This document shows, one piece after another, positions 1-45,042 of a stretch of DNA of 45,042 nucleotides. The notes beneath the pieces are model-generated. The model saw only the letters and a program-made list of their open reading frames with translations. It was not told where the DNA came from and made no database searches. A program made the translations under genes and the position numbers. Numbering within the stretch: position 1 is the first letter of the stretch; each line of letters begins with the position of its first letter. The DNA comes from an uncultured Halobacteriovorax sp. Its GTDB lineage: Bacteria; Bdellovibrionota; Bacteriovoracia; Bacteriovoracales; Bacteriovoracaceae. Where the stretch lies: the NCBI GenBank assembly GCA_964352175.1, contig CAYGQW010000001.1, positions 1 to 45,042 of the forward strand, given 5' to 3'.

Positions 1-129
1 ATTGTTGGCCTTACAGCAAATGCAACAACACAAGACAGAGAAGAATGTATGTCAATCGGTATGGATGATTACATCGCTAAGCCCGCAAAGTTGAAAGATA
101 TACAAAAAGCACTACAAAAATTTAGTTAG
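1..129 (+). CDS. 3' end of a response-regulator receiver domain protein (5' end lies outside the window)
   Basis: Frame 1 is open from base 1 to TAG at 127-129 and reads IVGLTANATTQDREECMSIGMDDYIAKPAKLKDIQKALQKFS. The GMDDYIxKP segment matches the conserved beta5 'KP' region of CheY-like receiver domains, as found at hybrid histidine kinase C-termini. Confidence 0.55.
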   Translation: MVGLTANATTQDREECMSIGMDDYIAKPAKLKDIQKALQKFS

Positions 130-137
130 GAAAAATT

Positions 138-1511
138 ATGGAAGAATCAAATTTTCAACAAAGACGAAATAATCTAGCAGGATTGTTGCCTGAGACAGCA
201 ATAATTGTTGCTTCTTCAAAAGAAGTCACAAAAAGCCATGACAATGAATATCCTTTTCATCAAAATACACATCTTAGATATCTTACCGGTTTTCGCGAGG
301 CAGATTCACTCCTAATCATTACTCAAAGAAAAGATGAGGGTGTTAAGTCTCATTTCTTTGTTCGCCCTAAAGATGAATTTGCAGAGATGTGGCAAGGAAA
401 AAGGCTTGGCGTTGATGCTACAAAAGACCTCTTTAATTTTGACTATGTCTATGAGATCTCAAAGTTAGGAGAAATGCTTCCAAAGCTTTTAATCGGTCAT
501 AAAAATGTAGCTTGTGACTGGAGTGAACAACCTGACTTAACGACGCGTTTACTAAAAGTAATGACGAATTTAACAGGGCAAAGGAAAAATAAAAAATATA
601 AACCTGCAAAATTACTTAATCTTGCATATGCAATTGGTACATTAAGAATTACTAAAGATGCCAACGAATTAAGCTTTATGCGTAAGGCTGCACATATCAC
701 ATCACTCGGTCATCAAGCAGCGATGTCAATTTGTGAGCCCGGAAAAACTGAGGCTCAAGTACAAAGCTACATGGAATATATCTTTAAAAAAAATGGAGCT
801 GAAGACAATGCTTACCCAAGCATTGTAGCAGGTGGTAAAAACGCCTTAACACTTCACTATGTAGATAACAATGCCTTACTTCATGATCAAGACCTACTTT
901 TAATTGATGCCGGATCGCAGGTTTCAGGTTACGCCAGTGATGTAACGAGAACTTTCCCCATAAATGGTAAGTTCACTCAATTACAAAAAGAAGTTTATGA
1001 AATAACTCTTGCCTCTCAAAAAGTTGCTATTGCTATGGCGAAGCCTGGAACAACAATTCCGATGATTCACCGTGAAGTAGAAAAGGTCTTAGCCCGAGGT
1101 CTTCTAGATGCAGGACTTCTTGCTGCAAAAAAAGAAATGTCTCGTGAGTCCTTAGAGGAAATTTTACTTACAAAAAGTGATAATGATAATCATGCATTAA
1201 AGACATATTATCCCCACGGAACTTCACATTGGCTCGGCCTAGATGTCCACGACATGTCTCCCTACCTTGATGATGAGCTTAATGACATTCAACTTGCACC
1301 AGGAATGGTCATAACGATTGAGCCAGGTTTGTACTTTAATAAACCACACGCGCAAATAGTCTTTAAACTACCGCTACAAGGTTTAGGCATAAGAATAGAA
1401 GATGATATTCTTGTAACAGATAAAGGGCACGAGAACTTAACGGCTTCAATTCCAAAAGAAATTGCTGAAATTGAAGAGGCTTGTAAAAAAGATCCAAAGG
1501 ATTTTTTATGA
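138..1511 (+). CDS. pepP: Xaa-Pro aminopeptidase (M24B family)
   Basis: 457-aa ORF with an N-terminal AMP_N-like region (YPFHQNTHLRYLTGF) and a C-terminal pita-bread fold. Metal-ligand motifs are present: LIDAGS...YASDVTRTFP, HGTSHWLGLDVHD, EPGLY, GIRIEDD. Confidence 0.85.
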   Translation: MEESNFQQRRNNLAGLLPETAIIVASSKEVTKSHDNEYPFHQNTHLRYLTGFREADSLLIITQRKDEGVKSHFFVRPKDEFAEMWQGKRLGVDATKDLFNFDYVYEISKLGEMLPKLLIGHKNVACDWSEQPDLTTRLLKVMTNLTGQRKNKKYKPAKLLNLAYAIGTLRITKDANELSFMRKAAHITSLGHQAAMSICEPGKTEAQVQSYMEYIFKKNGAEDNAYPSIVAGGKNALTLHYVDNNALLHDQDLLLIDAGSQVSGYASDVTRTFPINGKFTQLQKEVYEITLASQKVAIAMAKPGTTIPMIHREVEKVLARGLLDAGLLAAKKEMSRESLEEILLTKSDNDNHALKTYYPHGTSHWLGLDVHDMSPYLDDELNDIQLAPGMVITIEPGLYFNKPHAQIVFKLPLQGLGIRIEDDILVTDKGHENLTASIPKEIAEIEEACKKDPKDFL

Positions 1512-1975
1512 TATTGATTCTTGCTTTATTTATGTTTCCAGCATTCGCGCAGAACTCAGTATTGATAAACACTGAAGACTTCAGTTTCTCTCATCCTACT
1601 TGCCTGATTCGCTTCGATAAAACACAAGAGTTTGCTGGTAAACTTGCTTCAAATCTTACAAATAAAGGTTTTAAACTTCATGATTTCATCGATAAAGATA
1701 AACTTAACTCTGAAGATTTGTATCTTAGTCTTTCCATAGAAAGAGAGGGTCTTTTTTTCAAGGACTGTAAGCTTCATCTAAGAATCATGCAGGCTAACTC
1801 GGCCAAGCGCATCTCTTCTGACAAAATATTATTAGAATCAAAGACGATACGAGCCATTCCAAGGGTAACTTTTAGTGGCGACGAAAGGTGTACTAGAGGG
1901 ATAGATGACTTATTTGTAGATATTCCAAAATGTACTTCAGGTGCATTACTTAAAAGTAATAATTTATTTGACTAG
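1508..1975 (+). CDS. hypothetical exported protein
   Basis: 155-aa ORF overlapping the pepP stop (ATGA). N-terminal signal-peptide-like MILILALFMFPAFAQ. No recognisable catalytic motif. Confidence 0.5.
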   Translation: MILILALFMFPAFAQNSVLINTEDFSFSHPTCLIRFDKTQEFAGKLASNLTNKGFKLHDFIDKDKLNSEDLYLSLSIEREGLFFKDCKLHLRIMQANSAKRISSDKILLESKTIRAIPRVTFSGDERCTRGIDDLFVDIPKCTSGALLKSNNLFD

Positions 1976-2952
1976 TAAGTTCTACGTCCAAGGTAGTGGA
2001 CAATTTCGATTAAAGGCTCTTTGGCTTTATTGATTTGCACTAAAGATAATTGACTATGAAGAGGAATCTCTTTGCTCATAATATCAATCAATCCAAGACA
2101 TTTATCCAAATGATCTCTAGCTCTAGATTCAACCAAGTTTACAGCTTGATCTAGATTTTTTTCAGTCCAAAGAGATGAGGCTGACTCACCTTTTAAAAAG
2201 CGCTCTTTAAGATCCGGATTGAACTCCATCCATTCGAATAGAACAGAATTGATAACGCCGTTTTCAAGATCTAAAAGATGGTCTTTTTTTGAGTTACCAC
2301 TAAAGTCCAGAGTGTCATCCATTTGTTGAAAAGCAAGCCCAAGATGATATCCAAAGTCTCTAGCATAACCAATGATCGCTTCAGGCATTGAGGCCACTGT
2401 AGCAGGCGCCACAGCACACCAACTCATCACTGAAGCTGTTTTCTTAACCGCAATTATTTCAATTAACTCACGGCTATAATTTCTAGATTCAGCTGAATCA
2501 AGTTGAATCCACTCACCTTCAGCAAGTGCCTGAATAACAAGTGACATCTCTTTTACAAGATCAAGATTACCCATTTTTGTGAGTTCAACGATGACATCAG
2601 CAAGAAGATAATCACCTGCTAATACAGCATGTTTATTAGTCGATTCGGCATTTATTGATGGTTTCCCGCGTCTGGTCTTTGCGCCATCAACGACGTCATC
2701 ATGAGAGAGGCTGGCAGCATGGACCATTTCAATGGCTTTTGCATATGTATCAAGCCTTTCAGCTGTGACGCCGAAAAAATTACCACAGAGATAAGTTAAA
2801 AGCGGTCTTAACCGCTTGCCGCCAAGCAGCACTGTTCGCTGTAAAAGCTGATTTATCGAGCGGTTACAACTTTCAGAGGACGTAACCATATCGAGATCGC
2901 GAACGCGGCCTAATAGCTCTGGAGGTATTGTGGTAAAAAACTTAGGGATCAT
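1972..2952 (-). CDS. long-chain trans-polyprenyl diphosphate synthase (octa/heptaprenyl type)
   Basis: 326-aa ORF with both aspartate-rich motifs of trans-prenyltransferases (LSHDDVVDG...RRGKP and FQQMDDTLDF). It is divergent from the men operon, consistent with supplying the menaquinone side chain. Confidence 0.85.
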   Translation of the reverse strand: MIPKFFTTIPPELLGRVRDLDMVTSSESCNRSINQLLQRTVLLGGKRLRPLLTYLCGNFFGVTAERLDTYAKAIEMVHAASLSHDDVVDGAKTRRGKPSINAESTNKHAVLAGDYLLADVIVELTKMGNLDLVKEMSLVIQALAEGEWIQLDSAESRNYSRELIEIIAVKKTASVMSWCAVAPATVASMPEAIIGYARDFGYHLGLAFQQMDDTLDFSGNSKKDHLLDLENGVINSVLFEWMEFNPDLKERFLKGESASSLWTEKNLDQAVNLVESRARDHLDKCLGLIDIMSKEIPLHSQLSLVQINKAKEPLIEIVHYLGRRTY

Positions 2953-3081
2953 GCAAGGTCCACCATGAATTCAATTACTTACTATTTAACATTGGAAGAG
3001 CTTCAAGTCCATCGACAATAGCTAGAGTAACCTCGACTATTAAGCCGCAATTCGGTATCTTGCTGTTAATAGATAAGGAAT

Positions 3082-3804
3082 ATGATGAATAATACAACAG
3101 GCTCTCTAAATGAACGCAAAAAAGAATCATTTCGTATCTTTGACGATATTGCAGGAACTTATGATTTGCTCAATCGTTTTTTATCTCTTGGTATTGATGT
3201 CTTATGGCGAAAACGAATGATGAAAGAGCTTCCTGCTGGGGATGATCTTGTCGCATTAGACCTGGCAACAGGAACAGGTGACGTTGCTCTAGAGTTAGCA
3301 GCACAAAAAAGAGTTTCTAGAGTTCGAGGTCTCGACTTATCAATAGGTATGATCGAGATAGGCAAAATAAAAATTGATAAAAAAGGATTCGCAGATAAAG
3401 CAGTTTTAGATATTGGTGATGGCGTATCAGTTCCAGTCGCAGATGAATCTCAAGACGTGGTTACGCTATCTTTTGGTATTAGAAATTTCCCGGATCCTCA
3501 AACTTCTCTTAAAAATATCTATCGTGTTCTTAGACCAAATGGTCGCGCGCTAATAATGGAATTTGGTTTACCTAAAAATTTTTTAGTACGTGCTTTTTAT
3601 TTATTCTATTTCAGAAAGCTTTTACCATTTGTCGGAAATTTAGTTTCAGGCCATGGTGATGCGTACACATATTTAAATAAGACAGTTGAAGATTTTCCAT
3701 ATGACCAGGATTTTTTAACTTGGATGAATGAAGCAGGATTTAAAAAAACTAAAGCTATTTCCTTAAGCTTCGGTATAGCGTTTTTATATGTGGGAGAAAA
3801 GTAA
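3082..3804 (+). CDS. menG: demethylmenaquinone/ubiquinone methyltransferase (UbiE/MenG)
   Basis: 240 aa. Has the UbiE-type N-terminus FDDIAGTYDLLNRFLSLGIDVLWRK, the SAM-binding motif LDLATGTGDVA, and FGIRNFPD. Confidence 0.9.
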   Translation: MMNNTTGSLNERKKESFRIFDDIAGTYDLLNRFLSLGIDVLWRKRMMKELPAGDDLVALDLATGTGDVALELAAQKRVSRVRGLDLSIGMIEIGKIKIDKKGFADKAVLDIGDGVSVPVADESQDVVTLSFGIRNFPDPQTSLKNIYRVLRPNGRALIMEFGLPKNFLVRAFYLFYFRKLLPFVGNLVSGHGDAYTYLNKTVEDFPYDQDFLTWMNEAGFKKTKAISLSFGIAFLYVGEK

Positions 3805-5217
3805 TTGGGTCAAAGTCCATACACTCCACTTTATACTTTAAAACTAAAAATCCTAGATAAACTAAAGGATTTTCTAGCTAATACTGATAATGCTAGTAGC
3901 ATAAAAACACTAAGCATTTCACTAGATTCAATTGATCTTATCAGTTTACTGCCATTTCTTGACCACTCTCAAAAGATTTTATTTTGTGATAGAGAGGGGG
4001 ACAAACAATATCTAGGAATTAAATTTTTAAAGATTTTCAGCAGTAGTTTTTCTATCAATCAGGCTAGGGAATATATAAGAGAGAATCCAAAACTTATAAT
4101 TCTTGGTGGACAAAAATTTCACCCAAATACAATTTCAAAAACAGAATGGGCAGAGATAGGAAATCAGCATTATGTCATTCCGCAATTTATCTTCGTGTCT
4201 GATAATAAACGAACTATGTTTCACATCAATATTAACAAGGAAGTTTTTGAAAACTCAACTTTAGTAAGTAAGTTAATTCTTGACTTAGATACACTCTTAA
4301 CTTTTAAGGGTTACTCTCAAAAAGAAGTAAAGCTAACAAAAGAAACTGACTCTCCCAAGAAAGCAGATTGGATACAGCAGGTTAATAGTGCTAAACGATC
4401 AATTCAATCTGGTTTATTACAAAAAGTTGTTCTATCTAGAAAAACTATTTTCAAAGCTGATAAACCAATAAAGCCAGATGACTTATTTGAATTAATGAAG
4501 TTCAGACCGGGTGAGCATTTCATCTTTCACCTTCAGTGGAGAAGAGATAGAAGCTTTACCTCTATGACACCTGAAAGATTATTCAAGTTAGAGGACTCAA
4601 CTATCATCACTGATGCCATCGCAGGAACAAAACCAAGAGGTAAAACAAAAGACGAAGATGATGAATATGAAATTGCTCTAAAAGAATCTTCTAAAGAGTT
4701 ACAAGAGCACCGTTTTGTATCATCCGCAGTATTAGAGACTCTCAAAAAAGTTGGATGCACTGATGCATCCATCGTAGGCGAAGCTGAAAAAATCTTGAAA
4801 CTTAAGCATGTTCAACATCTTTACACAAAACTAAGTGGTCATCTTCTGCGTACAAATAGCGTTTCAGATTTAATTTCAGCATTTCACCCTACTCCTGCAG
4901 TTGGTGGTACACCTAAACAAGAGGCATCTGACTGGCTTGCTGATAATGAAAGCTATGACAGAGGTCTTTATGCTTCTCCAGTTGGTGTTATTACAGCCAA
5001 TGGAGCTGATTTTTGTGTGGCAATTAGAAGTGCCTTAACTGAAGGCGATAAACTTCATGTTTATGCAGGGGCTGGTATTGTCGAACAAAGCGACCCTCAA
5101 TCTGAATGGGACGAAACTCAAAGTAAAATGAAGAACTTCACTTTTACTTCTAACCAAAAATACAGCAACGCTAAAGTTACAAAAGAGATTATAGATGAGC
5201 CACGCTCTTCTCACTGA
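3805..5217 (+). CDS. menF: isochorismate synthase
   Basis: 470 aa with a TTG start immediately after the menG stop. C-terminal chorismate-binding signature FHPTPAVGGTPK...YDRGLYASPVG...AIRSAL...YAGAGIV..SDP..EW.ET..K. Confidence 0.85.
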   Translation: MGQSPYTPLYTLKLKILDKLKDFLANTDNASSIKTLSISLDSIDLISLLPFLDHSQKILFCDREGDKQYLGIKFLKIFSSSFSINQAREYIRENPKLIILGGQKFHPNTISKTEWAEIGNQHYVIPQFIFVSDNKRTMFHININKEVFENSTLVSKLILDLDTLLTFKGYSQKEVKLTKETDSPKKADWIQQVNSAKRSIQSGLLQKVVLSRKTIFKADKPIKPDDLFELMKFRPGEHFIFHLQWRRDRSFTSMTPERLFKLEDSTIITDAIAGTKPRGKTKDEDDEYEIALKESSKELQEHRFVSSAVLETLKKVGCTDASIVGEAEKILKLKHVQHLYTKLSGHLLRTNSVSDLISAFHPTPAVGGTPKQEASDWLADNESYDRGLYASPVGVITANGADFCVAIRSALTEGDKLHVYAGAGIVEQSDPQSEWDETQSKMKNFTFTSNQKYSNAKVTKEIIDEPRSSH

Positions 5218-6931
5218 AAACATTTCAAGATTGTGGTCTAGTTTAATCGCTAATCAATTGCAAAAATTGGGCACAAGGCATGTCTTTGTAGCACCTGGTA
5301 TGAGAAATGCTCCTTTAATAGCAGGTTTCCAATTGCAAGAGGATATTGAACTTCATGTTGGTATGGATGAACGCGGTTTAGCCTATCAAGCATTAGGTTA
5401 TGCTAAATCAAGTGGGAATCCTGCGATCTTAGTTTGTACATCCGGTACTGCCGCTGCCAATTTTTACCCTGCCATCATTGAAGCACAGAAATCGCAAGTA
5501 CCACTTATAGTTATTAGTGCTGACCGACCAATTGAACTAGCCCAGACAGATGCCAATCAATCTATTGATCAAAAAAAGCTATATGGTAATCATGTTAAAA
5601 GTTTTCTGGACCTGGGAACTGCCGAAGACTCAATGGATTTAAAAGCACTTTGTCGTATGGTTGCCTTTTCTTGGGAAACAGCTATCAAAAGACCTTTTGG
5701 GCCAGTCCATATCAATATAGCTTTTCGTGAACCTCTAGATGGAAAAGAAACGCTTCTCAATGATATTTTGAAACAACGGGCTCAAGAAATCGTAGGCCGA
5801 CCACAAGCTTCAAGACAGCATTTAGGTAACCTCCTTAGTGATATTACACCTATACTTTCTTTTCTAGAATCTGCGAAGAGACCACTTATCGTTGTAGGAG
5901 AGCTCTCATTATGCGATGTTCGAAACTTGCGTACAGAAATTATCGATTCACTAAGAAATTGTCCCTATCCTCTTAATGTCGACGTTACTAGTTCTTTAAA
6001 ATTTGACTTCAGTCTTGAAGATGGCCTTATTCCTACTTTCGATCATCCTGAAGTCTATGATTACTTTCATGATAATTTGCCTGACCTAGTTTTACATATT
6101 GGCGGTAGACTAACCTCAAAGCATTATTATCGTTTCCTAAAAGATCATAGTGATAAATTTCCAGTTATTCATTTATCCCAAGCTAGCCAATTAAGTGATA
6201 GTGGATATTCAGTAACACATTCACTTAACGTCAATCCAACTCTTGCAATTAAAGAACTTGCGAACTACTGGAAAAGTAAAGAACCAATTAAACCATCTGT
6301 TTTTCAGTCCTTCATTAAAAGAAAAATTGACGTTATAGAAGGATCTGACAAAGTAGCCTTTCCATATATTTCAAAACGTGTCATTGAGATGATTCCACAT
6401 GGACATAATTTGGCCGTTGGCAATAGTACAATGATTCGCTCATTTGATTCCTATGCATCCTTGGCAATAGCTAAGGGTTTAAGTGTTTTAACTCATAGAG
6501 GAGTTAGTGGCATCGAAGGTTTTTTTGCCAGTAGCAGCGGCTGCGCTTTAGCCACCAACACACCTGTCACTCTGGTCTTAGGTGATGTGTCTGCTATACA
6601 TGACATCAATTCACTCGAACTTATTTCAAACTCTAAAACTCCAATTATTTGCATTATCTTGAATAACTATGGTGGCGGAATCTTTACCTTACTCAATTTA
6701 GAAAAAGGCGAAGAACTATATCCTATAATTACATCTCCTCACGAAAGAAAACTAGCTCCAATTGCTAAAGCTTTTGGTCTTAAAACTTGGGAAGTATCGA
6801 CAAGAAAAGAATTCGAACATGCCTATCAAGAAGCATTAAAACTAAGTAGATCTACTTTCATCGAAGTATCGATTGATACTGAAGCCAATAATAAGATTTA
6901 TCAGCAATTAAGGACGATAAAATTATCATGA
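5195..6931 (+). CDS. menD: 2-succinyl-5-enolpyruvyl-6-hydroxy-3-cyclohexene-1-carboxylate (SEPHCHC) synthase
   Basis: 578 aa, ThDP-enzyme layout. Has the MenD-like N-terminus (RLWSSLIANQLQKLGTRHVFVAPGMRNAPL), the GTAAANFYPAIIEA motif and the ThDP-binding GDVSAIHDINSL...NNYGGGIF. Overlaps menF by 23 nt. Confidence 0.9.
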   Translation: MSHALLTENISRLWSSLIANQLQKLGTRHVFVAPGMRNAPLIAGFQLQEDIELHVGMDERGLAYQALGYAKSSGNPAILVCTSGTAAANFYPAIIEAQKSQVPLIVISADRPIELAQTDANQSIDQKKLYGNHVKSFLDLGTAEDSMDLKALCRMVAFSWETAIKRPFGPVHINIAFREPLDGKETLLNDILKQRAQEIVGRPQASRQHLGNLLSDITPILSFLESAKRPLIVVGELSLCDVRNLRTEIIDSLRNCPYPLNVDVTSSLKFDFSLEDGLIPTFDHPEVYDYFHDNLPDLVLHIGGRLTSKHYYRFLKDHSDKFPVIHLSQASQLSDSGYSVTHSLNVNPTLAIKELANYWKSKEPIKPSVFQSFIKRKIDVIEGSDKVAFPYISKRVIEMIPHGHNLAVGNSTMIRSFDSYASLAIAKGLSVLTHRGVSGIEGFFASSSGCALATNTPVTLVLGDVSAIHDINSLELISNSKTPIICIILNNYGGGIFTLLNLEKGEELYPIITSPHERKLAPIAKAFGLKTWEVSTRKEFEHAYQEALKLSRSTFIEVSIDTEANNKIYQQLRTIKLS

Positions 6932-7812
6932 GTAAGTCTAATCCATGGGTCTTGGCTGCTAGACCAAAAACTCTCCCGGCTGCCTTAAGCCCGATAATTT
7001 TAGCTCTTGGTTATTGCTTACATTTAGACCTCAAAATCGACTACGAAACAGCCGGCATCACTCTGTTTTGTACACTGCTCTTACAGATATCGAGTAATTT
7101 TATTAATGACTATTATGACGGAATTAATGGTGTTGATACAATAGATCGACTTGGCCCAACTAGAGTTACGTCTGCAGGTTTATTACCGCCCCAGGCAATC
7201 AAAATGGGTTTCATTGCAACGCTAGGTCTGGCTTTTTTACTTGGATTTCACCTAATGAATGTTGGTGGGCTGCCTATCGTTATCATAGGCATATCTTCGA
7301 TATTTTTTGCTTGGGCCTATACAGGGGGACCCCTTCCTTTATCAAAAAAAGGTCTTGGTGAAATAGCGGCACTTATTTTCTTTGGTCCCGTAGCTGTTTG
7401 GGGAACTGTCTGGCTACAAAACCCAAAGGGAATTGATCTAGTACCGATCTATCTAGGTTTTGGACCTGGACTTATTAGTGCCGGCATACTAGCAATCAAT
7501 AATCTCAGAGATATCAACTCAGATTCAAAAACAGACAAAAAAACGATCGCCGTCCTGCTTGGTGAAAGCTTTGCAAGAAAGTTTACCTTCACATTGATTA
7601 CACTTTCACTTTTTGTTCCGATCTATTTTTCTATCATTCATAAAAGCATTTTTTTTCTTCTACCTATTATTATCTTTTTTCTCTTCTTTAGAAATTGGAA
7701 AACAATTCTTTGTGATCCGATTAGTAGAAAGCTAAATCAAACTCTCGCCAATACTGGAAAGTATTTATTATTTTATTGTCTCACCCTATCTTTCGCATTG
7801 ATATGGAAATAG
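6928..7812 (+). CDS. menA: 1,4-dihydroxy-2-naphthoate polyprenyltransferase (UbiA family)
   Basis: 294 aa, polytopic. UbiA-family Asp-rich motifs NFINDYYDGINGVD and NNLRDINSD. ATGA overlap with menD. Confidence 0.9.
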   Translation: MSKSNPWVLAARPKTLPAALSPIILALGYCLHLDLKIDYETAGITLFCTLLLQISSNFINDYYDGINGVDTIDRLGPTRVTSAGLLPPQAIKMGFIATLGLAFLLGFHLMNVGGLPIVIIGISSIFFAWAYTGGPLPLSKKGLGEIAALIFFGPVAVWGTVWLQNPKGIDLVPIYLGFGPGLISAGILAINNLRDINSDSKTDKKTIAVLLGESFARKFTFTLITLSLFVPIYFSIIHKSIFFLLPIIIFFLFFRNWKTILCDPISRKLNQTLANTGKYLLFYCLTLSFALIWK

Positions 7813-8657
7813 ATCTCAAAGTTATTACCAGGAAGTTTAAGCAACCAATGTATATTGGTAGTAAAGTAGTTTCTGAGAAACAATTTCTAGAAGGTACAAT
7901 TGATCATATAAATTTTGAACTTAGTGTGCTTGAAGGTCTTCATCAGGAAAACTTTGAACAAGCAAGAGTTCAACTTGAAGAGTACTTTGATCAAAAAATA
8001 GATAAAACACAGCTATACCCTAGCGTCTTGTTTGCAATTGAATCATGGGAATATTTAAAAAACGCTGTCTCTCCACCTCCTTTGGAAATTGAACAAAATG
8101 CCTTGCTGTTGACACCTAATCTTAAAGAACTTCAATCTCTTAGGGAGCTTGGGTTTAAATCATTTAAATTAAAGATTGCACGCCTGGAATCTGCGAATGA
8201 GATTAAGACCTTTTTTGAACATCTATTTCTGCATGAAAAAATAAGATTGGATGGTAATCAAAGGATGGTGCCAGAGCAGTTAGAACAGCTTCTCAAGCTT
8301 CTCAAACCCTATTGGGAAAAGATTGATTATATTGAAGAACCTTTTAGTGATCATTTAGAAACTTTAAATTGGTCTCACCCTGTTTCATTGGCCCTTGATG
8401 AATCACTTCCCTATTTTTTAGTTACTAAACTTCCATTTCATATTAAAAATATCATTCTTAAACCTGCTCTGTTCGGTTTCAATCGCAGCCTAGAGATCAT
8501 TGAAAATATGAATGCAAATGGTGTTGCAGTTACTCTAAGTAGTTCTTTTGAAGGTCCAATAGGAATAGCGGCAATATTTACCCTCGCTAACTATCAAAAT
8601 TCTTATCAGTCAAATTCCGCCGGTTTAGATACATTAAAGTACTTCCAAGCTCTTTAG
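7776..8657 (+). CDS. menC: o-succinylbenzoate synthase (enolase superfamily)
   Basis: 293 aa. Enolase-superfamily pattern FKLKIAR (KxK), RLDGNQ, IEEP and ALDES in the expected order, and positioned in the men operon. The start is uncertain: TTG 7776 or in-frame ATG 7803 (MEIDLKV), which overlaps the menA stop by 10 nt. Confidence 0.7.
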   Translation: MSHPIFRIDMEIDLKVITRKFKQPMYIGSKVVSEKQFLEGTIDHINFELSVLEGLHQENFEQARVQLEEYFDQKIDKTQLYPSVLFAIESWEYLKNAVSPPPLEIEQNALLLTPNLKELQSLRELGFKSFKLKIARLESANEIKTFFEHLFLHEKIRLDGNQRMVPEQLEQLLKLLKPYWEKIDYIEEPFSDHLETLNWSHPVSLALDESLPYFLVTKLPFHIKNIILKPALFGFNRSLEIIENMNANGVAVTLSSSFEGPIGIAAIFTLANYQNSYQSNSAGLDTLKYFQAL

Positions 8658-8785
8658 TATCAGAGTTACATTAGCCCCAAAGCCGTGCCTAAATCATTCC
8701 GACAATACTTCACTAAGGAAGTGAGAGCAGGTTCCGTATAGGAGGTATTATAGATTCGAGGTAAACTATAACCAAGGAGGCGACC

Positions 8786-8944
8786 ATGAAAAAAACATTC
8801 GCTCTTATCGCCCTATTAATAGCTTTAACTTCTTGTGCTAGTCCCGAGCAAAGCCGTGAAATCGCTCAAGAGAAATGTGGGGATAATTATTTTGTAGACT
8901 ATTATACCCAAGTACAAAATGTAGATAGATGTAACGGGTTTTAA
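8786..8944 (+). CDS. small (52 aa) putative lipoprotein, not in the supplied ORF track
   Basis: ATG at 8786 is preceded by AAGGAGG (8774-8780). Translation is MKKTFALIALLIALTSCASPEQSREIAQEKCGDNYFVDYYTQVQNVDRCNGF with a lipobox (LTSC). Stop TAA at 8942-8944. Confidence 0.55.
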   Translation: MKKTFALIALLIALTSCASPEQSREIAQEKCGDNYFVDYYTQVQNVDRCNGF

Positions 8945-9052
8945 CAAATTTTCCGAAACAACTAACTATTTCATTTAATATAATGATTGAGACTACAGGA
9001 ATTGATGTAAACAAATTCGCATACCGGCTCGCTTCAAAAAATCATTCTGGAT

Positions 9053-10186
9053 CTAACGAGTTAATGGGCTCAGCTTAAAAATTGTACCAAGATCTGTACC
9101 TACTAATATATTACCTAATGAATCTAGCTCTATTGAACGAATACGCTCATCAAGTTCATTTAAATAACGCTCTTCTTTTACTGACTTATCATTTTTCATT
9201 TCAACTCTATTAAGATGAGTGAGGGCCAAGGCTCCAGAGAGGAAACTTCCTTTCCAAGCTGGAAATGCTGCACCTTCATAAATGATTAGCTCGCTCGGCG
9301 CAATTGAAGGGAGCCAGACGTGACGAGGATCTTCAGCAAAAGGAAGTGTCACATTATCAGAGACTCTTGGACCATAATATTCTCGTCCATAGGTGGCAAG
9401 AGGCCAGCCATAGTTTGCAGCCTTTATAACTAAGTTAATTTCATCTCCACCTTTTGGCCCATGCTCATTAACCCATAATTTTTTATTATTTTTATCAAAA
9501 AATAAGCCTTGTGGGTTTCGATGACCATAGCTCCATATTTCAGGTTTTGCTTTTTTATCATCTACAAAAGGATTATCTTTAGGAATTGATCCATCAAGAT
9601 TAAGTCGAATGATTTTTCCCATATGTGCAGATAGGTCCTGAGCGAGATTTCTAATATTTCTTTCACCAATGGAGACAAATAAATGTCCTTCTCCATCAAA
9701 TACAATTCTTGAACCAAAGTGATAGGGAGTATTCTGAACGGGCCTAGCTGCAAAAAGAATTCTTTGATTAGTTATCTTATCTTGCTCAAAAGTTGCACTA
9801 GCTAGCGTTGTGGCCGAACCACCTTTTTCAAGAGCGGAATATGTGTAAAAAATTTTCTTATCATTTTTAAAGGTTGGACTTAGCACAAGATCTAACAAAC
9901 CTGCTTGTCCATCTGCATAGACTTTTGGAGCTCCCGAGACATTTTTAAGATTTTTAGTCTTTGGATCAAATACTTTAAACTCTCCTTCCCTAAGTGCTAA
10001 TAAATAGCGTCCATCGGGGAGAATCACAAAACTCCAAATAACCCCACCTGCATCTTTAAGCACAGTCTCGACGTTCATTGGAACTTCAGTATTTTTAACT
10101 TCTTTGATGGGTACTTTAGGCGGCTCTGTCGAAGAACAAGCTGAAGTCATAACGAGAATAAGAAGGACGTATAAGTATATTTTCAT
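9053..10186 (-). CDS. PQQ-dependent (soluble) sugar/aldose dehydrogenase family beta-propeller lipoprotein
   Basis: 377 aa. Lipoprotein signal MKIYLYVLLILVMTSAC. Motifs typical of the YliI/sorbosone dehydrogenase family: AGLLDL, HFGSRIVF, GERN..NLAQDL, GKIIRLN.DGS.P.DNPF, SYGHRNPQGL, EHGP.GGDE.N. Confidence 0.8.
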   Translation of the reverse strand: MKIYLYVLLILVMTSACSSTEPPKVPIKEVKNTEVPMNVETVLKDAGGVIWSFVILPDGRYLLALREGEFKVFDPKTKNLKNVSGAPKVYADGQAGLLDLVLSPTFKNDKKIFYTYSALEKGGSATTLASATFEQDKITNQRILFAARPVQNTPYHFGSRIVFDGEGHLFVSIGERNIRNLAQDLSAHMGKIIRLNLDGSIPKDNPFVDDKKAKPEIWSYGHRNPQGLFFDKNNKKLWVNEHGPKGGDEINLVIKAANYGWPLATYGREYYGPRVSDNVTLPFAEDPRHVWLPSIAPSELIIYEGAAFPAWKGSFLSGALALTHLNRVEMKNDKSVKEERYLNELDERIRSIELDSLGNILVGTDLGTIFKLSPLTR

Positions 10187-10209
10187 ACGTCCACCATAAC
10201 AAATTTATA

Positions 10210-11790
10210 TTAAATTGCGATAGATTTTGTGTGCATCTTATTTGCCCGACCAGAAGGATCAGCATTATAATCCTGCCACTTTGGAATCCATCGACTAACA
10301 TTTTTAACCATTCCAGCATGACCAAAATGATCCTCAAAGATACCTCTAAACAAGAAGGCCTCTTTAGTCATTGGAGTATTATGCGGATATAAATCTGCTG
10401 CCTTAGAAAAAATTTCATCATCAACCGTACGCTCACCTAGATCTTTTAACAGATCAATCCATGAATAACCTACACCGTCAGAGAATTGTTCTTTTTGACG
10501 CCATAAAACTTCTTCTGGTAACCACTCCCCTTCTATAAAGGCCTGGCGAAGAACGTCTTTTTCCATACGTTTACCAGGAATAATAATTTTATGTTCTGGA
10601 GAAACACCCATTGCTGTTTTTAGAAACTCTGGGTCTAAAAATGGAACTCGTGCCTCAACTGCTGCGCCCATCGTTGAGCGATCTGCGCGTAAAACATCTG
10701 AAGTATGAAGTCTCTTAACTCGACTCACACATTCTTGATGAAATTCAGTACTTGATGGCGCATGAGCAAAATAAAGATATCCTCCAAAAATTTCATCAGC
10801 TCCCTCACCTGATAGAACCACTTTAACACCACTCTTAGCAATCACTTTGGACATTAAATACATTGGAGTTGAGGCTCGAATGGTGGTGATATCATATGTT
10901 TCAGTTAACCAAATCATGTGTTCAATAGCTTTGATTCCATCTTCAATTGTTAGCACCACTTCGGTGTGATCACTGTCAATATGTTTGGCCACTTCTCTGG
11001 CGCGAATGAGATCGGGTGATTCTTTATCAAACCCAACGCTAAAAGTTTTTAAGCGTTTGCCTCGAGACCTTAGAAGTCTAGCTGCTATTGAGCTAACCAA
11101 GCTTGAATCAAGTCCCCCTGATAAAAGTGCTCCGACTGGTACGTCGCCCATAAGTCTTTTTTCTACAGATTTTATTAATGAATCACGAAGAAGAGTTCCG
11201 TCATGAGAAGGAATAATTGAATCATCGAACCAAGTAGGTTTATACCAACGCTCAAAACCTCGCTCCATGGTAAAAGTATGACCAGGTGGGAACTCTTCGA
11301 TTGTTTCACAATGCTCAAAAAGTGCTTTTTGTTCAGATCCAAACCAGAGACCGCCAGTTGCATCACGACCAACGTATAGAGGCTTTATACCGATAGCATC
11401 TCGAGCAGCAAAAATTCGACCTTGATCGGCAATTACAAAAGCGAAGTCGCCATCGATATGATCGATAACTTTCTCACCCCAAGCTTCATAGCCACGAAGA
11501 ATCGCTTCTGAATCTGATTTAGTCGTAAAGACATCACCGAGTTGGCCTCTAAGTTTTTGATGATTCCAGATTTCACCATTATGAACTAGTGCTATTTTTG
11601 AACTACCAACGATCGGTTGCTTTCCAGTGTGAAGATCAACAATGGCCAAGCGCTGGTGAACCATAACAATGCCCTCCGCGGTTACATGATGAGCTTTCTC
11701 ATCAGGTCCTCGATGGGCCAAATGCTCTGCACTTTGAAGAATTTGTTCTTGTTCAACTTTGCTACCAACTACGACTACGAATCCACACAT
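10210..11790 (-). CDS. asnB: asparagine synthase (glutamine-hydrolysing)
   Basis: The ORF track starts at GTG 11802. However, ATG 11790 gives the obligatory N-terminal MCG (Cys2 nucleophile of class II amidotransferases) and is preceded by GGAGG (complement of 11796-11800). The PP-loop SGGLDSS is present and the C-terminal domain is typical of AsnB. Confidence 0.9.
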   Translation of the reverse strand: MCGFVVVVGSKVEQEQILQSAEHLAHRGPDEKAHHVTAEGIVMVHQRLAIVDLHTGKQPIVGSSKIALVHNGEIWNHQKLRGQLGDVFTTKSDSEAILRGYEAWGEKVIDHIDGDFAFVIADQGRIFAARDAIGIKPLYVGRDATGGLWFGSEQKALFEHCETIEEFPPGHTFTMERGFERWYKPTWFDDSIIPSHDGTLLRDSLIKSVEKRLMGDVPVGALLSGGLDSSLVSSIAARLLRSRGKRLKTFSVGFDKESPDLIRAREVAKHIDSDHTEVVLTIEDGIKAIEHMIWLTETYDITTIRASTPMYLMSKVIAKSGVKVVLSGEGADEIFGGYLYFAHAPSSTEFHQECVSRVKRLHTSDVLRADRSTMGAAVEARVPFLDPEFLKTAMGVSPEHKIIIPGKRMEKDVLRQAFIEGEWLPEEVLWRQKEQFSDGVGYSWIDLLKDLGERTVDDEIFSKAADLYPHNTPMTKEAFLFRGIFEDHFGHAGMVKNVSRWIPKWQDYNADPSGRANKMHTKSIAI

Positions 11791-11969
11791 AAAGACCTCC
11801 ACTGATGTCTATTATTCAATATAATCGACATTTATTGAAGATAATTTAATTAAAAATGATTTATTTGTTATATTGACAATAAAAACATGAAAAATTGATG
11901 ATATTGCATAATTCAAACCAAACCTATATGGACTACTGAAGAATCTTCAATCACAATAGGAATAAATTG

Positions 11970-12599
11970 ATGATCAAAAGGCTGTTATTTATGTCACTCG
12001 ATGAAAATAAGAAGTTCTGGGAACAAGCATGGGCAGATGGACGAACAAGATTTCACCGCCAAGAAGCTAACGATAATCTTATAAAGTATGCCAGCTCGGT
12101 TTTTGATCCGAGTGATCGTATCCTTGTGCCCTTATGTGGAAAAAGCATTGATTTGATATGGCTGGCAAAGCAGGGCCATGGTGTCGTTGGCGTCGAGTTA
12201 GCAAAGCAAGCGATTGACGAATTCATCACTGAAAATAAAATTCATGGAAAATGGGAAGATAACCGCTTTCAAACTAATGTCAGTAGACTCAGCATTTATC
12301 ATCAAGACTTTTTTCATCACGACAGTAAATATGAGGCGATCTATGACAGAGCATGTTTAGTTGCTCTAGGACCAGAGCTTAGAGCAAGAATGGCGCAAAA
12401 ATATACAGACCTATTAATTCCAAATGGCAAAATATTACTTGTAACACTCGTTCATGATTCTCAAGAAGGTCCACCCTACTCTATTAGCGACCAGGAAGTT
12501 CAAAAGCTTTTTGGTGATAACTTTAAGATAGAGTTTTTAGAAAGAGGCCCCCCGCTTGAAAGAACAGTTGAGGTTAGAAAGTTGACTAAAATTAGTTAA
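11970..12599 (+). CDS. thiopurine S-methyltransferase family protein
   Basis: TPMT-like motifs FWEQAW..G.T.FH and VPLCGKS.DL.WLA.QGH.VVGVEL...AI..F. The track start is TTG 11967. I prefer ATG 11970, which lies 8 nt after AGGA; ATG 11991 is also possible. Confidence 0.75.
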   Translation: MIKRLLFMSLDENKKFWEQAWADGRTRFHRQEANDNLIKYASSVFDPSDRILVPLCGKSIDLIWLAKQGHGVVGVELAKQAIDEFITENKIHGKWEDNRFQTNVSRLSIYHQDFFHHDSKYEAIYDRACLVALGPELRARMAQKYTDLLIPNGKILLVTLVHDSQEGPPYSISDQEVQKLFGDNFKIEFLERGPPLERTVEVRKLTKIS

Positions 12600-13485
12600 G
12601 TAAGCGCTCTGTCTCGGCTGCTACAAAGTTAATCTCCTCTCGGTCACAATTAGTTTGACCAACGACAGTCAGACGGTGAAGTCCTATATTTTTAGAGCCT
12701 TTACTCGTTGCTTTAAGAGAAGTTATTTCGATTAAGTCATCATTTCTTGAGGCGACTCTATCGGGAAGGACAGCAGCAATAGCACCACCACTCGCAGCCG
12801 CTCTAAGACTTTCAAAACTGTCACTAAGAATCATGGGTCGATCGATACTCACTTGTTTTAAGAATTTAGAAAAATATCGTGGCAAGCCATCACGACCTGG
12901 CTCAAGTGATCCATAGCCAATTTTATCTAATAGCTTTTTAGAAGGTGTAAGATTTTTAGAAATATAAAGACCTAGGCGATCTTCAGCAACGTCAATAGTA
13001 TAAAAACGATCAACATTATCATTTTCAGTAATCAAGGCCGAACAAAGCTCACCCTTCCTCAGCATAGTTAATAGGCTTGCCGTGCGAGAAATTTTCAAAC
13101 CAAGCCTAAGGTTTGGAATTTTCTTTTCAAAAGCACTAATAAGACCAGGTAAGATATTTATAGCGATACTTTCGTAAGTACCAAAATTTATCCAACTTAA
13201 TTCAGGCACTGGCGCACCATTAATATCTTTAAGTTTTTCAAAAGCTTCAAAGGCGGGCTTAACAATCTTTAAAATAGCAATAGCATCAGGAGTAGGAAGC
13301 ACACTACCCTTTTCACGTATTAATAAAGGTCGTCCAAAAGACTGCTCCAAAGAGGTTAGAGTCTGTGAAATAGCACTTGGTGTCACTTTTGCTTGTAAGG
13401 CAGCATGCTTTAAGCTTTTATGAGCTAAAACAAGGTCTAAAATCCATAATTTCTTAATCTGATCAACGTTTAAATCTCTCGACAT
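12592..13485 (-). CDS. LysR-family transcriptional regulator
   Basis: 297 aa. N-terminal wHTH (AALQAKVTPSAISQTLTSLEQSFGRPLLIREKG) followed by a LysR substrate-binding-type domain. Divergent from the YHS/cytochrome operon. Confidence 0.85.
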   Translation of the reverse strand: MSRDLNVDQIKKLWILDLVLAHKSLKHAALQAKVTPSAISQTLTSLEQSFGRPLLIREKGSVLPTPDAIAILKIVKPAFEAFEKLKDINGAPVPELSWINFGTYESIAINILPGLISAFEKKIPNLRLGLKISRTASLLTMLRKGELCSALITENDNVDRFYTIDVAEDRLGLYISKNLTPSKKLLDKIGYGSLEPGRDGLPRYFSKFLKQVSIDRPMILSDSFESLRAAASGGAIAAVLPDRVASRNDDLIEITSLKATSKGSKNIGLHRLTVVGQTNCDREEINFVAAETERLLN

Positions 13486-13595
13486 AAGTCCTCCTGAATA
13501 ATTAGTAAAACTAAACCCTCAATTAAGCAACACTAATCGTTACATAAGAAGGATTTACCTTTAAAAATTAACTAACGAAAACTGGAGGAAGAAAA

Positions 13596-14087
13596 ATGCA
13601 ATTAAGATGGAACAAAGTATTGAAAACAAGCTTATTGATGGCAATCCTTGGGATGATGACTTTAGCCGCTAAGGCTGATGATTTTAGAAATATAGAGCAA
13701 TACAACCTAGAAAACACTGTCTCTCTTAAGGGATATGACCCTGTATCATATTTTCCTGAAGGTGGATCAAACCCACAGATGGGAAATGCAGAATTTTCAC
13801 TTGAGTATAAAGGAGTCACTTATCTTTTTACCTCTCAAAGTAATCAAGATCAATTCCTAAGCGATCCATCAAAATATGAGCCAACCTATGGGTCATGGTG
13901 TGCATACGCAATGGCGTCTGGATCAAAAGTAGATATTCAACCACATTTATTCACCGTAAGTGGCAACAGACTTCATCTCTTTGTGGCCTCAAGAGCAAAG
14001 AGAAACTTTGATCGTGCAATTGAAGATCACGAACAAAGAGCTGATAGGTTTTGGAAACAAATTTCTGGCGAAGACCCAAGACTTTAA
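13596..14087 (+). CDS. secreted YHS-domain protein
   Basis: 163 aa. GGAGG RBS and signal peptide (LLMAILGMMTLAAKA). YHS-type motif LKGYDPVSYF...G...F...YKGVTYLF.S..N...F..DP.KY.P.YG.WCA. Confidence 0.7.
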   Translation: MQLRWNKVLKTSLLMAILGMMTLAAKADDFRNIEQYNLENTVSLKGYDPVSYFPEGGSNPQMGNAEFSLEYKGVTYLFTSQSNQDQFLSDPSKYEPTYGSWCAYAMASGSKVDIQPHLFTVSGNRLHLFVASRAKRNFDRAIEDHEQRADRFWKQISGEDPRL

Positions 14088-14110
14088 CAATTATTGCCAC
14101 GGGGGGAAAA

Positions 14111-14755
14111 ATGAAAATATTAGCAATACTATTTATTCTTACTTCCTGTGGTAATTATTCTGAAACAAAAGGTGTCCTTGAAGATTCATTTAGCAGAAAT
14201 TTAGATGCACCCATTGATTTTGAAACTATTAATGAAGCAATCATTCAACCTCATTGTATAAGTTGTCACCAACAGTATTCAACTTATGATGGAGTTAAAA
14301 ATGAAGCAAATAGTATCCTCAATGCAGTGACAACAAATAGGATGCCTAAAAATACTGCCCCTTTAAGTAATTCGAAAAAAGAACTACTGGCCGCATGGGT
14401 GGCAGCTGGTACACCTCTTGGAACAGATGCTCCGCCGCCAGTTAATCAAAAATTAGAAGCAACATGGGTATCACTTTCGAGCAAAGTATTTTTTCCCAAA
14501 TGTCTAGTTTGTCATAACCCTCAAGGTCAGGCGAAGTTTTTAGATCTTTCAAGTAGACAAGCTTTTTTTGAGCAAAGAGATCGCGATTTCGGCGGAGAAA
14601 AACTACTTAATTTTGAGCAACCTGAAGAGAGTTACCTGATCAGTGTCATTAACGACCCCTTTGAGCCAATGCCACCAATTTGGTCAAACATTGAACAGTT
14701 AAAGCCAGAGGAAGTTGAAGTTATCATTGAATGGATTGAGAAAGGTTTACCTTAG
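14111..14755 (+). CDS. di-heme c-type cytochrome lipoprotein (PSCyt-like domains)
   Basis: The track ORF starts at 14051 inside the YHS gene. ATG 14111 follows GGGGGG and gives MKILAILFILTSCGN (lipobox). Two CXXCH motifs (CISCH, CLVCH) are each followed roughly 30-60 residues later by an MP dipeptide, as in planctomycete-type cytochrome c domains. Confidence 0.7.
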   Translation: MKILAILFILTSCGNYSETKGVLEDSFSRNLDAPIDFETINEAIIQPHCISCHQQYSTYDGVKNEANSILNAVTTNRMPKNTAPLSNSKKELLAAWVAAGTPLGTDAPPPVNQKLEATWVSLSSKVFFPKCLVCHNPQGQAKFLDLSSRQAFFEQRDRDFGGEKLLNFEQPEESYLISVINDPFEPMPPIWSNIEQLKPEEVEVIIEWIEKGLP

Positions 14756-14763
14756 GAGACAAT

Positions 14764-15276
14764 ATGAAAAAACTATTAATTATCTTATTATTTATAACAA
14801 GTACTCAAGCAGAGGTTTTAAAACTCTCCCAAGGACAAGTTGAATTTAAAGCAAAAGGAAAGCCTGCTCTGATCAGCATAGACGGAAAGTCAAACCTTCT
14901 CAGAGGGACACTGACCGGAGAAGACAATCTTTTCGATGGCGACTTTGATCTTGAACTTACCAGCTTAGATACTGGTATCGAATTAAGAGATGATCATCTT
15001 AAAAACAAATACCTTGAAGTCGAAAAATTTCCAAATGCCAAGCTCACTTTTACGAAAACAAGAATAGAAAAAAATAAAGAAGTAGATTTTGAAGCAAAAC
15101 TCAATCTTCATGGTCAAGAAAAAATGGTGCAAGGTACTGCCATGCTAAATGATGATAATAGGCTAGAAGCTGAGTTTAAGATTAATCTTTCTGACTTTGG
15201 GATTGATATACCGAGCTTTAAAGGTATTACCGTGGCCAAAGAAGTAAAAATTAAAGTTAACGGAAAAGTTGAATAG
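14764..15276 (+). CDS. YceI-family periplasmic (polyisoprenoid-binding-like) protein
   Basis: 170 aa with a signal peptide. YceI signature region SLDTGIELRDDHLKNKYLEVEKFPNAKLTF. Confidence 0.8.
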   Translation: MKKLLIILLFITSTQAEVLKLSQGQVEFKAKGKPALISIDGKSNLLRGTLTGEDNLFDGDFDLELTSLDTGIELRDDHLKNKYLEVEKFPNAKLTFTKTRIEKNKEVDFEAKLNLHGQEKMVQGTAMLNDDNRLEAEFKINLSDFGIDIPSFKGITVAKEVKIKVNGKVE

Positions 15277-15284
15277 GTATATTT

Positions 15285-16379
15285 ATGAAAGCTTTTTTGC
15301 TTTTATTTTTTATAGTTCCAAGTATTTCATTAGCTTATATTGAAAATGTAACTCATGGTTACGTGAACTGTATGGCATGTCATGTCTCGCAAAGCGGTGG
15401 CGGTGTACTTACAGACTATGGAAGATCATTATCAAAAGAGTTAATGAGTACTTGGGCCGGATGGGATGGAATGGAGAGACCACTTCTTGGAGCTGTCTCA
15501 AATACAGAGAATGTCAAAATTGGTGGAAATTTCAGAACCATTCAAACTCACCTTAAAAACGATAATATAAGCCAAGGGCGTAAGTTTGTTATGCAGCAGA
15601 ATATTGAAGTTGCGACGAAGTATATGGACCTATGGATCGTTGCAACAGCTGGTGTGCAAGGCGGTCCTAGTCAGACTCCAACAAAGAATGATTTTTTATC
15701 AGAGAGACATTATATCTCTTGGGATGTAACTGATGAAATCAAGTTACGTGGTGGTAAGTTTAGAAGAAATTACGGCCTCAATGATCCGACACATACTAGA
15801 CTTACAAAGTCGCCATTAGGGTTTGGTTCAAATAGTGAATCTTACCAGTTAGAGTTTTCGAAATTCAGTGATACAGATGAGATCTTTATAGCGACAGACT
15901 TTGGCGATATTAATGATCCAAAAGCGACGGTAAATGAAAAATCATTTCTAATTAATTATGCTCGATATATCGGTGGAAAATCTAAACTAGGCGTTAACTA
16001 TCTTTATGGAGAAACAGGTGCAAATAGAAGAAACCTTTTTGGTATCTACTCTATCCAAAAGATTCCCAACGACTTTTATCTTAAGGGAGAAATAGACTAT
16101 CAACAAAATTTCTCTGGTGAGACAAAAACTAATTTATTAGCCTCGACATTTACGTTTGGATACCAGGGTATAAAAGGATTACTACCATATTTTGTCACAG
16201 AGTTTTTGCAAAGAGACTTAAAACAGCATAGTTCCAGAACCGACTTAGCCGGGATAGGCTTTCAATGGTTTCCACTAGCACACTTTGAATTTCAAGTTGA
16301 GTATCATAAAAGAACTGACAGAAACCCAAGAAAGACTAAAAGCGACATCTCTTGGCTTATGTTTCATTTTTACCTGTGA
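15285..16379 (+). CDS. putative outer-membrane beta-barrel protein with an N-terminal CXXCH motif
   Basis: 364 aa with a signal peptide. The mature N-terminus is YIENVTHGYVNCMACHVSQSGGG. The rest shows alternating-hydrophobic, Gly/Tyr/Asn-rich segments and an aromatic-rich C-terminus (WLMFHFYL) typical of barrels. The barrel assignment is inference only. Confidence 0.5.
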   Translation: MKAFLLLFFIVPSISLAYIENVTHGYVNCMACHVSQSGGGVLTDYGRSLSKELMSTWAGWDGMERPLLGAVSNTENVKIGGNFRTIQTHLKNDNISQGRKFVMQQNIEVATKYMDLWIVATAGVQGGPSQTPTKNDFLSERHYISWDVTDEIKLRGGKFRRNYGLNDPTHTRLTKSPLGFGSNSESYQLEFSKFSDTDEIFIATDFGDINDPKATVNEKSFLINYARYIGGKSKLGVNYLYGETGANRRNLFGIYSIQKIPNDFYLKGEIDYQQNFSGETKTNLLASTFTFGYQGIKGLLPYFVTEFLQRDLKQHSSRTDLAGIGFQWFPLAHFEFQVEYHKRTDRNPRKTKSDISWLMFHFYL

Positions 16380-16385
16380 GCTAGG

Positions 16386-17006
16386 ATGAATATACAATTA
16401 GAAAAAAGTATCAACTTTTATAACGAAATGGCGACAAGAAGATCAATTAGAGAGTTCTCTAATCAGTCGGTTGATTCATCAATTCTTATTAATGCAATTA
16501 AAACAGCTGCTACTGCGCCAAGTGGTGCCAACAAGCAGCCTTGGCATTTTGCTTTAATACAACAAACAGATATAAAAGAAAAAATCAGAACAGAAGCAGA
16601 ATCAATTGAAGAGGATTTTTATAAACGTAGAGCACCTAAGCAATGGCTAGAAGACCTAAAACCTTTCAACACAAACTCAAGTAAAGCATATCTAACCGAG
16701 GCAAGCTCATTAATCGTTGTGTTCTCCCGCACCCATTCTGAAGACGAGCTAGGATTATTACAAAAAACATATTACCCACTTGAATCAACGGGTATTGCAG
16801 TTGGTCTACTACTGGCCTCACTTCATCAGTCTGGACTAGCAACTCTAACTCACACACCTAAACCGATGGGCTTTTTAAATCAATTATTAGATTTTGATAA
16901 GACATACAAACCTTATATGATCATTGTGACGGGTCATCCTAAGTTACCCTTAAATTTACCCAATATTACGAAAAAGACTACTGATCAAATTCTAACTATC
17001 TTTTAA
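16386..17006 (+). CDS. nitroreductase-family flavoprotein
   Basis: 206 aa. Has RRSIREFS and APSGANKQPWHF, characteristic of the NADH oxidase/flavin reductase (nitroreductase) fold. Confidence 0.8.
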   Translation: MNIQLEKSINFYNEMATRRSIREFSNQSVDSSILINAIKTAATAPSGANKQPWHFALIQQTDIKEKIRTEAESIEEDFYKRRAPKQWLEDLKPFNTNSSKAYLTEASSLIVVFSRTHSEDELGLLQKTYYPLESTGIAVGLLLASLHQSGLATLTHTPKPMGFLNQLLDFDKTYKPYMIIVTGHPKLPLNLPNITKKTTDQILTIF

Positions 17007-18224
17007 ATAGTTTTGATATAATTTGAAGTACAGCTTCTTGTAATCATCGTCCTTTAGTATTGAAGACCAATTTTTTCTGAAGTTCACAAAACTTTCAAAG
17101 TCAGCACTAAAACCATTAAATTTTGAGTGATTCATATTAAAAATCGATTCCAATAAATTAGCAACCGCCTTGATCCCAAATTTCTCAATACCTATTTGTC
17201 TCGTATCGACTTCCTTTTCCAGAGAGAGAAACATTAGCTGAGCGAATTCTTTAATGGAAAAGGTTGGGCCAAACTTATCAAATTTTACATTGCATCCATC
17301 AGCAATGCCCTCTTTAGTTAAGTCTAAAAAACCTCCCCAATTTGTTAAGACACAAGGAATATTTTTTAAGACCGCCTCTCTTGGTGCAAGTCCATAATCT
17401 TCATCATGAAAAGTACTAGTACTTACAAAGCAATCCGTCTCATCTAGAACTTTATTAACTGAGGAGTAAGGTACAGCAGGATGAAACTCAATAAGCTCAA
17501 CATACCTAGAAGGAACCTTTGATAACTCTAATTCTAAATATTTATTAAAGTCTTTATCGGGAAATTGTATTTGCCTAACGGGACACCAAATATGATCTAC
17601 ATCCCCATATATTTTCAGTTTCACATCTTTATTCGTCATTTCTTTTAATAAGCAAAAAGCTGTGACTAATTGTGGAATATTTTTAGCGAAAGAGAGTCGG
17701 CCGATATAAGTGAACTGAAATATATCACTTTTAGATGTTATTCTTTTGTTGGCAAAGATTTCATCTTGAAGTGGAAAAGGAGATTTAAAAACAATCTCTT
17801 TGTTTTTAACATAGCCTTTTAATAATTTAACCTGAGCATCAGAAGCACATAAAAATGCTGTCTTTAAGTTTTCGAGGTAATGACCTAACTCAAACCACTT
17901 AATGGCATCTAAATGAAATATGCCATAGATATAAAAAATAAAGGTACATGAGTTTGAAATTTTTTCGGCTTGTAGCTTTTTTATCAGATTAATAGGAACC
18001 GGTCTATGATCAGCAAAGAAAACAATCTCAGGATGTAGTGTTCGACATATGGAGACTATACTGTCTTCTTGTGCATCAATTGAATTATGATCTAAAAAAG
18101 CCTCTTGAAATCTATAGTTACCCTGCAAGTACGCTAGACTGGCTTTAATACCATCTACAATCACCTTTCGACTCATCCAGTCATCATCGTTAATTGAAGA
18201 TATCACTATTACTGTTTTTGTCAT
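16992..18224 (-). CDS. GT-B fold glycosyltransferase (GT4-like)
   Basis: 410 aa. The C-terminal half contains the EX7E-type region HDEDYGLAPREAVLKNIPCVLTNWGGF. This is the first gene of the AT-rich island and converges on the nitroreductase gene with a 15-nt overlap. Confidence 0.65.
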   Translation of the reverse strand: MTKTVIVISSINDDDWMSRKVIVDGIKASLAYLQGNYRFQEAFLDHNSIDAQEDSIVSICRTLHPEIVFFADHRPVPINLIKKLQAEKISNSCTFIFYIYGIFHLDAIKWFELGHYLENLKTAFLCASDAQVKLLKGYVKNKEIVFKSPFPLQDEIFANKRITSKSDIFQFTYIGRLSFAKNIPQLVTAFCLLKEMTNKDVKLKIYGDVDHIWCPVRQIQFPDKDFNKYLELELSKVPSRYVELIEFHPAVPYSSVNKVLDETDCFVSTSTFHDEDYGLAPREAVLKNIPCVLTNWGGFLDLTKEGIADGCNVKFDKFGPTFSIKEFAQLMFLSLEKEVDTRQIGIEKFGIKAVANLLESIFNMNHSKFNGFSADFESFVNFRKNWSSILKDDDYKKLYFKLYQNYLKDS

Positions 18225-18286
18225 TAACTAATAATTTATCATATATAATCTACTGAATATATCTCTATCTCGAAATAGGTTTTTAG

Positions 18287-18886
18287 ATGAAACTTTATAC
18301 TGATCTAAAAAATAAAAATGAATACTTAGATTGCCAAATTAAGTTAAGGAATCACAAACACTTAATTGTTAAGGACTTTTTCAAGCATGAAGTTTTGAAT
18401 TATGTACTTCAAATTATGGGGAACAATGAAGTTTACTTTAGAGATAAGGGTCGTTCATACATCGGAAATGACGAAACATTTGATTTCTTCCACTTCAAAT
18501 CTAAGATGAATGTATTAATCAATGAAGCAGCTTTTATCAATCAAATTAGAAAAATAACTGGTGACGAAAGTATAATAGAAGCAAGAGCAAGGTACTACAG
18601 GCTCATCGGAGAAAAAAAACATTTTCTTGATTGGCATAACGATGACGGCGAGCCAAATAGAGTTTTTTCATGCCGTATAGAACTTTCAAAGAATGAATAT
18701 ACTGGTGGTGAATTTGAAATCAGGGAGAAAGAGAACCAAAAAGTGTATTGCTCTATAGGAGCCCTTGATTTTGGTAGTGCCCTTTTCTTTCCTATTGATT
18801 ATGTAAACTTAGAGCATCAAGTCAAACCCGTGACCAGCGGAGAGCGGTACTCAATCCTTCTTTGGTTTTATTGTAAAAACAAATAG
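18287..18886 (+). CDS. 2-oxoglutarate/Fe(II)-dependent oxygenase (prolyl-hydroxylase-like), paralog A
   Basis: 199 aa. HxD...H facial triad candidates WHNDDG and LEHQV, plus the 2OG-binding Arg context SGERYSILLWF. Colinear with paralog B at 25325-25924. Confidence 0.7.
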   Translation: MKLYTDLKNKNEYLDCQIKLRNHKHLIVKDFFKHEVLNYVLQIMGNNEVYFRDKGRSYIGNDETFDFFHFKSKMNVLINEAAFINQIRKITGDESIIEARARYYRLIGEKKHFLDWHNDDGEPNRVFSCRIELSKNEYTGGEFEIREKENQKVYCSIGALDFGSALFFPIDYVNLEHQVKPVTSGERYSILLWFYCKNK

Positions 18887-18989
18887 TTAGGCAACACATG
18901 CCCACATATAAAGGTACTTCCGTCTTAATATATTTTTTAAAAAAGAAGTAAAAACAGATAATTAGTATAAAATCTGTTTAAATATGGAT

Positions 18990-19028
18990 ATAACATGCTA
19001 CATTATTATTAAATATAATATTACGGAG
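18990..19028 (+). promoter_or_regulatory. candidate sigma70-like promoter plus RBS for the small-peptide/GT2 transcription unit
   Basis: TATAAT at 19014-19019. ATAACA (4/6 match to TTGACA) at 18990-18995 with 18-nt spacing. GGAG at 19025-19028 lies 8 nt before ATG 19037. AT-rich DNA makes chance matches likely. Confidence 0.3.
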
Positions 19029-19036
19029 CAGTAGAA

Positions 19037-19174
19037 ATGAGTGAAGATTCTAATGACTTGTTTAATAAGAAAGTTATCCTAAAAGATGAAGTCCTTGGTG
19101 AATTTTCAGTATTTGAAGTTCCTGAAGATGAAGACTTAGGTATATTCGCATTCGGTAAACTCATCGAACTCTAA
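19037..19174 (+). CDS. 45-aa acidic peptide, a candidate modified-peptide precursor; not in the supplied ORF track
   Basis: ATG 19037 follows GGAG with 8-nt spacing. Translation is MSEDSNDLFNKKVILKDEVLGEFSVFEVPEDEDLGIFAFGKLIEL. TAA at 19172-19174 lies 10 nt before the GT2 start. This is the only sizeable intergenic gap in the island. Confidence 0.45.
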   Translation: MSEDSNDLFNKKVILKDEVLGEFSVFEVPEDEDLGIFAFGKLIEL

Positions 19175-19184
19175 AGACATCTAA

Positions 19185-20237
19185 ATGATAAGTGTTATCG
19201 TACCGACACTAAATAGTGAATCAACACTAGCACTTTGCCTAAAATCAATCTTTGATCAACATATATCTTTGCCCTTTGAGGTTATTGTCAGCGACTGTGG
19301 AAGTAGCGACACAACCGTCCAAATCGCGAAACGATTTAATGCACACATTACCTTAAGTCAAAAGAAGTCAGCGTCTGCTGCCAGAAATAAAGGCGCACAA
19401 ATAAGCTCAGGTAGCTATCTTGCGTTTATAGATTCAGATGTTGTCTTAAGTGATAACTGGCTTGAACAGAACTTTCAATCACTGAACGAAACAATCTTTG
19501 ATGTTTCTCAATCACCAGTAATACCAAGCGGCCCAAGTACATTCATTAACTCCTATCGCAAGCAGTTATCAAAGATATACACCAAAGGTACTTATAACCA
19601 TATTGATGTCGATCAAGTGCCTAAAATGACAGTTAATACTGCTGCTTGCATGCTAAAAAAGGAAGCCTTTGTAAAAGCCGAAGGCTTTGATGAAAACCTA
19701 CTAAAGTTAGAAGACACAGATCTCATGACGAGAATTTTTTACTCTTGTGGAAATTTCACCATTAGTAAGAATACAACTGCGCAAGTTTTTCGAACCGGCA
19801 ACTTGCTGGACTATATAGCTAGAAGCTTTCAAATAGGCTGTCAAACTAAAAGTTTCAAAAATAAATGGCAGCATACTTCCACGATACCTAGTCATCCATA
19901 CTTTACAAACTTCAAACATAGTATATTTTTTAAGTTTTTATTAATGACAAGTAAAGTGGGTGAACATTTAAGCCAAAACACAAACACCAACTTTAAAAAA
20001 TATATACCAAAAACAATAAAGTCGTACAAAAAAGCAGTGATTAAAAACGGAGATCAAACATATATTTTAAATCCATTTTCTCGAATCATAAATGGAACCT
20101 TCAAATCATACATCTACAACATTCTAACAAAGAAAAGTCATCCAATTGAAATCATTAACTCTAGCAACAACCAGCTATTCATCAGTGCAAAGAATATTGA
20201 GCAATTAAAAAATGATAACATCCTCTATGAAATATAA
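19185..20237 (+). CDS. GT-A fold family-2 glycosyltransferase with an extra ~100-aa C-terminal region
   Basis: 350 aa. Canonical GT2 N-terminus ISVIVPTLNSE...EVIVSDCGSSD..., ARNKGA and the DXD motif FIDSDV. The C-terminal third has no recognisable motif. Confidence 0.85.
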   Translation: MISVIVPTLNSESTLALCLKSIFDQHISLPFEVIVSDCGSSDTTVQIAKRFNAHITLSQKKSASAARNKGAQISSGSYLAFIDSDVVLSDNWLEQNFQSLNETIFDVSQSPVIPSGPSTFINSYRKQLSKIYTKGTYNHIDVDQVPKMTVNTAACMLKKEAFVKAEGFDENLLKLEDTDLMTRIFYSCGNFTISKNTTAQVFRTGNLLDYIARSFQIGCQTKSFKNKWQHTSTIPSHPYFTNFKHSIFFKFLLMTSKVGEHLSQNTNTNFKKYIPKTIKSYKKAVIKNGDQTYILNPFSRIINGTFKSYIYNILTKKSHPIEIINSSNNQLFISAKNIEQLKNDNILYEI

Positions 20238-22012
20238 GCCGAATCAACAGGGAAAAACTTCTCTTTTCTTCCAGAATGTCCTGATACAGAGAAAACGATA
20301 TTACCTTTAAGGTCATCAACAAGAGATGTGCGTTTCCTTATAGCTAAGCTACAGTCAAAATAATCAAAAAATAGATTTTTTGTAGCATCAATTAAATTCT
20401 GTTTTAAAAACTCATCTAACGACAGAGAACTAGCATGACAAACCTTGTTAGCACTGTCTAGCTTGAACGGAAAATAAAACTGCTCATGATTAATAATTCC
20501 ATCAACCGTACTAGTTAATGAGGATCGATCTGAATCAACGAGTGAATCTTTACCTTTAAGAAAGCTGCTTACTAAAGTATAGGAAAGTTTTAACTTACGA
20601 TCCAATTTTCGATTGATATTAAAATTATGAACTTTTGATTTTACCTCAGACTTGGAATTAATTAGTGTAAAGGAAGTAGAGTCAAAAATTTTATGACCTG
20701 AGACAACAGAGTCGAGTCGGCCGAATTGAATCTTACTAAAAGAGTCTTGTTCATTAAGGTCGTCTAAAAATAAGTTAAAGGCTTTAATCGTAAAAATTTT
20801 TAAACTATTAATATCTAAATCACAGTTATCGTAAAGGTTTCTTAAAGCCGTAACAAAAAGCAAGCAGTCAGAACTATCAACAAAAGTAAGGCGTGCCATT
20901 TGGGAAATGTAGTTAAAGAATAAATCCTCAAAATGACCAAAGCTATAGTTTCTTAAAAGGTTGGCTTGCTTAAATTTTTTAAAATAAATATGAAGTGTAT
21001 TTAAGAACTGCACCAAGGAACAATAAGCATGTAAAACATCCTTACCTTCAAGGTCACAAAGATCCTCAATCATGTGAGTAAGCTCACCGCTCCCCTTGTC
21101 GCGTTCTACAGAGAACATAAAAGTATAGTTACCAGGGCCAAACTTATTATCTATCCCCTGCATATCAACTAATTTGCCATCAACGCAAAAGTTTTCATGA
21201 TTAAAATGAGGATGATTAAAACCCATATGCACAAAACTTGCTAATTGAAACACAAGGTTGGAAAAATAAGTTTCGCCTTTGTCTTCATCAATTGAACTAA
21301 GAAATAAAAAATCATTTGCAGCTAAAAGGTCTGTATTTAACTGTGAAATTCTTAGCGAATAAGGCTCTCTTGCCATGGGATAAGAGAGTAAATTATTTGT
21401 AGATTTTGCATAAAAAAGTGCAATACTTGAGACTGAACCTAAAAAGGTACCAGAAGCGACAATTCTTGATAAGAAAAGTGAGTATATTGACTCGTGAAGA
21501 CTGGAACCTCCCCAACTATTGCCCAAATCGTCAAATCCAACAAATTGATTTCGGCCAATGCCTTTAATCTCGATATTACCTATAAGGTAGTTTCGTCCTT
21601 TTCCAAAATGAGCTTTAAAAGATGAGCAAAATGATTCAACTAAAACATACAAAGAGTCATTATCCAGACTACCATGAGAATTAATCAGTCCACCTGGGTT
21701 ATCATTAGTAAGATAGATAAGATTTTCAAACCTATAAGTAGAGGAAGATGAAGGTCTGCTAAATCCGTTACGATAAGATAAGCATAGATCATCAATATTA
21801 TTAGGACGACTATTTTGAGTGGTAGTCTTCAGACGTTCAAGAAAAGATAGCGACTCAATCAAATCTTTTTCTTTTCTACGATCAATATAAAAAACAAAAG
21901 AATCAGAAGGTTTTGAAACAGAAACGGCAGAAAAAAAAGAACTCCAAAGATGACGATAATCCTTGGTAGATATCAAGTTTATATGATTAAACACATCATT
22001 TGTCATAAACAA
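20225..22012 (-). CDS. large protein of unknown function with possible protein-kinase-like/SelO-like motifs
   Basis: 595-aa ORF in very AT-rich DNA, where long chance ORFs are unlikely. The probable start is ATG 22006 (track start is TTG 22012). Motifs seen: IEIKGIGRN (res ~147-155), GGSSLHES (res ~168-175), and FVHMGFNHPHFNHENFCVDGKLVDMQG (res ~260-286). These resemble the Gly-rich loop, the conserved Glu, and the catalytic-loop Asn/Mg-binding Asp of kinase-fold enzymes. The gene lies directly downstream of the PqqD-like gene. Confidence 0.6.
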   Translation of the reverse strand: MFMTNDVFNHINLISTKDYRHLWSSFFSAVSVSKPSDSFVFYIDRRKEKDLIESLSFLERLKTTTQNSRPNNIDDLCLSYRNGFSRPSSSSTYRFENLIYLTNDNPGGLINSHGSLDNDSLYVLVESFCSSFKAHFGKGRNYLIGNIEIKGIGRNQFVGFDDLGNSWGGSSLHESIYSLFLSRIVASGTFLGSVSSIALFYAKSTNNLLSYPMAREPYSLRISQLNTDLLAANDFLFLSSIDEDKGETYFSNLVFQLASFVHMGFNHPHFNHENFCVDGKLVDMQGIDNKFGPGNYTFMFSVERDKGSGELTHMIEDLCDLEGKDVLHAYCSLVQFLNTLHIYFKKFKQANLLRNYSFGHFEDLFFNYISQMARLTFVDSSDCLLFVTALRNLYDNCDLDINSLKIFTIKAFNLFLDDLNEQDSFSKIQFGRLDSVVSGHKIFDSTSFTLINSKSEVKSKVHNFNINRKLDRKLKLSYTLVSSFLKGKDSLVDSDRSSLTSTVDGIINHEQFYFPFKLDSANKVCHASSLSLDEFLKQNLIDATKNLFFDYFDCSLAIRKRTSLVDDLKGNIVFSVSGHSGRKEKFFPVDSAYIS

Positions 22013-22065
22013 TGAATAAGCGCAAAAATATAAATTGAAACTGTAAATTTGAGTTAGAGAACTGC

Positions 22066-22332
22066 TTAAACAAGTTCAATGAGATCCTGTTCTTCAAGCT
22101 TTTTAATAAAGTCAGACACCTTATCTTTAACGCTATCATTAGAAAGCTTTAAATCTTCAACTTTTTTATAAAAGTCACTTTCATCTATGCCGTCTTCAGA
22201 TAAAAGCAGCCAGATATTTTTGAAGTGACCGCGTAAAGTGTAAAAAGCTTCATTACCTGTAAATGAAACCAAGTAGATTTCATCTGCTTTCTCTGTCACC
22301 ACTACAGAACTTTTAATTTTAATAATACTCAT
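22066..22332 (-). CDS. stand-alone PqqD-like protein (RiPP recognition element type)
   Basis: 88 aa. N-terminal beta-strand region (VVVTEKADEIYLVSFTGNEAFYTL) is followed by ...NIWLLLSEDGIDESDF...VKDKVSDFIKKLEEQDLIELV. This matches the PqqD pattern (y.LN....iW.ll.......l.......d...Dv..Fl..L.e.gLi). Confidence 0.6.
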   Translation of the reverse strand: MSIIKIKSSVVVTEKADEIYLVSFTGNEAFYTLRGHFKNIWLLLSEDGIDESDFYKKVEDLKLSNDSVKDKVSDFIKKLEEQDLIELV

Positions 22333-22418
22333 TGATACCCCTTAATTAAGTATTATAACTTGAATATATTAGGATATAAATAAATAAAACCTAACGCCCC
22401 ACACTAAATACGAGGTTG

Positions 22419-23288
22419 TCATGGAAATCTCAAAGCCATTCGCCTTAAGAGCTTGGAAAAATGAGACTGTACATATTCAGGATCAAGAAACAAGAACAAT
22501 ATTGCAATACAAAAGCTTGAAAGAAAATATAAGTGAATAACAGGGATAATCAAAAGATGGAAAATAATAAAGCAAAGCACAACATGCTTTTTATACCTAG
22601 ACCATAAGGCAAAAGCTCCCAATGTTTCACCAATGATAACTGCATAGTTTCCAATATAGAGTATAAAATAAGGCAATATTGGCAAGTTTAATGATTTAGA
22701 AAAGTGAAGGAGTGCGTCTCCCGTATACCATATTTCATTATTGAATTTTGCAAATCCGGCATTAAAATAGATAACTGACAAACTTAACTTCATCAAAAAA
22801 ACAAAACTGTTATGTATTGGAGTAAAGTATTGAATATTTTTTGAAATAAGCTTTGGCCGTTTTGATAATTCAAGAACTAAATGCTCGTTCGTAACGATAA
22901 AACATAGACAGAACAGAGCTCTACATACAATTCGATCTATACCAGTAACATATAGAAAGCTTCCATGTATAAAGAAAATATTTATAATAAAAATAATTCT
23001 AAGTAATTTCACCCCTCCCCAACCTAATCCATAAAAAATAATCAAGAGCAAAAAAACTAGATGAAAATATGGGGTAAAAATGAAATCGAAGAAATCAAAA
23101 AGATTTACAAGTCCAAAATATTCAAAACTAAAATAAGTCGACTTAATATAATAAATATTAAAATTTATTTGTCTTTCAAGATAAAAAACAAAAAGCAAAA
23201 TAGAAAATACGATTCTAAATATCGACAAATTATAAGTTGTATCTTTTGTCCAAAAAAAAGAATCGAGTTTATCTATAACCTTAATCAT
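22419..23288 (-). CDS. HTTM-domain (vitamin-K-dependent-carboxylase-related / SdpB-like) polytopic membrane protein
   Basis: 289 aa with at least 7 hydrophobic segments. The N-terminus, ...NLSIFRIVFSILLFVFYLER, resembles the conserved start of HTTM domains (sLa.fRi.fG...). The ATG overlaps the stop of the upstream gene (ATGATTAA). Confidence 0.5.
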   Translation of the reverse strand: MIKVIDKLDSFFWTKDTTYNLSIFRIVFSILLFVFYLERQINFNIYYIKSTYFSFEYFGLVNLFDFFDFIFTPYFHLVFLLLIIFYGLGWGGVKLLRIIFIINIFFIHGSFLYVTGIDRIVCRALFCLCFIVTNEHLVLELSKRPKLISKNIQYFTPIHNSFVFLMKLSLSVIYFNAGFAKFNNEIWYTGDALLHFSKSLNLPILPYFILYIGNYAVIIGETLGAFALWSRYKKHVVLCFIIFHLLIIPVIHLYFLSSFCIAILFLFLDPEYVQSHFSKLLRRMALRFP

Positions 23289-23769
23289 AATTTAACTCCT
23301 TACAATCAATTTCAATTGTATTAGTTAAACTACCTTCATCTAACTCTTGCTTTGAATGATATGTATCAATAATACTATCTTGATTCTTACCACTAACTTC
23401 ATAGATGAATATCTTCAAGCGAGACGAGGGATCGAGTCCCGAGCACAGATGCCTATTCCTATGAGAAACTTGATATTTTTTATAAAAAAACATCGCTTTA
23501 TAAAACATATTATTGTGGCGATGGTCGAACAAAACATTGTAAGGCAGCATAGATCTGTTTTTAACAAATAAAAGATGTTCTTCATTGTTTATATATTGCA
23601 CTACTTTATATTTAGTATTATATTTTTTAACTAAAAAAAGCGCCCAACTTCCGTCTTGAAAGAAAGTCTTTCCCAGTACATTAAAAAACGATTTTTTGTA
23701 GTAATTGTTTATCGTCGTTCCCTCGAGAGGTATGACGATAAACAGAAGAGATAGAAATATCAACAGCAA
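23281..23769 (-). CDS. small N-terminally anchored protein translationally coupled to the HTTM gene (SdpA-like position)
   Basis: 162 aa from the first canonical start, TTG 23769 (MLLIFLSLLFIVIPLEG...). The in-frame upstream codons ATA 23805/ATT 23802 would add IIKKKYQTLLSF, a positively charged n-region. Size and gene order mirror sdpA-sdpB, but no sequence motif is recognised. Confidence 0.45.
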   Translation of the reverse strand: MLLIFLSLLFIVIPLEGTTINNYYKKSFFNVLGKTFFQDGSWALFLVKKYNTKYKVVQYINNEEHLLFVKNRSMLPYNVLFDHRHNNMFYKAMFFYKKYQVSHRNRHLCSGLDPSSRLKIFIYEVSGKNQDSIIDTYHSKQELDEGSLTNTIEIDCKELNYD

Positions 23770-23824
23770 GAAAGATAAAAGGGTTTGATATTTTTTTTTA
23801 ATTATTACCCCATGCTTTAATTAT

Positions 23825-25294
23825 CTAATTCATCAAATCAGACAAATCTAAGTCTACATAAGTGAAATTAGAAACATTTATAATATCTCTTGATAACTTA
23901 TGTCTTTGTCCAAATGGATCAGTCATAAACTGATGATCGATGGAGAAATAAGAATTATCAATAAAAACAATCTTTTCGAGCTCATTAATCCTAATGACCA
24001 TGGATTCTCCTTCTTTCAGAAAAGTAGAAACAGAGGTCAACAACTGAAGTCTTTGGTCGTCAGAAATAGAATTAACTATATTTATATTTTTATGCTCGAA
24101 GGAGTAAATAGTCTTAAAAATTTCATTCTTCAGCTTAAAGCCTTCATTTATAGATTTATAATATATTTTATAATTAATAGTCGTCCTATAAATACCTGGT
24201 GCAATCACGAAAAATACAATAACACTGAACCATTTGGATTTATTATTTTTAAAAAGTATATGCATCATGCTCAAAATAATAGGGACTAACCACACTGAGC
24301 GTGAAATTGCTGTATGATTGGAAATGAGACAAAATGGCAATGCAATTGCCGATAAAGCCAAGAAATAACTTAAAAATAAGCGAATCTCTTTCTTCTTTTT
24401 CAAACTCACATAGAATAAAGCCAAAATAAATAAGACAGGAGCAATAAAATAAAATGAATGATTATAGCTGAGCAATAAACTGGCCTTAGAATCAAAACTA
24501 TTGAGTCCTGTAGATAAATAATAACTAAAAACTTTATGGACGTTTGCAAAATCAATTTTCAAAAAGCCTGCATCAGCAAGTTTCCAAATAAAAACCCTCA
24601 CAAAGACATAGACCAGACTCGGAATACTAATAATTAAGAGCTCAACTACTCTCTTAATGTCTTTTTTTAGGAAATGAAAAATTAAAAGAAATGGAAAGGT
24701 TATGGCTGCTTCATGGCAAGTTATAGCAATAATCTGAAAAATAAATAATTTTATCAACAAAAATCTATCAAAATTCACTTTGCGATCTATCAGATTACAT
24801 AAGTAGCACACATATAGAAAAAGTAAGTGGTATTTAAATGTAAAAGAAGATACCAAGAGTGATGGTGCGGAAGAGTTAAATAAAACATAGGTTAAAAGGA
24901 TACCTATCTGAAAAATATCCAGATTTTTTTTATTCTTAAATAAAAAATTTATTCCAAAGATAAAAAAACAAAAATTTAGCAAGACATAGAAATAGGCAGA
25001 ATTTAACCTTAGTAATTCAAAAAGATAATATTGTGAGAAAAATGACGACGGGCGATATTGGCCAAAATTTATGGTCGATGTATAAATTTTAAACCAATAG
25101 TCTATTGAATGAGTATATTCAGAATTATAAGCTTTAAAAAATCTGAGAGAATCAGAATCTAATTGAATATTAAAAAGGCAAAGTAAAATAGCAATTACAA
25201 AAATCGGGGTACCTAACAAAATATATTTCCGAAGATCACGAGTAAAATAGCGCATTAAATCCGACTTTTTTTGTTTGGCATTAATTGTTAACAC
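23825..25294 (-). CDS. polytopic membrane protein, possibly a GT-C-type glycosyltransferase or polymerase
   Basis: 489 aa with roughly 11-13 hydrophobic segments across the first ~370 residues, followed by a soluble C-terminal ~120 aa. An acidic DSDS motif (NIQLDSDSLRFF) sits directly after the first TM segment, where GT-C enzymes carry their DxD/ExD loop. Confidence 0.5.
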   Translation of the reverse strand: MLTINAKQKKSDLMRYFTRDLRKYILLGTPIFVIAILLCLFNIQLDSDSLRFFKAYNSEYTHSIDYWFKIYTSTINFGQYRPSSFFSQYYLFELLRLNSAYFYVLLNFCFFIFGINFLFKNKKNLDIFQIGILLTYVLFNSSAPSLLVSSFTFKYHLLFLYVCYLCNLIDRKVNFDRFLLIKLFIFQIIAITCHEAAITFPFLLIFHFLKKDIKRVVELLIISIPSLVYVFVRVFIWKLADAGFLKIDFANVHKVFSYYLSTGLNSFDSKASLLLSYNHSFYFIAPVLFILALFYVSLKKKKEIRLFLSYFLALSAIALPFCLISNHTAISRSVWLVPIILSMMHILFKNNKSKWFSVIVFFVIAPGIYRTTINYKIYYKSINEGFKLKNEIFKTIYSFEHKNINIVNSISDDQRLQLLTSVSTFLKEGESMVIRINELEKIVFIDNSYFSIDHQFMTDPFGQRHKLSRDIINVSNFTYVDLDLSDLMN

Positions 25295-25324
25295 GCTTAA
25301 GAATAACGTATATAATAATAAAAT

Positions 25325-25924
25325 ATGAAATTTTTTTCAAAACTAAGAAATCCACAAGCATATTTAGACTACCAAAGGATCTTCCAAGAAGATAAATATG
25401 TCATCGTTAATAATTTTTTTCATAGCGATTTTCTAAATTCTTTAATAACTATTATGAGTGATAGACAGGACTACTATATACCCTCTACTCACAATTTAGG
25501 ACTAGACGATACTTTTAAATTTACCCCTCTCGATCGAAAGAGTGAGATTCTTCTTAATGATGAAAAATTCTTACATGAAGTAAGGATGTTTACCGGAATA
25601 AGCTCAATTACGCATGCCAAGCCTCGATTCTACAGAATTAAATCGGGTGCAGAGCACTTCCTCTCTTGGCATAATGATGACGGCGAACCCAATAGAGTTC
25701 TCGCCTGTCGGATTGAGCTGTCAACTAGTTTTTATAAGGGTGGTGAATTTGAAATAAGAGAAATAGGAAAGAAAGAACCATTTGTTTCAATTGGACAACT
25801 AAAGTTCTCGCAAGCGGTATTTTTTCCTGTAGAAACAAATAAATTTGAACACCAAGTAAAACCCCTAACCGAAGGAGAAAGATACTCTTTTTTAATTTGG
25901 TTCTATGAAGGAGCAAGATTATAA
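25325..25924 (+). CDS. 2-oxoglutarate/Fe(II)-dependent oxygenase, paralog B
   Basis: 199 aa, colinear with paralog A. The core is nearly identical: HFLSWHNDDGEPNRVLACRIELS...GGEFEIRE...FEHQVKPLTEGERYSFLIWF. Confidence 0.7.
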   Translation: MKFFSKLRNPQAYLDYQRIFQEDKYVIVNNFFHSDFLNSLITIMSDRQDYYIPSTHNLGLDDTFKFTPLDRKSEILLNDEKFLHEVRMFTGISSITHAKPRFYRIKSGAEHFLSWHNDDGEPNRVLACRIELSTSFYKGGEFEIREIGKKEPFVSIGQLKFSQAVFFPVETNKFEHQVKPLTEGERYSFLIWFYEGARL

Positions 25925-26844
25925 ATATCGGAATAAAAGAAATACAAATTTACGAACCAGAAGATAAAATTTCGGCCGAGTCCTTAGGGATTAAGTTCTC
26001 CTTAGAGGGATCATTTATTGAGGAAAAAATAGGATTTAGGAACTTTGGAAAATTTTCGAAACAAGAAGATAATTTCTTTGTATTACAGAATGTCATTAAA
26101 CAACTTAAACGTTATGAAAATATTAAAAATAAAATTGACTTTTTAATAGTAAGTACTCCAATGCCTAGTCATATAGCTCCACATATGTCTGAAATGCTAC
26201 GTGATCAGCTTGAGCTTTCTTCAAATGTATTTACCCTTGATGTAAATCTTGGTTGCACCGGTTATGTAAAACCTCTCATGATTATTAATTCACTTATGAA
26301 AGATTATAAATTCAAGCAGGGAATCCTATTAACAATTGCTCAAACTAGAAAATCCATACAAGATAATGACAAAGACACAAACTTAATTTTTGGTGACACA
26401 GCAAGTGCAACTTTAATTAGTGATGATACGAACTATAAGTTTAATTCTTTCAATTTTGGCTCAAACTCAAAAAAGGATAGTTTTAAAGCAATTATTGGAA
26501 ATACAGGCAAACATTTCACTATGGATGGTAGAGGGGTTTATGAATTTGTACTTAAAAATATTCCACCTGCAATACGTGAGATAAGTGAAAATAATGAAAT
26601 TGATTATTATATATTTCACCAAGCCTCAAAGGTTATCGTTGAGCAATTAGCTAAAAGATTAAAAATAGAAGAAAATCAATATAGCTTCAATACGAAGATG
26701 CCTGGAAATTCAGGCGCTACAACTATCCCATATAATTTAAAAAAAATAATTGAGAATAAACAATATAAAAAAATACTGCTTAGCTCTTTTGGATCAGGCC
26801 TTGAATGGGCAAATTGTATTTTAGAAAGGGTCGATAATGAGTAA
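25921..26844 (+). CDS. KASIII (FabH-like) condensing enzyme/acyltransferase with a probable non-canonical start
   Basis: The track lists only 26161-26844. The frame is open from 25909 and encodes a FabH-like N-terminus (INIGIKEIQIYEPEDKISAESL...). Cys-His-Asn triad contexts are NLGCTGY, IFHQAS and PGNSGATTIP. Starting at ATA 25921 places the Cys at residue 112. GAAGGAG (25907-25913) lies 7 nt upstream of ATA 25921. There is no ATG/GTG/TTG in frame before 26161. Confidence 0.65.
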   Translation: MNIGIKEIQIYEPEDKISAESLGIKFSLEGSFIEEKIGFRNFGKFSKQEDNFFVLQNVIKQLKRYENIKNKIDFLIVSTPMPSHIAPHMSEMLRDQLELSSNVFTLDVNLGCTGYVKPLMIINSLMKDYKFKQGILLTIAQTRKSIQDNDKDTNLIFGDTASATLISDDTNYKFNSFNFGSNSKKDSFKAIIGNTGKHFTMDGRGVYEFVLKNIPPAIREISENNEIDYYIFHQASKVIVEQLAKRLKIEENQYSFNTKMPGNSGATTIPYNLKKIIENKQYKKILLSSFGSGLEWANCILERVDNE

Positions 26845-27079
26845 CGAACAAGCTATACAATCTATACAAAACTCTTTTGTTGAAGCTGGGTTTGAGGGAA
26901 AGCTAGATTATAAAAATCTAGCGATACCACTAGATCAGCAAGGGATTGATTCATTAACCATGATGGCATTTGTTTTTGAGTTAGAAGAATCAACAAGTTT
27001 TAGATTACCTAATCATATGCTGCAAAAAGGCATTACTTTAAAACAAATTATTCAATTTTTATGTTCCGAATCTAAATAA
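26837..27079 (+). CDS. acyl/peptidyl carrier protein (ACP/DltC-like)
   Basis: 80 aa. Phosphopantetheine attachment context QQGIDSLTMMAFVFELEE. 8-nt overlap (ATGAGTAA) with the KASIII gene. Confidence 0.75.
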   Translation: MSNEQAIQSIQNSFVEAGFEGKLDYKNLAIPLDQQGIDSLTMMAFVFELEESTSFRLPNHMLQKGITLKQIIQFLCSESK

Positions 27080-27675
27080 GAATAAACAGTGAGTAGATGA
27101 TTGCCCATTACAAAAGAATCAAAGCATACAAAGTCAGTAAACGAATTATTTCTAAGCTTAATAGAAACGCTTTCATTCTTTATTGTACCAAGCTGTGAGT
27201 ACTTCAGTCTAGTAGCTATCAGTTTATCGAATCGATTAAAATCTGTTGTCAAAATATCCCTAGCGGACTCCAAAACAAGATTTAAAACATCAGAAGTTAA
27301 AGTTGAACTAGCAATAAATTCACGTTCAAAAGAAGTGCTTTTAGTAAAATCGGGGGAGTAGTCCTCAAGTTGTTCAATTTTTTTCAAAGGAGAAGAGTTA
27401 CTAACGCCATAGTAGTTAATTCTTCTACCATTAATATATACAACTTCAACTTTAAAAAGTTGAGACTCATGTTCCATAATCCTATCAACAAGCTTTACAG
27501 TGGTACTAACAGGAGATTTAAAAATAATGTCTATTGTTTTGAAGTCTTTAAATAAAGTCTCAATTGATAAAAGTATATCAACAGCTTTAACGTATAAACG
27601 TCCATTAAGGAGACTGATATCTATAAGTTCTAGTCTAGAATTGAAAATAAACAAACTCCTTAATGCCATAAACAC
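27052..27675 (-). CDS. hypothetical protein, last gene of the SGNH-MBOAT operon
   Basis: 207-aa ORF in AT-rich DNA with no recognised motif. It overlaps the MBOAT 3' end by 41 nt (same strand) and the carrier-protein 3' end by 28 nt (convergent). The start is uncertain. Confidence 0.4.
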   Translation of the reverse strand: MFMALRSLFIFNSRLELIDISLLNGRLYVKAVDILLSIETLFKDFKTIDIIFKSPVSTTVKLVDRIMEHESQLFKVEVVYINGRRINYYGVSNSSPLKKIEQLEDYSPDFTKSTSFEREFIASSTLTSDVLNLVLESARDILTTDFNRFDKLIATRLKYSQLGTIKNESVSIKLRNNSFTDFVCFDSFVMGNHLLTVYSYLDSEHKN

Positions 27676-29035
27676 TAAATCGAATTAAACTTATCGTTAG
27701 AGTAGATAATAGAAAAGTAAAAATGATTGGATTTAATTTTGATATTTTTTTAATTAAATTAAATTTAAAATCAATGTATTGAAATACGACAGTTAAAATA
27801 GCTAATACAAAAAGAATTGGAGGCACTTCCCTCCCTAATTCAGACCAATTGAAAATACGAAGATAGAGGTTGGTAAAATTAGAATCAGTTAGATTGATCG
27901 TGACTAGAGATGTTAACGAAAACCATATTAAAGTAATAATCACAGATAATAAACTAGGAAGCTTAAAATTTGAGTACTTTGAAAACAATATAGAAAAAAC
28001 AAAAGCAATCAAATGTATAGCAAACCAATATAAAATATTTGAGCCGATTGCGTGCCAAAAACCCGAAAAAGCAAAACTAATAAAAATGGCAACAAAGATG
28101 GAAAGTTTTGTTTTTTTTGTTTTAAAATAAAAAAACCTAGCGATAGGACTGAAAATGTAATCACGAATAAAATCATAAAAAGTGATATGCCACGAAGCCC
28201 ATCTTTGCACAATATTTTTCGCTAGAAGAGTATTAATAAAGTTCTGTGGTATTTTAAATCCAAGTAATCCAGCTAAACCAACGGATATATCCGAATAAGC
28301 TGAAAAATCCAGATACAGTCTAATATAATTCAAAAATGATATCTGGAAAATACCTAAAGAATTATATAGCTCATTATGATCATTAAAGTAACTGATCTCA
28401 TAAGAAAATCTATCGGCGAGAACTAGTTTTTTAAAAAAACCAATTACAATAAGGAGTATGTACTTTCTAAAGTCGATAGCTTTAAAATATTTAGAAGATC
28501 TCAATTGTGGCAAGAATTCATCTGACCTAACAATTGGACCAGCAATAAGTTGTGGAAAGAATGAAATATATAGTAGGAAATCAAAAATAGAGTTTGAAGC
28601 CTCTAAACGACCATTATAAACATCAACAACATAACTAATTGACTGAAAAGTATAAAAGCTTATACCCAAAGGAAGAACAATACTTAAGCTTGTTACATCA
28701 TCAGCTAAAACAGTTGGAAAATATTGGTCAAAAAAACCAATAAGGGAGGCAAGGTATTTAAATCCAAATAGTAGCGAAAGATTTAAGGCTAGACTTGTAA
28801 GGAGAAGAATTTTTCTGCTCTTCGTATTTTTTTCTTTCGAAATTATTTTTGCCAGGTAATAGTCTGTCAGTGATGAAAATATAATAAGACTTAAAAATCT
28901 ATAGTCCCAAAAAGAATAAAAGACATAGCTGCTTAAAAGTAAAAAGAAATTGCGCTGATTATTCTTTGGCAATAACCAATAGGATATGAATACGACTATA
29001 AAAAATAATATAAAAGAAAAGTCTACATATAACAT
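27635..29035 (-). CDS. membrane-bound O-acyltransferase (MBOAT; AlgI/DltB/PatA family)
   Basis: 466 aa, polytopic. Family hallmarks: GISFYTFQSISYVVDVY, FFPQLIAGPIVR, and the conserved His context FSGFWHAIG. Confidence 0.85.
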   Translation of the reverse strand: MLYVDFSFILFFIVVFISYWLLPKNNQRNFFLLLSSYVFYSFWDYRFLSLIIFSSLTDYYLAKIISKEKNTKSRKILLLTSLALNLSLLFGFKYLASLIGFFDQYFPTVLADDVTSLSIVLPLGISFYTFQSISYVVDVYNGRLEASNSIFDFLLYISFFPQLIAGPIVRSDEFLPQLRSSKYFKAIDFRKYILLIVIGFFKKLVLADRFSYEISYFNDHNELYNSLGIFQISFLNYIRLYLDFSAYSDISVGLAGLLGFKIPQNFINTLLAKNIVQRWASWHITFYDFIRDYIFSPIARFFYFKTKKTKLSIFVAIFISFAFSGFWHAIGSNILYWFAIHLIAFVFSILFSKYSNFKLPSLLSVIITLIWFSLTSLVTINLTDSNFTNLYLRIFNWSELGREVPPILFVLAILTVVFQYIDFKFNLIKKISKLNPIIFTFLLSTLTISLIRFSVYGIKEFVYFQF

Positions 29036-29967
29036 CAGTTTTTATTCTTTTTTAATGGAGTACAGATAGACTCTCCAATTCGTTGAGAAATAAGTCTTGC
29101 TCCCCCTCTATTTGGATGACTGTGATCGTACCAATATTCAACGTCATACAAATCACGATCGCTATTTGGACTCAAAACTAGAGAATCATCTAATTGAGTT
29201 TTTAAAAAGTGCTCATTGCCTATTGAGAAATTATAGGGCAATAGCAATTTATAGCTAATTTTATCCAAATCTAAATAAGTCATATTCCTTAAAATATCAT
29301 TAGGCTTTTGTGATAAATCCGAATGATTATAATTTTCAACTTTCAATCTGAATTCCTCTAAAGACTTTTCTTCTAAGAATTTGGTGTGACGTTTAAAATT
29401 ACGACCGAACTGATCGTCTAAAGCCCACCAACCCATTTGTCCAACTGGATAACTACCAATTGAGCTTTGAGATGCAAACCAATGACTAGCACTATAGCCA
29501 TGGCCTAAATTGTGCTTCAAAAATCTTTTAATTAACTTTATTTTGTCAGCGAGTGTTGGAGATTGACTCCATTCGAAAGTGAACGCATCCCAATCAAGTG
29601 TTAAAATTGATTGATAACTAAACTCGTTATTATCAAAATTTACAAATGGATAGATGAAAAAAGTAGTTTTAACCTGTGAATGCTTTTTTATATAATCAAT
29701 AACAAAGTCATAATCTTTGATCGACATATTTGGAATCGAAAAATTAAAGCTACTAATATTACAGCCATTAGCTTTTGCATATTCATCAACAACTTTAGGA
29801 TTGATCGTACGATAATAATTACTCGCACCTAAAAAAATAACATTATGTACTTGAGGATTATAATCAATGAATTTTTCAGAAAAGTGCTTTATATATGGAG
29901 GGAAAAAATATGCAAGAGACCTCCCTCCCAAAAACAAAACAGTCAAATATAGTAAAATGTATTTCAC
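29035..29967 (-). CDS. N-terminally anchored SGNH/DltD-like partner of the MBOAT
   Basis: 310 aa with a signal anchor. Block I-like VIFLGASN and block V-like YDHSHPNRGGARLISQRI (DxxH). Its stop overlaps the MBOAT start (TGATG), the classic two-component O-acyltransferase arrangement. Confidence 0.55.
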   Translation of the reverse strand: MKYILLYLTVLFLGGRSLAYFFPPYIKHFSEKFIDYNPQVHNVIFLGASNYYRTINPKVVDEYAKANGCNISSFNFSIPNMSIKDYDFVIDYIKKHSQVKTTFFIYPFVNFDNNEFSYQSILTLDWDAFTFEWSQSPTLADKIKLIKRFLKHNLGHGYSASHWFASQSSIGSYPVGQMGWWALDDQFGRNFKRHTKFLEEKSLEEFRLKVENYNHSDLSQKPNDILRNMTYLDLDKISYKLLLPYNFSIGNEHFLKTQLDDSLVLSPNSDRDLYDVEYWYDHSHPNRGGARLISQRIGESICTPLKKNKN

Positions 29968-30042
29968 ATTTATTATTATACCTTTAATTACTATAACTTG
30001 AATTAGTTTGATTGAATTTTAATCGTTGTTTAAAATAAATGT

Positions 30043-30450
30043 ATGAAAAAAATATTTCAATTTCCTATGTGGCCTTGGTGGTTTTTTGCCTTATTCGTAA
30101 TTTTAGATTTCTATTACGCCTTTGCCTCATGGGAAGATATCCGTAAATCAATCGGATGGATAAAACATATTCCGCAAAAGACAGATTTTAAAATAAGACA
30201 TATAGTACAGTTTTCGCCACAAGCTATTTGGTTGTATTGGATATTCTTCGTACGCCAAAACAGGTCCTTAAAAGTTTCATTTATTTTATCATTTTTAATC
30301 ATAAGCTTAATAGGCGCTCTTAGCGAAGCAATACAAATTTTAAGTCCAACGAGAATTCCAACATTTCAAGATGTCTTTTGGAATGTTGTCGCGGCCTTAA
30401 TTGGTAGTTCATTTTCATATCTTTATTTTAGATACAAAAAAGCCCGCTAA
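30043..30450 (+). CDS. VanZ-like membrane protein
   Basis: 135 aa with 4 hydrophobic segments. VanZ-family motif GALSEAIQILSPTRIPTFQDVFWNVVAALIG. Confidence 0.7.
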   Translation: MKKIFQFPMWPWWFFALFVILDFYYAFASWEDIRKSIGWIKHIPQKTDFKIRHIVQFSPQAIWLYWIFFVRQNRSLKVSFILSFLIISLIGALSEAIQILSPTRIPTFQDVFWNVVAALIGSSFSYLYFRYKKAR

Positions 30451-30460
30451 AAGCGGGCTT
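30440..30460. terminator. GC-rich hairpin between convergent VanZ-like and S8 protease genes
   Basis: aagcccgc-taaaa-gcgggctt: 8-bp stem (6 GC pairs) with a 5-nt loop. On the minus strand it is followed by TTTTT (complement of 30435-30439), so it most plausibly terminates the protease transcript. It overlaps the last VanZ codons. Confidence 0.6.
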
Positions 30461-30483
30461 CCTAATCTAAACTATTTTTCTAA

Positions 30484-31809
30484 TTACAGTTTGAACATAG
30501 ATGGAAGTGGAAGAACTACACCTTCACTCTTAACATTCGACTTCGTATCAGATGAAGGAATGTCTTGTACATCTGTAATCGAGTTACGAATAGCAAGGTC
30601 AACATTCATTGAACGAGATAGCTCAGCCGCACGAACTGCACGAGCAGAGTTAACAGTTCCTGAAGTCTTAACTTTACCAACAAGCCATTCACGAATATCG
30701 ACAGTTCCAAGAATAATTTTCTTGATATCTCTTGGAGAAAGCTCAGTGTTTGCATCTTTAACTTGGCCAGCAATATTTGCTACGAATGGTGAAGCTTGAG
30801 AAGTACCACTTACAACAAGATATTTATTACCAGGAACAGTTGAATCAATTCCAACACCAGGAGCTGCAACGTCTACCATTGAAGCGCCATAGTTAGAAAA
30901 GCTTGCAAGCTTATTAAACTCTAATGCAGCAGCAACAGAGATAACGTTATCAGCTTGGATATTTGTTGGTGAAGTTGGGAACTCATCATTATTAAGACCA
31001 TCATTACCAGCAGCGAAAACAAACAAAGTGTCTTCAGCAGCTTGAACCATATGATCGCCCTCTTTAATAAGAGTATTTAAGAACTCAACTGTTAGCTCAT
31101 GAATTTGCTCATCTGTTGGAGGCTCTTTTCTCATAATAGTTCCAGCAAGCATTTCAACAATCATACGCGCTTGTGGATAACCAGTACCAAATGAACCGTT
31201 AGCAACATCAACTTTGTGACCATCGATATAACGAGCAACACTTGTAAGCATAACCATTTGCTGAGTAGCCAATAGCTTTAAGCCTTGCTTAAGTAGGAAG
31301 AGCCCTGGTCCTGCTTTTTGTGTTTTAAATGGAAGCTTTACCTCTGTAGGGATGATCTTAACTGCCATAACTTTAGCAAGATCTGAATCTTTTGCAGTAA
31401 TACCCGCGACGTGTGTTCCGTGCATGAAGTTTCCATAAACCTGAAGAGACTTAATAAAGTCTGCATCTTGGACTTTCATCTTAACCCAATCTTTTTCTTC
31501 TTGAGTCGCTGTACCATAGAAAGATTTTGTTTGGATTTCGAAGAAGCGACGAACATCAAAAGTCAGAGAACCCATATAAGAGTAATCGATGATTTGATTG
31601 TTAGTTTCAGCAAAGTTCCAACCGTTGATATCATCTTGATAACCATTAAAGTCATCATCACGATCATTTGCTTCGATCTCACCAGCATTAACCCAAGCTT
31701 TATCATAAAGCTCTTTGTGAAGTAGATCTGTTCCAGAATCAATAACTGCGATGGTTGCACCATGGGCAGTAAAAGAGGCCAAGGCCAAAATAGCTAATAA
31801 CTTTTTCAT
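30484..31809 (-). CDS. secreted subtilisin-like serine protease (S8)
   Basis: 441 aa with a signal peptide. Catalytic triad contexts AVIDSGTD, HGTHVAGI, SGTSQASPFVA. Confidence 0.85.
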   Translation of the reverse strand: MKKLLAILALASFTAHGATIAVIDSGTDLLHKELYDKAWVNAGEIEANDRDDDFNGYQDDINGWNFAETNNQIIDYSYMGSLTFDVRRFFEIQTKSFYGTATQEEKDWVKMKVQDADFIKSLQVYGNFMHGTHVAGITAKDSDLAKVMAVKIIPTEVKLPFKTQKAGPGLFLLKQGLKLLATQQMVMLTSVARYIDGHKVDVANGSFGTGYPQARMIVEMLAGTIMRKEPPTDEQIHELTVEFLNTLIKEGDHMVQAAEDTLFVFAAGNDGLNNDEFPTSPTNIQADNVISVAAALEFNKLASFSNYGASMVDVAAPGVGIDSTVPGNKYLVVSGTSQASPFVANIAGQVKDANTELSPRDIKKIILGTVDIREWLVGKVKTSGTVNSARAVRAAELSRSMNVDLAIRNSITDVQDIPSSDTKSNVKSEGVVLPLPSMFKL

Positions 31810-31874
31810 TAAAGAACCTCCGTGTCATAGCCACGTTTAATAACAGTAAAAGAAGAGTTTAATTAAAACGCCCT

Positions 31875-31900
31875 AATGTTGAACTGTCCCGTCCAACATT
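31875..31900 (-). terminator. possible weak terminator hairpin downstream of the second S8 gene
   Basis: aatgttg / caacatt 7-bp stem with a 12-nt loop, and T-rich flanks on both strands. It is AT-rich with a large loop, so support is weak. Confidence 0.3.
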
Positions 31901-31933
31901 CTGTCTTTTGCTGTCATTTTTGAGGTTTATTTT

Positions 31934-33442
31934 TTAAGCAAAGCGATTAGCTTTAGAAAATTTCCCGAGCATAAAGATCAACAATATCCCGGCAAACATT
32001 CCTCCTCCAAAATCACCTGGACCACCAGTCATATCAACACTGCCGCATGCACCGCCGCCTTCTTCTTCTGAGCGGGTGATGAGAGGCACCGTAGGAGCTT
32101 GGCTAACTGTATCTGAGCCACTTAAGACTGGGTCTTCTGCAATTGTTCTAGCGGCTTGTGCAACTGCTGAGACAGCGAATACAAAACCACCGCCACATCG
32201 ACCAGGCACAGCGCACATTCCGCTCATGACACTGCCACTGGCTCTTAGAATACTCTCCACCTGATGTGCAGCAATATCATGGTTAACACTTTTCATTAGG
32301 GAGACAATGCCAGCTATATGTGGCGAGGCCATTGAAGTACCACTCATCTCTGTCACTGTGTCACTACCTGGAGTTGTTCTTCCGCTATTACCAAGAGAGA
32401 AAACGCCATTAGGAGATTGACCACCAGGGGCTACGATATCGACAGCACGCCCATGATTAGAAAACCAAGAAAGTTGACGTGAACGATTTGATGCACCAAC
32501 TGTTACAACGTTACTACAAGTTGCTGGCGTCACTGGATTTGAATCCATATCAAGCGAGCTATTACCAGCGGCTACAACCACCACTGCTCCTTGAGTGACA
32601 GCGTAATCAATTGCTGATTGCATCGTGAAGTCACAAGCACCTGAGCCACCAAGACTTAAGTTAATAACTTTAGCCGGTGTTGGGTTTGGTCTAAGTCCAG
32701 CCACAATTCCACCAGGGCCACCGGCCGCCCAACGTATACCGTCTGCAATATCTGAAGTGTAGCCACCGCATTTACCAAGAACTCGAACAGGTAAAAGTTT
32801 TGCATTAGGATTAATTCCTGCCACATCCATACCGTTATCATTTTCGGCTAAGATTGTGCCGGCCACATGAGTTCCATGCCATGAACTATTTGAAGACTGA
32901 CCTTGGTAGCATGGGTCTCCAGGTCCAACCCAGTCCCCTGGATCAGTTGCATCGCGATCGCGCCCATCGCCATCATTAGAAACAGAAGTATCACTGATCA
33001 TATCAGCACCTTGAAGAATTCTGCCTTCTAAATCACGGTGCGCTCTAATTCCTGTATCAACAACAGCGACGACGATATCTTCGCCTTCGCTTTCAGTCCA
33101 AACAGTATTTAAATCGATACCTGAAAAATCATCAAAGAAATGCCACTGATCATCAGCACGTGGATCATTAACAGATGGATTGGTCATCCCAAAGTGAGAA
33201 AGAATTTTATCTTCCTCAACGTTAGCAACGCCTTCCCATTGCTTCATAGCCTCAGCTACAGACTCGCCTTCTTTGAGTTCGACAATCATCCTGTCTGGCT
33301 GGGCCTGACCGCCTAGAACAGATCTAGATGCGCCCACAAAATCATTATTCTTTTTGAACGTGACGATTAATCTTTTTGTAGGACCAGCTGAAAAAGCTGT
33401 TGCTGGAATAATAAATATAAGTAGCAATAAGCGTATGACCAT
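31934..33442 (-). CDS. secreted subtilisin-like serine protease (S8) with an I9-type propeptide and a C-terminal sorting-signal-like tail
   Basis: 502 aa. Signal peptide and a propeptide-like region (KRLIVTFKK...MIVELKEGES). Triad contexts VAVVDTGI, HGTHVAGT, SGTSMASPHIAG. The C-terminus is EEGGGACGSVDMTGGPGDFGGGMFAGILLIFMLGKFSKANRFA: a Gly/Cys motif, a hydrophobic helix and a basic tail. Confidence 0.85.
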   Translation of the reverse strand: MVIRLLLLIFIIPATAFSAGPTKRLIVTFKKNNDFVGASRSVLGGQAQPDRMIVELKEGESVAEAMKQWEGVANVEEDKILSHFGMTNPSVNDPRADDQWHFFDDFSGIDLNTVWTESEGEDIVVAVVDTGIRAHRDLEGRILQGADMISDTSVSNDGDGRDRDATDPGDWVGPGDPCYQGQSSNSSWHGTHVAGTILAENDNGMDVAGINPNAKLLPVRVLGKCGGYTSDIADGIRWAAGGPGGIVAGLRPNPTPAKVINLSLGGSGACDFTMQSAIDYAVTQGAVVVVAAGNSSLDMDSNPVTPATCSNVVTVGASNRSRQLSWFSNHGRAVDIVAPGGQSPNGVFSLGNSGRTTPGSDTVTEMSGTSMASPHIAGIVSLMKSVNHDIAAHQVESILRASGSVMSGMCAVPGRCGGGFVFAVSAVAQAARTIAEDPVLSGSDTVSQAPTVPLITRSEEEGGGACGSVDMTGGPGDFGGGMFAGILLIFMLGKFSKANRFA

Positions 33443-33560
33443 TGTTCCTTCCTTGGATTGAGGTCTCTATCGCTATTGTAACTTTCAAATACTAGGCCAG
33501 CTTCCCAGCACATTATTCCGGGGTATTAGACGTATATAGTCGGGATCAGTTTGACCCTAG

Positions 33561-33592
33561 AAAAACAAAATGACCCCTTAAAAAAGGGGCCA
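33561..33592 (-). terminator. rho-independent terminator of the S1 protease gene
   Basis: Stem cccctt/aagggg (33574-33579 / 33584-33589) with a 4-nt loop. On the minus strand it is followed by ATTTTGTTTTT. Confidence 0.6.
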
Positions 33593-33621
33593 TTAATAAG
33601 AAATTGAATAGTTAGAACTTA

Positions 33622-34524
33622 TTAGTCTTGAGGCTGTGTTGCCAAGATTTCCATAAGAGCAGTGATGTTTGTAATTCTTGTTACGTCTTCACCGCGACAA
33701 GAATCATTTTCACACTTATTAGAAACTCTGCAACCTTGGTTATAGTCGTAGTTGTAGTCATTTTCACCACGAACTAGAATTCCTTCAACGGTGTGATCTT
33801 TAGCATTAAATACAGCTGAACCAGAATTTCCGCCGTAGGTATCTAGGTTTGCATTGAAGAAAACATCGTTAGAGTTATCACGTACGTTTGCTCCGCCAGC
33901 AACTTTTGTTGGAAGACCAGTTGGGTGACCAATAACTAGGATTGGATCATTATCTGTAATTTTTGCAGAAGTACGTACTTTTAAGTGTGGACGAACGATC
34001 TCTGCATTAGAAATGTTTTCAATTCTAATAAGAGCGAAGTCATCTTGGGTTGAACGATCAAGAGAACGTGAAATGATCTGCGTACACTTAAACACACTTG
34101 TTGTCTTAACAGTCATAGCAGCTTCTGTATTGGCATCAAAGTGAGCGTAATCAAAAACCCATTTATTAGAGTCACAGTCATCTTGAGAAGTTATACAGTG
34201 ACCAGCAGTTACTAAAAGATTCTTACCAACTAAGAAGCCTGAACAATTAGCAGCTGTCATCTGTTCAGAGAAACGCTCTGATTCACACATTCCACGTTGC
34301 TTAAGTGAAGGACCAGCAATGGTAGCATCTTCGCCCGCAATAGTGATTTTAGAAGAATCAATCATGCCTGCAGTTGCAGCAGCTAATCTTAAAATATCAG
34401 TATCAGTTACTTCGTATAGATCAAGACGGTCATCTTCACCGTATATGACTTTGTTATTTGTATCGCTTGCAAAACTAAGAGTAGTTAAAGCTGCTAATGC
34501 GATGATCATCCCTAATTTGTACAT
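33622..34524 (-). CDS. secreted trypsin-fold serine protease (S1, V8/Glu-endopeptidase-like)
   Basis: 300 aa with a signal peptide. Triad contexts LVTAGHC, DDFALIRI, GGNSGSAVF. Confidence 0.8.
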   Translation of the reverse strand: MYKLGMIIALAALTTLSFASDTNNKVIYGEDDRLDLYEVTDTDILRLAAATAGMIDSSKITIAGEDATIAGPSLKQRGMCESERFSEQMTAANCSGFLVGKNLLVTAGHCITSQDDCDSNKWVFDYAHFDANTEAAMTVKTTSVFKCTQIISRSLDRSTQDDFALIRIENISNAEIVRPHLKVRTSAKITDNDPILVIGHPTGLPTKVAGGANVRDNSNDVFFNANLDTYGGNSGSAVFNAKDHTVEGILVRGENDYNYDYNQGCRVSNKCENDSCRGEDVTRITNITALMEILATQPQD

Positions 34525-34599
34525 TCCATATTTCCTTTATTAGTTGACAGAAAGATGACATTAAAGAATCTCTGAGGTTATTGTTCAACTAACAACTTC

Positions 34600-35883
34600 T
34601 TACAAACTAGTGTATTTTCCATTTACAAATAGGGCTTCAAGAGAGCTTGGAAATGAAATTCCATTGAAGGGGCTCCACTTAACCTTCGTTTTTACATCAT
34701 GATTATTGATAGTTAGAGGTTTATTACGATTCAAAATAGTAAATGATGCACTATATCCTTTCTCAAGTTCACCAAAACCATTTCCAAGTGCGTTATAACT
34801 ATTATCAATAGATTTCCAGTTACGCAGAAACCTAGACACAAAGCGTCCAGGATTTCGTGAACAGGTCTTTGCAAGAATCTCTGGCTTCACTCCAATATCT
34901 TGAAGTAACCAACCAACTAAAACTGCATAGGTATCAAGGCCAGGCATTCCTGAGATGCCTTGATGTTTTTCTTCAATTGTATGAGGCGCATGATCTGTCG
35001 CTAGGTAATCAATTTCATCATTAATAAACGCTTGAAGCATGGCCTCTTGATCAATCTTGTTTCGAATTGGAGGATTCATTTGGAACCAGAACTCGCTCTC
35101 TTTTTTTAGTTGTCCTTGATTGAAAAAAAGGTGTTGAGGAGTAACTTCAATTTCAACCTGATGACCATTCTTTCTAAAGGCACGAACTGCATTAAGTCCT
35201 TCGCCACTACTGTAGTGACAAAGCTTACCATTTAAATTGTAGCGTCTAATAAATTCTAATGCTTGATGTGTTGCCAAGACTTCTGCTTCGACAGGTCGTC
35301 TCGCTGCATGGCCATCTTCATTTTTATTCTTTTCTAATACATCAGGGTCTTCGCAGTGAAAGCTGACATCCATTCCCTTATAGCGCTTAAGAGCCTTATC
35401 TAGAGATAGGTGATCTTTAAAAAAAAGGTCCCCTATCGAGGGTCCCATGTAGGCTTTATAAGGAACACGAAAAGATAAAGGGTTGGTTTGAGGTCCAATA
35501 CCAGCGTACATAAACAAACTAATATCATGACCAGCAGCTAGCTTCATTTTAGCTTTATAAGTTTCATCATCGATTGGTGCAATTGGATTATTAGGCATAT
35601 CACAGCAGTGAACAACACCACCGTTGATGGCCGCCGTAGATGCAGTGGCAAATGTTTCTTTATAAATATTTTTTTGACTTATGTCTTCTCGTGCGTGAAT
35701 GTGAATATCCCCCATACCTGCAAAAAGTAAGCACTTATCATCATAGATATAATCTAACTTCGAGGTAGGTATTCCAAGATTGCCCACATCTTCAATTAAC
35801 CCCGACTCTTGATTCCAAGCAATCTGGATTCTTTCAACTGTCTCAGGTGTGGCACATACAGCTTCTAGTGATAAAGTTGTCAT
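34600..35883 (-). CDS. pyrC: dihydroorotase-type cyclic amidohydrolase
   Basis: 427 aa. Metal-ligand motifs GDIHIHARED...AAINGGVVHCCDMPN, FHCED and ATDHAPH. Confidence 0.65.
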   Translation of the reverse strand: MTTLSLEAVCATPETVERIQIAWNQESGLIEDVGNLGIPTSKLDYIYDDKCLLFAGMGDIHIHAREDISQKNIYKETFATASTAAINGGVVHCCDMPNNPIAPIDDETYKAKMKLAAGHDISLFMYAGIGPQTNPLSFRVPYKAYMGPSIGDLFFKDHLSLDKALKRYKGMDVSFHCEDPDVLEKNKNEDGHAARRPVEAEVLATHQALEFIRRYNLNGKLCHYSSGEGLNAVRAFRKNGHQVEIEVTPQHLFFNQGQLKKESEFWFQMNPPIRNKIDQEAMLQAFINDEIDYLATDHAPHTIEEKHQGISGMPGLDTYAVLVGWLLQDIGVKPEILAKTCSRNPGRFVSRFLRNWKSIDNSYNALGNGFGELEKGYSASFTILNRNKPLTINNHDVKTKVKWSPFNGISFPSSLEALFVNGKYTSL

Positions 35884-36248
35884 TTTCCCTCACTATAAAC
35901 AAAACGCCAACGACGTAGATCAATATCTACGGCTTCAAAAAGGTAGCGCCCATCAACAGTTTCTGGTGCAACAGCTTCTTTAACTGCATTTTCGGCGTGA
36001 CGATAGAGTGTAAACTGATATTTTTGCCAGAGTTGATCGACTTCATCTTTAGAGCTGACTAAGAACTCTAGTGAAGTTGCGTTACCCCTAACCTTCTTGC
36101 TTGTCTTTTGAACAAGAAGCTCTAGTCCACCAAAATTCATTAAGAAATCTTCGCCTTCTTTATCTACTTCTAAATCCAGAAATTCAGATAAAAATCCAGC
36201 AAGATCTCTGGGTTCAGTTGTGGGAAGAATGATTCGATTTAATTTCAT
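35880..36248 (-). CDS. hypothetical protein (possibly VOC/glyoxalase-like fold)
   Basis: 122-aa ORF with a 4-nt overlap onto the downstream pyrC-like gene. No diagnostic motif. Confidence 0.45.
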   Translation of the reverse strand: MKLNRIILPTTEPRDLAGFLSEFLDLEVDKEGEDFLMNFGGLELLVQKTSKKVRGNATSLEFLVSSKDEVDQLWQKYQFTLYRHAENAVKEAVAPETVDGRYLFEAVDIDLRRWRFVYSEGK

Positions 36249-36291
36249 TTTTTTGGATTTACAGTAGCTTCTTTATTAACGTCTACATATT

Positions 36292-37146
36292 TCAAAGTTG
36301 ATCTCCTAAGGTATCTATTGCATAGGTCAAGGCCGGATCGTGTAGGCGGATAATAACCTCGCCTTCAATCTGACATTTTTGCTTCAACCAAGTTAGATAC
36401 GATGCTTGCATATATTCTGTCTGTTTACGAATATCCTGGTCAACTTTCTCGCAAGTTAATTTTTTAAAAAAAGACTTTCTAGAAATGCCTACGAGCCATT
36501 GCTGCGCGCCATACTTACTTTCAAAAGTATTTAAAAATCCTGGTAGGTTTTTTAGAATAAACCAATTTTGCTCAAAGCTTTTTGAAAAACCAAAACAAAG
36601 ATCAAGCATTGGTTTTTTGAAATTTCTGTCATTAAACCATTTAAGCCCAGTGGCGAAATAGTCTTCTAACTGAAATAAGATATCATTATTATCCATTAGA
36701 AAATTCATATGCTCATGGCATCGCGCACGACTTGGAACTAAATTATGACAAAAGACTGTTTGAAGTTTGGGGTTAAGTTTTAGTACATCGACGAGTTCTT
36801 GATCGAGCTGACCTGAAACATCATTCCAAAGTTTTATCTGTTGAGAATTTGAAGCTTTAAGTATTGTCTCTTTTCTAAAGGTATCTATAGATATTTTTAT
36901 ATTATCAGGAAAAAGGCCAAGAACATTTGAAACGCGACTCCACTCTTCTTCGTGTCCCACTGGATTATTAAAAGGGGCTGTAGATTCTCCCCCCAGATCA
37001 AGCCAATTAGCGCCTGATGCCTGCCATTGATCTAGTCTTTTTTTTAAGGCTTCTAGATGAAGTAATTCTCCACCATCTGAAAAAGAATCGGGGGTTGCAT
37101 TAACAACCCCCATATATGAAAACTTATTTTTATTTATATTCGACAT
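36292..37146 (-). CDS. folP: dihydropteroate synthase
   Basis: 284 aa. N-terminal MGVVNATPDSFSDGG and GGESTAP motifs. The start overlaps the ftsH stop (TAATG). Confidence 0.85.
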   Translation of the reverse strand: MSNINKNKFSYMGVVNATPDSFSDGGELLHLEALKKRLDQWQASGANWLDLGGESTAPFNNPVGHEEEWSRVSNVLGLFPDNIKISIDTFRKETILKASNSQQIKLWNDVSGQLDQELVDVLKLNPKLQTVFCHNLVPSRARCHEHMNFLMDNNDILFQLEDYFATGLKWFNDRNFKKPMLDLCFGFSKSFEQNWFILKNLPGFLNTFESKYGAQQWLVGISRKSFFKKLTCEKVDQDIRKQTEYMQASYLTWLKQKCQIEGEVIIRLHDPALTYAIDTLGDQL

Positions 37147-39062
37147 TATGCTGGTAACGGATCATCCCCACCAACAACTGAATTATCTTTTTCTTCTTTC
37201 GCAAGTGCTGCTTCAGCATTTTCAGCTTTTTTCTTATCAGTAATTGGCACGCCAATATCTTTGCCCTCAATAAGAGCATTGATTTGAGGAAGATCAAGTG
37301 TTTCCCAAACCATGAGACCTTCAGCAACTCTATCAAGTGCATCACGATTAGACTTAAGAATATTAAGAGCAAGCTGATGGTTTTTAGTCACAAAACGTTG
37401 GATCTCTTCATCGATGGCTTCAGCTGTTCGCTCTGAGTAGCCAGAAAAGTCCTCTGGAGCATAACTTGTACCAAATGGATTCGTGCTGGCTTTATGATAA
37501 TTAATTGGCCCCATCTTTTCAGACATACCCCAATTACAAACCATATTACGCGCTAACGAAGTAGCTCTTTCGATATCATTCGAAGCACCATTGGTCATAT
37601 CACCAAACACAAGCTCTTCAGCACAACGTCCGCCCATCAAGAAAGCAATAAAGTTCTCTGCTCGCTCATTAGTAAGGTTTAACATATCTTCGTTTGGAAG
37701 AGTCTGAGTTACGCCTAAAGCACCTCCACGAGGCATAATAGAAACTTTATGGATAGGATCGGTGTGAGGAAGATTCATACCAACAAGTGTGTGACCAGCT
37801 TCATGATAAGCCGTTACACGTTTTTCTTTGTCAGAAATAACCATCGACTTTCTTTCAGGTCCCATTAGAACTTTATCTTTAGCCGATTCAAAATCACTAT
37901 TATCAAGTTTCTTCTTGTTCAATCGAGCAGCATTAAGGGCTGCTTCATTGACAAGATTTGCTAGGTCGGCACCTGTAAAACCAGGTGTACCTTTAGCGAT
38001 GGCTTCGAGGTTTACGCCTTCAGCAAGTGGTGTTTTCTTAGTATGAACCTTAATGATTCCAAGACGACCACGTACATCGGGTGCACCAACCATCACGCGT
38101 CGATCAAAACGACCCGGACGAAGAAGTGCTCTATCAAGAACGTCGATTCTGTTAGTTGCAGCAATTAAGATAACACCTTCGTTAGCTTCAAAACCATCCA
38201 TCTCTACGAGTAGTTGGTTAAGTGTTTGTTCACGCTCATCGTGACCACCACCCATACCGGCACCACGGTGGCGACCGACGGCATCGATTTCATCAATAAA
38301 GATAATACAAGGTGCGTTTTTCTTACCTTGTTCAAATAGATCACGAACACGAGAAGCTCCAACTCCTACGAACATCTCAACAAAGTCAGAACCAGAGATA
38401 CTGAAGAAAGGAACATCGGCTTCACCTGCTACAGCTCTGGCCAATAATGTTTTACCAGTACCAGGAGGTCCTACAAGAATGACACCTTTAGGAATCTTCC
38501 CACCAAGAGCAGTATATTTTTTGGGGTCTTTTAGAAAGTCGACAACTTCAGCAAGTTCTTCCTTAGCCTCTTCAACTCCAGAGACGTCACCGAAAGTTAC
38601 TTTTTTATCATTAGCAGTCAGCATTCGAGCTTTTGATTTACCAAAACTCATGGCCTTGCCGCCACCGGCTTGAAGTTGTCTTAAGAAGAAATAGAAGATC
38701 ACGATAAGAAGAATCATCGGACCCCAATTAAGTAATAAAGATGTAAAGAATGTTTGCTTTTCTTCTTCTTCATACTCAGGAGTAAGACCGTTCGTTCTAA
38801 GCAGGTTGAATGTTACATCACCTGTATTACCAGTAAGCTTGAACTTTTCTTTTCCAGCAACAGGTTCTACATAAGTTCCGATGATTGTATTTTTACCTTT
38901 AAAAACGACTTCTTTAACTTTGCCGGTTTCAACAGAAGTAATAAAATCGGGGTAAGTAACTTTGCGATAGTCTTCACCTGTTTCACGAGTAACTTTCGCT
39001 AGAAGCGCCATCATTAAAATAACGACGAGCCAAAATGTTAGAGTTTTTTGTTGTGGTTTCAC
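37146..39062 (-). CDS. ftsH: ATP-dependent zinc metalloprotease FtsH
   Basis: 638 aa with an N-terminal TM pair. Walker A GPPGTGKT, Walker B IIFIDEID, the SRH region, and the zinc site HEAGH. Confidence 0.95.
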
Positions 39063-39159
39063 TTAGGAGTCTCCCTGACCATAAAAGAATTGTTTTCTAA
39101 CCATGAAAACAATTGGTTTCCTATTGTACGAAGCCCCCAGCAAAGAAGCAACAAAACCC

Positions 39160-40380
39160 TTAAAAATTCAAAGCTTGCCAATGTAATTTAATTGATTTGT
39201 TAGAATTATCTGTGACAAAGCGCGACCATTTCGCCCATGGGAGAAGCACAACGTTACAGTTTTGTGGGTTAGAGACAAGAGGATGGGACTTTAAGGCTAT
39301 TTTTTGAATCTTTTTTGGAGGATTCCAGACAGCAATTAATGGCGCAGGGCTATGATTTGAAATAACAAAAGACTCCGGAATATGCGAACCTAATGTCCAG
39401 GACTTTTTTAATGCCGTTTCACCTAGCTCATTGGTTAAAAGGACTAAGCCACTCAAACCCCAAGCTTTAACTTTGCCAGGAAGCTGATGAGGGCCTTTCT
39501 TACCGGCTGCAAAAGCTTTACACAGCTTAGCGATTTCGCCGCGCTCAGAACTTCTAGAAACATTGGAGAGCTCTTTAAATTGCTGAGATACACTCTCTTG
39601 CTGGAGCGAGATATCAAGACAATATATTGCTCTCACACCTTTAGCTTTTTTAATCAGAATTTCTTCTGTTTTATAAACACTGACACCTAGATTTTTAGCT
39701 AATTCATTTGAGGTTCTGACGTAATGTTTTAAATAATTTGGATAACGAATCGCAAACTCATCTCTAATAACTCTTCTCAGATGATTACGTGAAAAGCGCT
39801 CATCTGTGTTGGACTCATCTTCAAAAGACCAAAGTCCAAGCTTTGAATGAATCGATTCAATTTGTACTCGAGTCAGACACATAAAAGGCCTAACTTTTTT
39901 TCCATTAACAAGTGGAATTCCCAGTGTAGAAATAAGTTGTGATGATCTCAGCTTTTGCATGAGTGACCATTCATACGAGTCATCAATATGATGTCCAAAG
40001 GCCACAACTTCATCAGGTTGTAAGTTTTCATGAATAAGTTTAAGTCGGATAGCTCTAGCTGTTGCTTCAAAGTTGCCCGCTAGCTTAGATAACACTGTTC
40101 TAACAATAATAAGTTCAACACCTAGGCGGTCACAATGATCTTGTAGCTTGGATTCAATCATGGCCTGCTTAGTTTGAGTGCCATGATCCACATGAATTGC
40201 TCTTACTGAAAAATGATGAAGTTGACCCAACTCAGCTACAACTTCCAGTAAAAGTGTTGAGTCCATTCCCCCAGATAAGGCCACTAAACAACCACCTGGT
40301 AGACCAATAGTAGAATTCCAAAACTCACCAACATGGCGAGTTACACGTTTAAAAAGCTTGTGGTTTCGGCTACTTTTCAT
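39160..40380 (-). CDS. tilS: tRNA(Ile)-lysidine synthetase
   Basis: 406 aa. PP-loop ALSGGMDS near the N-terminus. Position upstream of ftsH follows the widely conserved tilS-(hpt)-ftsH-folP order. Confidence 0.85.
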   Translation of the reverse strand: MKSSRNHKLFKRVTRHVGEFWNSTIGLPGGCLVALSGGMDSTLLLEVVAELGQLHHFSVRAIHVDHGTQTKQAMIESKLQDHCDRLGVELIIVRTVLSKLAGNFEATARAIRLKLIHENLQPDEVVAFGHHIDDSYEWSLMQKLRSSQLISTLGIPLVNGKKVRPFMCLTRVQIESIHSKLGLWSFEDESNTDERFSRNHLRRVIRDEFAIRYPNYLKHYVRTSNELAKNLGVSVYKTEEILIKKAKGVRAIYCLDISLQQESVSQQFKELSNVSRSSERGEIAKLCKAFAAGKKGPHQLPGKVKAWGLSGLVLLTNELGETALKKSWTLGSHIPESFVISNHSPAPLIAVWNPPKKIQKIALKSHPLVSNPQNCNVVLLPWAKWSRFVTDNSNKSIKLHWQALNF

Positions 40381-40454
40381 CTCTAATCATGATCACTTTC
40401 GTTGACAGACACCTATACGTTATTTATGATACGCGCACTTTTGTCAAAGTACAC

Positions 40455-40531
40455 GGCTTGGTAGCTCAGTTGGTGAGAGCGACGGATTCATAACCCGTAG
40501 GTCGGCAGTTCAACTCTGCCTCAAGCCACCA
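40455..40531 (+). tRNA. tRNA with CAT anticodon (elongator Met or lysidine-modified Ile2), CCA encoded
   Basis: Cloverleaf folded by hand. Acceptor GGCTTGG/TCAAGCC (G7-U66), D arm GCTC/GAGC, anticodon arm ACGGA-TTCATAA-CCCGT, T arm GGCAG-TTCAACT-CTGCC, discriminator A, then CCA. The G1-C72 pair argues against an initiator tRNA. Confidence 0.9.
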
Positions 40532-40569
40532 TTTTTTACCCAAAACAATACTCTAACCAGAGATCAATT

Positions 40570-41196
40570 ATGAAAAGAATCTTTTTAGCATGCTGTATAT
40601 TACTACTGGCAGTTGGCTGTGCAAATACTCCCTATACTCATAAAGATAAGAACACTGGCTTAGGCTACTGGTCTAAGAAAATTGCGGACGGGGTTTATGA
40701 AGTTTATTTTTCATATAATTCAAGTACTGACGAAAGAAGAGCTGATGATTACATATGGATACATGGCTACGAAGTTTGTGCAAAAGATAAATACTATTAT
40801 TACTATATGGGTGAAGAGCGTAACCTAGAAGGATATGAAAACAAGACAAAAATGAGCTATGCATTTTGTTTAAAAGAAGCAGTTCGATATGGTTTAGGTA
40901 TCCAGTTAGATGACGACTCATTAAAGATTATAAATATTGCATCGAAACAAACAGAGCTTGGATTAAAAGTCGATGACGTCGTTCTTTCAATAAATGGTAA
41001 AAGTGTTACACGTCTTGATGAGATACACTTAATTTTACATTCTAACTCTAGTAAACAACTAAAGGTCGAAATACTACGCAACGGAAAAAAAATGACTAAA
41101 TCGATAACTCCAAAAGTTATGACAGGGGTCTATTCAAAACTAGATGTTGCAAAGTGGATGAAAAAATATGGTATCTCACCCGAGCAACTCAGATAA
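40570..41196 (+). CDS. lipoprotein with a C-terminal PDZ-like domain
   Basis: 208 aa. Lipobox LLAVGC. The C-terminal GLKVDDVVLSINGKSVTRLDEIHLIL...LKVEILRNGK resembles PDZ domains. Confidence 0.55.
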   Translation: MKRIFLACCILLLAVGCANTPYTHKDKNTGLGYWSKKIADGVYEVYFSYNSSTDERRADDYIWIHGYEVCAKDKYYYYYMGEERNLEGYENKTKMSYAFCLKEAVRYGLGIQLDDDSLKIINIASKQTELGLKVDDVVLSINGKSVTRLDEIHLILHSNSSKQLKVEILRNGKKMTKSITPKVMTGVYSKLDVAKWMKKYGISPEQLR

Positions 41197-41281
41197 AAGA
41201 GTAGAGAAAACCAGCAAATTAAAAATCCAAATATCTTAAACTGTTCGGCACTTAAGTTCTATGTGATCCAACCTAATAACC

Positions 41282-42214
41282 TTAACCGATAAGCTCTTTC
41301 GCTGCTAAAAAAGATAGACTGTAGCCATTTTTATATAGCCCATGAACTGAATAGACATTTGGACGAACCTCCCCCCAAAATGGTTGGCGCTTAATACCCT
41401 TATGTCTTACACCTGAATGAACAGTCCACTTGAGATCCTTTGGTAAATCAATCACAAAATCGTTTAAAATAGTTTTTAGCTTGTTCGACCTTGATGCCAT
41501 CACAGGCCAGCCAAGCTCGTCGTCTTTGTCATCAAGACTGCCTATAAGTAAGGTTTTATCCATTGAGCGATAGATTAAGTTATGGGGACCTTTTGAATGT
41601 ACAAAGCCTTTGTCTCCTAAATCAATCTTAGCTTGGGCGTACTGACCGGCAACAGCTCTGCCGCCTGGATCTTTTTCATAGAGTTTATTACCAGCACCTA
41701 AAAATAAAAAGAGACGATCAAAATTGAGTGTTCTTGATTGTAATTGAATAGAATCATTGTTTTCACAAATAACTGTTTCATTAACAGCTTCTAATTTGTC
41801 TTTAAAAATTGAAGTGAACTCCTTTTCAAGCTCAGATAAAAAGTTGAAGCTGTGAACAATATAGCAATTTTCGGGAGCATCACCGTAGCGCTTTTTAAAA
41901 TTATCGTGATCGCCATGGGGTAGATGAGTTTGGTTGGCATTCTCAACACTAGCGTAGCCATTAAAAAAATTTTCAAATATATCGAAGCCATCTAATAACT
42001 GGTCACCTAAAAGACTAACTCCTCTTTGCAACCCTGCTTTAGAAACGATGGAGGTTGAGCTAAAACTACAAGCTGGTATAATAGGTGATCTAATCCATTG
42101 AATTCTACGCGACAAGTCTAAACTTTTCTCTTTGACCTTTTGAGCGTATGTCCATAAAAACGCGTGAGCGGCCACTCCATTCCCGACAATAATATCTGTT
42201 AATTCTTCTGACAT
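41282..42214 (-). CDS. putative FAD/NAD(P)-binding oxidoreductase
   Basis: 310 aa. N-terminal dinucleotide-binding-like DIIVGNGVAAHAF. Nothing else is diagnostic. Confidence 0.4.
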   Translation of the reverse strand: MSEELTDIIVGNGVAAHAFLWTYAQKVKEKSLDLSRRIQWIRSPIIPACSFSSTSIVSKAGLQRGVSLLGDQLLDGFDIFENFFNGYASVENANQTHLPHGDHDNFKKRYGDAPENCYIVHSFNFLSELEKEFTSIFKDKLEAVNETVICENNDSIQLQSRTLNFDRLFLFLGAGNKLYEKDPGGRAVAGQYAQAKIDLGDKGFVHSKGPHNLIYRSMDKTLLIGSLDDKDDELGWPVMASRSNKLKTILNDFVIDLPKDLKWTVHSGVRHKGIKRQPFWGEVRPNVYSVHGLYKNGYSLSFLAAKELIG

Positions 42215-42305
42215 TTAAAAAGATCTTCCTGTCAATATTGTCATCTTTAAGAGGGATGATTATCGTTTTGTTTCACTATTTTTAGTCTAGAGAAAAAGGG
42301 ATAAA

Positions 42306-44624
42306 ATGACTACAACAACCATGGATACTAGCGCTATCGCTTACGCGGTCAATAAAACAAAAATTACGGCCCAATCTGTTTTATCAGTTTTAAAGCTCAT
42401 TATCGATGAACAATGTACGATTCCTTTTATCACTAGATATAGAAAAGAGATGACTGGTGGACTTGATGAAACCCAAGTTCAAGCTATTCAAGAAGCCTAC
42501 GAAGAATGCATTGAAATTGAAAAACGCCGTGCTTATGTCTTAGATACCATCACTAAGATGGAAAAAATGACGCCGCAATTAGAAAAGCTAATCAAAGCGG
42601 CAAGTACTCTTAATCAAATTGAAGATATCTACGCCCCTTATAAATCTAAAAAGAAAACCAAAGGTCAGATGGCAGAAGAAGCCGGACTTCTTCCTTTGGC
42701 CGAAATGATTATGACTGGAAAGCTTGATCTAGCGAAACTTGAAGCTGAAAACGAAGCTAAGTTTATTAATAAAGATAAAAAGATTGAGTCATGGAAAGAT
42801 GCCCTCGATGGTGCTCAATCAATCATCATAGAAAAGATTGCTCATAATCCTGAAGTGAAAGAAAAGCTTCGCCAAGATTATTGGAGAAGTGCAAAAATCG
42901 TATCTAGTCTTAGAAAAGACGGCGATAAAGTTGCTGATTACACCAAGTACAAAGATTGGTTTGAATATGAACAAAATATTTCGGCTTTAACTGATAGTAA
43001 GCACGGTCACCGTTTCTTAGCCCTTCGACGTGGTATGACTCAAAAAGTTCTTAAAGTCGATGTTGTCTTTCCAGAAGAAATGGCAATTCCAGCCATCAGC
43101 GCAGAGATGTTTGATTTATCTCGTATTGGTTGTCGAGACTTTGTTGAAAACTGCATTAAAAAATCATTCAACTTAGCAATTCACCCATCCCTTGACCTTG
43201 AAGTTAAAGGTGAGCTTAAAAAAGTTTCCGATGAATCAGCTATCAATGTTTTTGGCATTAATCTTAAAAACCTCTTACTTCAACCTTACCTTGGCCCAAA
43301 AGCTGTGATCGGCCTAGATCCAGGAATCAGAACAGGTGTTAAAGTTGCCGTTGTCGATGATACCGGTAAATTTGTGGTTGATACTGTGGTTTACCCACAT
43401 CCCCCAAAACAAGACGTACAAAAATCCGCCATGGTGATTGACGCCATCATTGAGCAATTTAAGGTTACCCATATTGCTATTGGAAACGGAACCTATGGCC
43501 GCGAGACTCTTGATTTTGTTGAAAAAAATGTCAAAGCCGTTAAAGACGGTAAGGCCATGGCGACATTGATCTCAGAAGCAGGGGCATCTATTTATTCAGC
43601 TAGTGAAATTGCTAGAAAAGAATTTCCAGATAAAGACCCAACAGTCAGAGGTGCTATATCGATCGCTAGACGCTTTCAAGATCCATTAGCAGAACTAGTT
43701 AAGATTGATCCAAAATCAATTGGTGTAGGCCAGTACCAACATGACGTTAATCAAATCAGACTTAAAAAACAATTAACTGGTGTGGTTGAAAGCTGTGTGA
43801 ACTATGTAGGAGTTGACCTTAATACAGCCTCAGCTCCACTTCTTTCATTCGTTTCAGGTATTGGCCCAAGTGTGGCAGAAAATGTAGTTAAGCACCGTGA
43901 AAAAGTCGGTGGCTTTAAAAATAGAGCTGAGCTTTTAAAAGTTTCAAGATTTTCTCCTAAGGTCTATGAACAATCGGCCGGCTTTCTTCGTATTTATAAC
44001 GGCGAAAATCCACTGGACGCTACATTTATTCACCCAGAAAGTTATCCTATTCTAGAAAACTGGGCCAAGAAGAATGGCGCTGATTTAAAACTTTTAAAAG
44101 AAGATAAAGATCTGGTTAAAAAACTTGAAACAGATAAGACTCTTTTGAGCGAGCTTGGTGAATTTACTCACAAAGATATTATTAAATCTTTAACGGCTCC
44201 GTCTCAGGATCCAAGAACAGAATTTAAAAGCTTTGAATTTAGAAAAGATATTTCTAAAATTGGGGACCTCAAAGAAAATGATTGGTATCCAGGTGTTGTA
44301 ACAAACATCACACAATTTGGTGCCTTCGTTGATATCGGGCTTAAAGAAAATGGCCTGGTTCATATTTCTCAAATGGCAGACAAATTCGTTGATAATCCAC
44401 TTGAAGTTTTAAAGGTCGGACAAGAAGTGAATGCCAGAGTCATGGCAGTTGATCTTGAACGTGGACGAGTTTCACTTTCACTTAAAAAAGATGACGGTCA
44501 AGGTGTTGCCACTTCATATGCAGAACGTGGTATTGGTCAGGGACAATCTAAAGTAAAAGCTCCACCACCGGCAGCTTCTATGAAGAACAATGCTTTTGCG
44601 GGACTTAAAAATTTAAAGTTATAA
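42306..44624 (+). CDS. tex: Tex-like transcription accessory protein (YqgF/HhH/S1 domains)
   Basis: 772 aa. Tex N-terminal motif TIPFITRYRKE.TG, a YqgF-like segment (IGLDPG.RTG.K.AVVD.TGK), helix-hairpin-helix regions (VNTASA.LL..V.GIGP..A..IV..R), and a C-terminal S1 domain (GVVTNITQFGAFVDIG...GLVHISQ). Confidence 0.9.
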   Translation: MTTTTMDTSAIAYAVNKTKITAQSVLSVLKLIIDEQCTIPFITRYRKEMTGGLDETQVQAIQEAYEECIEIEKRRAYVLDTITKMEKMTPQLEKLIKAASTLNQIEDIYAPYKSKKKTKGQMAEEAGLLPLAEMIMTGKLDLAKLEAENEAKFINKDKKIESWKDALDGAQSIIIEKIAHNPEVKEKLRQDYWRSAKIVSSLRKDGDKVADYTKYKDWFEYEQNISALTDSKHGHRFLALRRGMTQKVLKVDVVFPEEMAIPAISAEMFDLSRIGCRDFVENCIKKSFNLAIHPSLDLEVKGELKKVSDESAINVFGINLKNLLLQPYLGPKAVIGLDPGIRTGVKVAVVDDTGKFVVDTVVYPHPPKQDVQKSAMVIDAIIEQFKVTHIAIGNGTYGRETLDFVEKNVKAVKDGKAMATLISEAGASIYSASEIARKEFPDKDPTVRGAISIARRFQDPLAELVKIDPKSIGVGQYQHDVNQIRLKKQLTGVVESCVNYVGVDLNTASAPLLSFVSGIGPSVAENVVKHREKVGGFKNRAELLKVSRFSPKVYEQSAGFLRIYNGENPLDATFIHPESYPILENWAKKNGADLKLLKEDKDLVKKLETDKTLLSELGEFTHKDIIKSLTAPSQDPRTEFKSFEFRKDISKIGDLKENDWYPGVVTNITQFGAFVDIGLKENGLVHISQMADKFVDNPLEVLKVGQEVNARVMAVDLERGRVSLSLKKDDGQGVATSYAERGIGQGQSKVKAPPPAASMKNNAFAGLKNLKL

Positions 44625-44637
44625 AAATCATGATGAC

Positions 44638-45042
44638 TTAGGGATTGAAGTTTCCGTCAGGTTCAAGGCGCATGATAAAGACGTCGCCGGTCCCACCCGC
44701 AAATGCTTCACTCATGCCGCCGTTAGTGTCGCCGGCACAATAAACATTGCCGGCAGAGTCAACAGCTACTCCATTGCAATTATCACTTCCGGTATTTGAA
44801 CCTCCAGCATTGGTAACACCACCAAGCTGCTTATGCCATAAAAGAGTTCCAGAGGAGTCTAGCTTCATGACAAAAGCGTCATTGCTCCCAGCATTGGCTT
44901 CGCTCATCCCACCAGTCGTTTGTCCTGCACAGTAAACGTTTCCTAGCGAATCCACTGCAACGCCAAGGCATTCATCCTGCCCTGCATTTGACCCGCCGGC
45001 ATTAGTAACGGCGCCAAGCTGTGTGTGCCATAAAATATTTCC
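44638..45042 (-). CDS. 3' part of an SBBP-type beta-propeller repeat protein (5' end lies outside the window)
   Basis: The frame stays open to the window edge; the track's 'M' at 44955 is an internal GTG. Translation is ...NILWHTQLGAVTNAGGSNAGQDECLGVAVDSLGNVYCAGQTTGGMSEANAGSNDAFVMKLDSSGTLLWHKQLGGVT.... This is the D..GNvY.aG.T.g......g..DaFv.Kl...G...W pattern. Confidence 0.7.
   Translation of the reverse strand, partial: GNILWHTQLGAVTNAGGSNAGQDECLGVAVDSLGNVYCAGQTTGGMSEANAGSNDAFVMKLDSSGTLLWHKQLGGVTNAGGSNTGSDNCNGVAVDSAGNVYCAGDTNGGMSEAFAGGTGDVFIMRLEPDGNFNP
44638..45042. repeat. tandem 192-nt (64-codon) coding repeat within the SBBP gene
   Basis: The landmark 'gccataaaa' recurs at 44835 and 45027, 192 nt apart. 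Flanking sequence is similar at both the DNA and protein level. Confidence 0.7.

What the first reader, a model, noticed from the sequence alone, without database searches (positions are those of the whole stretch)
16992..30450. AT-rich ~13.5 kb island: candidate undescribed peptide/envelope modification system (RRE + HTTM + kinase-fold ORF + 2x 2OG oxygenase + 3 glycosyltransferase-type genes + carrier-protein/MBOAT acylation)
Composition drops sharply in this region. Spot counts give 11/60 GC at 24901-24960 and 17/60 at 28381-28440, versus 23/60 at 7501-7560 and 29/60 at 5401-5460 in the men operon.

The gene set does not match a standard O-antigen or capsule locus: I saw no sugar-nucleotide synthesis genes and no Wzx/Wzz/ABC exporter. 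Instead it brings together several features characteristic of RiPP pathways. These are a stand-alone PqqD-like peptide-binding chaperone, a short acidic ORF abutting a GT2 (the glycocin-like arrangement), tailoring oxygenases, and an sdpA/sdpB-like pair (SdpAB mature the SdpC peptide toxin in Bacillus). A lipid/acyl transfer module (KASIII, carrier protein, MBOAT, SGNH partner) sits alongside them.

The architecture is two divergent units, each headed by a paralogous oxygenase. I know of no described system with this combination. No integrase or transposase marks the borders.
Basis: partly seen in the sequence, partly recalled or inferred. Interest (0 to 1): 0.8.

Follow-up and report, generated by a model that had tools for sequence, protein, structure and literature searches.

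The report
New peptide-modification cluster with SelO-like enzyme
An AT-rich 13.5-kb stretch of a Halobacteriovorax-like predatory bacterium holds a small peptide gene, a peptide-binding chaperone, a SelO-like kinase-fold enzyme, oxygenases and sugar transferases; this gene set recurs in other uncultured bacteria and looks like an undescribed family of ribosomal peptide modification, here joined to a membrane acylation module.

Summary
The four GC spot counts are exact.

The RiPP-like reading is supported for a core of six parts.
- The 88-aa ORF is a PqqD-type RRE; its model matches TbiB1 at TM 0.80.
- The 595-aa orphan is a remote SelO-like kinase-fold enzyme with SelO's Lys, two Arg, Asn and Asp motifs in place.
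- The 45-aa acidic ORF upstream of the GT2 gene belongs to a conserved peptide family.
- A GT2, usually a GT4, and an Fe/2OG or cupin oxygenase complete the set.

All nine other neighbourhoods of SelO-like homologues I could inspect carry part of this set. None of the 50 family members matches any Pfam model, and I know of no described RiPP class with this enzyme.

Not supported: the HTTM/SdpAB call and a third glycosyltransferase. No HMM matches them and they are orphans.

The KASIII-ACP and MBOAT genes are intact, and KASIII uses a non-canonical start. They form a Dlt/Alg-like acyl-transfer module found only here. It is tied to the core only by a paralogous oxygenase and a shared 20-nt upstream motif.

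GC3 is not lowered, so recent horizontal transfer is not shown. The chemistry of the product is inferred, not demonstrated.

The parts
16992..18224 (-). GT4-family glycosyltransferase (410 aa), divergent from oxygenase a
   Evidence: It matches PF00534 at 7.9e-14. phmmer gives 2.6e-23 to the GT4 in the peptide operon of L025-27. GT4 genes also lie beside SelO-like genes in L022, the P0009 contig and L031.
18287..18886 (+). Fe(II)/2OG oxygenase a (199 aa), first gene of the plus-strand unit oxygenase-peptide-GT2
   Evidence: It matches PF13640 at 1.4e-12. The HxD...H and Arg residues are visible in the alignment. A PF13640 oxygenase also sits in the P0009 contig. Cupin_8/JmjC oxygenases sit in L005 and L022.
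18990..19019 (+). sigma-70-like promoter candidate just upstream of the peptide gene
   Evidence: ATAACA-18-TATAAT scores 10 of 12. This is a consensus match only, and the number of such sites in the region equals the shuffle expectation.
19037..19174 (+). 45-aa acidic candidate precursor peptide MSEDSNDLFNKKVILKDEVLGEFSVFEVPEDEDLGIFAFGKLIEL
   Evidence: A GGAG lies 8 nt before the ATG, and the GT2 gene starts 10 nt after the stop. The peptide has 12 acidic and 4 basic residues and no Cys. L005 has a homologous 50-aa ORF in the same position, upstream of the orthologous GT2. Family members are also in L028, L029 and L030, and tails with the same motif are in L022 and L032. An HMM built from four peptides finds the untrained L030 peptide at 4.7e-4 and a second L028 copy at 2.9e-5. 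Single-sequence similarity alone is weak: E = 0.15 among 7583 ORFs.
19185..20237 (+). GT2-family glycosyltransferase (350 aa), GT-A domain plus a C-terminal extension of about 120 aa
   Evidence: It matches PF00535 at 2.2e-25. The best NCBIfam hit is MftF at 82.8 bits, below the 280-bit cutoff. phmmer gives 6e-60 to the L005 GT2, with tblastn identity of 36% over residues 1-323. Weaker matches go to the GT2 genes of L022 and L032. Its 3' end overlaps that of the SelO-like gene in convergent orientation, as in L005, L022 and the P0009 contig.
20225..22012 (-). SelO-like kinase-fold enzyme (595 aa); candidate class-defining enzyme
   Evidence: It has no Pfam, NCBIfam or PADLOC hit. It is an orphan in the word-indexed search. 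An exhaustive HMMER search finds 50 distant relatives, the best at 27% identity; none has a Pfam match. The AF2 model has pLDDT 78 and pTM 0.84. The Foldseek top hit is P. syringae SelO 6eac at E 1.6e-5, prob 1.0, but TM is only 0.32-0.38; protein kinases follow. hhalign against E. coli SelO gives E 5.4e-5. It aligns K150, R215/R221, H267, N271, E273, N274 and D283 to SelO K107, R170/R177, H240, N244, D246, N247 and D256. K150, R215, R221, N274 and D283 are invariant across the family.
22066..22332 (-). stand-alone PqqD-type RiPP recognition element (88 aa)
   Evidence: NCBIfam lasso_PqqD_Bac matches at E 0.0068 over the full length, which is below its cutoff. The profile's top PDB hit is TbiB1 at E 0.018 over the full length. 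The AF2 model has pLDDT 76.7. Foldseek gives TbiB1 at TM 0.80, rmsd 1.7 A, prob 1.0, and hits 1-14 are all RRE domains. Homologues lie next to SelO-like genes in L005 (4e-7), L025-27 (2e-4) and L031. The P0009 contig has a PF05402 protein.
22346..22365 (-). 20-nt motif ATTCAAGTTATAATACTTAA, 14 nt upstream of the RRE start (copy 1)
   Evidence: A second copy with 2 mismatches lies 17 nt upstream of the 310-aa ORF. Chance expectation is 0.01 matches in the window. The motif contains a TATAAT-like hexamer.
22419..23288 (-).
   Evidence: It has no Pfam or NCBIfam hit even at E up to 10. It is an orphan and has no PDB sequence hit. BLASTP against a recalled GGCX sequence gives E 0.37. A terminator-like hairpin follows at 22415-22397.
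23281..23769 (-).
   Evidence: No family hit was found. It overlaps the start of the 289-aa gene by 8 nt.
23825..25294 (-). 489-aa membrane protein with about 9-10 TM segments plus a C-terminal soluble part of about 120 aa; function unknown
   Evidence: The only hit is a sub-threshold match to DUF6541 at E 0.066. There is no meaningful PDB hit. It shows no collinear similarity to the 396-aa membrane protein of L025.
25325..25924 (+). Fe(II)/2OG oxygenase b (199 aa), paralogue of a; first gene of the oxygenase-KASIII-ACP unit
   Evidence: It matches PF13640 at 6.3e-10. It is 46% identical to oxygenase a over 195 residues, E 4e-66.
25918..26844 (+). KASIII (FabH-like) enzyme, 308 aa, with a non-canonical start codon (ATT, ATA or ATC at 25918-25927)
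   Evidence: The mechanical ORF starts at 26161, but the frame is open from the TGA at 25906-25908 and an AGGAG precedes it. The 308-aa version aligns to FabH structures from residues 2-12 onward, for example 3il4 at 7e-26 covering 12-318. The Cys (LGCTGY), His (FHQAS) and Asn (GNSGA) of the catalytic triad are present in the sequence.
26837..27079 (+). acyl/peptidyl carrier protein (80 aa) with a DSL phosphopantetheine site
   Evidence: It matches PF00550 at 4.7e-5, with weak NCBIfam ACP hits. The GIDSL motif is in the sequence.
27052..27675 (-). 207-aa soluble protein of unknown function, last gene of the MBOAT unit
   Evidence: No family hit was found and no TM segment. By my own estimate from the base composition, an ORF this long is very unlikely by chance at 31% GC.
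27635..29035 (-). MBOAT-family membrane O-acyltransferase (466 aa), DltB/AlgI-like
   Evidence: It matches PF03062 at 8.8e-20. NCBIfam DltB scores 102.7 bits, below the 375-bit cutoff. The RWxxWHI and GFWH motifs are in the sequence.
29035..29967 (-). 310-aa membrane-anchored, probably extracytoplasmic protein; candidate partner of the MBOAT
   Evidence: It has no HMM or PDB hit. GASN and DHSHP motifs were seen by eye only, so SGNH/DltD membership is untested.
29984..30003 (-). 20-nt motif ATTCAAGTTATAGTAATTAA upstream of the 310-aa gene (copy 2)
30043..30450 (+). VanZ-family small membrane protein (135 aa), right edge of the AT-rich stretch
   Evidence: It matches PF04892 at 7.9e-8 and NCBIfam vanZ_1 above its cutoff.

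Best explanation
**Core cassette (about 16992-22332).** This part of the island is a ribosomal-peptide (RiPP-type) modification cassette of a family that has not been described.

- The 45-aa acidic peptide is the substrate.
- Its conserved N-terminal and central motifs (LG[SE]F.., then [AV]F[GA]K) are bound by the stand-alone PqqD-type RRE. The RRE presents the peptide to the enzymes.
- The SelO-like kinase-fold enzyme uses ATP to nucleotidylate the peptide (AMPylation, as SelO does) or to phosphorylate it.
- One or both Fe(II)/2OG oxygenases hydroxylate it. The likely site is the short acidic tail ([I/Y/F]-[D/E]n-L).
- The GT2 and GT4 enzymes add sugars.

**Accessory genes.** The rest of the island is specific to this Halobacteriovorax-like lineage. 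It has two parts:
- three uncharacterised membrane or exported proteins;
- an acyl-transfer module, in which KASIII loads an acyl group on the carrier protein, the MBOAT passes it across the inner membrane, and the anchored 310-aa protein delivers it.

This module follows the logic of DltABCD, AlgIJF and PatAB. It acylates either the exported glycopeptide or an envelope glycan.

**Shown:** folds, families, active-site motifs, gene order and the recurrence of the core.
**Inferred:** the substrate, the order of steps, the chemistry, export, and any link between the core and the acylation module.
For: **RRE.** Foldseek gives TM 0.80 to TbiB1, and the top 14 hits are all RiPP recognition elements. 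Two independent full-length weak profile matches agree.

**SelO-like enzyme.**
- The model has pLDDT 78.
- SelO is the only Foldseek hit below 1e-3.
- hhalign gives E 5.4e-5, with SelO's Lys, the two Arg, the H..N.[DE]N loop and the metal-binding Asp all in register.
- Those residues are invariant among 50 relatives.

**Peptide.** It is conserved, syntenic with the orthologous GT2 in L005, and detected by HMM in loci that were not used for training.

**Recurrence.** All 9 other inspected neighbourhoods of SelO-like genes carry a peptide of this family, an RRE, a glycosyltransferase or an oxygenase:
- L005
- L022-24
- the P0009 contig, which has PF05402, PF13640 and a GT4
- L025-27
- L028
- L029
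- L030
- L031
- L032

**Exclusions.** No polysaccharide-export or sugar-nucleotide genes are in the island. No defence-system match was found.

**Acyl module.** KASIII is full-length with its catalytic triad. The carrier protein and MBOAT motifs are intact.

**Links between core and module.** The oxygenases are 46% identical paralogues, one heading each unit. A 20-nt motif lies upstream of both the RRE/SelO-like unit and the MBOAT unit, with a chance expectation of 0.01.
Against: - No experiment or product is known.
- Single-sequence similarity between peptides is weak (E 0.15).
- The Foldseek match to SelO has a low global TM (0.32-0.38), and hhalign probability is only 67%.
- The putative catalytic base is Glu, not Asp.
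- No leader peptidase or exporter is conserved in the core loci. L005 has none within 10 kb. The product may therefore not be a secreted natural product.
- The neighbourhoods inspected were the top hits of one search, not a random sample, and several contigs are only 3-4 kb.
- The accessory genes have no counterpart in any related locus, so their participation rests only on adjacency, paralogy and one short motif.
- GT2, GT4 and an MBOAT with an anchored partner are also typical of polysaccharide loci.
- The literature could not be searched because the tool failed six times. A recent description cannot be excluded.
Confidence: 0.6

Rival explanations
1. The island contains two unrelated systems that merely sit side by side. 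One is the RiPP-like core (GT4 through RRE). The other is an envelope glycan or lipid acylation locus (oxygenase b, KASIII, ACP, MBOAT, the 310-aa partner, the 207-aa protein, VanZ, and perhaps the 489/162/289-aa membrane proteins). The second system would modify LPS, capsule or peptidoglycan, as Dlt, Alg and Pat systems do.
For: None of the accessory genes occurs in any of the related loci. MBOAT with an anchored partner is the standard arrangement for O-acylation of extracytoplasmic polymers; the closest NCBIfam model is DltB. A terminator-like hairpin separates the 289-aa gene from the RRE gene.
Against: Oxygenase b, which heads the KASIII-ACP unit, is a 46% paralogue of the core oxygenase. 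The 20-nt motif is shared by the RRE unit and the MBOAT unit, against a chance expectation of 0.01. All genes lie in one compositional block. The related L025-27 clusters also carry lipid-type tailoring genes (UbiA, SDR, a membrane protein) in the same operon as the peptide and RRE.
Confidence: 0.3
2. The whole island is a cell-surface polysaccharide or LPS modification locus. The small ORF is not a substrate, and the PqqD-like protein and kinase-fold protein have regulatory or scaffolding roles.
For: The island has GT4, GT2, MBOAT, VanZ and multi-pass membrane proteins of unknown function that could be a polymerase or flippase. The low GC content is typical of surface-glycan loci.
Against: No sugar-nucleotide synthesis, Wzx, Wzy, Wzz or ABC domain was detected. 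The small ORF is conserved and syntenic. RRE domains are peptide binders, and all top structural matches are RiPP enzymes. The minimal L005 cluster is only peptide, GT2, SelO-like, RRE and cupin, set among housekeeping genes.
Confidence: 0.07
3. The cassette modifies an intracellular small acidic protein for regulation or stress signalling, as SelO/YdiU AMPylates or UMPylates cellular proteins. It would not make a natural product.
For: SelO's known role is protein NMPylation (my own knowledge). No conserved exporter or leader peptidase lies in the core loci. In L022 and L032 the peptide appears to be fused to a larger N-terminal domain.
Against: Co-occurrence with glycosyltransferases, oxygenases, UbiA and methyltransferases is typical of biosynthetic tailoring. 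The peptide tails are hypervariable behind a conserved leader-like region.
Confidence: 0.1

Closest known systems
SelO / YdiU protein adenylyltransferase (pseudokinase-fold AMPylase; PDB 6eac, 6iii, 6k20)
   Same: SelO is the best structural match of the 595-aa protein. hhalign puts SelO's motifs in register: LGDGR..HLKGAG, R-x6-R, H..N.DN and the LDYG Asp. These residues are invariant in the new family. From my own knowledge, in SelO they hold ATP in a flipped orientation for AMP transfer.
   Different: None of the 50 family members matches Pfam's SelO model or any other Pfam model, even at E up to 10. Sequence identity is about 12%. Glu replaces the Asp before the Asn. The protein has an extra N-terminal part of about 115 aa and a C-terminal part of about 170 aa. 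It is encoded next to an RRE and a small peptide, which is not known for SelO.
Lasso-peptide B1 proteins / PqqD-type RREs (TbiB1, PDB 5v1u/5v1v), including lasso clusters with kinase and glycosyl tailoring (paeninodin, pseudomycoidin; from memory)
   Same: The 88-aa protein is a stand-alone RRE with the same fold (TM 0.80, 26% identity). A precursor peptide and ATP-using and sugar-adding tailoring enzymes are present.
   Different: There is no B2 protease and no asparagine-synthetase-like cyclase in the window. The kinase-fold enzyme is SelO-like, not HPr-kinase-like.
Mycofactocin pathway (MftA peptide, MftB RRE, MftF GT2)
   Same: Both have a short peptide with a conserved C-terminal end, a PqqD-type RRE and a GT2. 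The GT2's best NCBIfam hit is MftF. Neither has a dedicated exporter.
   Different: The MftF score is 82.8 bits against a cutoff of 280. No radical-SAM MftC, MftD or MftE is present.
Glycocins (SunA/SunS type)
   Same: A small peptide gene lies directly upstream of a GT2 gene that has a C-terminal extension.
   Different: The peptide has no Cys. There is no thiol-disulfide oxidoreductase and no ABC transporter or peptidase. Glycocin clusters (from memory) have no RRE, kinase-fold enzyme or oxygenase.
DltABCD, AlgI/J/F/X and PatA/B extracytoplasmic acylation systems
   Same: Both combine an MBOAT, a small carrier protein and a membrane-anchored extracytoplasmic partner.
   Different: The loader is a KASIII homologue, not a DltA-type adenylating ligase. 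The partner and the 207-aa protein match no DltD, SGNH or AlgF model. An Fe/2OG oxygenase heads the operon.
SdpA/SdpB (HTTM) maturation pair of the SdpC toxin
   Same: Only gene sizes and order resemble it: a 162-aa gene followed by a multi-pass 289-aa gene, with overlapping genes.
   Different: There is no match to the Pfam or NCBIfam libraries, which to my knowledge include HTTM and SdpA/SdpB models, at E up to 1-10. BLASTP against GGCX gives E 0.37.

Membership tests
PqqD-type RiPP recognition element (RRE) | Winged-helix fold with a three-stranded sheet followed by three helices, matching solved RREs | tested here: met
   The AF2 model shows strands followed by 3 helices. Foldseek gives TbiB1 at TM 0.80, rmsd 1.7 A, prob 1.0, followed by the RRE domains of TbtB, ThcOx, McbB, PbtF and lasso B1.
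PqqD-type RiPP recognition element (RRE) | Sequence match to PF05402 or an NCBIfam PqqD model above the curated cutoff | tested here: not met
   The window protein has no PF05402 hit. NCBIfam lasso_PqqD_Bac scores 16.5 bits against a cutoff of 80, at E 0.0068 but over the full length. The neighbour of homologue P0009 does carry PF05402.
PqqD-type RiPP recognition element (RRE) | Binds the leader of a co-encoded precursor peptide | not testable with these tools
   A conserved peptide is co-encoded. Binding needs an experiment.
SelO/YdiU AMPylating pseudokinases | Protein-kinase-like fold closest to SelO | tested here: met
   6eac is the top Foldseek hit at E 1.6e-5 over 467 columns. The next hits are PknG, AAK1 and others at E of 7e-3 or higher. 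Global TM is low (0.32-0.38).
SelO/YdiU AMPylating pseudokinases | SelO active-site residues (Lys, two Arg, Asn, metal-binding Asp) conserved | tested here: met
   hhalign places them in register. K150, R215, R221, N274 and D283 are invariant in 50 sequences. The residue before the Asn is Glu instead of Asp.
SelO/YdiU AMPylating pseudokinases | Match to the Pfam SelO/UPF0061 family model | tested here: not met
   None of the 50 family members matches it at E up to 10. The protein is a remote relative, not a member of that family.
SelO/YdiU AMPylating pseudokinases | Transfers AMP (or UMP) from the nucleotide to a hydroxyl of the substrate | not testable with these tools
   This needs a biochemical assay.
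RiPP biosynthetic gene cluster | A short precursor gene conserved and co-located with the modifying enzymes | tested here: met
   Peptides of one family lie beside SelO-like, GT2 or RRE genes in the window, L005, L028, L029 and L030. Motif-bearing tails occur in L022 and L032, and a second peptide type in L025-27 and L031.
RiPP biosynthetic gene cluster | Leader peptidase and/or exporter | tested here: inconclusive
   None is conserved in the related loci. In the window, two S8 proteases lie just outside the island, and three membrane or exported proteins of unknown function lie inside it.
HTTM / SdpB (289-aa ORF) and SdpA (162-aa ORF) | Profile match to HTTM/VKGC or to NCBIfam SdpA/SdpB models | tested here: not met
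   No hit at E up to 1 in NCBIfam or up to 10 in Pfam. No PDB sequence hit. BLASTP against a recalled GGCX gives E 0.37.
KASIII (FabH) thiolase-fold enzymes | Full-length match with the Cys-His-Asn triad | tested here: met
   The 308-aa translation from 25918 aligns to FabH structures over nearly their whole length, for example 7e-26 to 3il4. The triad residues are visible in the alignment. The start codon is non-canonical.
Dlt/Alg/Pat-type MBOAT acylation systems | MBOAT with the conserved His motifs | tested here: met
   PF03062 matches at 8.8e-20. The WHI and GFWH motifs are in the sequence.
Dlt/Alg/Pat-type MBOAT acylation systems | DltD, SGNH or AlgJ/X-type extracytoplasmic partner | tested here: inconclusive
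   The 310-aa ORF has an N-terminal anchor and GxSN and DxxH-like motifs seen by eye. It has no HMM or PDB match.
Dlt/Alg/Pat-type MBOAT acylation systems | DltA-type ligase that loads the carrier protein | tested here: not met
   No adenylating enzyme is in the island. A KASIII homologue precedes the carrier protein instead.
O-antigen / capsule locus | Sugar-nucleotide synthesis genes and Wzx/Wzy/Wzz or an ABC exporter | tested here: not met
   No such domain is found in 16992-30450. Two multi-pass membrane ORFs remain unassigned.

The most novel reading that the evidence does not exclude
The window holds a founding member of a new RiPP class whose defining enzyme is a SelO-like nucleotidyl or phosphoryl transferase guided by a stand-alone RRE. 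The product would be a hydroxylated, glycosylated and possibly AMPylated short acidic peptide. It could equally be a small molecule cut from the peptide's conserved C-terminal tail, as in mycofactocin. In this predatory Halobacteriovorax-like bacterium the product would be further acylated outside the cytoplasm by a KASIII-ACP-MBOAT relay, giving a glycolipopeptide of the cell envelope or a secreted effector used in predation.
Probability: 0.35. Interest if true: 0.85.

Novelty: new variant of a known kind. Interest (0 to 1): 0.72.

Why it matters
SelO is one of the most widely conserved kinase-fold enzymes, yet it is known only as a protein AMPylase or UMPylase of stress responses. A remote SelO-like clade that travels with an RRE, a precursor peptide, glycosyltransferases and oxygenases would matter in three ways.

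- It would add nucleotidylation (or a new kind of phosphorylation) by a pseudokinase fold to the chemistry of ribosomal natural products.
- It would define a gene family of about 50 sequence clusters that no Pfam model covers.
- It would make that family directly testable, since four small soluble proteins and a 45-aa peptide can be expressed in E. coli.

The host matters too. Bacteriovoracales prey on Gram-negative bacteria, and their specialised peptides and envelope modifications are almost unexplored. The KASIII-ACP-MBOAT relay would also be a variant of Dlt-like trans-membrane acylation with a new type of loader.

Tried and rejected
**Homologue searches that found little.**
- Word-indexed searches found nothing but the query itself for the 595-aa and 289-aa ORFs. 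Exact-sequence look-ups of two start variants of the 595-aa ORF failed.
- A genome-contig scan with the two oxygenase paralogues returned three Novosphingobium loci. These hold only a distant oxygenase C-terminal half, with no RRE, SelO-like or peptide hit. The window's own genome is not among the GTDB representatives.
- The metagenome scan could not use the SelO-like alignments because no conserved stretch was long enough. With the GT2 alignment it returned only generic GT2 loci, L006-L021.
- tblastn of the SelO-like protein against plasmids found no match.

- HTTM/SdpAB: no Pfam, NCBIfam or PDB hit. I rejected it as unsupported.
- Relating the 489-aa membrane ORF to the 396-aa membrane protein of L025 gave only non-collinear, low-complexity matches.

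**Rival systems excluded.**
- Defence system: PADLOC gave only a generic 2OG domain.
- RNA elements: Rfam found only tRNA-Met at 40455.
- Mobile-element borders: no tRNA at the edges and no flanking repeats.

It was redone with search-derived sequences.
- The RRE-likeness of the N-terminal parts of the L022 136-aa and L032 174-aa proteins is by eye only. The independent RRE HMM does not detect them, and the P0055 hit is circular.
- Literature search and reading failed every time. Prior description could therefore not be checked. Statements about SelO mechanism, lasso tailoring, mycofactocin, glycocins and Dlt/Alg/Pat rest on my own knowledge.

Full report
**1. The observation**

The composition claim is exact. 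The four 60-nt spot counts are 11, 17, 23 and 29 G+C. The interval 16992-30450 has 31.1% GC, against 37.4% on the left and 39.7% on the right. For 500-nt windows, Mann-Whitney p = 1e-11.

Third-position GC of the island genes (0.21-0.33) is no lower than that of flank genes (0.25-0.31). The dip therefore comes from amino-acid composition: many K/N/I/F-rich and membrane proteins. It is not evidence of recent import. There is no tRNA, integrase or flanking repeat at the borders.

The flanks are ordinary chromosome. On the left lie LysR, YHS, cytochrome c, YceI and a nitroreductase. On the right lie two S8 proteases, a trypsin-like protease, FolP, FtsH, TilS and tRNA-Met.

FtsH falls in a 90%-identity cluster with proteins named as from Halobacteriovorax sp. 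and a Bdellovibrionales bacterium (lineage). The host is therefore a Halobacteriovorax-like predatory bacterium. A 1.5-kb Logan contig (ERR3534985) is 100% identical to part of the island.

**2. Gene inventory**

HMM searches confirm these genes:
- GT4 (16992-18224, -)
- oxygenase a, PF13640 (18287-18886, +)
- GT2 (19185-20237, +)
- oxygenase b, PF13640 (25325-25924, +), 46% identical to a
- KASIII
- a carrier protein (26837-27079, +)
- MBOAT (27635-29035, -)
- VanZ (30043-30450, +)

KASIII looked truncated at its N-terminus in the mechanical ORF list. In fact the frame is open from a TGA at 25906-25908, an AGGAG precedes it, and the first codons are ATT, ATA, AAT, ATC. The 308-aa translation aligns with FabH structures from their residue 2-12 onward. 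The gene is therefore intact and uses a non-canonical start.

Seven ORFs have no Pfam or NCBIfam family above threshold: those of 595, 88, 289, 162, 489, 207 and 310 aa.

**3. The 88-aa ORF is an RRE**

- NCBIfam's lasso PqqD model matches it end to end, weakly (E 0.0068).
- A profile of it and its relatives has TbiB1 as its best PDB hit, again over the full length (E 0.018).
- An AF2 model built on five family sequences has pLDDT 76.7.
- That model superposes on TbiB1 with TM 0.80 and rmsd 1.7 A. Its 14 best Foldseek hits are all RiPP recognition elements: TbtB, ThcOx, McbB, PbtF and lasso B1.

**4. The 595-aa ORF is a remote SelO-like kinase-fold enzyme**

- It is an orphan in the word-indexed search.
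- An exhaustive HMMER search of 1.84 billion cluster representatives found 50 relatives, the best at 27% identity.
- None of the 50 matches any Pfam family, including SelO's, even at E up to 10.
- The family profile weakly hits the catalytic loop of protein kinases.
- The AF2 model (pLDDT 78, pTM 0.84) has P. syringae SelO as its only Foldseek hit below 1e-3: E 1.6e-5, prob 1.0, 467 columns, but TM only 0.32-0.38. PknG and other kinases follow.
- I verified the E. coli SelO sequence against PDB 6iii. hhalign of the family against it gives E 5.4e-5 and probability 67%.

The hhalign alignment puts the motifs in register:

| Window residue or motif | E. coli SelO residue or motif |
|---|---|
| FGKGR..EIK150GIG | LGDGR..HLK107GAG |
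| R215, R221 | R170, R177 |
| H267, N271, E273, N274 | H240, N244, D246, N247 |
| D283 | D256 |

K150, R215, R221, N274 and D283 are invariant across the 50 sequences. From my own knowledge, these SelO residues hold ATP in the flipped orientation used for AMP transfer. That is why I favour nucleotidylation over phosphorylation. This preference is an inference.

**5. The 45-aa ORF is a conserved gene**

It has a GGAG 8 nt upstream, and the GT2 gene starts 10 nt after its stop.

The closest SelO-like homologue (P0002, locus L005) lies in a cluster with this layout: RRE-like 81 aa, Cupin_8 oxygenase, SelO-like gene, then convergent with a GT2 that is preceded by a 50-aa ORF. The two peptides are:
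- L005: MSDEDKSIFEEIKLIDDELGSFSKFTVSDSAEKELSGQDIHAFGIKMIEL
- window: MSEDSNDLFNKKVILKDEVLGEFSVFEVPEDEDLGIFAFGKLIEL

They are collinear and occupy the same position. The GT2 enzymes are orthologous (phmmer 6e-60; tblastn identity 36% over residues 1-323) and the RREs are homologous (4e-7).

Alone, the peptide similarity is weak (E 0.15 among 7583 ORFs). An HMM of four such peptides (window, L005, L028, L029) finds an uncalled peptide in L030 (4.7e-4) and a second partial copy in L028 (2.9e-5).

The shared pattern has three parts:
- an LG[SE][FLV] block;
- 12-17 residues later, [EI].[AV][FYW][AG], usually followed by K;
- a variable tail carrying an aromatic or aliphatic residue plus acidic residues: IEL, IEL, YEEEL, FSDD, YSDD, YDDDL, YPDD.

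**6. Recurrence of the core**

Every other neighbourhood of a SelO-like gene that I could inspect carries part of the same set.

| Locus | Contents |
|---|---|
| L022-24 | JmjC/cupin oxygenase, SelO-like, GT2, GT4, 136-aa protein ending in the peptide motif |
| P0009 contig | SelO-like, GT4, PF13640 oxygenase, PF05402 PqqD protein |
| L025-27 | SelO-like, two GT4, RRE (2e-4), 62-aa Cys/Pro-rich peptide, methyltransferase, UbiA, membrane protein, SDR |
| L028 | peptide and SelO-like |
| L029 | peptide and SelO-like |
| L030 | 85-aa RRE-like protein (HMM E 0.17 only), GT2, peptide, SelO-like |
| L031 | peptide, RRE, GT4, SelO-like |
| L032 | peptide-bearing 174-aa protein, GT2, SelO-like |

The SelO-like and GT2 genes converge with overlapping 3' ends in the window, L005, L022 and the P0009 contig.

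Three caveats apply. These were the top hits of one search, not a random sample. Several contigs are short. The apparent RRE-peptide fusions are judged by eye only.

**7. What is not conserved or not supported**

Ten island genes have no counterpart in any related locus: the 489-, 162- and 289-aa ORFs, oxygenase b, KASIII, ACP, the 207-aa ORF, MBOAT, the 310-aa ORF and VanZ.

The HTTM/SdpAB idea fails every profile test I could run. The 489-aa ORF (about 9-10 TM segments) has only a sub-threshold DUF6541 hit, so a third glycosyltransferase is not shown. The 310-aa ORF is membrane-anchored and carries GxSN and DxxH-like motifs by eye, but it matches no DltD or SGNH model.

No defence-system model matches beyond a generic 2OG domain, and there is no Rfam element in the island.

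**8. Links between the two halves**

- Each plus-strand unit is headed by one of the oxygenase paralogues.
- A 20-nt motif (ATTCAAGTTATA[AG]TA[CA]TTAA, containing a -10-like hexamer) lies 14-17 nt upstream of both the RRE start and the start of the 310-aa/MBOAT unit. Chance expectation is 0.01.
- The related L025-27 clusters also contain lipid-type tailoring genes in the peptide operon.

These are hints, not proof.

**9. Interpretation**

The best-supported reading is a RiPP-type cassette of an undescribed family. It comprises the peptide, the RRE, the SelO-like enzyme, oxygenase(s), GT2 and GT4. In this lineage it is coupled, perhaps functionally, to a Dlt/Alg-like acylation relay in which a KASIII homologue replaces the adenylating loader.

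Folds, motifs, synteny and recurrence are shown. The substrate, the chemistry, the order of steps, export and the coupling are inferred.

The main rival is that the acylation half is an independent envelope-modification locus. A pure polysaccharide locus is unlikely. An intracellular regulatory modification of a small protein cannot be excluded, because no exporter or leader peptidase is conserved.

**10. Novelty**

RiPP clusters with RREs are a known kind. From my own knowledge, a SelO-like enzyme as the recurring partner of an RRE and a peptide is not. The family lies outside all Pfam models. I could not check the literature because every call to the paper tools failed. I rate it a new variant of a known kind, with interest 0.72.

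Noticed in passing
window 25906-26160: The KASIII gene has no ATG, GTG or TTG start for its first 81 codons. The frame opens right after a TGA, an AGGAG precedes it, and the likely start is ATT, ATA or ATC at 25918-25927, which overlaps the stop of oxygenase b. A standard gene caller would truncate the gene or miss its N-terminus.
   Followed up: yes
window 22346-22365 and 29984-30003 (- strand): A 20-nt motif with a -10-like hexamer lies at the same distance upstream of two different minus-strand units, RRE/SelO-like and 310-aa/MBOAT. The similarity extends into the Shine-Dalgarno region. It could be a shared promoter or operator.
   Followed up: partly
window 16992-30450 versus flanks: Island genes have lower overall GC but the same GC3 as flank genes. 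The AT-richness reflects protein composition rather than foreign codon usage.
   Followed up: yes
window 31934-33442 (- strand): This S8 protease gene has 46% GC, the highest in the window (GC 0.49 for 32001-33000). Its protein ends in GGGACGS, then a hydrophobic helix, then basic residues, which resembles a GlyGly-CTERM or MYXO-CTERM sorting signal. No NCBIfam sorting-signal model matched.
   Followed up: no
window 20225-20237; L005 7744-7749; L022 11621-11635: The SelO-like and GT2 genes are convergent with overlapping 3' ends in the window and in three related loci. This is an unusually conserved tail-to-tail arrangement.
   Followed up: partly
L028 850-954 and 710-856 (- strand): The peptide core is tandemly duplicated: ...YKVNHFDLTDIDVFAIKKYEGV* is followed by the full peptide ...FKVNDFDLTDIAVFATKKYEEEL*. 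It is either a second precursor or a remnant.
   Followed up: partly
L025 12540-19146, L026, L027, L031: A second cluster type holds a SelO-like enzyme and an RRE together with a 62-aa Cys/Pro-rich peptide (..IEVWAITYCIPPNSPYNPATCTPIG). It also has two GT4, a Methyltransf_21, a UbiA prenyltransferase, a 396-aa membrane protein and an SDR.
   Followed up: partly
L022 13658-14068 and L032 21-545: These proteins of 136 and 174 aa end in the peptide-family motif (..LEVYAKNY.., ..LDVYAKL..). Their N-terminal parts look RRE-like by eye, which suggests chaperone-precursor fusions. The independent RRE HMM does not detect them.
   Followed up: partly
window 25288-25340: Only 30 nt separate the annotated starts of the 489-aa gene (GTG 25294) and oxygenase b (ATG 25325). 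The best promoter-like site of the region (TTAACA-17-TATAAT, 11 of 12) ends 8 nt before the oxygenase start, so that mRNA may be nearly leaderless, or the 489-aa gene may start further in.
   Followed up: no
window 16386-17006: A nitroreductase-family gene (BluB/FbiB-C-like) overlaps the 3' end of the GT4 gene by 15 nt in convergent orientation. Nitroreductase-fold dehydrogenases occur in some RiPP pathways, but none is present in the related loci, so I treated it as flank.
   Followed up: no

Follow-up and report, generated by a model that had tools for sequence, protein, structure and literature searches.

The window analysed here is the whole 45,042-nt stretch of contig CAYGQW010000001.1 from an uncultured Halobacteriovorax sp. 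It contains a 45-codon gene for an acidic peptide (19037-19174, + strand), regarded as a candidate precursor or substrate peptide on the basis of the ORF itself, its codon usage and a syntenic homologue on another contig. The ORF starts with the ATG at 19037, ends with the TAA at 19172-19174 and encodes MSEDSNDLFNKKVILKDEVLGEFSVFEVPEDEDLGIFAFGKLIEL. The stop-to-stop segment from 19019 on holds a single start codon, the ATG at 19037, and on the + strand of the gap between 18887 and 19184 the 45-aa ORF is the sole start-to-stop ORF. Direct reading of the sequence places a Shine-Dalgarno-like GGAG (19025-19028, + strand) 8 nt 5' of the ATG, and the distance from the peptide stop to the ATG (19185) of a family-2 glycosyltransferase (GT2) gene is 10 nt. 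The original prediction, which singled out this ORF, had given the same coordinates, ribosome-binding site and spacing. Its description of the peptide as acidic, free of Cys and poor in Ser/Thr agreed with the residue counts (12 Asp/Glu, 4 Lys and 3 Ser, with no Thr, Cys or Tyr).

The peptide ORF lies inside a low-GC island (~17-30 kb) with a GC content of 28-32%, versus 36-40% in the flanks. The gap that holds the ORF (18887-19184, 298 nt) had been called the only substantial one in the island; it is the largest, but a second gap of 236 nt exists at 25925-26160. The TATAAT box that had been noted upstream is present as a hexamer (19014-19019), with a weak -35 sequence, ATAACA, 18 nt 5' of it, and if it were a promoter the mRNA leader would be just ~10 nt long. 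Promoter-like matches in the AT-rich stretch were no commoner than in shuffles (7 observed versus 10.8 ± 3.5), and the promoter of the peptide gene is therefore unproven.

Coding evidence and conservation of the ORF

Codon usage was scored with a model for which 31 window genes served as the coding set and their non-coding frames as the contrast, and ORFs of 30-80 aa were treated as small ORFs. The 45-codon ORF scored 0.453 bits per codon and ranked first among the 263 small ORFs of the window. For comparison, 45-codon windows taken from real genes had a mean score of 0.296 ± 0.143 bits per codon, and an antisense 47-aa ORF scored 0.058.

A homologous ORF was found on a 44-kb JGI metagenome contig (L020), whose GT2 (P0007) is the reciprocal closest relative of the window GT2 at 35% identity. 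This ORF encodes a peptide of 50 aa, MSDEDKSIFEEIKLIDDELGSFSKFTVSDSAEKELSGQDIHAFGIKMIEL, begins with an ATG that has its own GGAG at a similar distance, and lies 6 nt 5' of the orthologous GT2 start. The two peptides have three blocks in common: the start, MS[DE][DE]...F; an internal stretch, DE-(V)-LG-x-FS-x-F-x-V; and the end, AFG-(I)-K-[LM]-IEL-stop. Their BLOSUM62 alignment score was 60, as compared to 3.4 ± 8.7 (global) and 24.8 ± 5.1 (local) for shuffled sequences, which corresponds to z values of 6.5-6.9 (p ≤ 1e-4, 20,000 shuffles). When all 2576 real small ORFs from the fetched loci were ranked against the window peptide, the L020 ORF came first and the runner-up scored 38. It was also the top phmmer match among 14,324 six-frame segments from 36 loci, with an E-value of 0.29.

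These results bear on the reading that the frame is open by chance, lying in AT-rich intergenic DNA, and that its likeness to the L020 peptide is coincidental. The shortness of the ORF, the promoter-like site at the level of chance, the single known homologue and the phmmer E-value would all fit such a reading. Against it, the top phmmer match sits exactly at the syntenic position, the alignment score stands out from the shuffles (p ≤ 1e-4) and takes first rank among the real small ORFs by a wide margin, the MS[DE][DE] start, the IEL-stop end and the spacing to GT2 are common to both loci, and the codon usage ranks first in the window. We regard a chance frame as scarcely credible.

The window and L020 peptides have 20 identical residues, 12 of which are encoded by different codons (e.g. 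Ser2, AGT versus TCA), and nucleotide identity over the aligned codons is 75 of 135 (56%). The different codons together with the low DNA identity indicate that selection acts on the protein sequence. This is at odds with a second alternative, in which the ORF would be a regulatory upstream ORF, or leader peptide, whose translation controls GT2 through translational coupling or attenuation and whose product is functionless. The shortness of the ORF, and a stop that precedes the GT2 start by 6-10 nt in the window and in L020, are consistent with regulation of this kind. However, the amino-acid blocks were kept despite the divergence of the DNA, codon usage resembles that of a well-expressed gene, and the sequence upstream of the peptide ORF matched nothing in Rfam and showed no RNA structure of significance. 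A purely regulatory role is thus improbable, and the 45-codon ORF is very likely a real, conserved and translated gene, as judged from its sequence and that of its homologue.

Wider searches returned few sequences. A word-indexed search of 5.8 billion proteins with the peptide returned the peptide itself alone. An exhaustive phmmer search of 1.84 billion representatives gave no credible homologue, its only matches being the peptide itself and P0122, a 1531-aa repeat protein that was rejected as spurious because its repeats inflate the score. A metagenome scan with generic GT2 motifs found unrelated GT2s only, with no further members of the peptide family, and a genome scan with GT2 found sister clusters and no close relative. 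DNA runs from one biofilm-metagenome study were identical to the window, with no variants, and a search for RNA runs gave none. The known members of the peptide family are therefore two, the window and L020 peptides, and relatives of the peptide occur in predatory Bdellovibrionota-type bacteria. The original prediction had named two checks, conservation of the frame in syntenic loci and homologous small ORFs beside GT2/PqqD genes elsewhere; the sole syntenic locus found, L020, has the homologous ORF before the orthologous GT2, with the z values given above.

Proteins encoded around the peptide gene

Directly 5' of the peptide gene lies a gene for a 2OG-Fe(II) oxygenase, a predicted peptide hydroxylase (18287-18886, + strand; Pfam PF13640, E = 1.4e-12). 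A second 2OG-Fe(II) oxygenase is encoded at 25325-25924 (+ strand) and was identified by Pfam and by pairwise comparison, in which it was 45% identical to its paralogue at 18287-18886. The GT2 gene itself (19185-20237, + strand) matched PF00535 with E = 2e-25. For the two oxygenases and for GT2, Pfam agreed with the labels that had been given from sequence reading.

The confident AF2 model of GT2 (pLDDT 88.8) has three parts: a GT-A domain, a region of helices and, at the C-terminus, a beta-rich domain (~residues 285-350). This last domain is not a winged helix of the classical RiPP recognition element (RRE) type. The fold matches of GT2 were generic GT-A enzymes, which glycosylate polymers rather than peptides, and none of the 50 matches listed was an enzyme of the SunS or ThuS type. 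The best NCBIfam model was MftF (TIGR03965), with 82.8 bits versus a cut-off of 280.

A gene for a 595-aa protein (20225-22012, - strand) runs convergently to GT2, with a 13-nt overlap; comparison of its product with E. coli SelO by hhalign suggests a SelO-like core. The family of this protein aligned with SelO at 76% probability (E = 2.3e-5, 152 columns). The alignment covers ~150 residues at 24% identity and spans KGxG...LG and GF-x-H-x-x-x-N-x-[DE]-N...G...D; the KGxG...R segment and the catalytic N-x-D-N...D-x-G segment that mark the kinase-like core of SelO both fall within it. Controls for this comparison were negative, and the unrelated PpsA gave E = 0.06. The 595-aa family had no match in Pfam (including the SelO model), NCBIfam or PDB sequences, and an AF2 model computed without an alignment had a pLDDT of 33. 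Homologues occur in L020 and in two related loci (L008 and L009), in each case adjoining GT2; the window protein and the 506-aa protein of L020 are 27% identical and have YFPFKLDS-NKV in common. On this sequence evidence, the 595-aa protein is likely a SelO-like kinase-fold nucleotide or phosphate transferase, with a match below curated cut-offs. The kinase-fold label that it had been given earlier has support, as SelO-like, from profile comparison.

An 88-aa PqqD-like protein, a predicted RRE or peptide chaperone, is encoded at 22066-22332 (- strand). Its assignment comes from profile-profile comparison with a profile of two sequences, those of the window and L020. This profile matched the PqqD family of related loci over its full length (hhalign 95%, E = 3.9e-8), and for two members of that family (L001 and L002) PF05402 matches are on record. 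Weak full-length matches were obtained to the lasso PqqD chaperone 9x90 and to TbiB1 (5v1u), and the NCBIfam model lasso_PqqD_Bac matched below its cut-off (E = 0.0068). No match to Pfam, PF05402 included, was found for the 88-aa protein, yet the hhalign result sustains the PqqD-like RRE label of the original prediction. The window protein and its 81-aa counterpart in L020 are 30% identical, with VSFTGNEAF in common.

The genes upstream in the same minus-strand operon (22419-25294, - strand) encode three possibly accessory proteins: one of 289 aa with multiple membrane passes, one of 162 aa, and another membrane protein of 489 aa. These three proteins had no family matches and are all absent from the L020 cassette. 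The 289-aa protein weakly resembled membrane proteins from related clusters (E = 3.8e-4), and had no match in Pfam, NCBIfam or PDB sequences at E-values up to 10, 1 and 10, respectively. It had been labelled HTTM, an identity for which these searches gave no support, and because of this the Glu carboxylation that had been proposed for the peptide is also unsupported.

A cassette shared by the window and L020

Five elements are common to the window and L020: the peptide gene followed by GT2, a convergent gene for a protein of 500-600 aa, a PqqD-like protein and an oxygenase. The spacing from peptide gene to GT2 is 10 nt in the window and 6 nt in L020. The convergent protein has 595 aa in the window, where its gene overlaps the GT2 3' end by 13 nt, and 506 aa in L020, with an overlap of 6 nt; the PqqD-like protein has 88 and 81 aa, respectively. 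The oxygenase differs in type and position. The window has the PF13640 protein directly 5' of the peptide and its paralogue, and L020 has a Cupin_8/JmjC protein encoded between the 506-aa protein and the PqqD-like gene. The flanks of the L020 cassette are housekeeping genes (YchF and a lytic transglycosylase, SLT). Since the cassette is shared by both contigs and has housekeeping flanks in L020, the five genes travel as a unit.

No leader or follower protease and no exporter is encoded in the five-gene cassette of either the window or L020. Two S8 subtilases are encoded at 30484-33442, 11 kb away from the cassette, and may, we presume, merely be common proteases of this lineage. The surrounding island also carries genes for a GT1, a large polytopic membrane protein, an MBOAT protein, an ACP and a KASIII. 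The minimal cassette of L020 is without any of these envelope-type genes. Full-text searches of a paper library turned up no account of such a cassette, and none of a SelO-like enzyme within a cluster for peptide modification.

Sister clusters and the wider GT2 clade

The clade of the window GT2 comes mostly from Bacteriovoracaceae and Halobacteriovoraceae MAGs. In 11 of the 13 related loci with enough flanking DNA, a PqqD-family gene adjoins GT2 (some of these were assigned by eye). Related loci often hold a B12 radical SAM enzyme, with a full-length match of 200 bits to TIGR03975, "RiPP maturation radical SAM C-methyltransferase". They also encode a LanM-dehydratase-like protein, a desaturase-like protein or homologues of the 595-aa protein (the last in L008 and L009).

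An intergenic scan of the related loci revealed two more families of small peptides beside GT2 operons. One, with the pattern MxxxxKKE[FY]xGFGELxK[VL]x[LI]...[VI]Y[AGS]I..., occurs in L002, L005, L008, L009 and L012 and has five further database members. The other, ...SFGTYEKVKIEL...YALN...PFPT, occurs in L001 and L038 and in P0133. None of the curated NCBIfam models covers any of the three peptide families, and at least three unrelated small-peptide families are attached to one GT2/PqqD toolkit.

All three peptide types have an acidic MS[DE][DE]-like start and the motif FG..K.[ILVM]E[ILVM]. Across 675 k residues of six-frame translation, the pattern FG.{0,4}K.{0,2}[ILVM]E[ILVM], which was drawn up post hoc, had 10 matches, and candidate peptides of the three types accounted for 6 of them. 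In the window and L020 peptides the FG..K.IEL-like motif stands at the very C-terminus; in the other types it lies in the N-terminal half.

The sister clusters resemble the window in their homologous GT2 and PqqD proteins, in a small acidic MS[DE][DE] peptide adjoining the GT2 operon and, in L008 and L009, in the presence of the 595-aa family. They differ in that their peptides are not detectably homologous to that of the window and carry the FG..K.IEL-like motif near the N-terminus. They also come with enzymes that the window lacks: a B12 radical SAM methyltransferase, or a protein resembling a LanM dehydratase or a desaturase.

Three further links to the sister clusters were considered and rejected. 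The window peptide had been suspected by eye of belonging to the FGEL...VYAI family, but scored 1.2 bits, a value equalled by 8.5% of shuffles; the rest of the window encodes no FGEL...VYAI-type peptide. A relationship between the window 2OG oxygenases and the 165-aa HxD...H proteins of the sister clusters was not significant, and one between the 595-aa protein and their DUF4135-like proteins was unsupported.

Discussion

On the strength of these comparisons, we favour the reading that the 45-aa peptide is probably the substrate, or precursor, of a five-part RiPP-like peptide-modification cassette. The core of the original prediction, a candidate precursor peptide served by GT2 and a PqqD-like RRE, holds because the cassette is conserved in L020 and because members of the GT2 clade consistently occur with PqqD proteins, enzymes of RiPP type and small peptides.

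The evidence for coding and conservation would fit equally well if the gene product were a small acidic protein with some role other than substrate. Such a protein could be an accessory subunit, an adaptor, a carrier (LysW-like or scaffold-like) or a regulator for the GT2 and SelO-like enzymes, whose acceptor would then be something else, e.g. a glycan or lipid of the envelope. We take the strictly conserved C-terminus and the acidity of the peptide to recall carrier or scaffold peptides. The fold matches of GT2 to polymer-modifying enzymes, the GT1, MBOAT, ACP, KASIII and large polytopic membrane protein genes of the island, which would fit envelope glycan or lipid modification, and a minimal cassette with neither protease nor exporter all point the same way. 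The PqqD-family protein conserved in the cassette speaks for a substrate instead. The known role of PqqD-family proteins is to bind precursor peptides, and there is no other peptide candidate in either cassette. In addition, the sister clusters join the same GT2 and PqqD families to obvious RiPP enzymes and peptides, and the minimal L020 cassette lacks envelope-type genes. We therefore hold a non-substrate role to be rather unlikely.

Taking the peptide as a probable substrate, the cassette is best read as working most like the RRE-dependent RiPP pathways with tailoring enzymes. Examples are lasso peptides of the paeninodin type, whose clusters have a PqqD-like B1 protein of its own along with tailoring kinases. 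Like the RRE-dependent lasso pathways, the window has a short precursor-like gene, a discrete PqqD-like protein of ~90 aa, and kinase-fold and other tailoring enzymes. Unlike lasso clusters, the window and L020 cassettes have no Asn-synthetase-like cyclase (C) and no transglutaminase-like B2 protease, and the acidic window peptide has no lasso core features. The kinase-fold protein of the window is SelO-like rather than HPr-kinase-like as in paeninodin-type clusters. Elsewhere in the window, an ORF at 10210-11802 looks, from its sequence, like an asparagine synthase, but is separated from the low-GC island by 7 kb.

Two other systems offer partial parallels. Mycofactocin also combines a small peptide (MftA), a PqqD-like RRE (MftB) and a GT2 (MftF). 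However, the window GT2 falls far short of the MftF cut-off, the window has no MftC-type radical SAM enzyme and no MftD or MftE, no radical SAM gene is present in the island, and the window peptide ends in IEL, not in GVY as MftA does. In glycocin loci (SunA/SunS and GccA/GccF), a small peptide gene adjoins a GT2-family glycosyltransferase, as it does here. The window peptide differs from glycocins in having no Cys, and hence no helix-loop-helix disulfide scaffold, no Thr and 3 Ser, and neither a C39-ABC exporter nor a thiol-disulfide oxidoreductase (Dsb-like) is encoded; glycocin systems are not known to use a PqqD protein. The likeness to sunA/sunS-type loci that had first been proposed thus found no backing, the GT2 being a generic GT-A enzyme by fold with MftF, far below cut-off, as its best curated match. 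The accompanying remark that a classical glycocin was unlikely is in keeping with a peptide free of Cys and the missing exporter and oxidoreductases. A glycocin, mycofactocin or lasso identity was accordingly rejected, as hallmark genes or peptide features of each are missing and the MftF score is below its cut-off.

The 595-aa protein resembles the SelO/YdiU protein AMPylases/UMPylases in that it aligns with the catalytic core of E. coli SelO, including KGxG and N-x-D-N...D. It differs from them in that the match is limited to ~150 residues and the Pfam SelO model gives none. SelO-family AMP-transferases are protein-modifying stress enzymes, and are not known to act in natural-product synthesis or to occur in peptide-modification clusters. 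Nucleotidylated ribosomal peptides are a known product type, as in microcin C (MccA/MccB), where MccB is an E1-like enzyme and not a kinase fold.

Conservation of the gene and of the cassette is shown, as are the family assignments at the strengths given above; beyond these we infer a substrate role, a binding site, a chemistry and an order of steps, which may be pictured as follows. The peptide and GT2, their genes 10 nt apart, would be translated together. The 88-aa PqqD-like protein would bind a conserved stretch of the peptide, for which the invariant C-terminal AFG-x-K-x-IEL is the best candidate. This stretch resembles the FG..K.IEL leader motif of the sister-cluster peptides and here would serve as a recognition sequence of the follower type. 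Once bound, the peptide would be presented to the enzymes by the PqqD-like protein. The oxygenase (2OG/JmjC) may hydroxylate a side chain of the peptide, and the SelO-like enzyme may put AMP, or another NMP or phosphate, on a hydroxyl. The Ser of G-x-F-S-x-F is the sole internal hydroxyl residue conserved between the window and L020 peptides and the obvious candidate for an acceptor. GT2 might attach a sugar there, or else to the hydroxyl gained by the peptide in the earlier step.

Whether these steps amount to a new class of RiPP from predatory-type bacteria, with a PqqD-read follower motif, AMPylation by a SelO-like pseudokinase, 2OG hydroxylation and GT2 glycosylation leading to a glyco-nucleotidyl peptide, is a more speculative proposal, which we put forward as possible though doubtful. 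If true, it would provide the first SelO-family enzyme that acts in RiPP tailoring. The cassette opens a way, open to direct testing, towards new peptide chemistry, e.g. nucleotidylated or glycosylated peptides, and comes from a lineage that is barely explored, largely uncultured and related to predatory bacteria. The three peptide families, which lie outside the curated NCBIfam models, are useful for genome mining.

Low-GC island and its neighbouring genes

The entire gene set lies within an island of low GC content at positions 17000-30000 of the window (28-32%, versus 36-40% in the flanks), which is compatible with horizontal acquisition or with a specialised cluster. Two 2OG-Fe(II) oxygenases of 199 aa each (18287-18886 and 25325-25924) sit on either side of the island core and are paralogues sharing 45% identity. 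The 45-aa peptide gene is overlapped by an antisense ORF of 47 aa (19021-19164, - strand), which is almost certainly spurious, since its codon score is 0.058 and it lacks an RBS. Rfam and ARAGORN scans of the whole window returned a single tRNA-Met (CAT) gene (40455-40531, + strand) and nothing else.

Residues ~285-350 of the family-2 glycosyltransferase (GT2; 19185-20237, + strand) form a beta-rich C-terminal domain that is conserved across the GT2 clade and carries the motif YxLxPxxRxI. The AF2 prediction gave seven strands and one helix for it. The domain is not a classical winged-helix RRE and could serve in binding a peptide or a partner.

The right part of the island (26161-29967) holds a KASIII-like protein, an ACP-like (PP-binding) protein, a DltB-like MBOAT and two unknown proteins, and may represent an acyl-transfer module tied to the same pathway. 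An MBOAT with 34% identity is also present near the cluster of the related locus L002, where a small ORF of 82 aa comes after it. Immediately beyond the right edge of the island, a VanZ-like gene precedes three protease genes (30484-34524), two for S8 subtilases and one for a trypsin-like enzyme. These could be leader proteases, or they could simply be among the proteases that a predatory lineage typically encodes.

Peptide families in related loci

Five related loci, hosted for the most part by Bacteriovoracaceae MAGs, encode peptides of 36-47 aa with the pattern MxxxxKKE[FY]xGFGELxK[VL]x[LI]...[VI]Y[AGS]I..., all on the - strand (L002, 8706-8849; L005, 1412-1555; L008, 4270-4380; L009, 9774-9887; L012, 8808-8927). 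These FGEL-type peptides adjoin a TIGR03975-type B12 radical SAM C-methyltransferase, a PqqD protein, a GT2-clade gene and a LanM-dehydratase-like protein. No NCBIfam model covers them, and five further members were found in the database (P0124, P0129, P0131, P0132 and P0134).

A second family, with the pattern ...[SF]FG[TH]YEK[VI]...YALN...P-rich...GPFPT, comprises L001 (12346-12507, - strand), L038 (10319-10471, - strand) and the database protein P0133. The peptide gene is flanked by two unknown proteins of 300 aa and 230 aa, and beside it are a PqqD protein and a gene resembling fatty-acid desaturases, which is joined with the GT2 gene in one operon.

In another related locus, L007, a 978-aa protein (12788-15724, - strand; N-terminal start MTKIKCTDFFIVRYPTLP) looks LanB-dehydratase-like when its sequence is judged by eye, and is encoded near GT2, PqqD and sulfotransferase-like genes. 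From this resemblance and gene neighbourhood, the GT2/PqqD toolkit therefore appears to be combined also with lanthipeptide- or thiopeptide-type enzymes.

Follow-up and report, generated by a model that had tools for sequence, protein, structure and literature searches.

What is the function of a 595-aa protein whose gene lies directly downstream of a gene for a stand-alone RiPP recognition element (RRE) of the PqqD type? This question is raised by contig CAYGQW010000001.1 (GCA_964352175.1) of an uncultured Halobacteriovorax sp. (Bdellovibrionota), of which a stretch of 45,042 nt, referred to as the window, was analysed. The 595-aa ORF occupies 20225..22012 on the minus strand, and the 88-aa PqqD-like ORF occupies 22066..22332 on the same strand. 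A first-pass annotation made from the sequence alone described the two as co-directional with a 53-nt gap, and the coordinates agree with this description (gap 22013-22065). The start codon of the 595-aa ORF is TTG, and the ATG at codon 3 (22006) was chosen by the gene caller. This ATG is probably the true start, giving a protein of 593 aa and a gap of 59 nt. To our knowledge, SelO/YdiU proteins are known only as stand-alone protein AMPylases or UMPylases tied to redox and stress responses, and no link of SelO/YdiU or pseudokinases to PqqD or RiPPs was found in the literature searched. In this study, we found that the 595-aa protein is a remote homologue of SelO/YdiU. We propose, with a probability of about one half, that the two genes form the centre of a cluster of RiPP type, where a SelO-like enzyme guided by the RRE nucleotidylates a peptide.

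Relatives and fold of the SelO-like protein

The 595-aa protein had been called an orphan. A word-index search of 5.8 billion proteins returned only the protein itself, single-sequence queries against Pfam, NCBIfam, PADLOC and the PDB sequences gave no match, and a contig search with the single protein as query found no relatives. However, when 1.84 billion cluster representatives were scanned exhaustively with HMMER, 50 of them proved to be relatives (E<=1e-3, lowest E-value 4e-21), and the protein is therefore not an orphan in the strict sense. The family is rare. It has no Pfam or NCBIfam model, and none of 45 family members matched the Pfam model of SelO (PF02696, UPF0061), even at E<=10.

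The structure of the protein was predicted with AlphaFold2 (pLDDT 77, pTM 0.85) and compared with the PDB using Foldseek. The best nine matches were all SelO/YdiU structures, including 6lna, 9jyn, 9jym, 6iii, 6eac, 9l29 and 6k20, with E-values of 1.5e-6 to 5.8e-5, a probability of 1.0 and about 480 aligned columns. Ordinary kinases ranked below them and appeared only at E>=5e-3. Identity in the alignments to SelO/YdiU was about 12-14%, and global superposition on the SelO structures was poor (TM 0.31-0.42, rmsd about 12 Å), which places the likeness at the domain level. At the profile level, hhalign matched the family alignment to a diverse alignment of 15 SelO sequences, built from plasmid-borne selO genes, with 96.7% probability (E 4.6e-10, 156 columns), and to E. 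coli SelO alone with 79%. When a homologue search was seeded with E. coli SelO, identity was always at least 79% among the 120 matches listed. The resemblance to SelO/YdiU, which the first-pass annotation had noted by eye, was found in both structure and profile comparisons. The model has a predicted kinase-like fold with SelO/YdiU closest; lack of such a fold was one of three outcomes named beforehand as contradicting the kinase-like assignment, and none of the three occurred.

About 300 C-terminal residues had been described as featureless, but part of this C-terminal half corresponds to the SelO-like C-lobe. A long subclass of the family alone adds a further C-terminal domain of about 170 aa compared with SelO/YdiU (residues ~424 to 595). 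When modelled in isolation, residues 424-595 gave a poor prediction (pLDDT 55), and no stand-alone counterpart of the domain was found in the short-class loci.

Active-site residues and the predicted reaction

Four motifs had been noted in the protein, and all lie where they had been placed: KGIGR at 150-154, SSLHES at 170-175 (with E174), NHEN at 271-274 (with N274) and VDMQG at 282-286 (with D283). N274 and D283 follow K150 by 124 and 133 residues, respectively. Residue conservation was counted in the 45-member family alignment. K150, G151, G153, N274 and D283 were invariant (45/45), as were R140, G168, R215, R221 and G279, and position 273 was Glu or Asp in 41 of the 45 members. Judged from this alignment, the motifs are not due to chance. 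The expected conservation held for K150, N274 and D283 but only in part for E174, a position that is Asp or Glu in 36 of 45 members (80%) and Gln in 8. Compared with the alphaC Glu of SelO (Ps E136), E174 stands 24 instead of 23 residues from the Lys, a spacing that fits, but the hhalign alignment is offset by one helical turn from SelO E130.

The conserved residues were then mapped onto SelO, using the residue roles reported in PMC8097203, where the Lys and two Arg (Ps K113, R176 and R183) hold the gamma-phosphate of a flipped ATP. K150 aligns to K107 of E. coli SelO and K113 of Ps SelO. R215 and R221, which the first-pass annotation did not name, are the invariant counterparts of the gamma-phosphate Arg pair (R170 and R177 in E. 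coli; R176 and R183 in Ps). The acidic residue at 273 and N274 align to D246-N247 of E. coli, equivalent to D252-N253 of Ps, and D283 aligns to D256 (E. coli) or D262 (Ps). The Asn-to-Asp spacing is nine residues, as in SelO. Position 269, the site of the HRD Asp in true kinases, is not Asp in the SelO-like family, and this absence is also common to SelO/YdiU (PF02696; PDB 6EAC, 6K20, 6III, 6LNA). The family also departs from SelO/YdiU in that a shorter loop connects the first Arg with the Lys, and a family-specific invariant H-S-W-G-G motif stands where SelO has GDGRA. Since this motif replaces GDGRA, the orientation of the nucleotide could differ.

The retention of the SelO residues together with the absence of the HRD Asp makes transfer of a nucleoside monophosphate, rather than of phosphate, the most likely reaction. 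It is nevertheless conceivable, though unlikely, that the enzyme of the same RiPP cluster is a true kinase that phosphorylates Ser, Thr or Tyr of the precursor, perhaps for elimination as in class III-V lanthipeptides. The protein-kinase fold found by Foldseek would allow this, and the family profile touches canonical kinase catalytic loops (HRDLKPENLLLD versus HxSxxxENxxxDG). Kinase-fold enzymes are also known in RiPP pathways such as the cacaoidin-type clusters. The class III-V lanthipeptide enzymes (LanKC, LanL, LxmK; cacaoidin) act on a leader-bearing ribosomal peptide, as proposed here, and their clusters can also hold glycosyltransferase and PqqD-like genes. Several candidate precursors of the present loci contain Cys pairs, a further point in favour of the kinase reading. 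However, the lanthipeptide enzymes are phosphotransferases in the true sense and work together with lyase and cyclase functions. Here the signature is of the SelO type, with both gamma-phosphate Arg invariant and no Asp at 269, SelO outranks kinases about 1000-fold in E-value in structure and profile matches, and no lyase or cyclase family was recognised among the neighbouring genes. These results argue against a true kinase.

The RRE partner and the recurrent gene neighbourhood

The 88-aa protein was less easily assigned from its own sequence. Pfam PqqD (PF05402) did not match it, the NCBIfam model lasso_PqqD_Bac covered its full length at E 0.0068, below the model cut-off, and a word-index homologue search returned only the protein itself. 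The family gave a clearer result. An HMM built without the window's protein scored it at E 1.8e-4. The family profile matched TbiB1 (5v1u) in the PDB over its full length at E 9.2e-5, followed by two more PqqD-family chaperones and TfuB1, and hhalign gave 89%. Three homologues from related loci exceeded the Pfam PqqD gathering score of 23.4, reaching 32.1, 30.9 and 29.2 bits. The PqqD-like label, weak from the window protein alone, was thus confirmed through its relatives, and by these profile matches the protein is a PqqD-type RRE. The 88-aa protein can be aligned with TbiB1 over its whole length and, as in the lasso-peptide systems (TbiB1, TfuB1 and other PqqD-family chaperones), is a stand-alone RRE whose gene lies beside that of its partner enzyme. 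In contrast to those systems, the partner here is neither a protease nor a cyclase of the lasso type, and the precursors show no relationship to lasso peptides. Peptide-bearing ORFs of 136-154 aa (the P0006/L030 group) were considered as fused RREs and rejected (hhalign versus the PqqD family 0.8%, not significant).

A terminator-like hairpin (22415-22397) follows the upstream membrane-protein gene, and a promoter-like site (22380-22352) precedes the PqqD-like gene; both lie within 22352..22415 on the minus strand and are consensus matches only. Because the hairpin and then the promoter-like site stand before the PqqD-like gene, the PqqD-like and SelO-like genes may form a two-gene unit of their own. 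In the promoter and terminator scan the sites were plausible, but their counts were not convincingly above the shuffled expectation.

On the opposite strand, a GT2 glycosyltransferase gene (350 aa, 19185..20237, plus strand) converges on the SelO-like gene, with an overlap of 13 nt at the 3' end of the latter. Its homologues in L001 (E 1e-59) and L005/L006 are likewise convergent and overlapping. A GT4 glycosyltransferase gene (410 aa, 16992..18224, minus strand; domain match) is homologous to the GT4 gene inside the peptide/PqqD operon of the loci whose SelO-like protein belongs to the 470-aa class. Between the two, a 2OG-Fe(II) oxygenase (PF13640 by Pfam, 199 aa, 18287..18886, plus strand) is encoded upstream of the candidate peptide ORF described below, and the SelO-like genes of L001, L005 and the P0010 contig likewise have an oxygenase of the Cupin_8/JmjC or PF13640 type beside them. 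A second 2OG-Fe(II) oxygenase (25325..25924, plus strand; Pfam) is 46% identical to the first, and its membership in the cluster is uncertain. A place in a defence system was rejected, as no defence-system model matched the locus and PADLOC gave a generic 2OG match only. The window island also carries MBOAT, ACP and FabH-like genes and genes for large membrane proteins. With its many genes of glycan or acyl type (GT, MBOAT, ACP), the island fits surface-polysaccharide chemistry too.

The association of the family with PqqD-like genes, proposed as a check by the first-pass annotation, was observed in 13 of 16 informative loci, where a PqqD-like gene lies next to or near the SelO-like gene. These loci also carry glycosyltransferases, 2OG or cupin oxygenases and short precursor-like ORFs. 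In contrast, SelO is a stand-alone stress-response gene. Canonical SelO/YdiU acts on proteins, by AMPylation or UMPylation (PMC8097203), and the enzyme could in principle be a housekeeping AMPylase of cellular proteins, the PqqD adjacency being incidental, or could serve as a non-catalytic pseudokinase scaffold. We regard either as highly improbable: PqqD, peptide and GT genes repeatedly accompany the SelO-like gene at divergent loci, members of the family are very rare, and the invariance of all catalytic residues argues against a dead scaffold.

The most constant neighbour of the family members is a GT2 or GT4 gene. This observation, together with the MBOAT, ACP, FabH-like and membrane-protein genes of the window island, would suit an enzyme that phosphorylates or nucleotidylates a sugar or glycopeptide (cf. 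POMK, Fam20B, WaaP) and works with the adjacent GTs on a glycan in a surface-glycan island. Such a substrate is quite unlikely, as the family is systematically accompanied by PqqD/RRE proteins and by peptide ORFs of leader-core layout, and no sugar-kinase structure ranked above SelO in Foldseek. At one locus of 65% GC (L038), moreover, the SelO-like homologue shares an operon with a C39-peptidase ABC exporter of the bacteriocin type and HlyD. In the window island, no leader peptidase or dedicated exporter was identified.

Candidate precursors and the proposed pathway

If the substrate is a ribosomal peptide, a precursor ORF is expected near the two genes. A 45-aa ORF of the window (MSEDSNDLFNKKVILKDEVLGEFSVFEVPEDEDLGIFAFGKLIEL; 19037..19174, plus strand) is the candidate. 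A GGAG lies 8 nt upstream of it, a promoter-like site (ATAACA-18-TATAAT, 18990..19019, plus strand; consensus match only) stands just before it, and it ends 10 nt before the GT2 gene. A 50-aa homologue occupies the matching position in L001, another homologue is found in L018, and related peptides occur in L033, L040 and L005. The ORF is located 2.9 kb from the RRE gene on the opposite strand and is backed by a handful of homologues only. In the 470-aa-class loci, ORFs of 57-66 aa adjoin the PqqD gene in every locus; their N-terminal two-thirds (leader) are conserved, whereas the C-terminus varies. RiPP-type precursor ORFs are therefore predicted from sequence in the 470-aa class, with thinner support in the class of the window.

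The 45-aa peptide is very acidic (12 Asp/Glu among 45 residues) and has a conserved C-terminal IEL. These features would also suit a SidJ-like chemistry, in which a carboxylate (Asp, Glu or the C-terminus) is adenylated and then attacked to give an amide or ester cross-link or a conjugate, and kinase-fold enzymes that form acyl-adenylates exist (SidJ). This is very unlikely, given that SidJ was absent from the Foldseek structural matches and that an acceptor or ligase logic is not evident.

For peptide nucleotidylation, the following pathway can be envisaged. The 88-aa protein would bind the leader of a short precursor, for which gene proximity points to the 45-aa ORF, and would present the peptide to the very divergent SelO/YdiU homologue. 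The peptide leader carries a conserved [VI][FYW]A motif. In the enzyme, ATP would lie inverted, with its gamma-phosphate held by the Lys and two Arg; the acidic-Asn pair would be catalytic, and the Asp nine residues on would bind metal. An NMP (AMP or UMP) would then most likely pass from the NTP to a hydroxyl-bearing side chain of the peptide, with release of pyrophosphate. The GT2 and GT4 glycosyltransferases and the 2OG-Fe(II) oxygenase may add further modifications.

More tentatively, and at somewhat less than even odds, the loci may represent an undescribed RiPP class, found for the most part in predatory Bdellovibrionota but also in at least one high-GC outlier. The enzyme that defines the class would be a SelO-like nucleotidyltransferase that depends on the RRE and attaches AMP or UMP to the ribosomal peptide, as a final decoration or an activated intermediate, alongside glycosylation and hydroxylation. 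If so, the family would be a new enzyme family for RiPP biosynthesis, and nucleotidylation of a peptide by a kinase-fold enzyme would probably be a new modification. The family would also be an addition to the kinase-fold enzymes whose chemistry is not that of a kinase, and would point to natural products from predatory bacteria, a source little explored.

The kinase fold likewise serves NMP transfer or adenylation in the nidovirus NiRAN domain and in Legionella SidJ. The likeness of the family to these is much weaker than to SelO, and their biological context is unrelated. Structures of SARS-CoV-2 nsp12 appeared as weak Foldseek matches, at ranks 35 and 45.

A divergent SelO-like family

The SelO-like ORF (595 aa) lies at 20225-22012 on the minus strand and begins with TTG; a gene caller started instead at the ATG of codon 3 and recorded a product of 593 aa (P0001). 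Upstream of it on the same strand is the PqqD-like ORF (88 aa, 22066-22332), with a gap of 53 nt to the TTG or 59 nt to the ATG. The first-pass annotation had described this co-directional pair with a 53-nt gap, and our coordinates agree. The motifs it had read in the large protein were also found in place (KGIGR at 150-154, SSLHES at 170-175, NHEN at 271-274, and VDMQG at 282-286). The large protein had been called an orphan. This held for single-sequence searches, in which it gave no Pfam, NCBIfam, PADLOC, or PDB-sequence match and retrieved itself alone from a word index of 5.8 billion proteins. However, when 1.84 billion cluster representatives were scanned exhaustively with HMMER, 50 relatives emerged at E<=1e-3, the best-scoring being P0003 (E 4e-21). 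The relatives form two size classes, one of ~470 aa and a longer one of 540-640 aa. Pfam domains were absent from all relatives examined, and none of 45 family members matched PF02696 (SelO), even at E<=10.

In the alignment of these 45 sequences (A1), R140, K150, G151, G153, G168, R215, R221, N274, G279, and D283 were invariant, and E126, H165, W167, and G169 nearly so. Position 273 was Glu or Asp in 41/45 members. K150, N274, and D283, which had been proposed beforehand as kinase-like residues, are thus fully conserved; E174, proposed with them, is not invariant, with Asp or Glu in 36 of the 45.

The AlphaFold2 model of the large protein built from A1 was confident (mean pLDDT 77, pTM 0.85). 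In a Foldseek search against the PDB, the nine best matches were all SelO/YdiU (6lna, 9jyn, 9jym, 6iii, 6eac, 9l29, 6k20), with E 1.5e-6 to 5.8e-5, probability 1.0, and ~480 columns aligned. Ordinary kinases (GSK3, SYK) started only at E 5e-3, and the NiRAN-containing SARS-CoV-2 nsp12 was a weak match below them. With TM-scores of only 0.31-0.42, the resemblance to SelO/YdiU is one of domains rather than of globally superposed structures. Against PDB sequences, the A1 profile had no match above threshold; those below it were all protein-kinase catalytic loops or SelO. Profile-profile comparison scored 79% with E. coli SelO alone and 96.7% (E 4.6e-10) with a 15-sequence SelO alignment that included E. 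coli selO (NC_000913) and ten diverse plasmid-borne selO genes. The resemblance to SelO noticed by eye was therefore borne out. The C-terminal ~300 residues had been described as featureless. Since the Foldseek alignments span ~480 columns, part of the C-terminal half is, in the model, a SelO-like C-lobe. The last ~170 residues form a domain confined to the long class, which reached only pLDDT 55 when modelled alone.

In the profile-profile alignment, R140 falls on the Arg of the first GDGR in SelO, K150 on K107 of E. coli SelO (K113 in P. syringae), R215 and R221 on R170 and R177 (R176 and R183), E273-N274 on D246-N247 (D252-N253), and D283 on D256 (D262). N274 and D283 are 9 residues apart, as are their SelO counterparts. 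According to a review (PMC8097203), the ATP in SelO is inverted, with its gamma-phosphate held by K113, R176, and R183, and Mg is bound by N253 and D262. The residue mapping, the profile comparison, and the fold thus place the family outside PF02696, as a new and very divergent offshoot of the SelO-like fold that keeps, in its aligned residues, the SelO catalytic signature. Position 269, which corresponds to the HRD catalytic Asp of true kinases, is not Asp; this speaks against a rival reading, true phosphotransfer as in lanthipeptide kinases. Because the active site is of SelO type, the enzyme would most likely move AMP or UMP onto a hydroxyl side chain, presumably with the nucleotide oriented as in SelO. 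Carboxylate adenylation, as in SidJ, is a rival to this chemistry.

The PqqD-like partner and its association with SelO-like genes

The 88-aa protein alone gave weak full-length matches to PqqD chaperones of lasso-peptide systems (NCBIfam E 0.0068; TbiB1 E 0.63). Homologous small proteins adjoin family members in other loci, and three exceed the Pfam PqqD gathering score. An HMM built from those homologues only, leaving out the window protein, scored the 88-aa protein at E 1.8e-4. The profile of the joint alignment (A3) matched TbiB1 (5v1u) at full length (E 9.2e-5), followed by two more PqqD-family chaperones and TfuB1, and hhalign gave 89% for the family. By these profiles, the 88-aa protein is most readily read as a PqqD-type RRE.

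Loci were collected from contigs encoding relatives, a genome scan, and a metagenome pattern scan (14 matches, 13 of them true family members). The named sources were Bacteriovoracaceae, Halobacteriovoraceae, Bdellovibrionales, and Oligoflexia MAGs, plus one 65%-GC outlier. Among the 16 loci whose flanks were informative, 13 had a stand-alone PqqD-like gene no more than ~4 kb from the SelO-like gene; the first-pass annotation had asked for such co-occurrence to be checked. The recurring association speaks against a rival housekeeping role, and the invariant catalytic residues against a non-catalytic one. At one Bdellovibrionales MAG locus (L014; also L037), a second SelO-like gene lies within a few kb of the first (8379-9206 and 11702-13105); one of them, of just 275 aa, may be truncated.

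Putative precursors and the proposed pathway

In the 470-aa class, the conserved module comprises a GT4, a ~220-aa protein without a family, a 57-66-aa ORF, PqqD, the SelO-like gene, and a second GT4, all on one strand in L012. The short ORFs are conserved over their N-terminal two-thirds (Y.Y..PE.VSL.N.IKD.IP.YDEI...TL.VYA) and variable at the C-terminus, which is Tyr-rich and often has two Cys; in sequence, this matches the leader/core pattern of a RiPP precursor. In L012, the GT4 gene at 11412-12533, which follows the SelO-like gene, scored 26.9 bits for PF20706 ('GT4 in conflict systems'; gathering score 26) and so barely passed, and a GT4 in L030 (4024-5070) scored 22.6 bits, under that threshold.

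In the long class, a GT2 gene is the constant partner. It often converges on the SelO-like gene, with an overlap at the 3' end of the latter; L001, L005, the contig of the relative P0010, and the window itself show this. An oxygenase of the 2OG or cupin type is usually close by, and immediately upstream of the GT2 or PqqD gene there is usually a short acidic ORF. That of the window (45 aa, 19037-19174, MSEDSNDLFNKKVILKDEVLGEFSVFEVPEDEDLGIFAFGKLIEL) has GGAG 8 nt upstream; L001 has MSDEDKSIFEEIKLIDDELGSFSKFTVSDSAEKELSGQDIHAFGIKMIEL at the same position, and related peptides occur in L018, L033, L040, and L005. A [VI][FYW]A motif ahead of the variable end is common to the putative precursors of both classes. 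Consensus scans placed a promoter-like site ahead of the 45-aa ORF; ahead of the PqqD gene they placed a terminator-like hairpin and then a promoter-like site. These sites are suggestive only.

In the P0006/562-aa subgroup, a precursor-like peptide (…[FY]AK…GGYDDD…) terminates a longer ORF of 87-154 aa (L005 11658-12068; L030 5067-5531; L040 5974-6237), and a separate PqqD gene was not found in these three loci. Fusion of the RRE into these ORFs was unsupported (hhalign 0.8%). In the high-GC locus L038 (65% GC metagenome contig, 1528-7332), the SelO-like gene (614 aa) shares an operon with genes for a C39-peptidase ABC exporter, a 579-aa protein without a family match, and HlyD, with no PqqD gene within 9.5 kb of sequence. 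Such an exporter with HlyD is typical of secreted peptides.

A RiPP-type pathway is the best-supported reading of the cluster. The PqqD protein would bind the precursor leader and hand the peptide to the SelO-like enzyme, and the glycosyltransferases and oxygenase would add further modifications. The fold, the homology to SelO, the conserved residues, and the association of the genes are shown here; that the peptide is the substrate, that the reaction depends on the RRE, and how the nucleotide is oriented are inferences. The glycosyltransferase genes would also fit a rival reading, in which the substrate of the SelO-like enzyme is a glycan or the sugar of a glycopeptide. Tailoring guided by an RRE and enzymes with a kinase fold both have precedents in RiPP biosynthesis. 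A full-text literature search turned up no paper in which SelO/YdiU or a pseudokinase is tied to PqqD or RiPPs; the nearest analogue it retrieved is the class V lanthipeptide cluster of cacaoidin, in which kinase-like, PqqD, and GT genes occur together. Within the literature searched, a SelO-type enzyme is new in RRE-guided RiPP tailoring.

The low-GC island

The window corresponds to a single contig of 45,042 bp. Its FtsH falls into a cluster, at 90% identity or above, with FtsH from Halobacteriovorax and Bdellovibrionales MAGs, which places the source among the Bdellovibrionota as a Halobacteriovorax-like bacterium. The cluster lies in an island (17000-30000) with GC ~28-32% compared to 36-42% in the flanks. 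The low GC and many genes without a family match suggest horizontal acquisition. Directly upstream of the PqqD gene, three minus-strand genes (22419-25294) encode 289, 162, and 489 aa, the first and last being multi-pass membrane proteins by eye. They gave no Pfam, NCBIfam, or PADLOC match and had no homologue in related loci, and are possible cluster members, e.g., for export or immunity. Two 2OG-Fe(II) oxygenase paralogues (18287-18886 and 25325-25924; 199 aa each, 46% identical) flank the SelO-like/PqqD/membrane-protein block on both sides.

Further along, 26161-29967 encodes a FabH-like protein (227 aa), an ACP (80 aa), a 207-aa ORF overlapping the 3' end of the ACP gene, an MBOAT (466 aa), and a 310-aa protein. 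Alignment of the FabH-like protein begins only at model position 85, which leaves it without the first ~85 residues of a full-length FabH. Such a gene set suggests an acyl-carrier/O-acyltransferase module of a kind comparable to Dlt or AlgI systems. Just beyond the island, 30484-34524 encodes two subtilases (S8) and a trypsin-like protease, which could be leader peptidases or simply predatory hydrolases. GC is unusually high (0.49) at 32-33 kb, and a single tRNA-Met gene (40455-40531) was the sole Rfam/ARAGORN match in the window.
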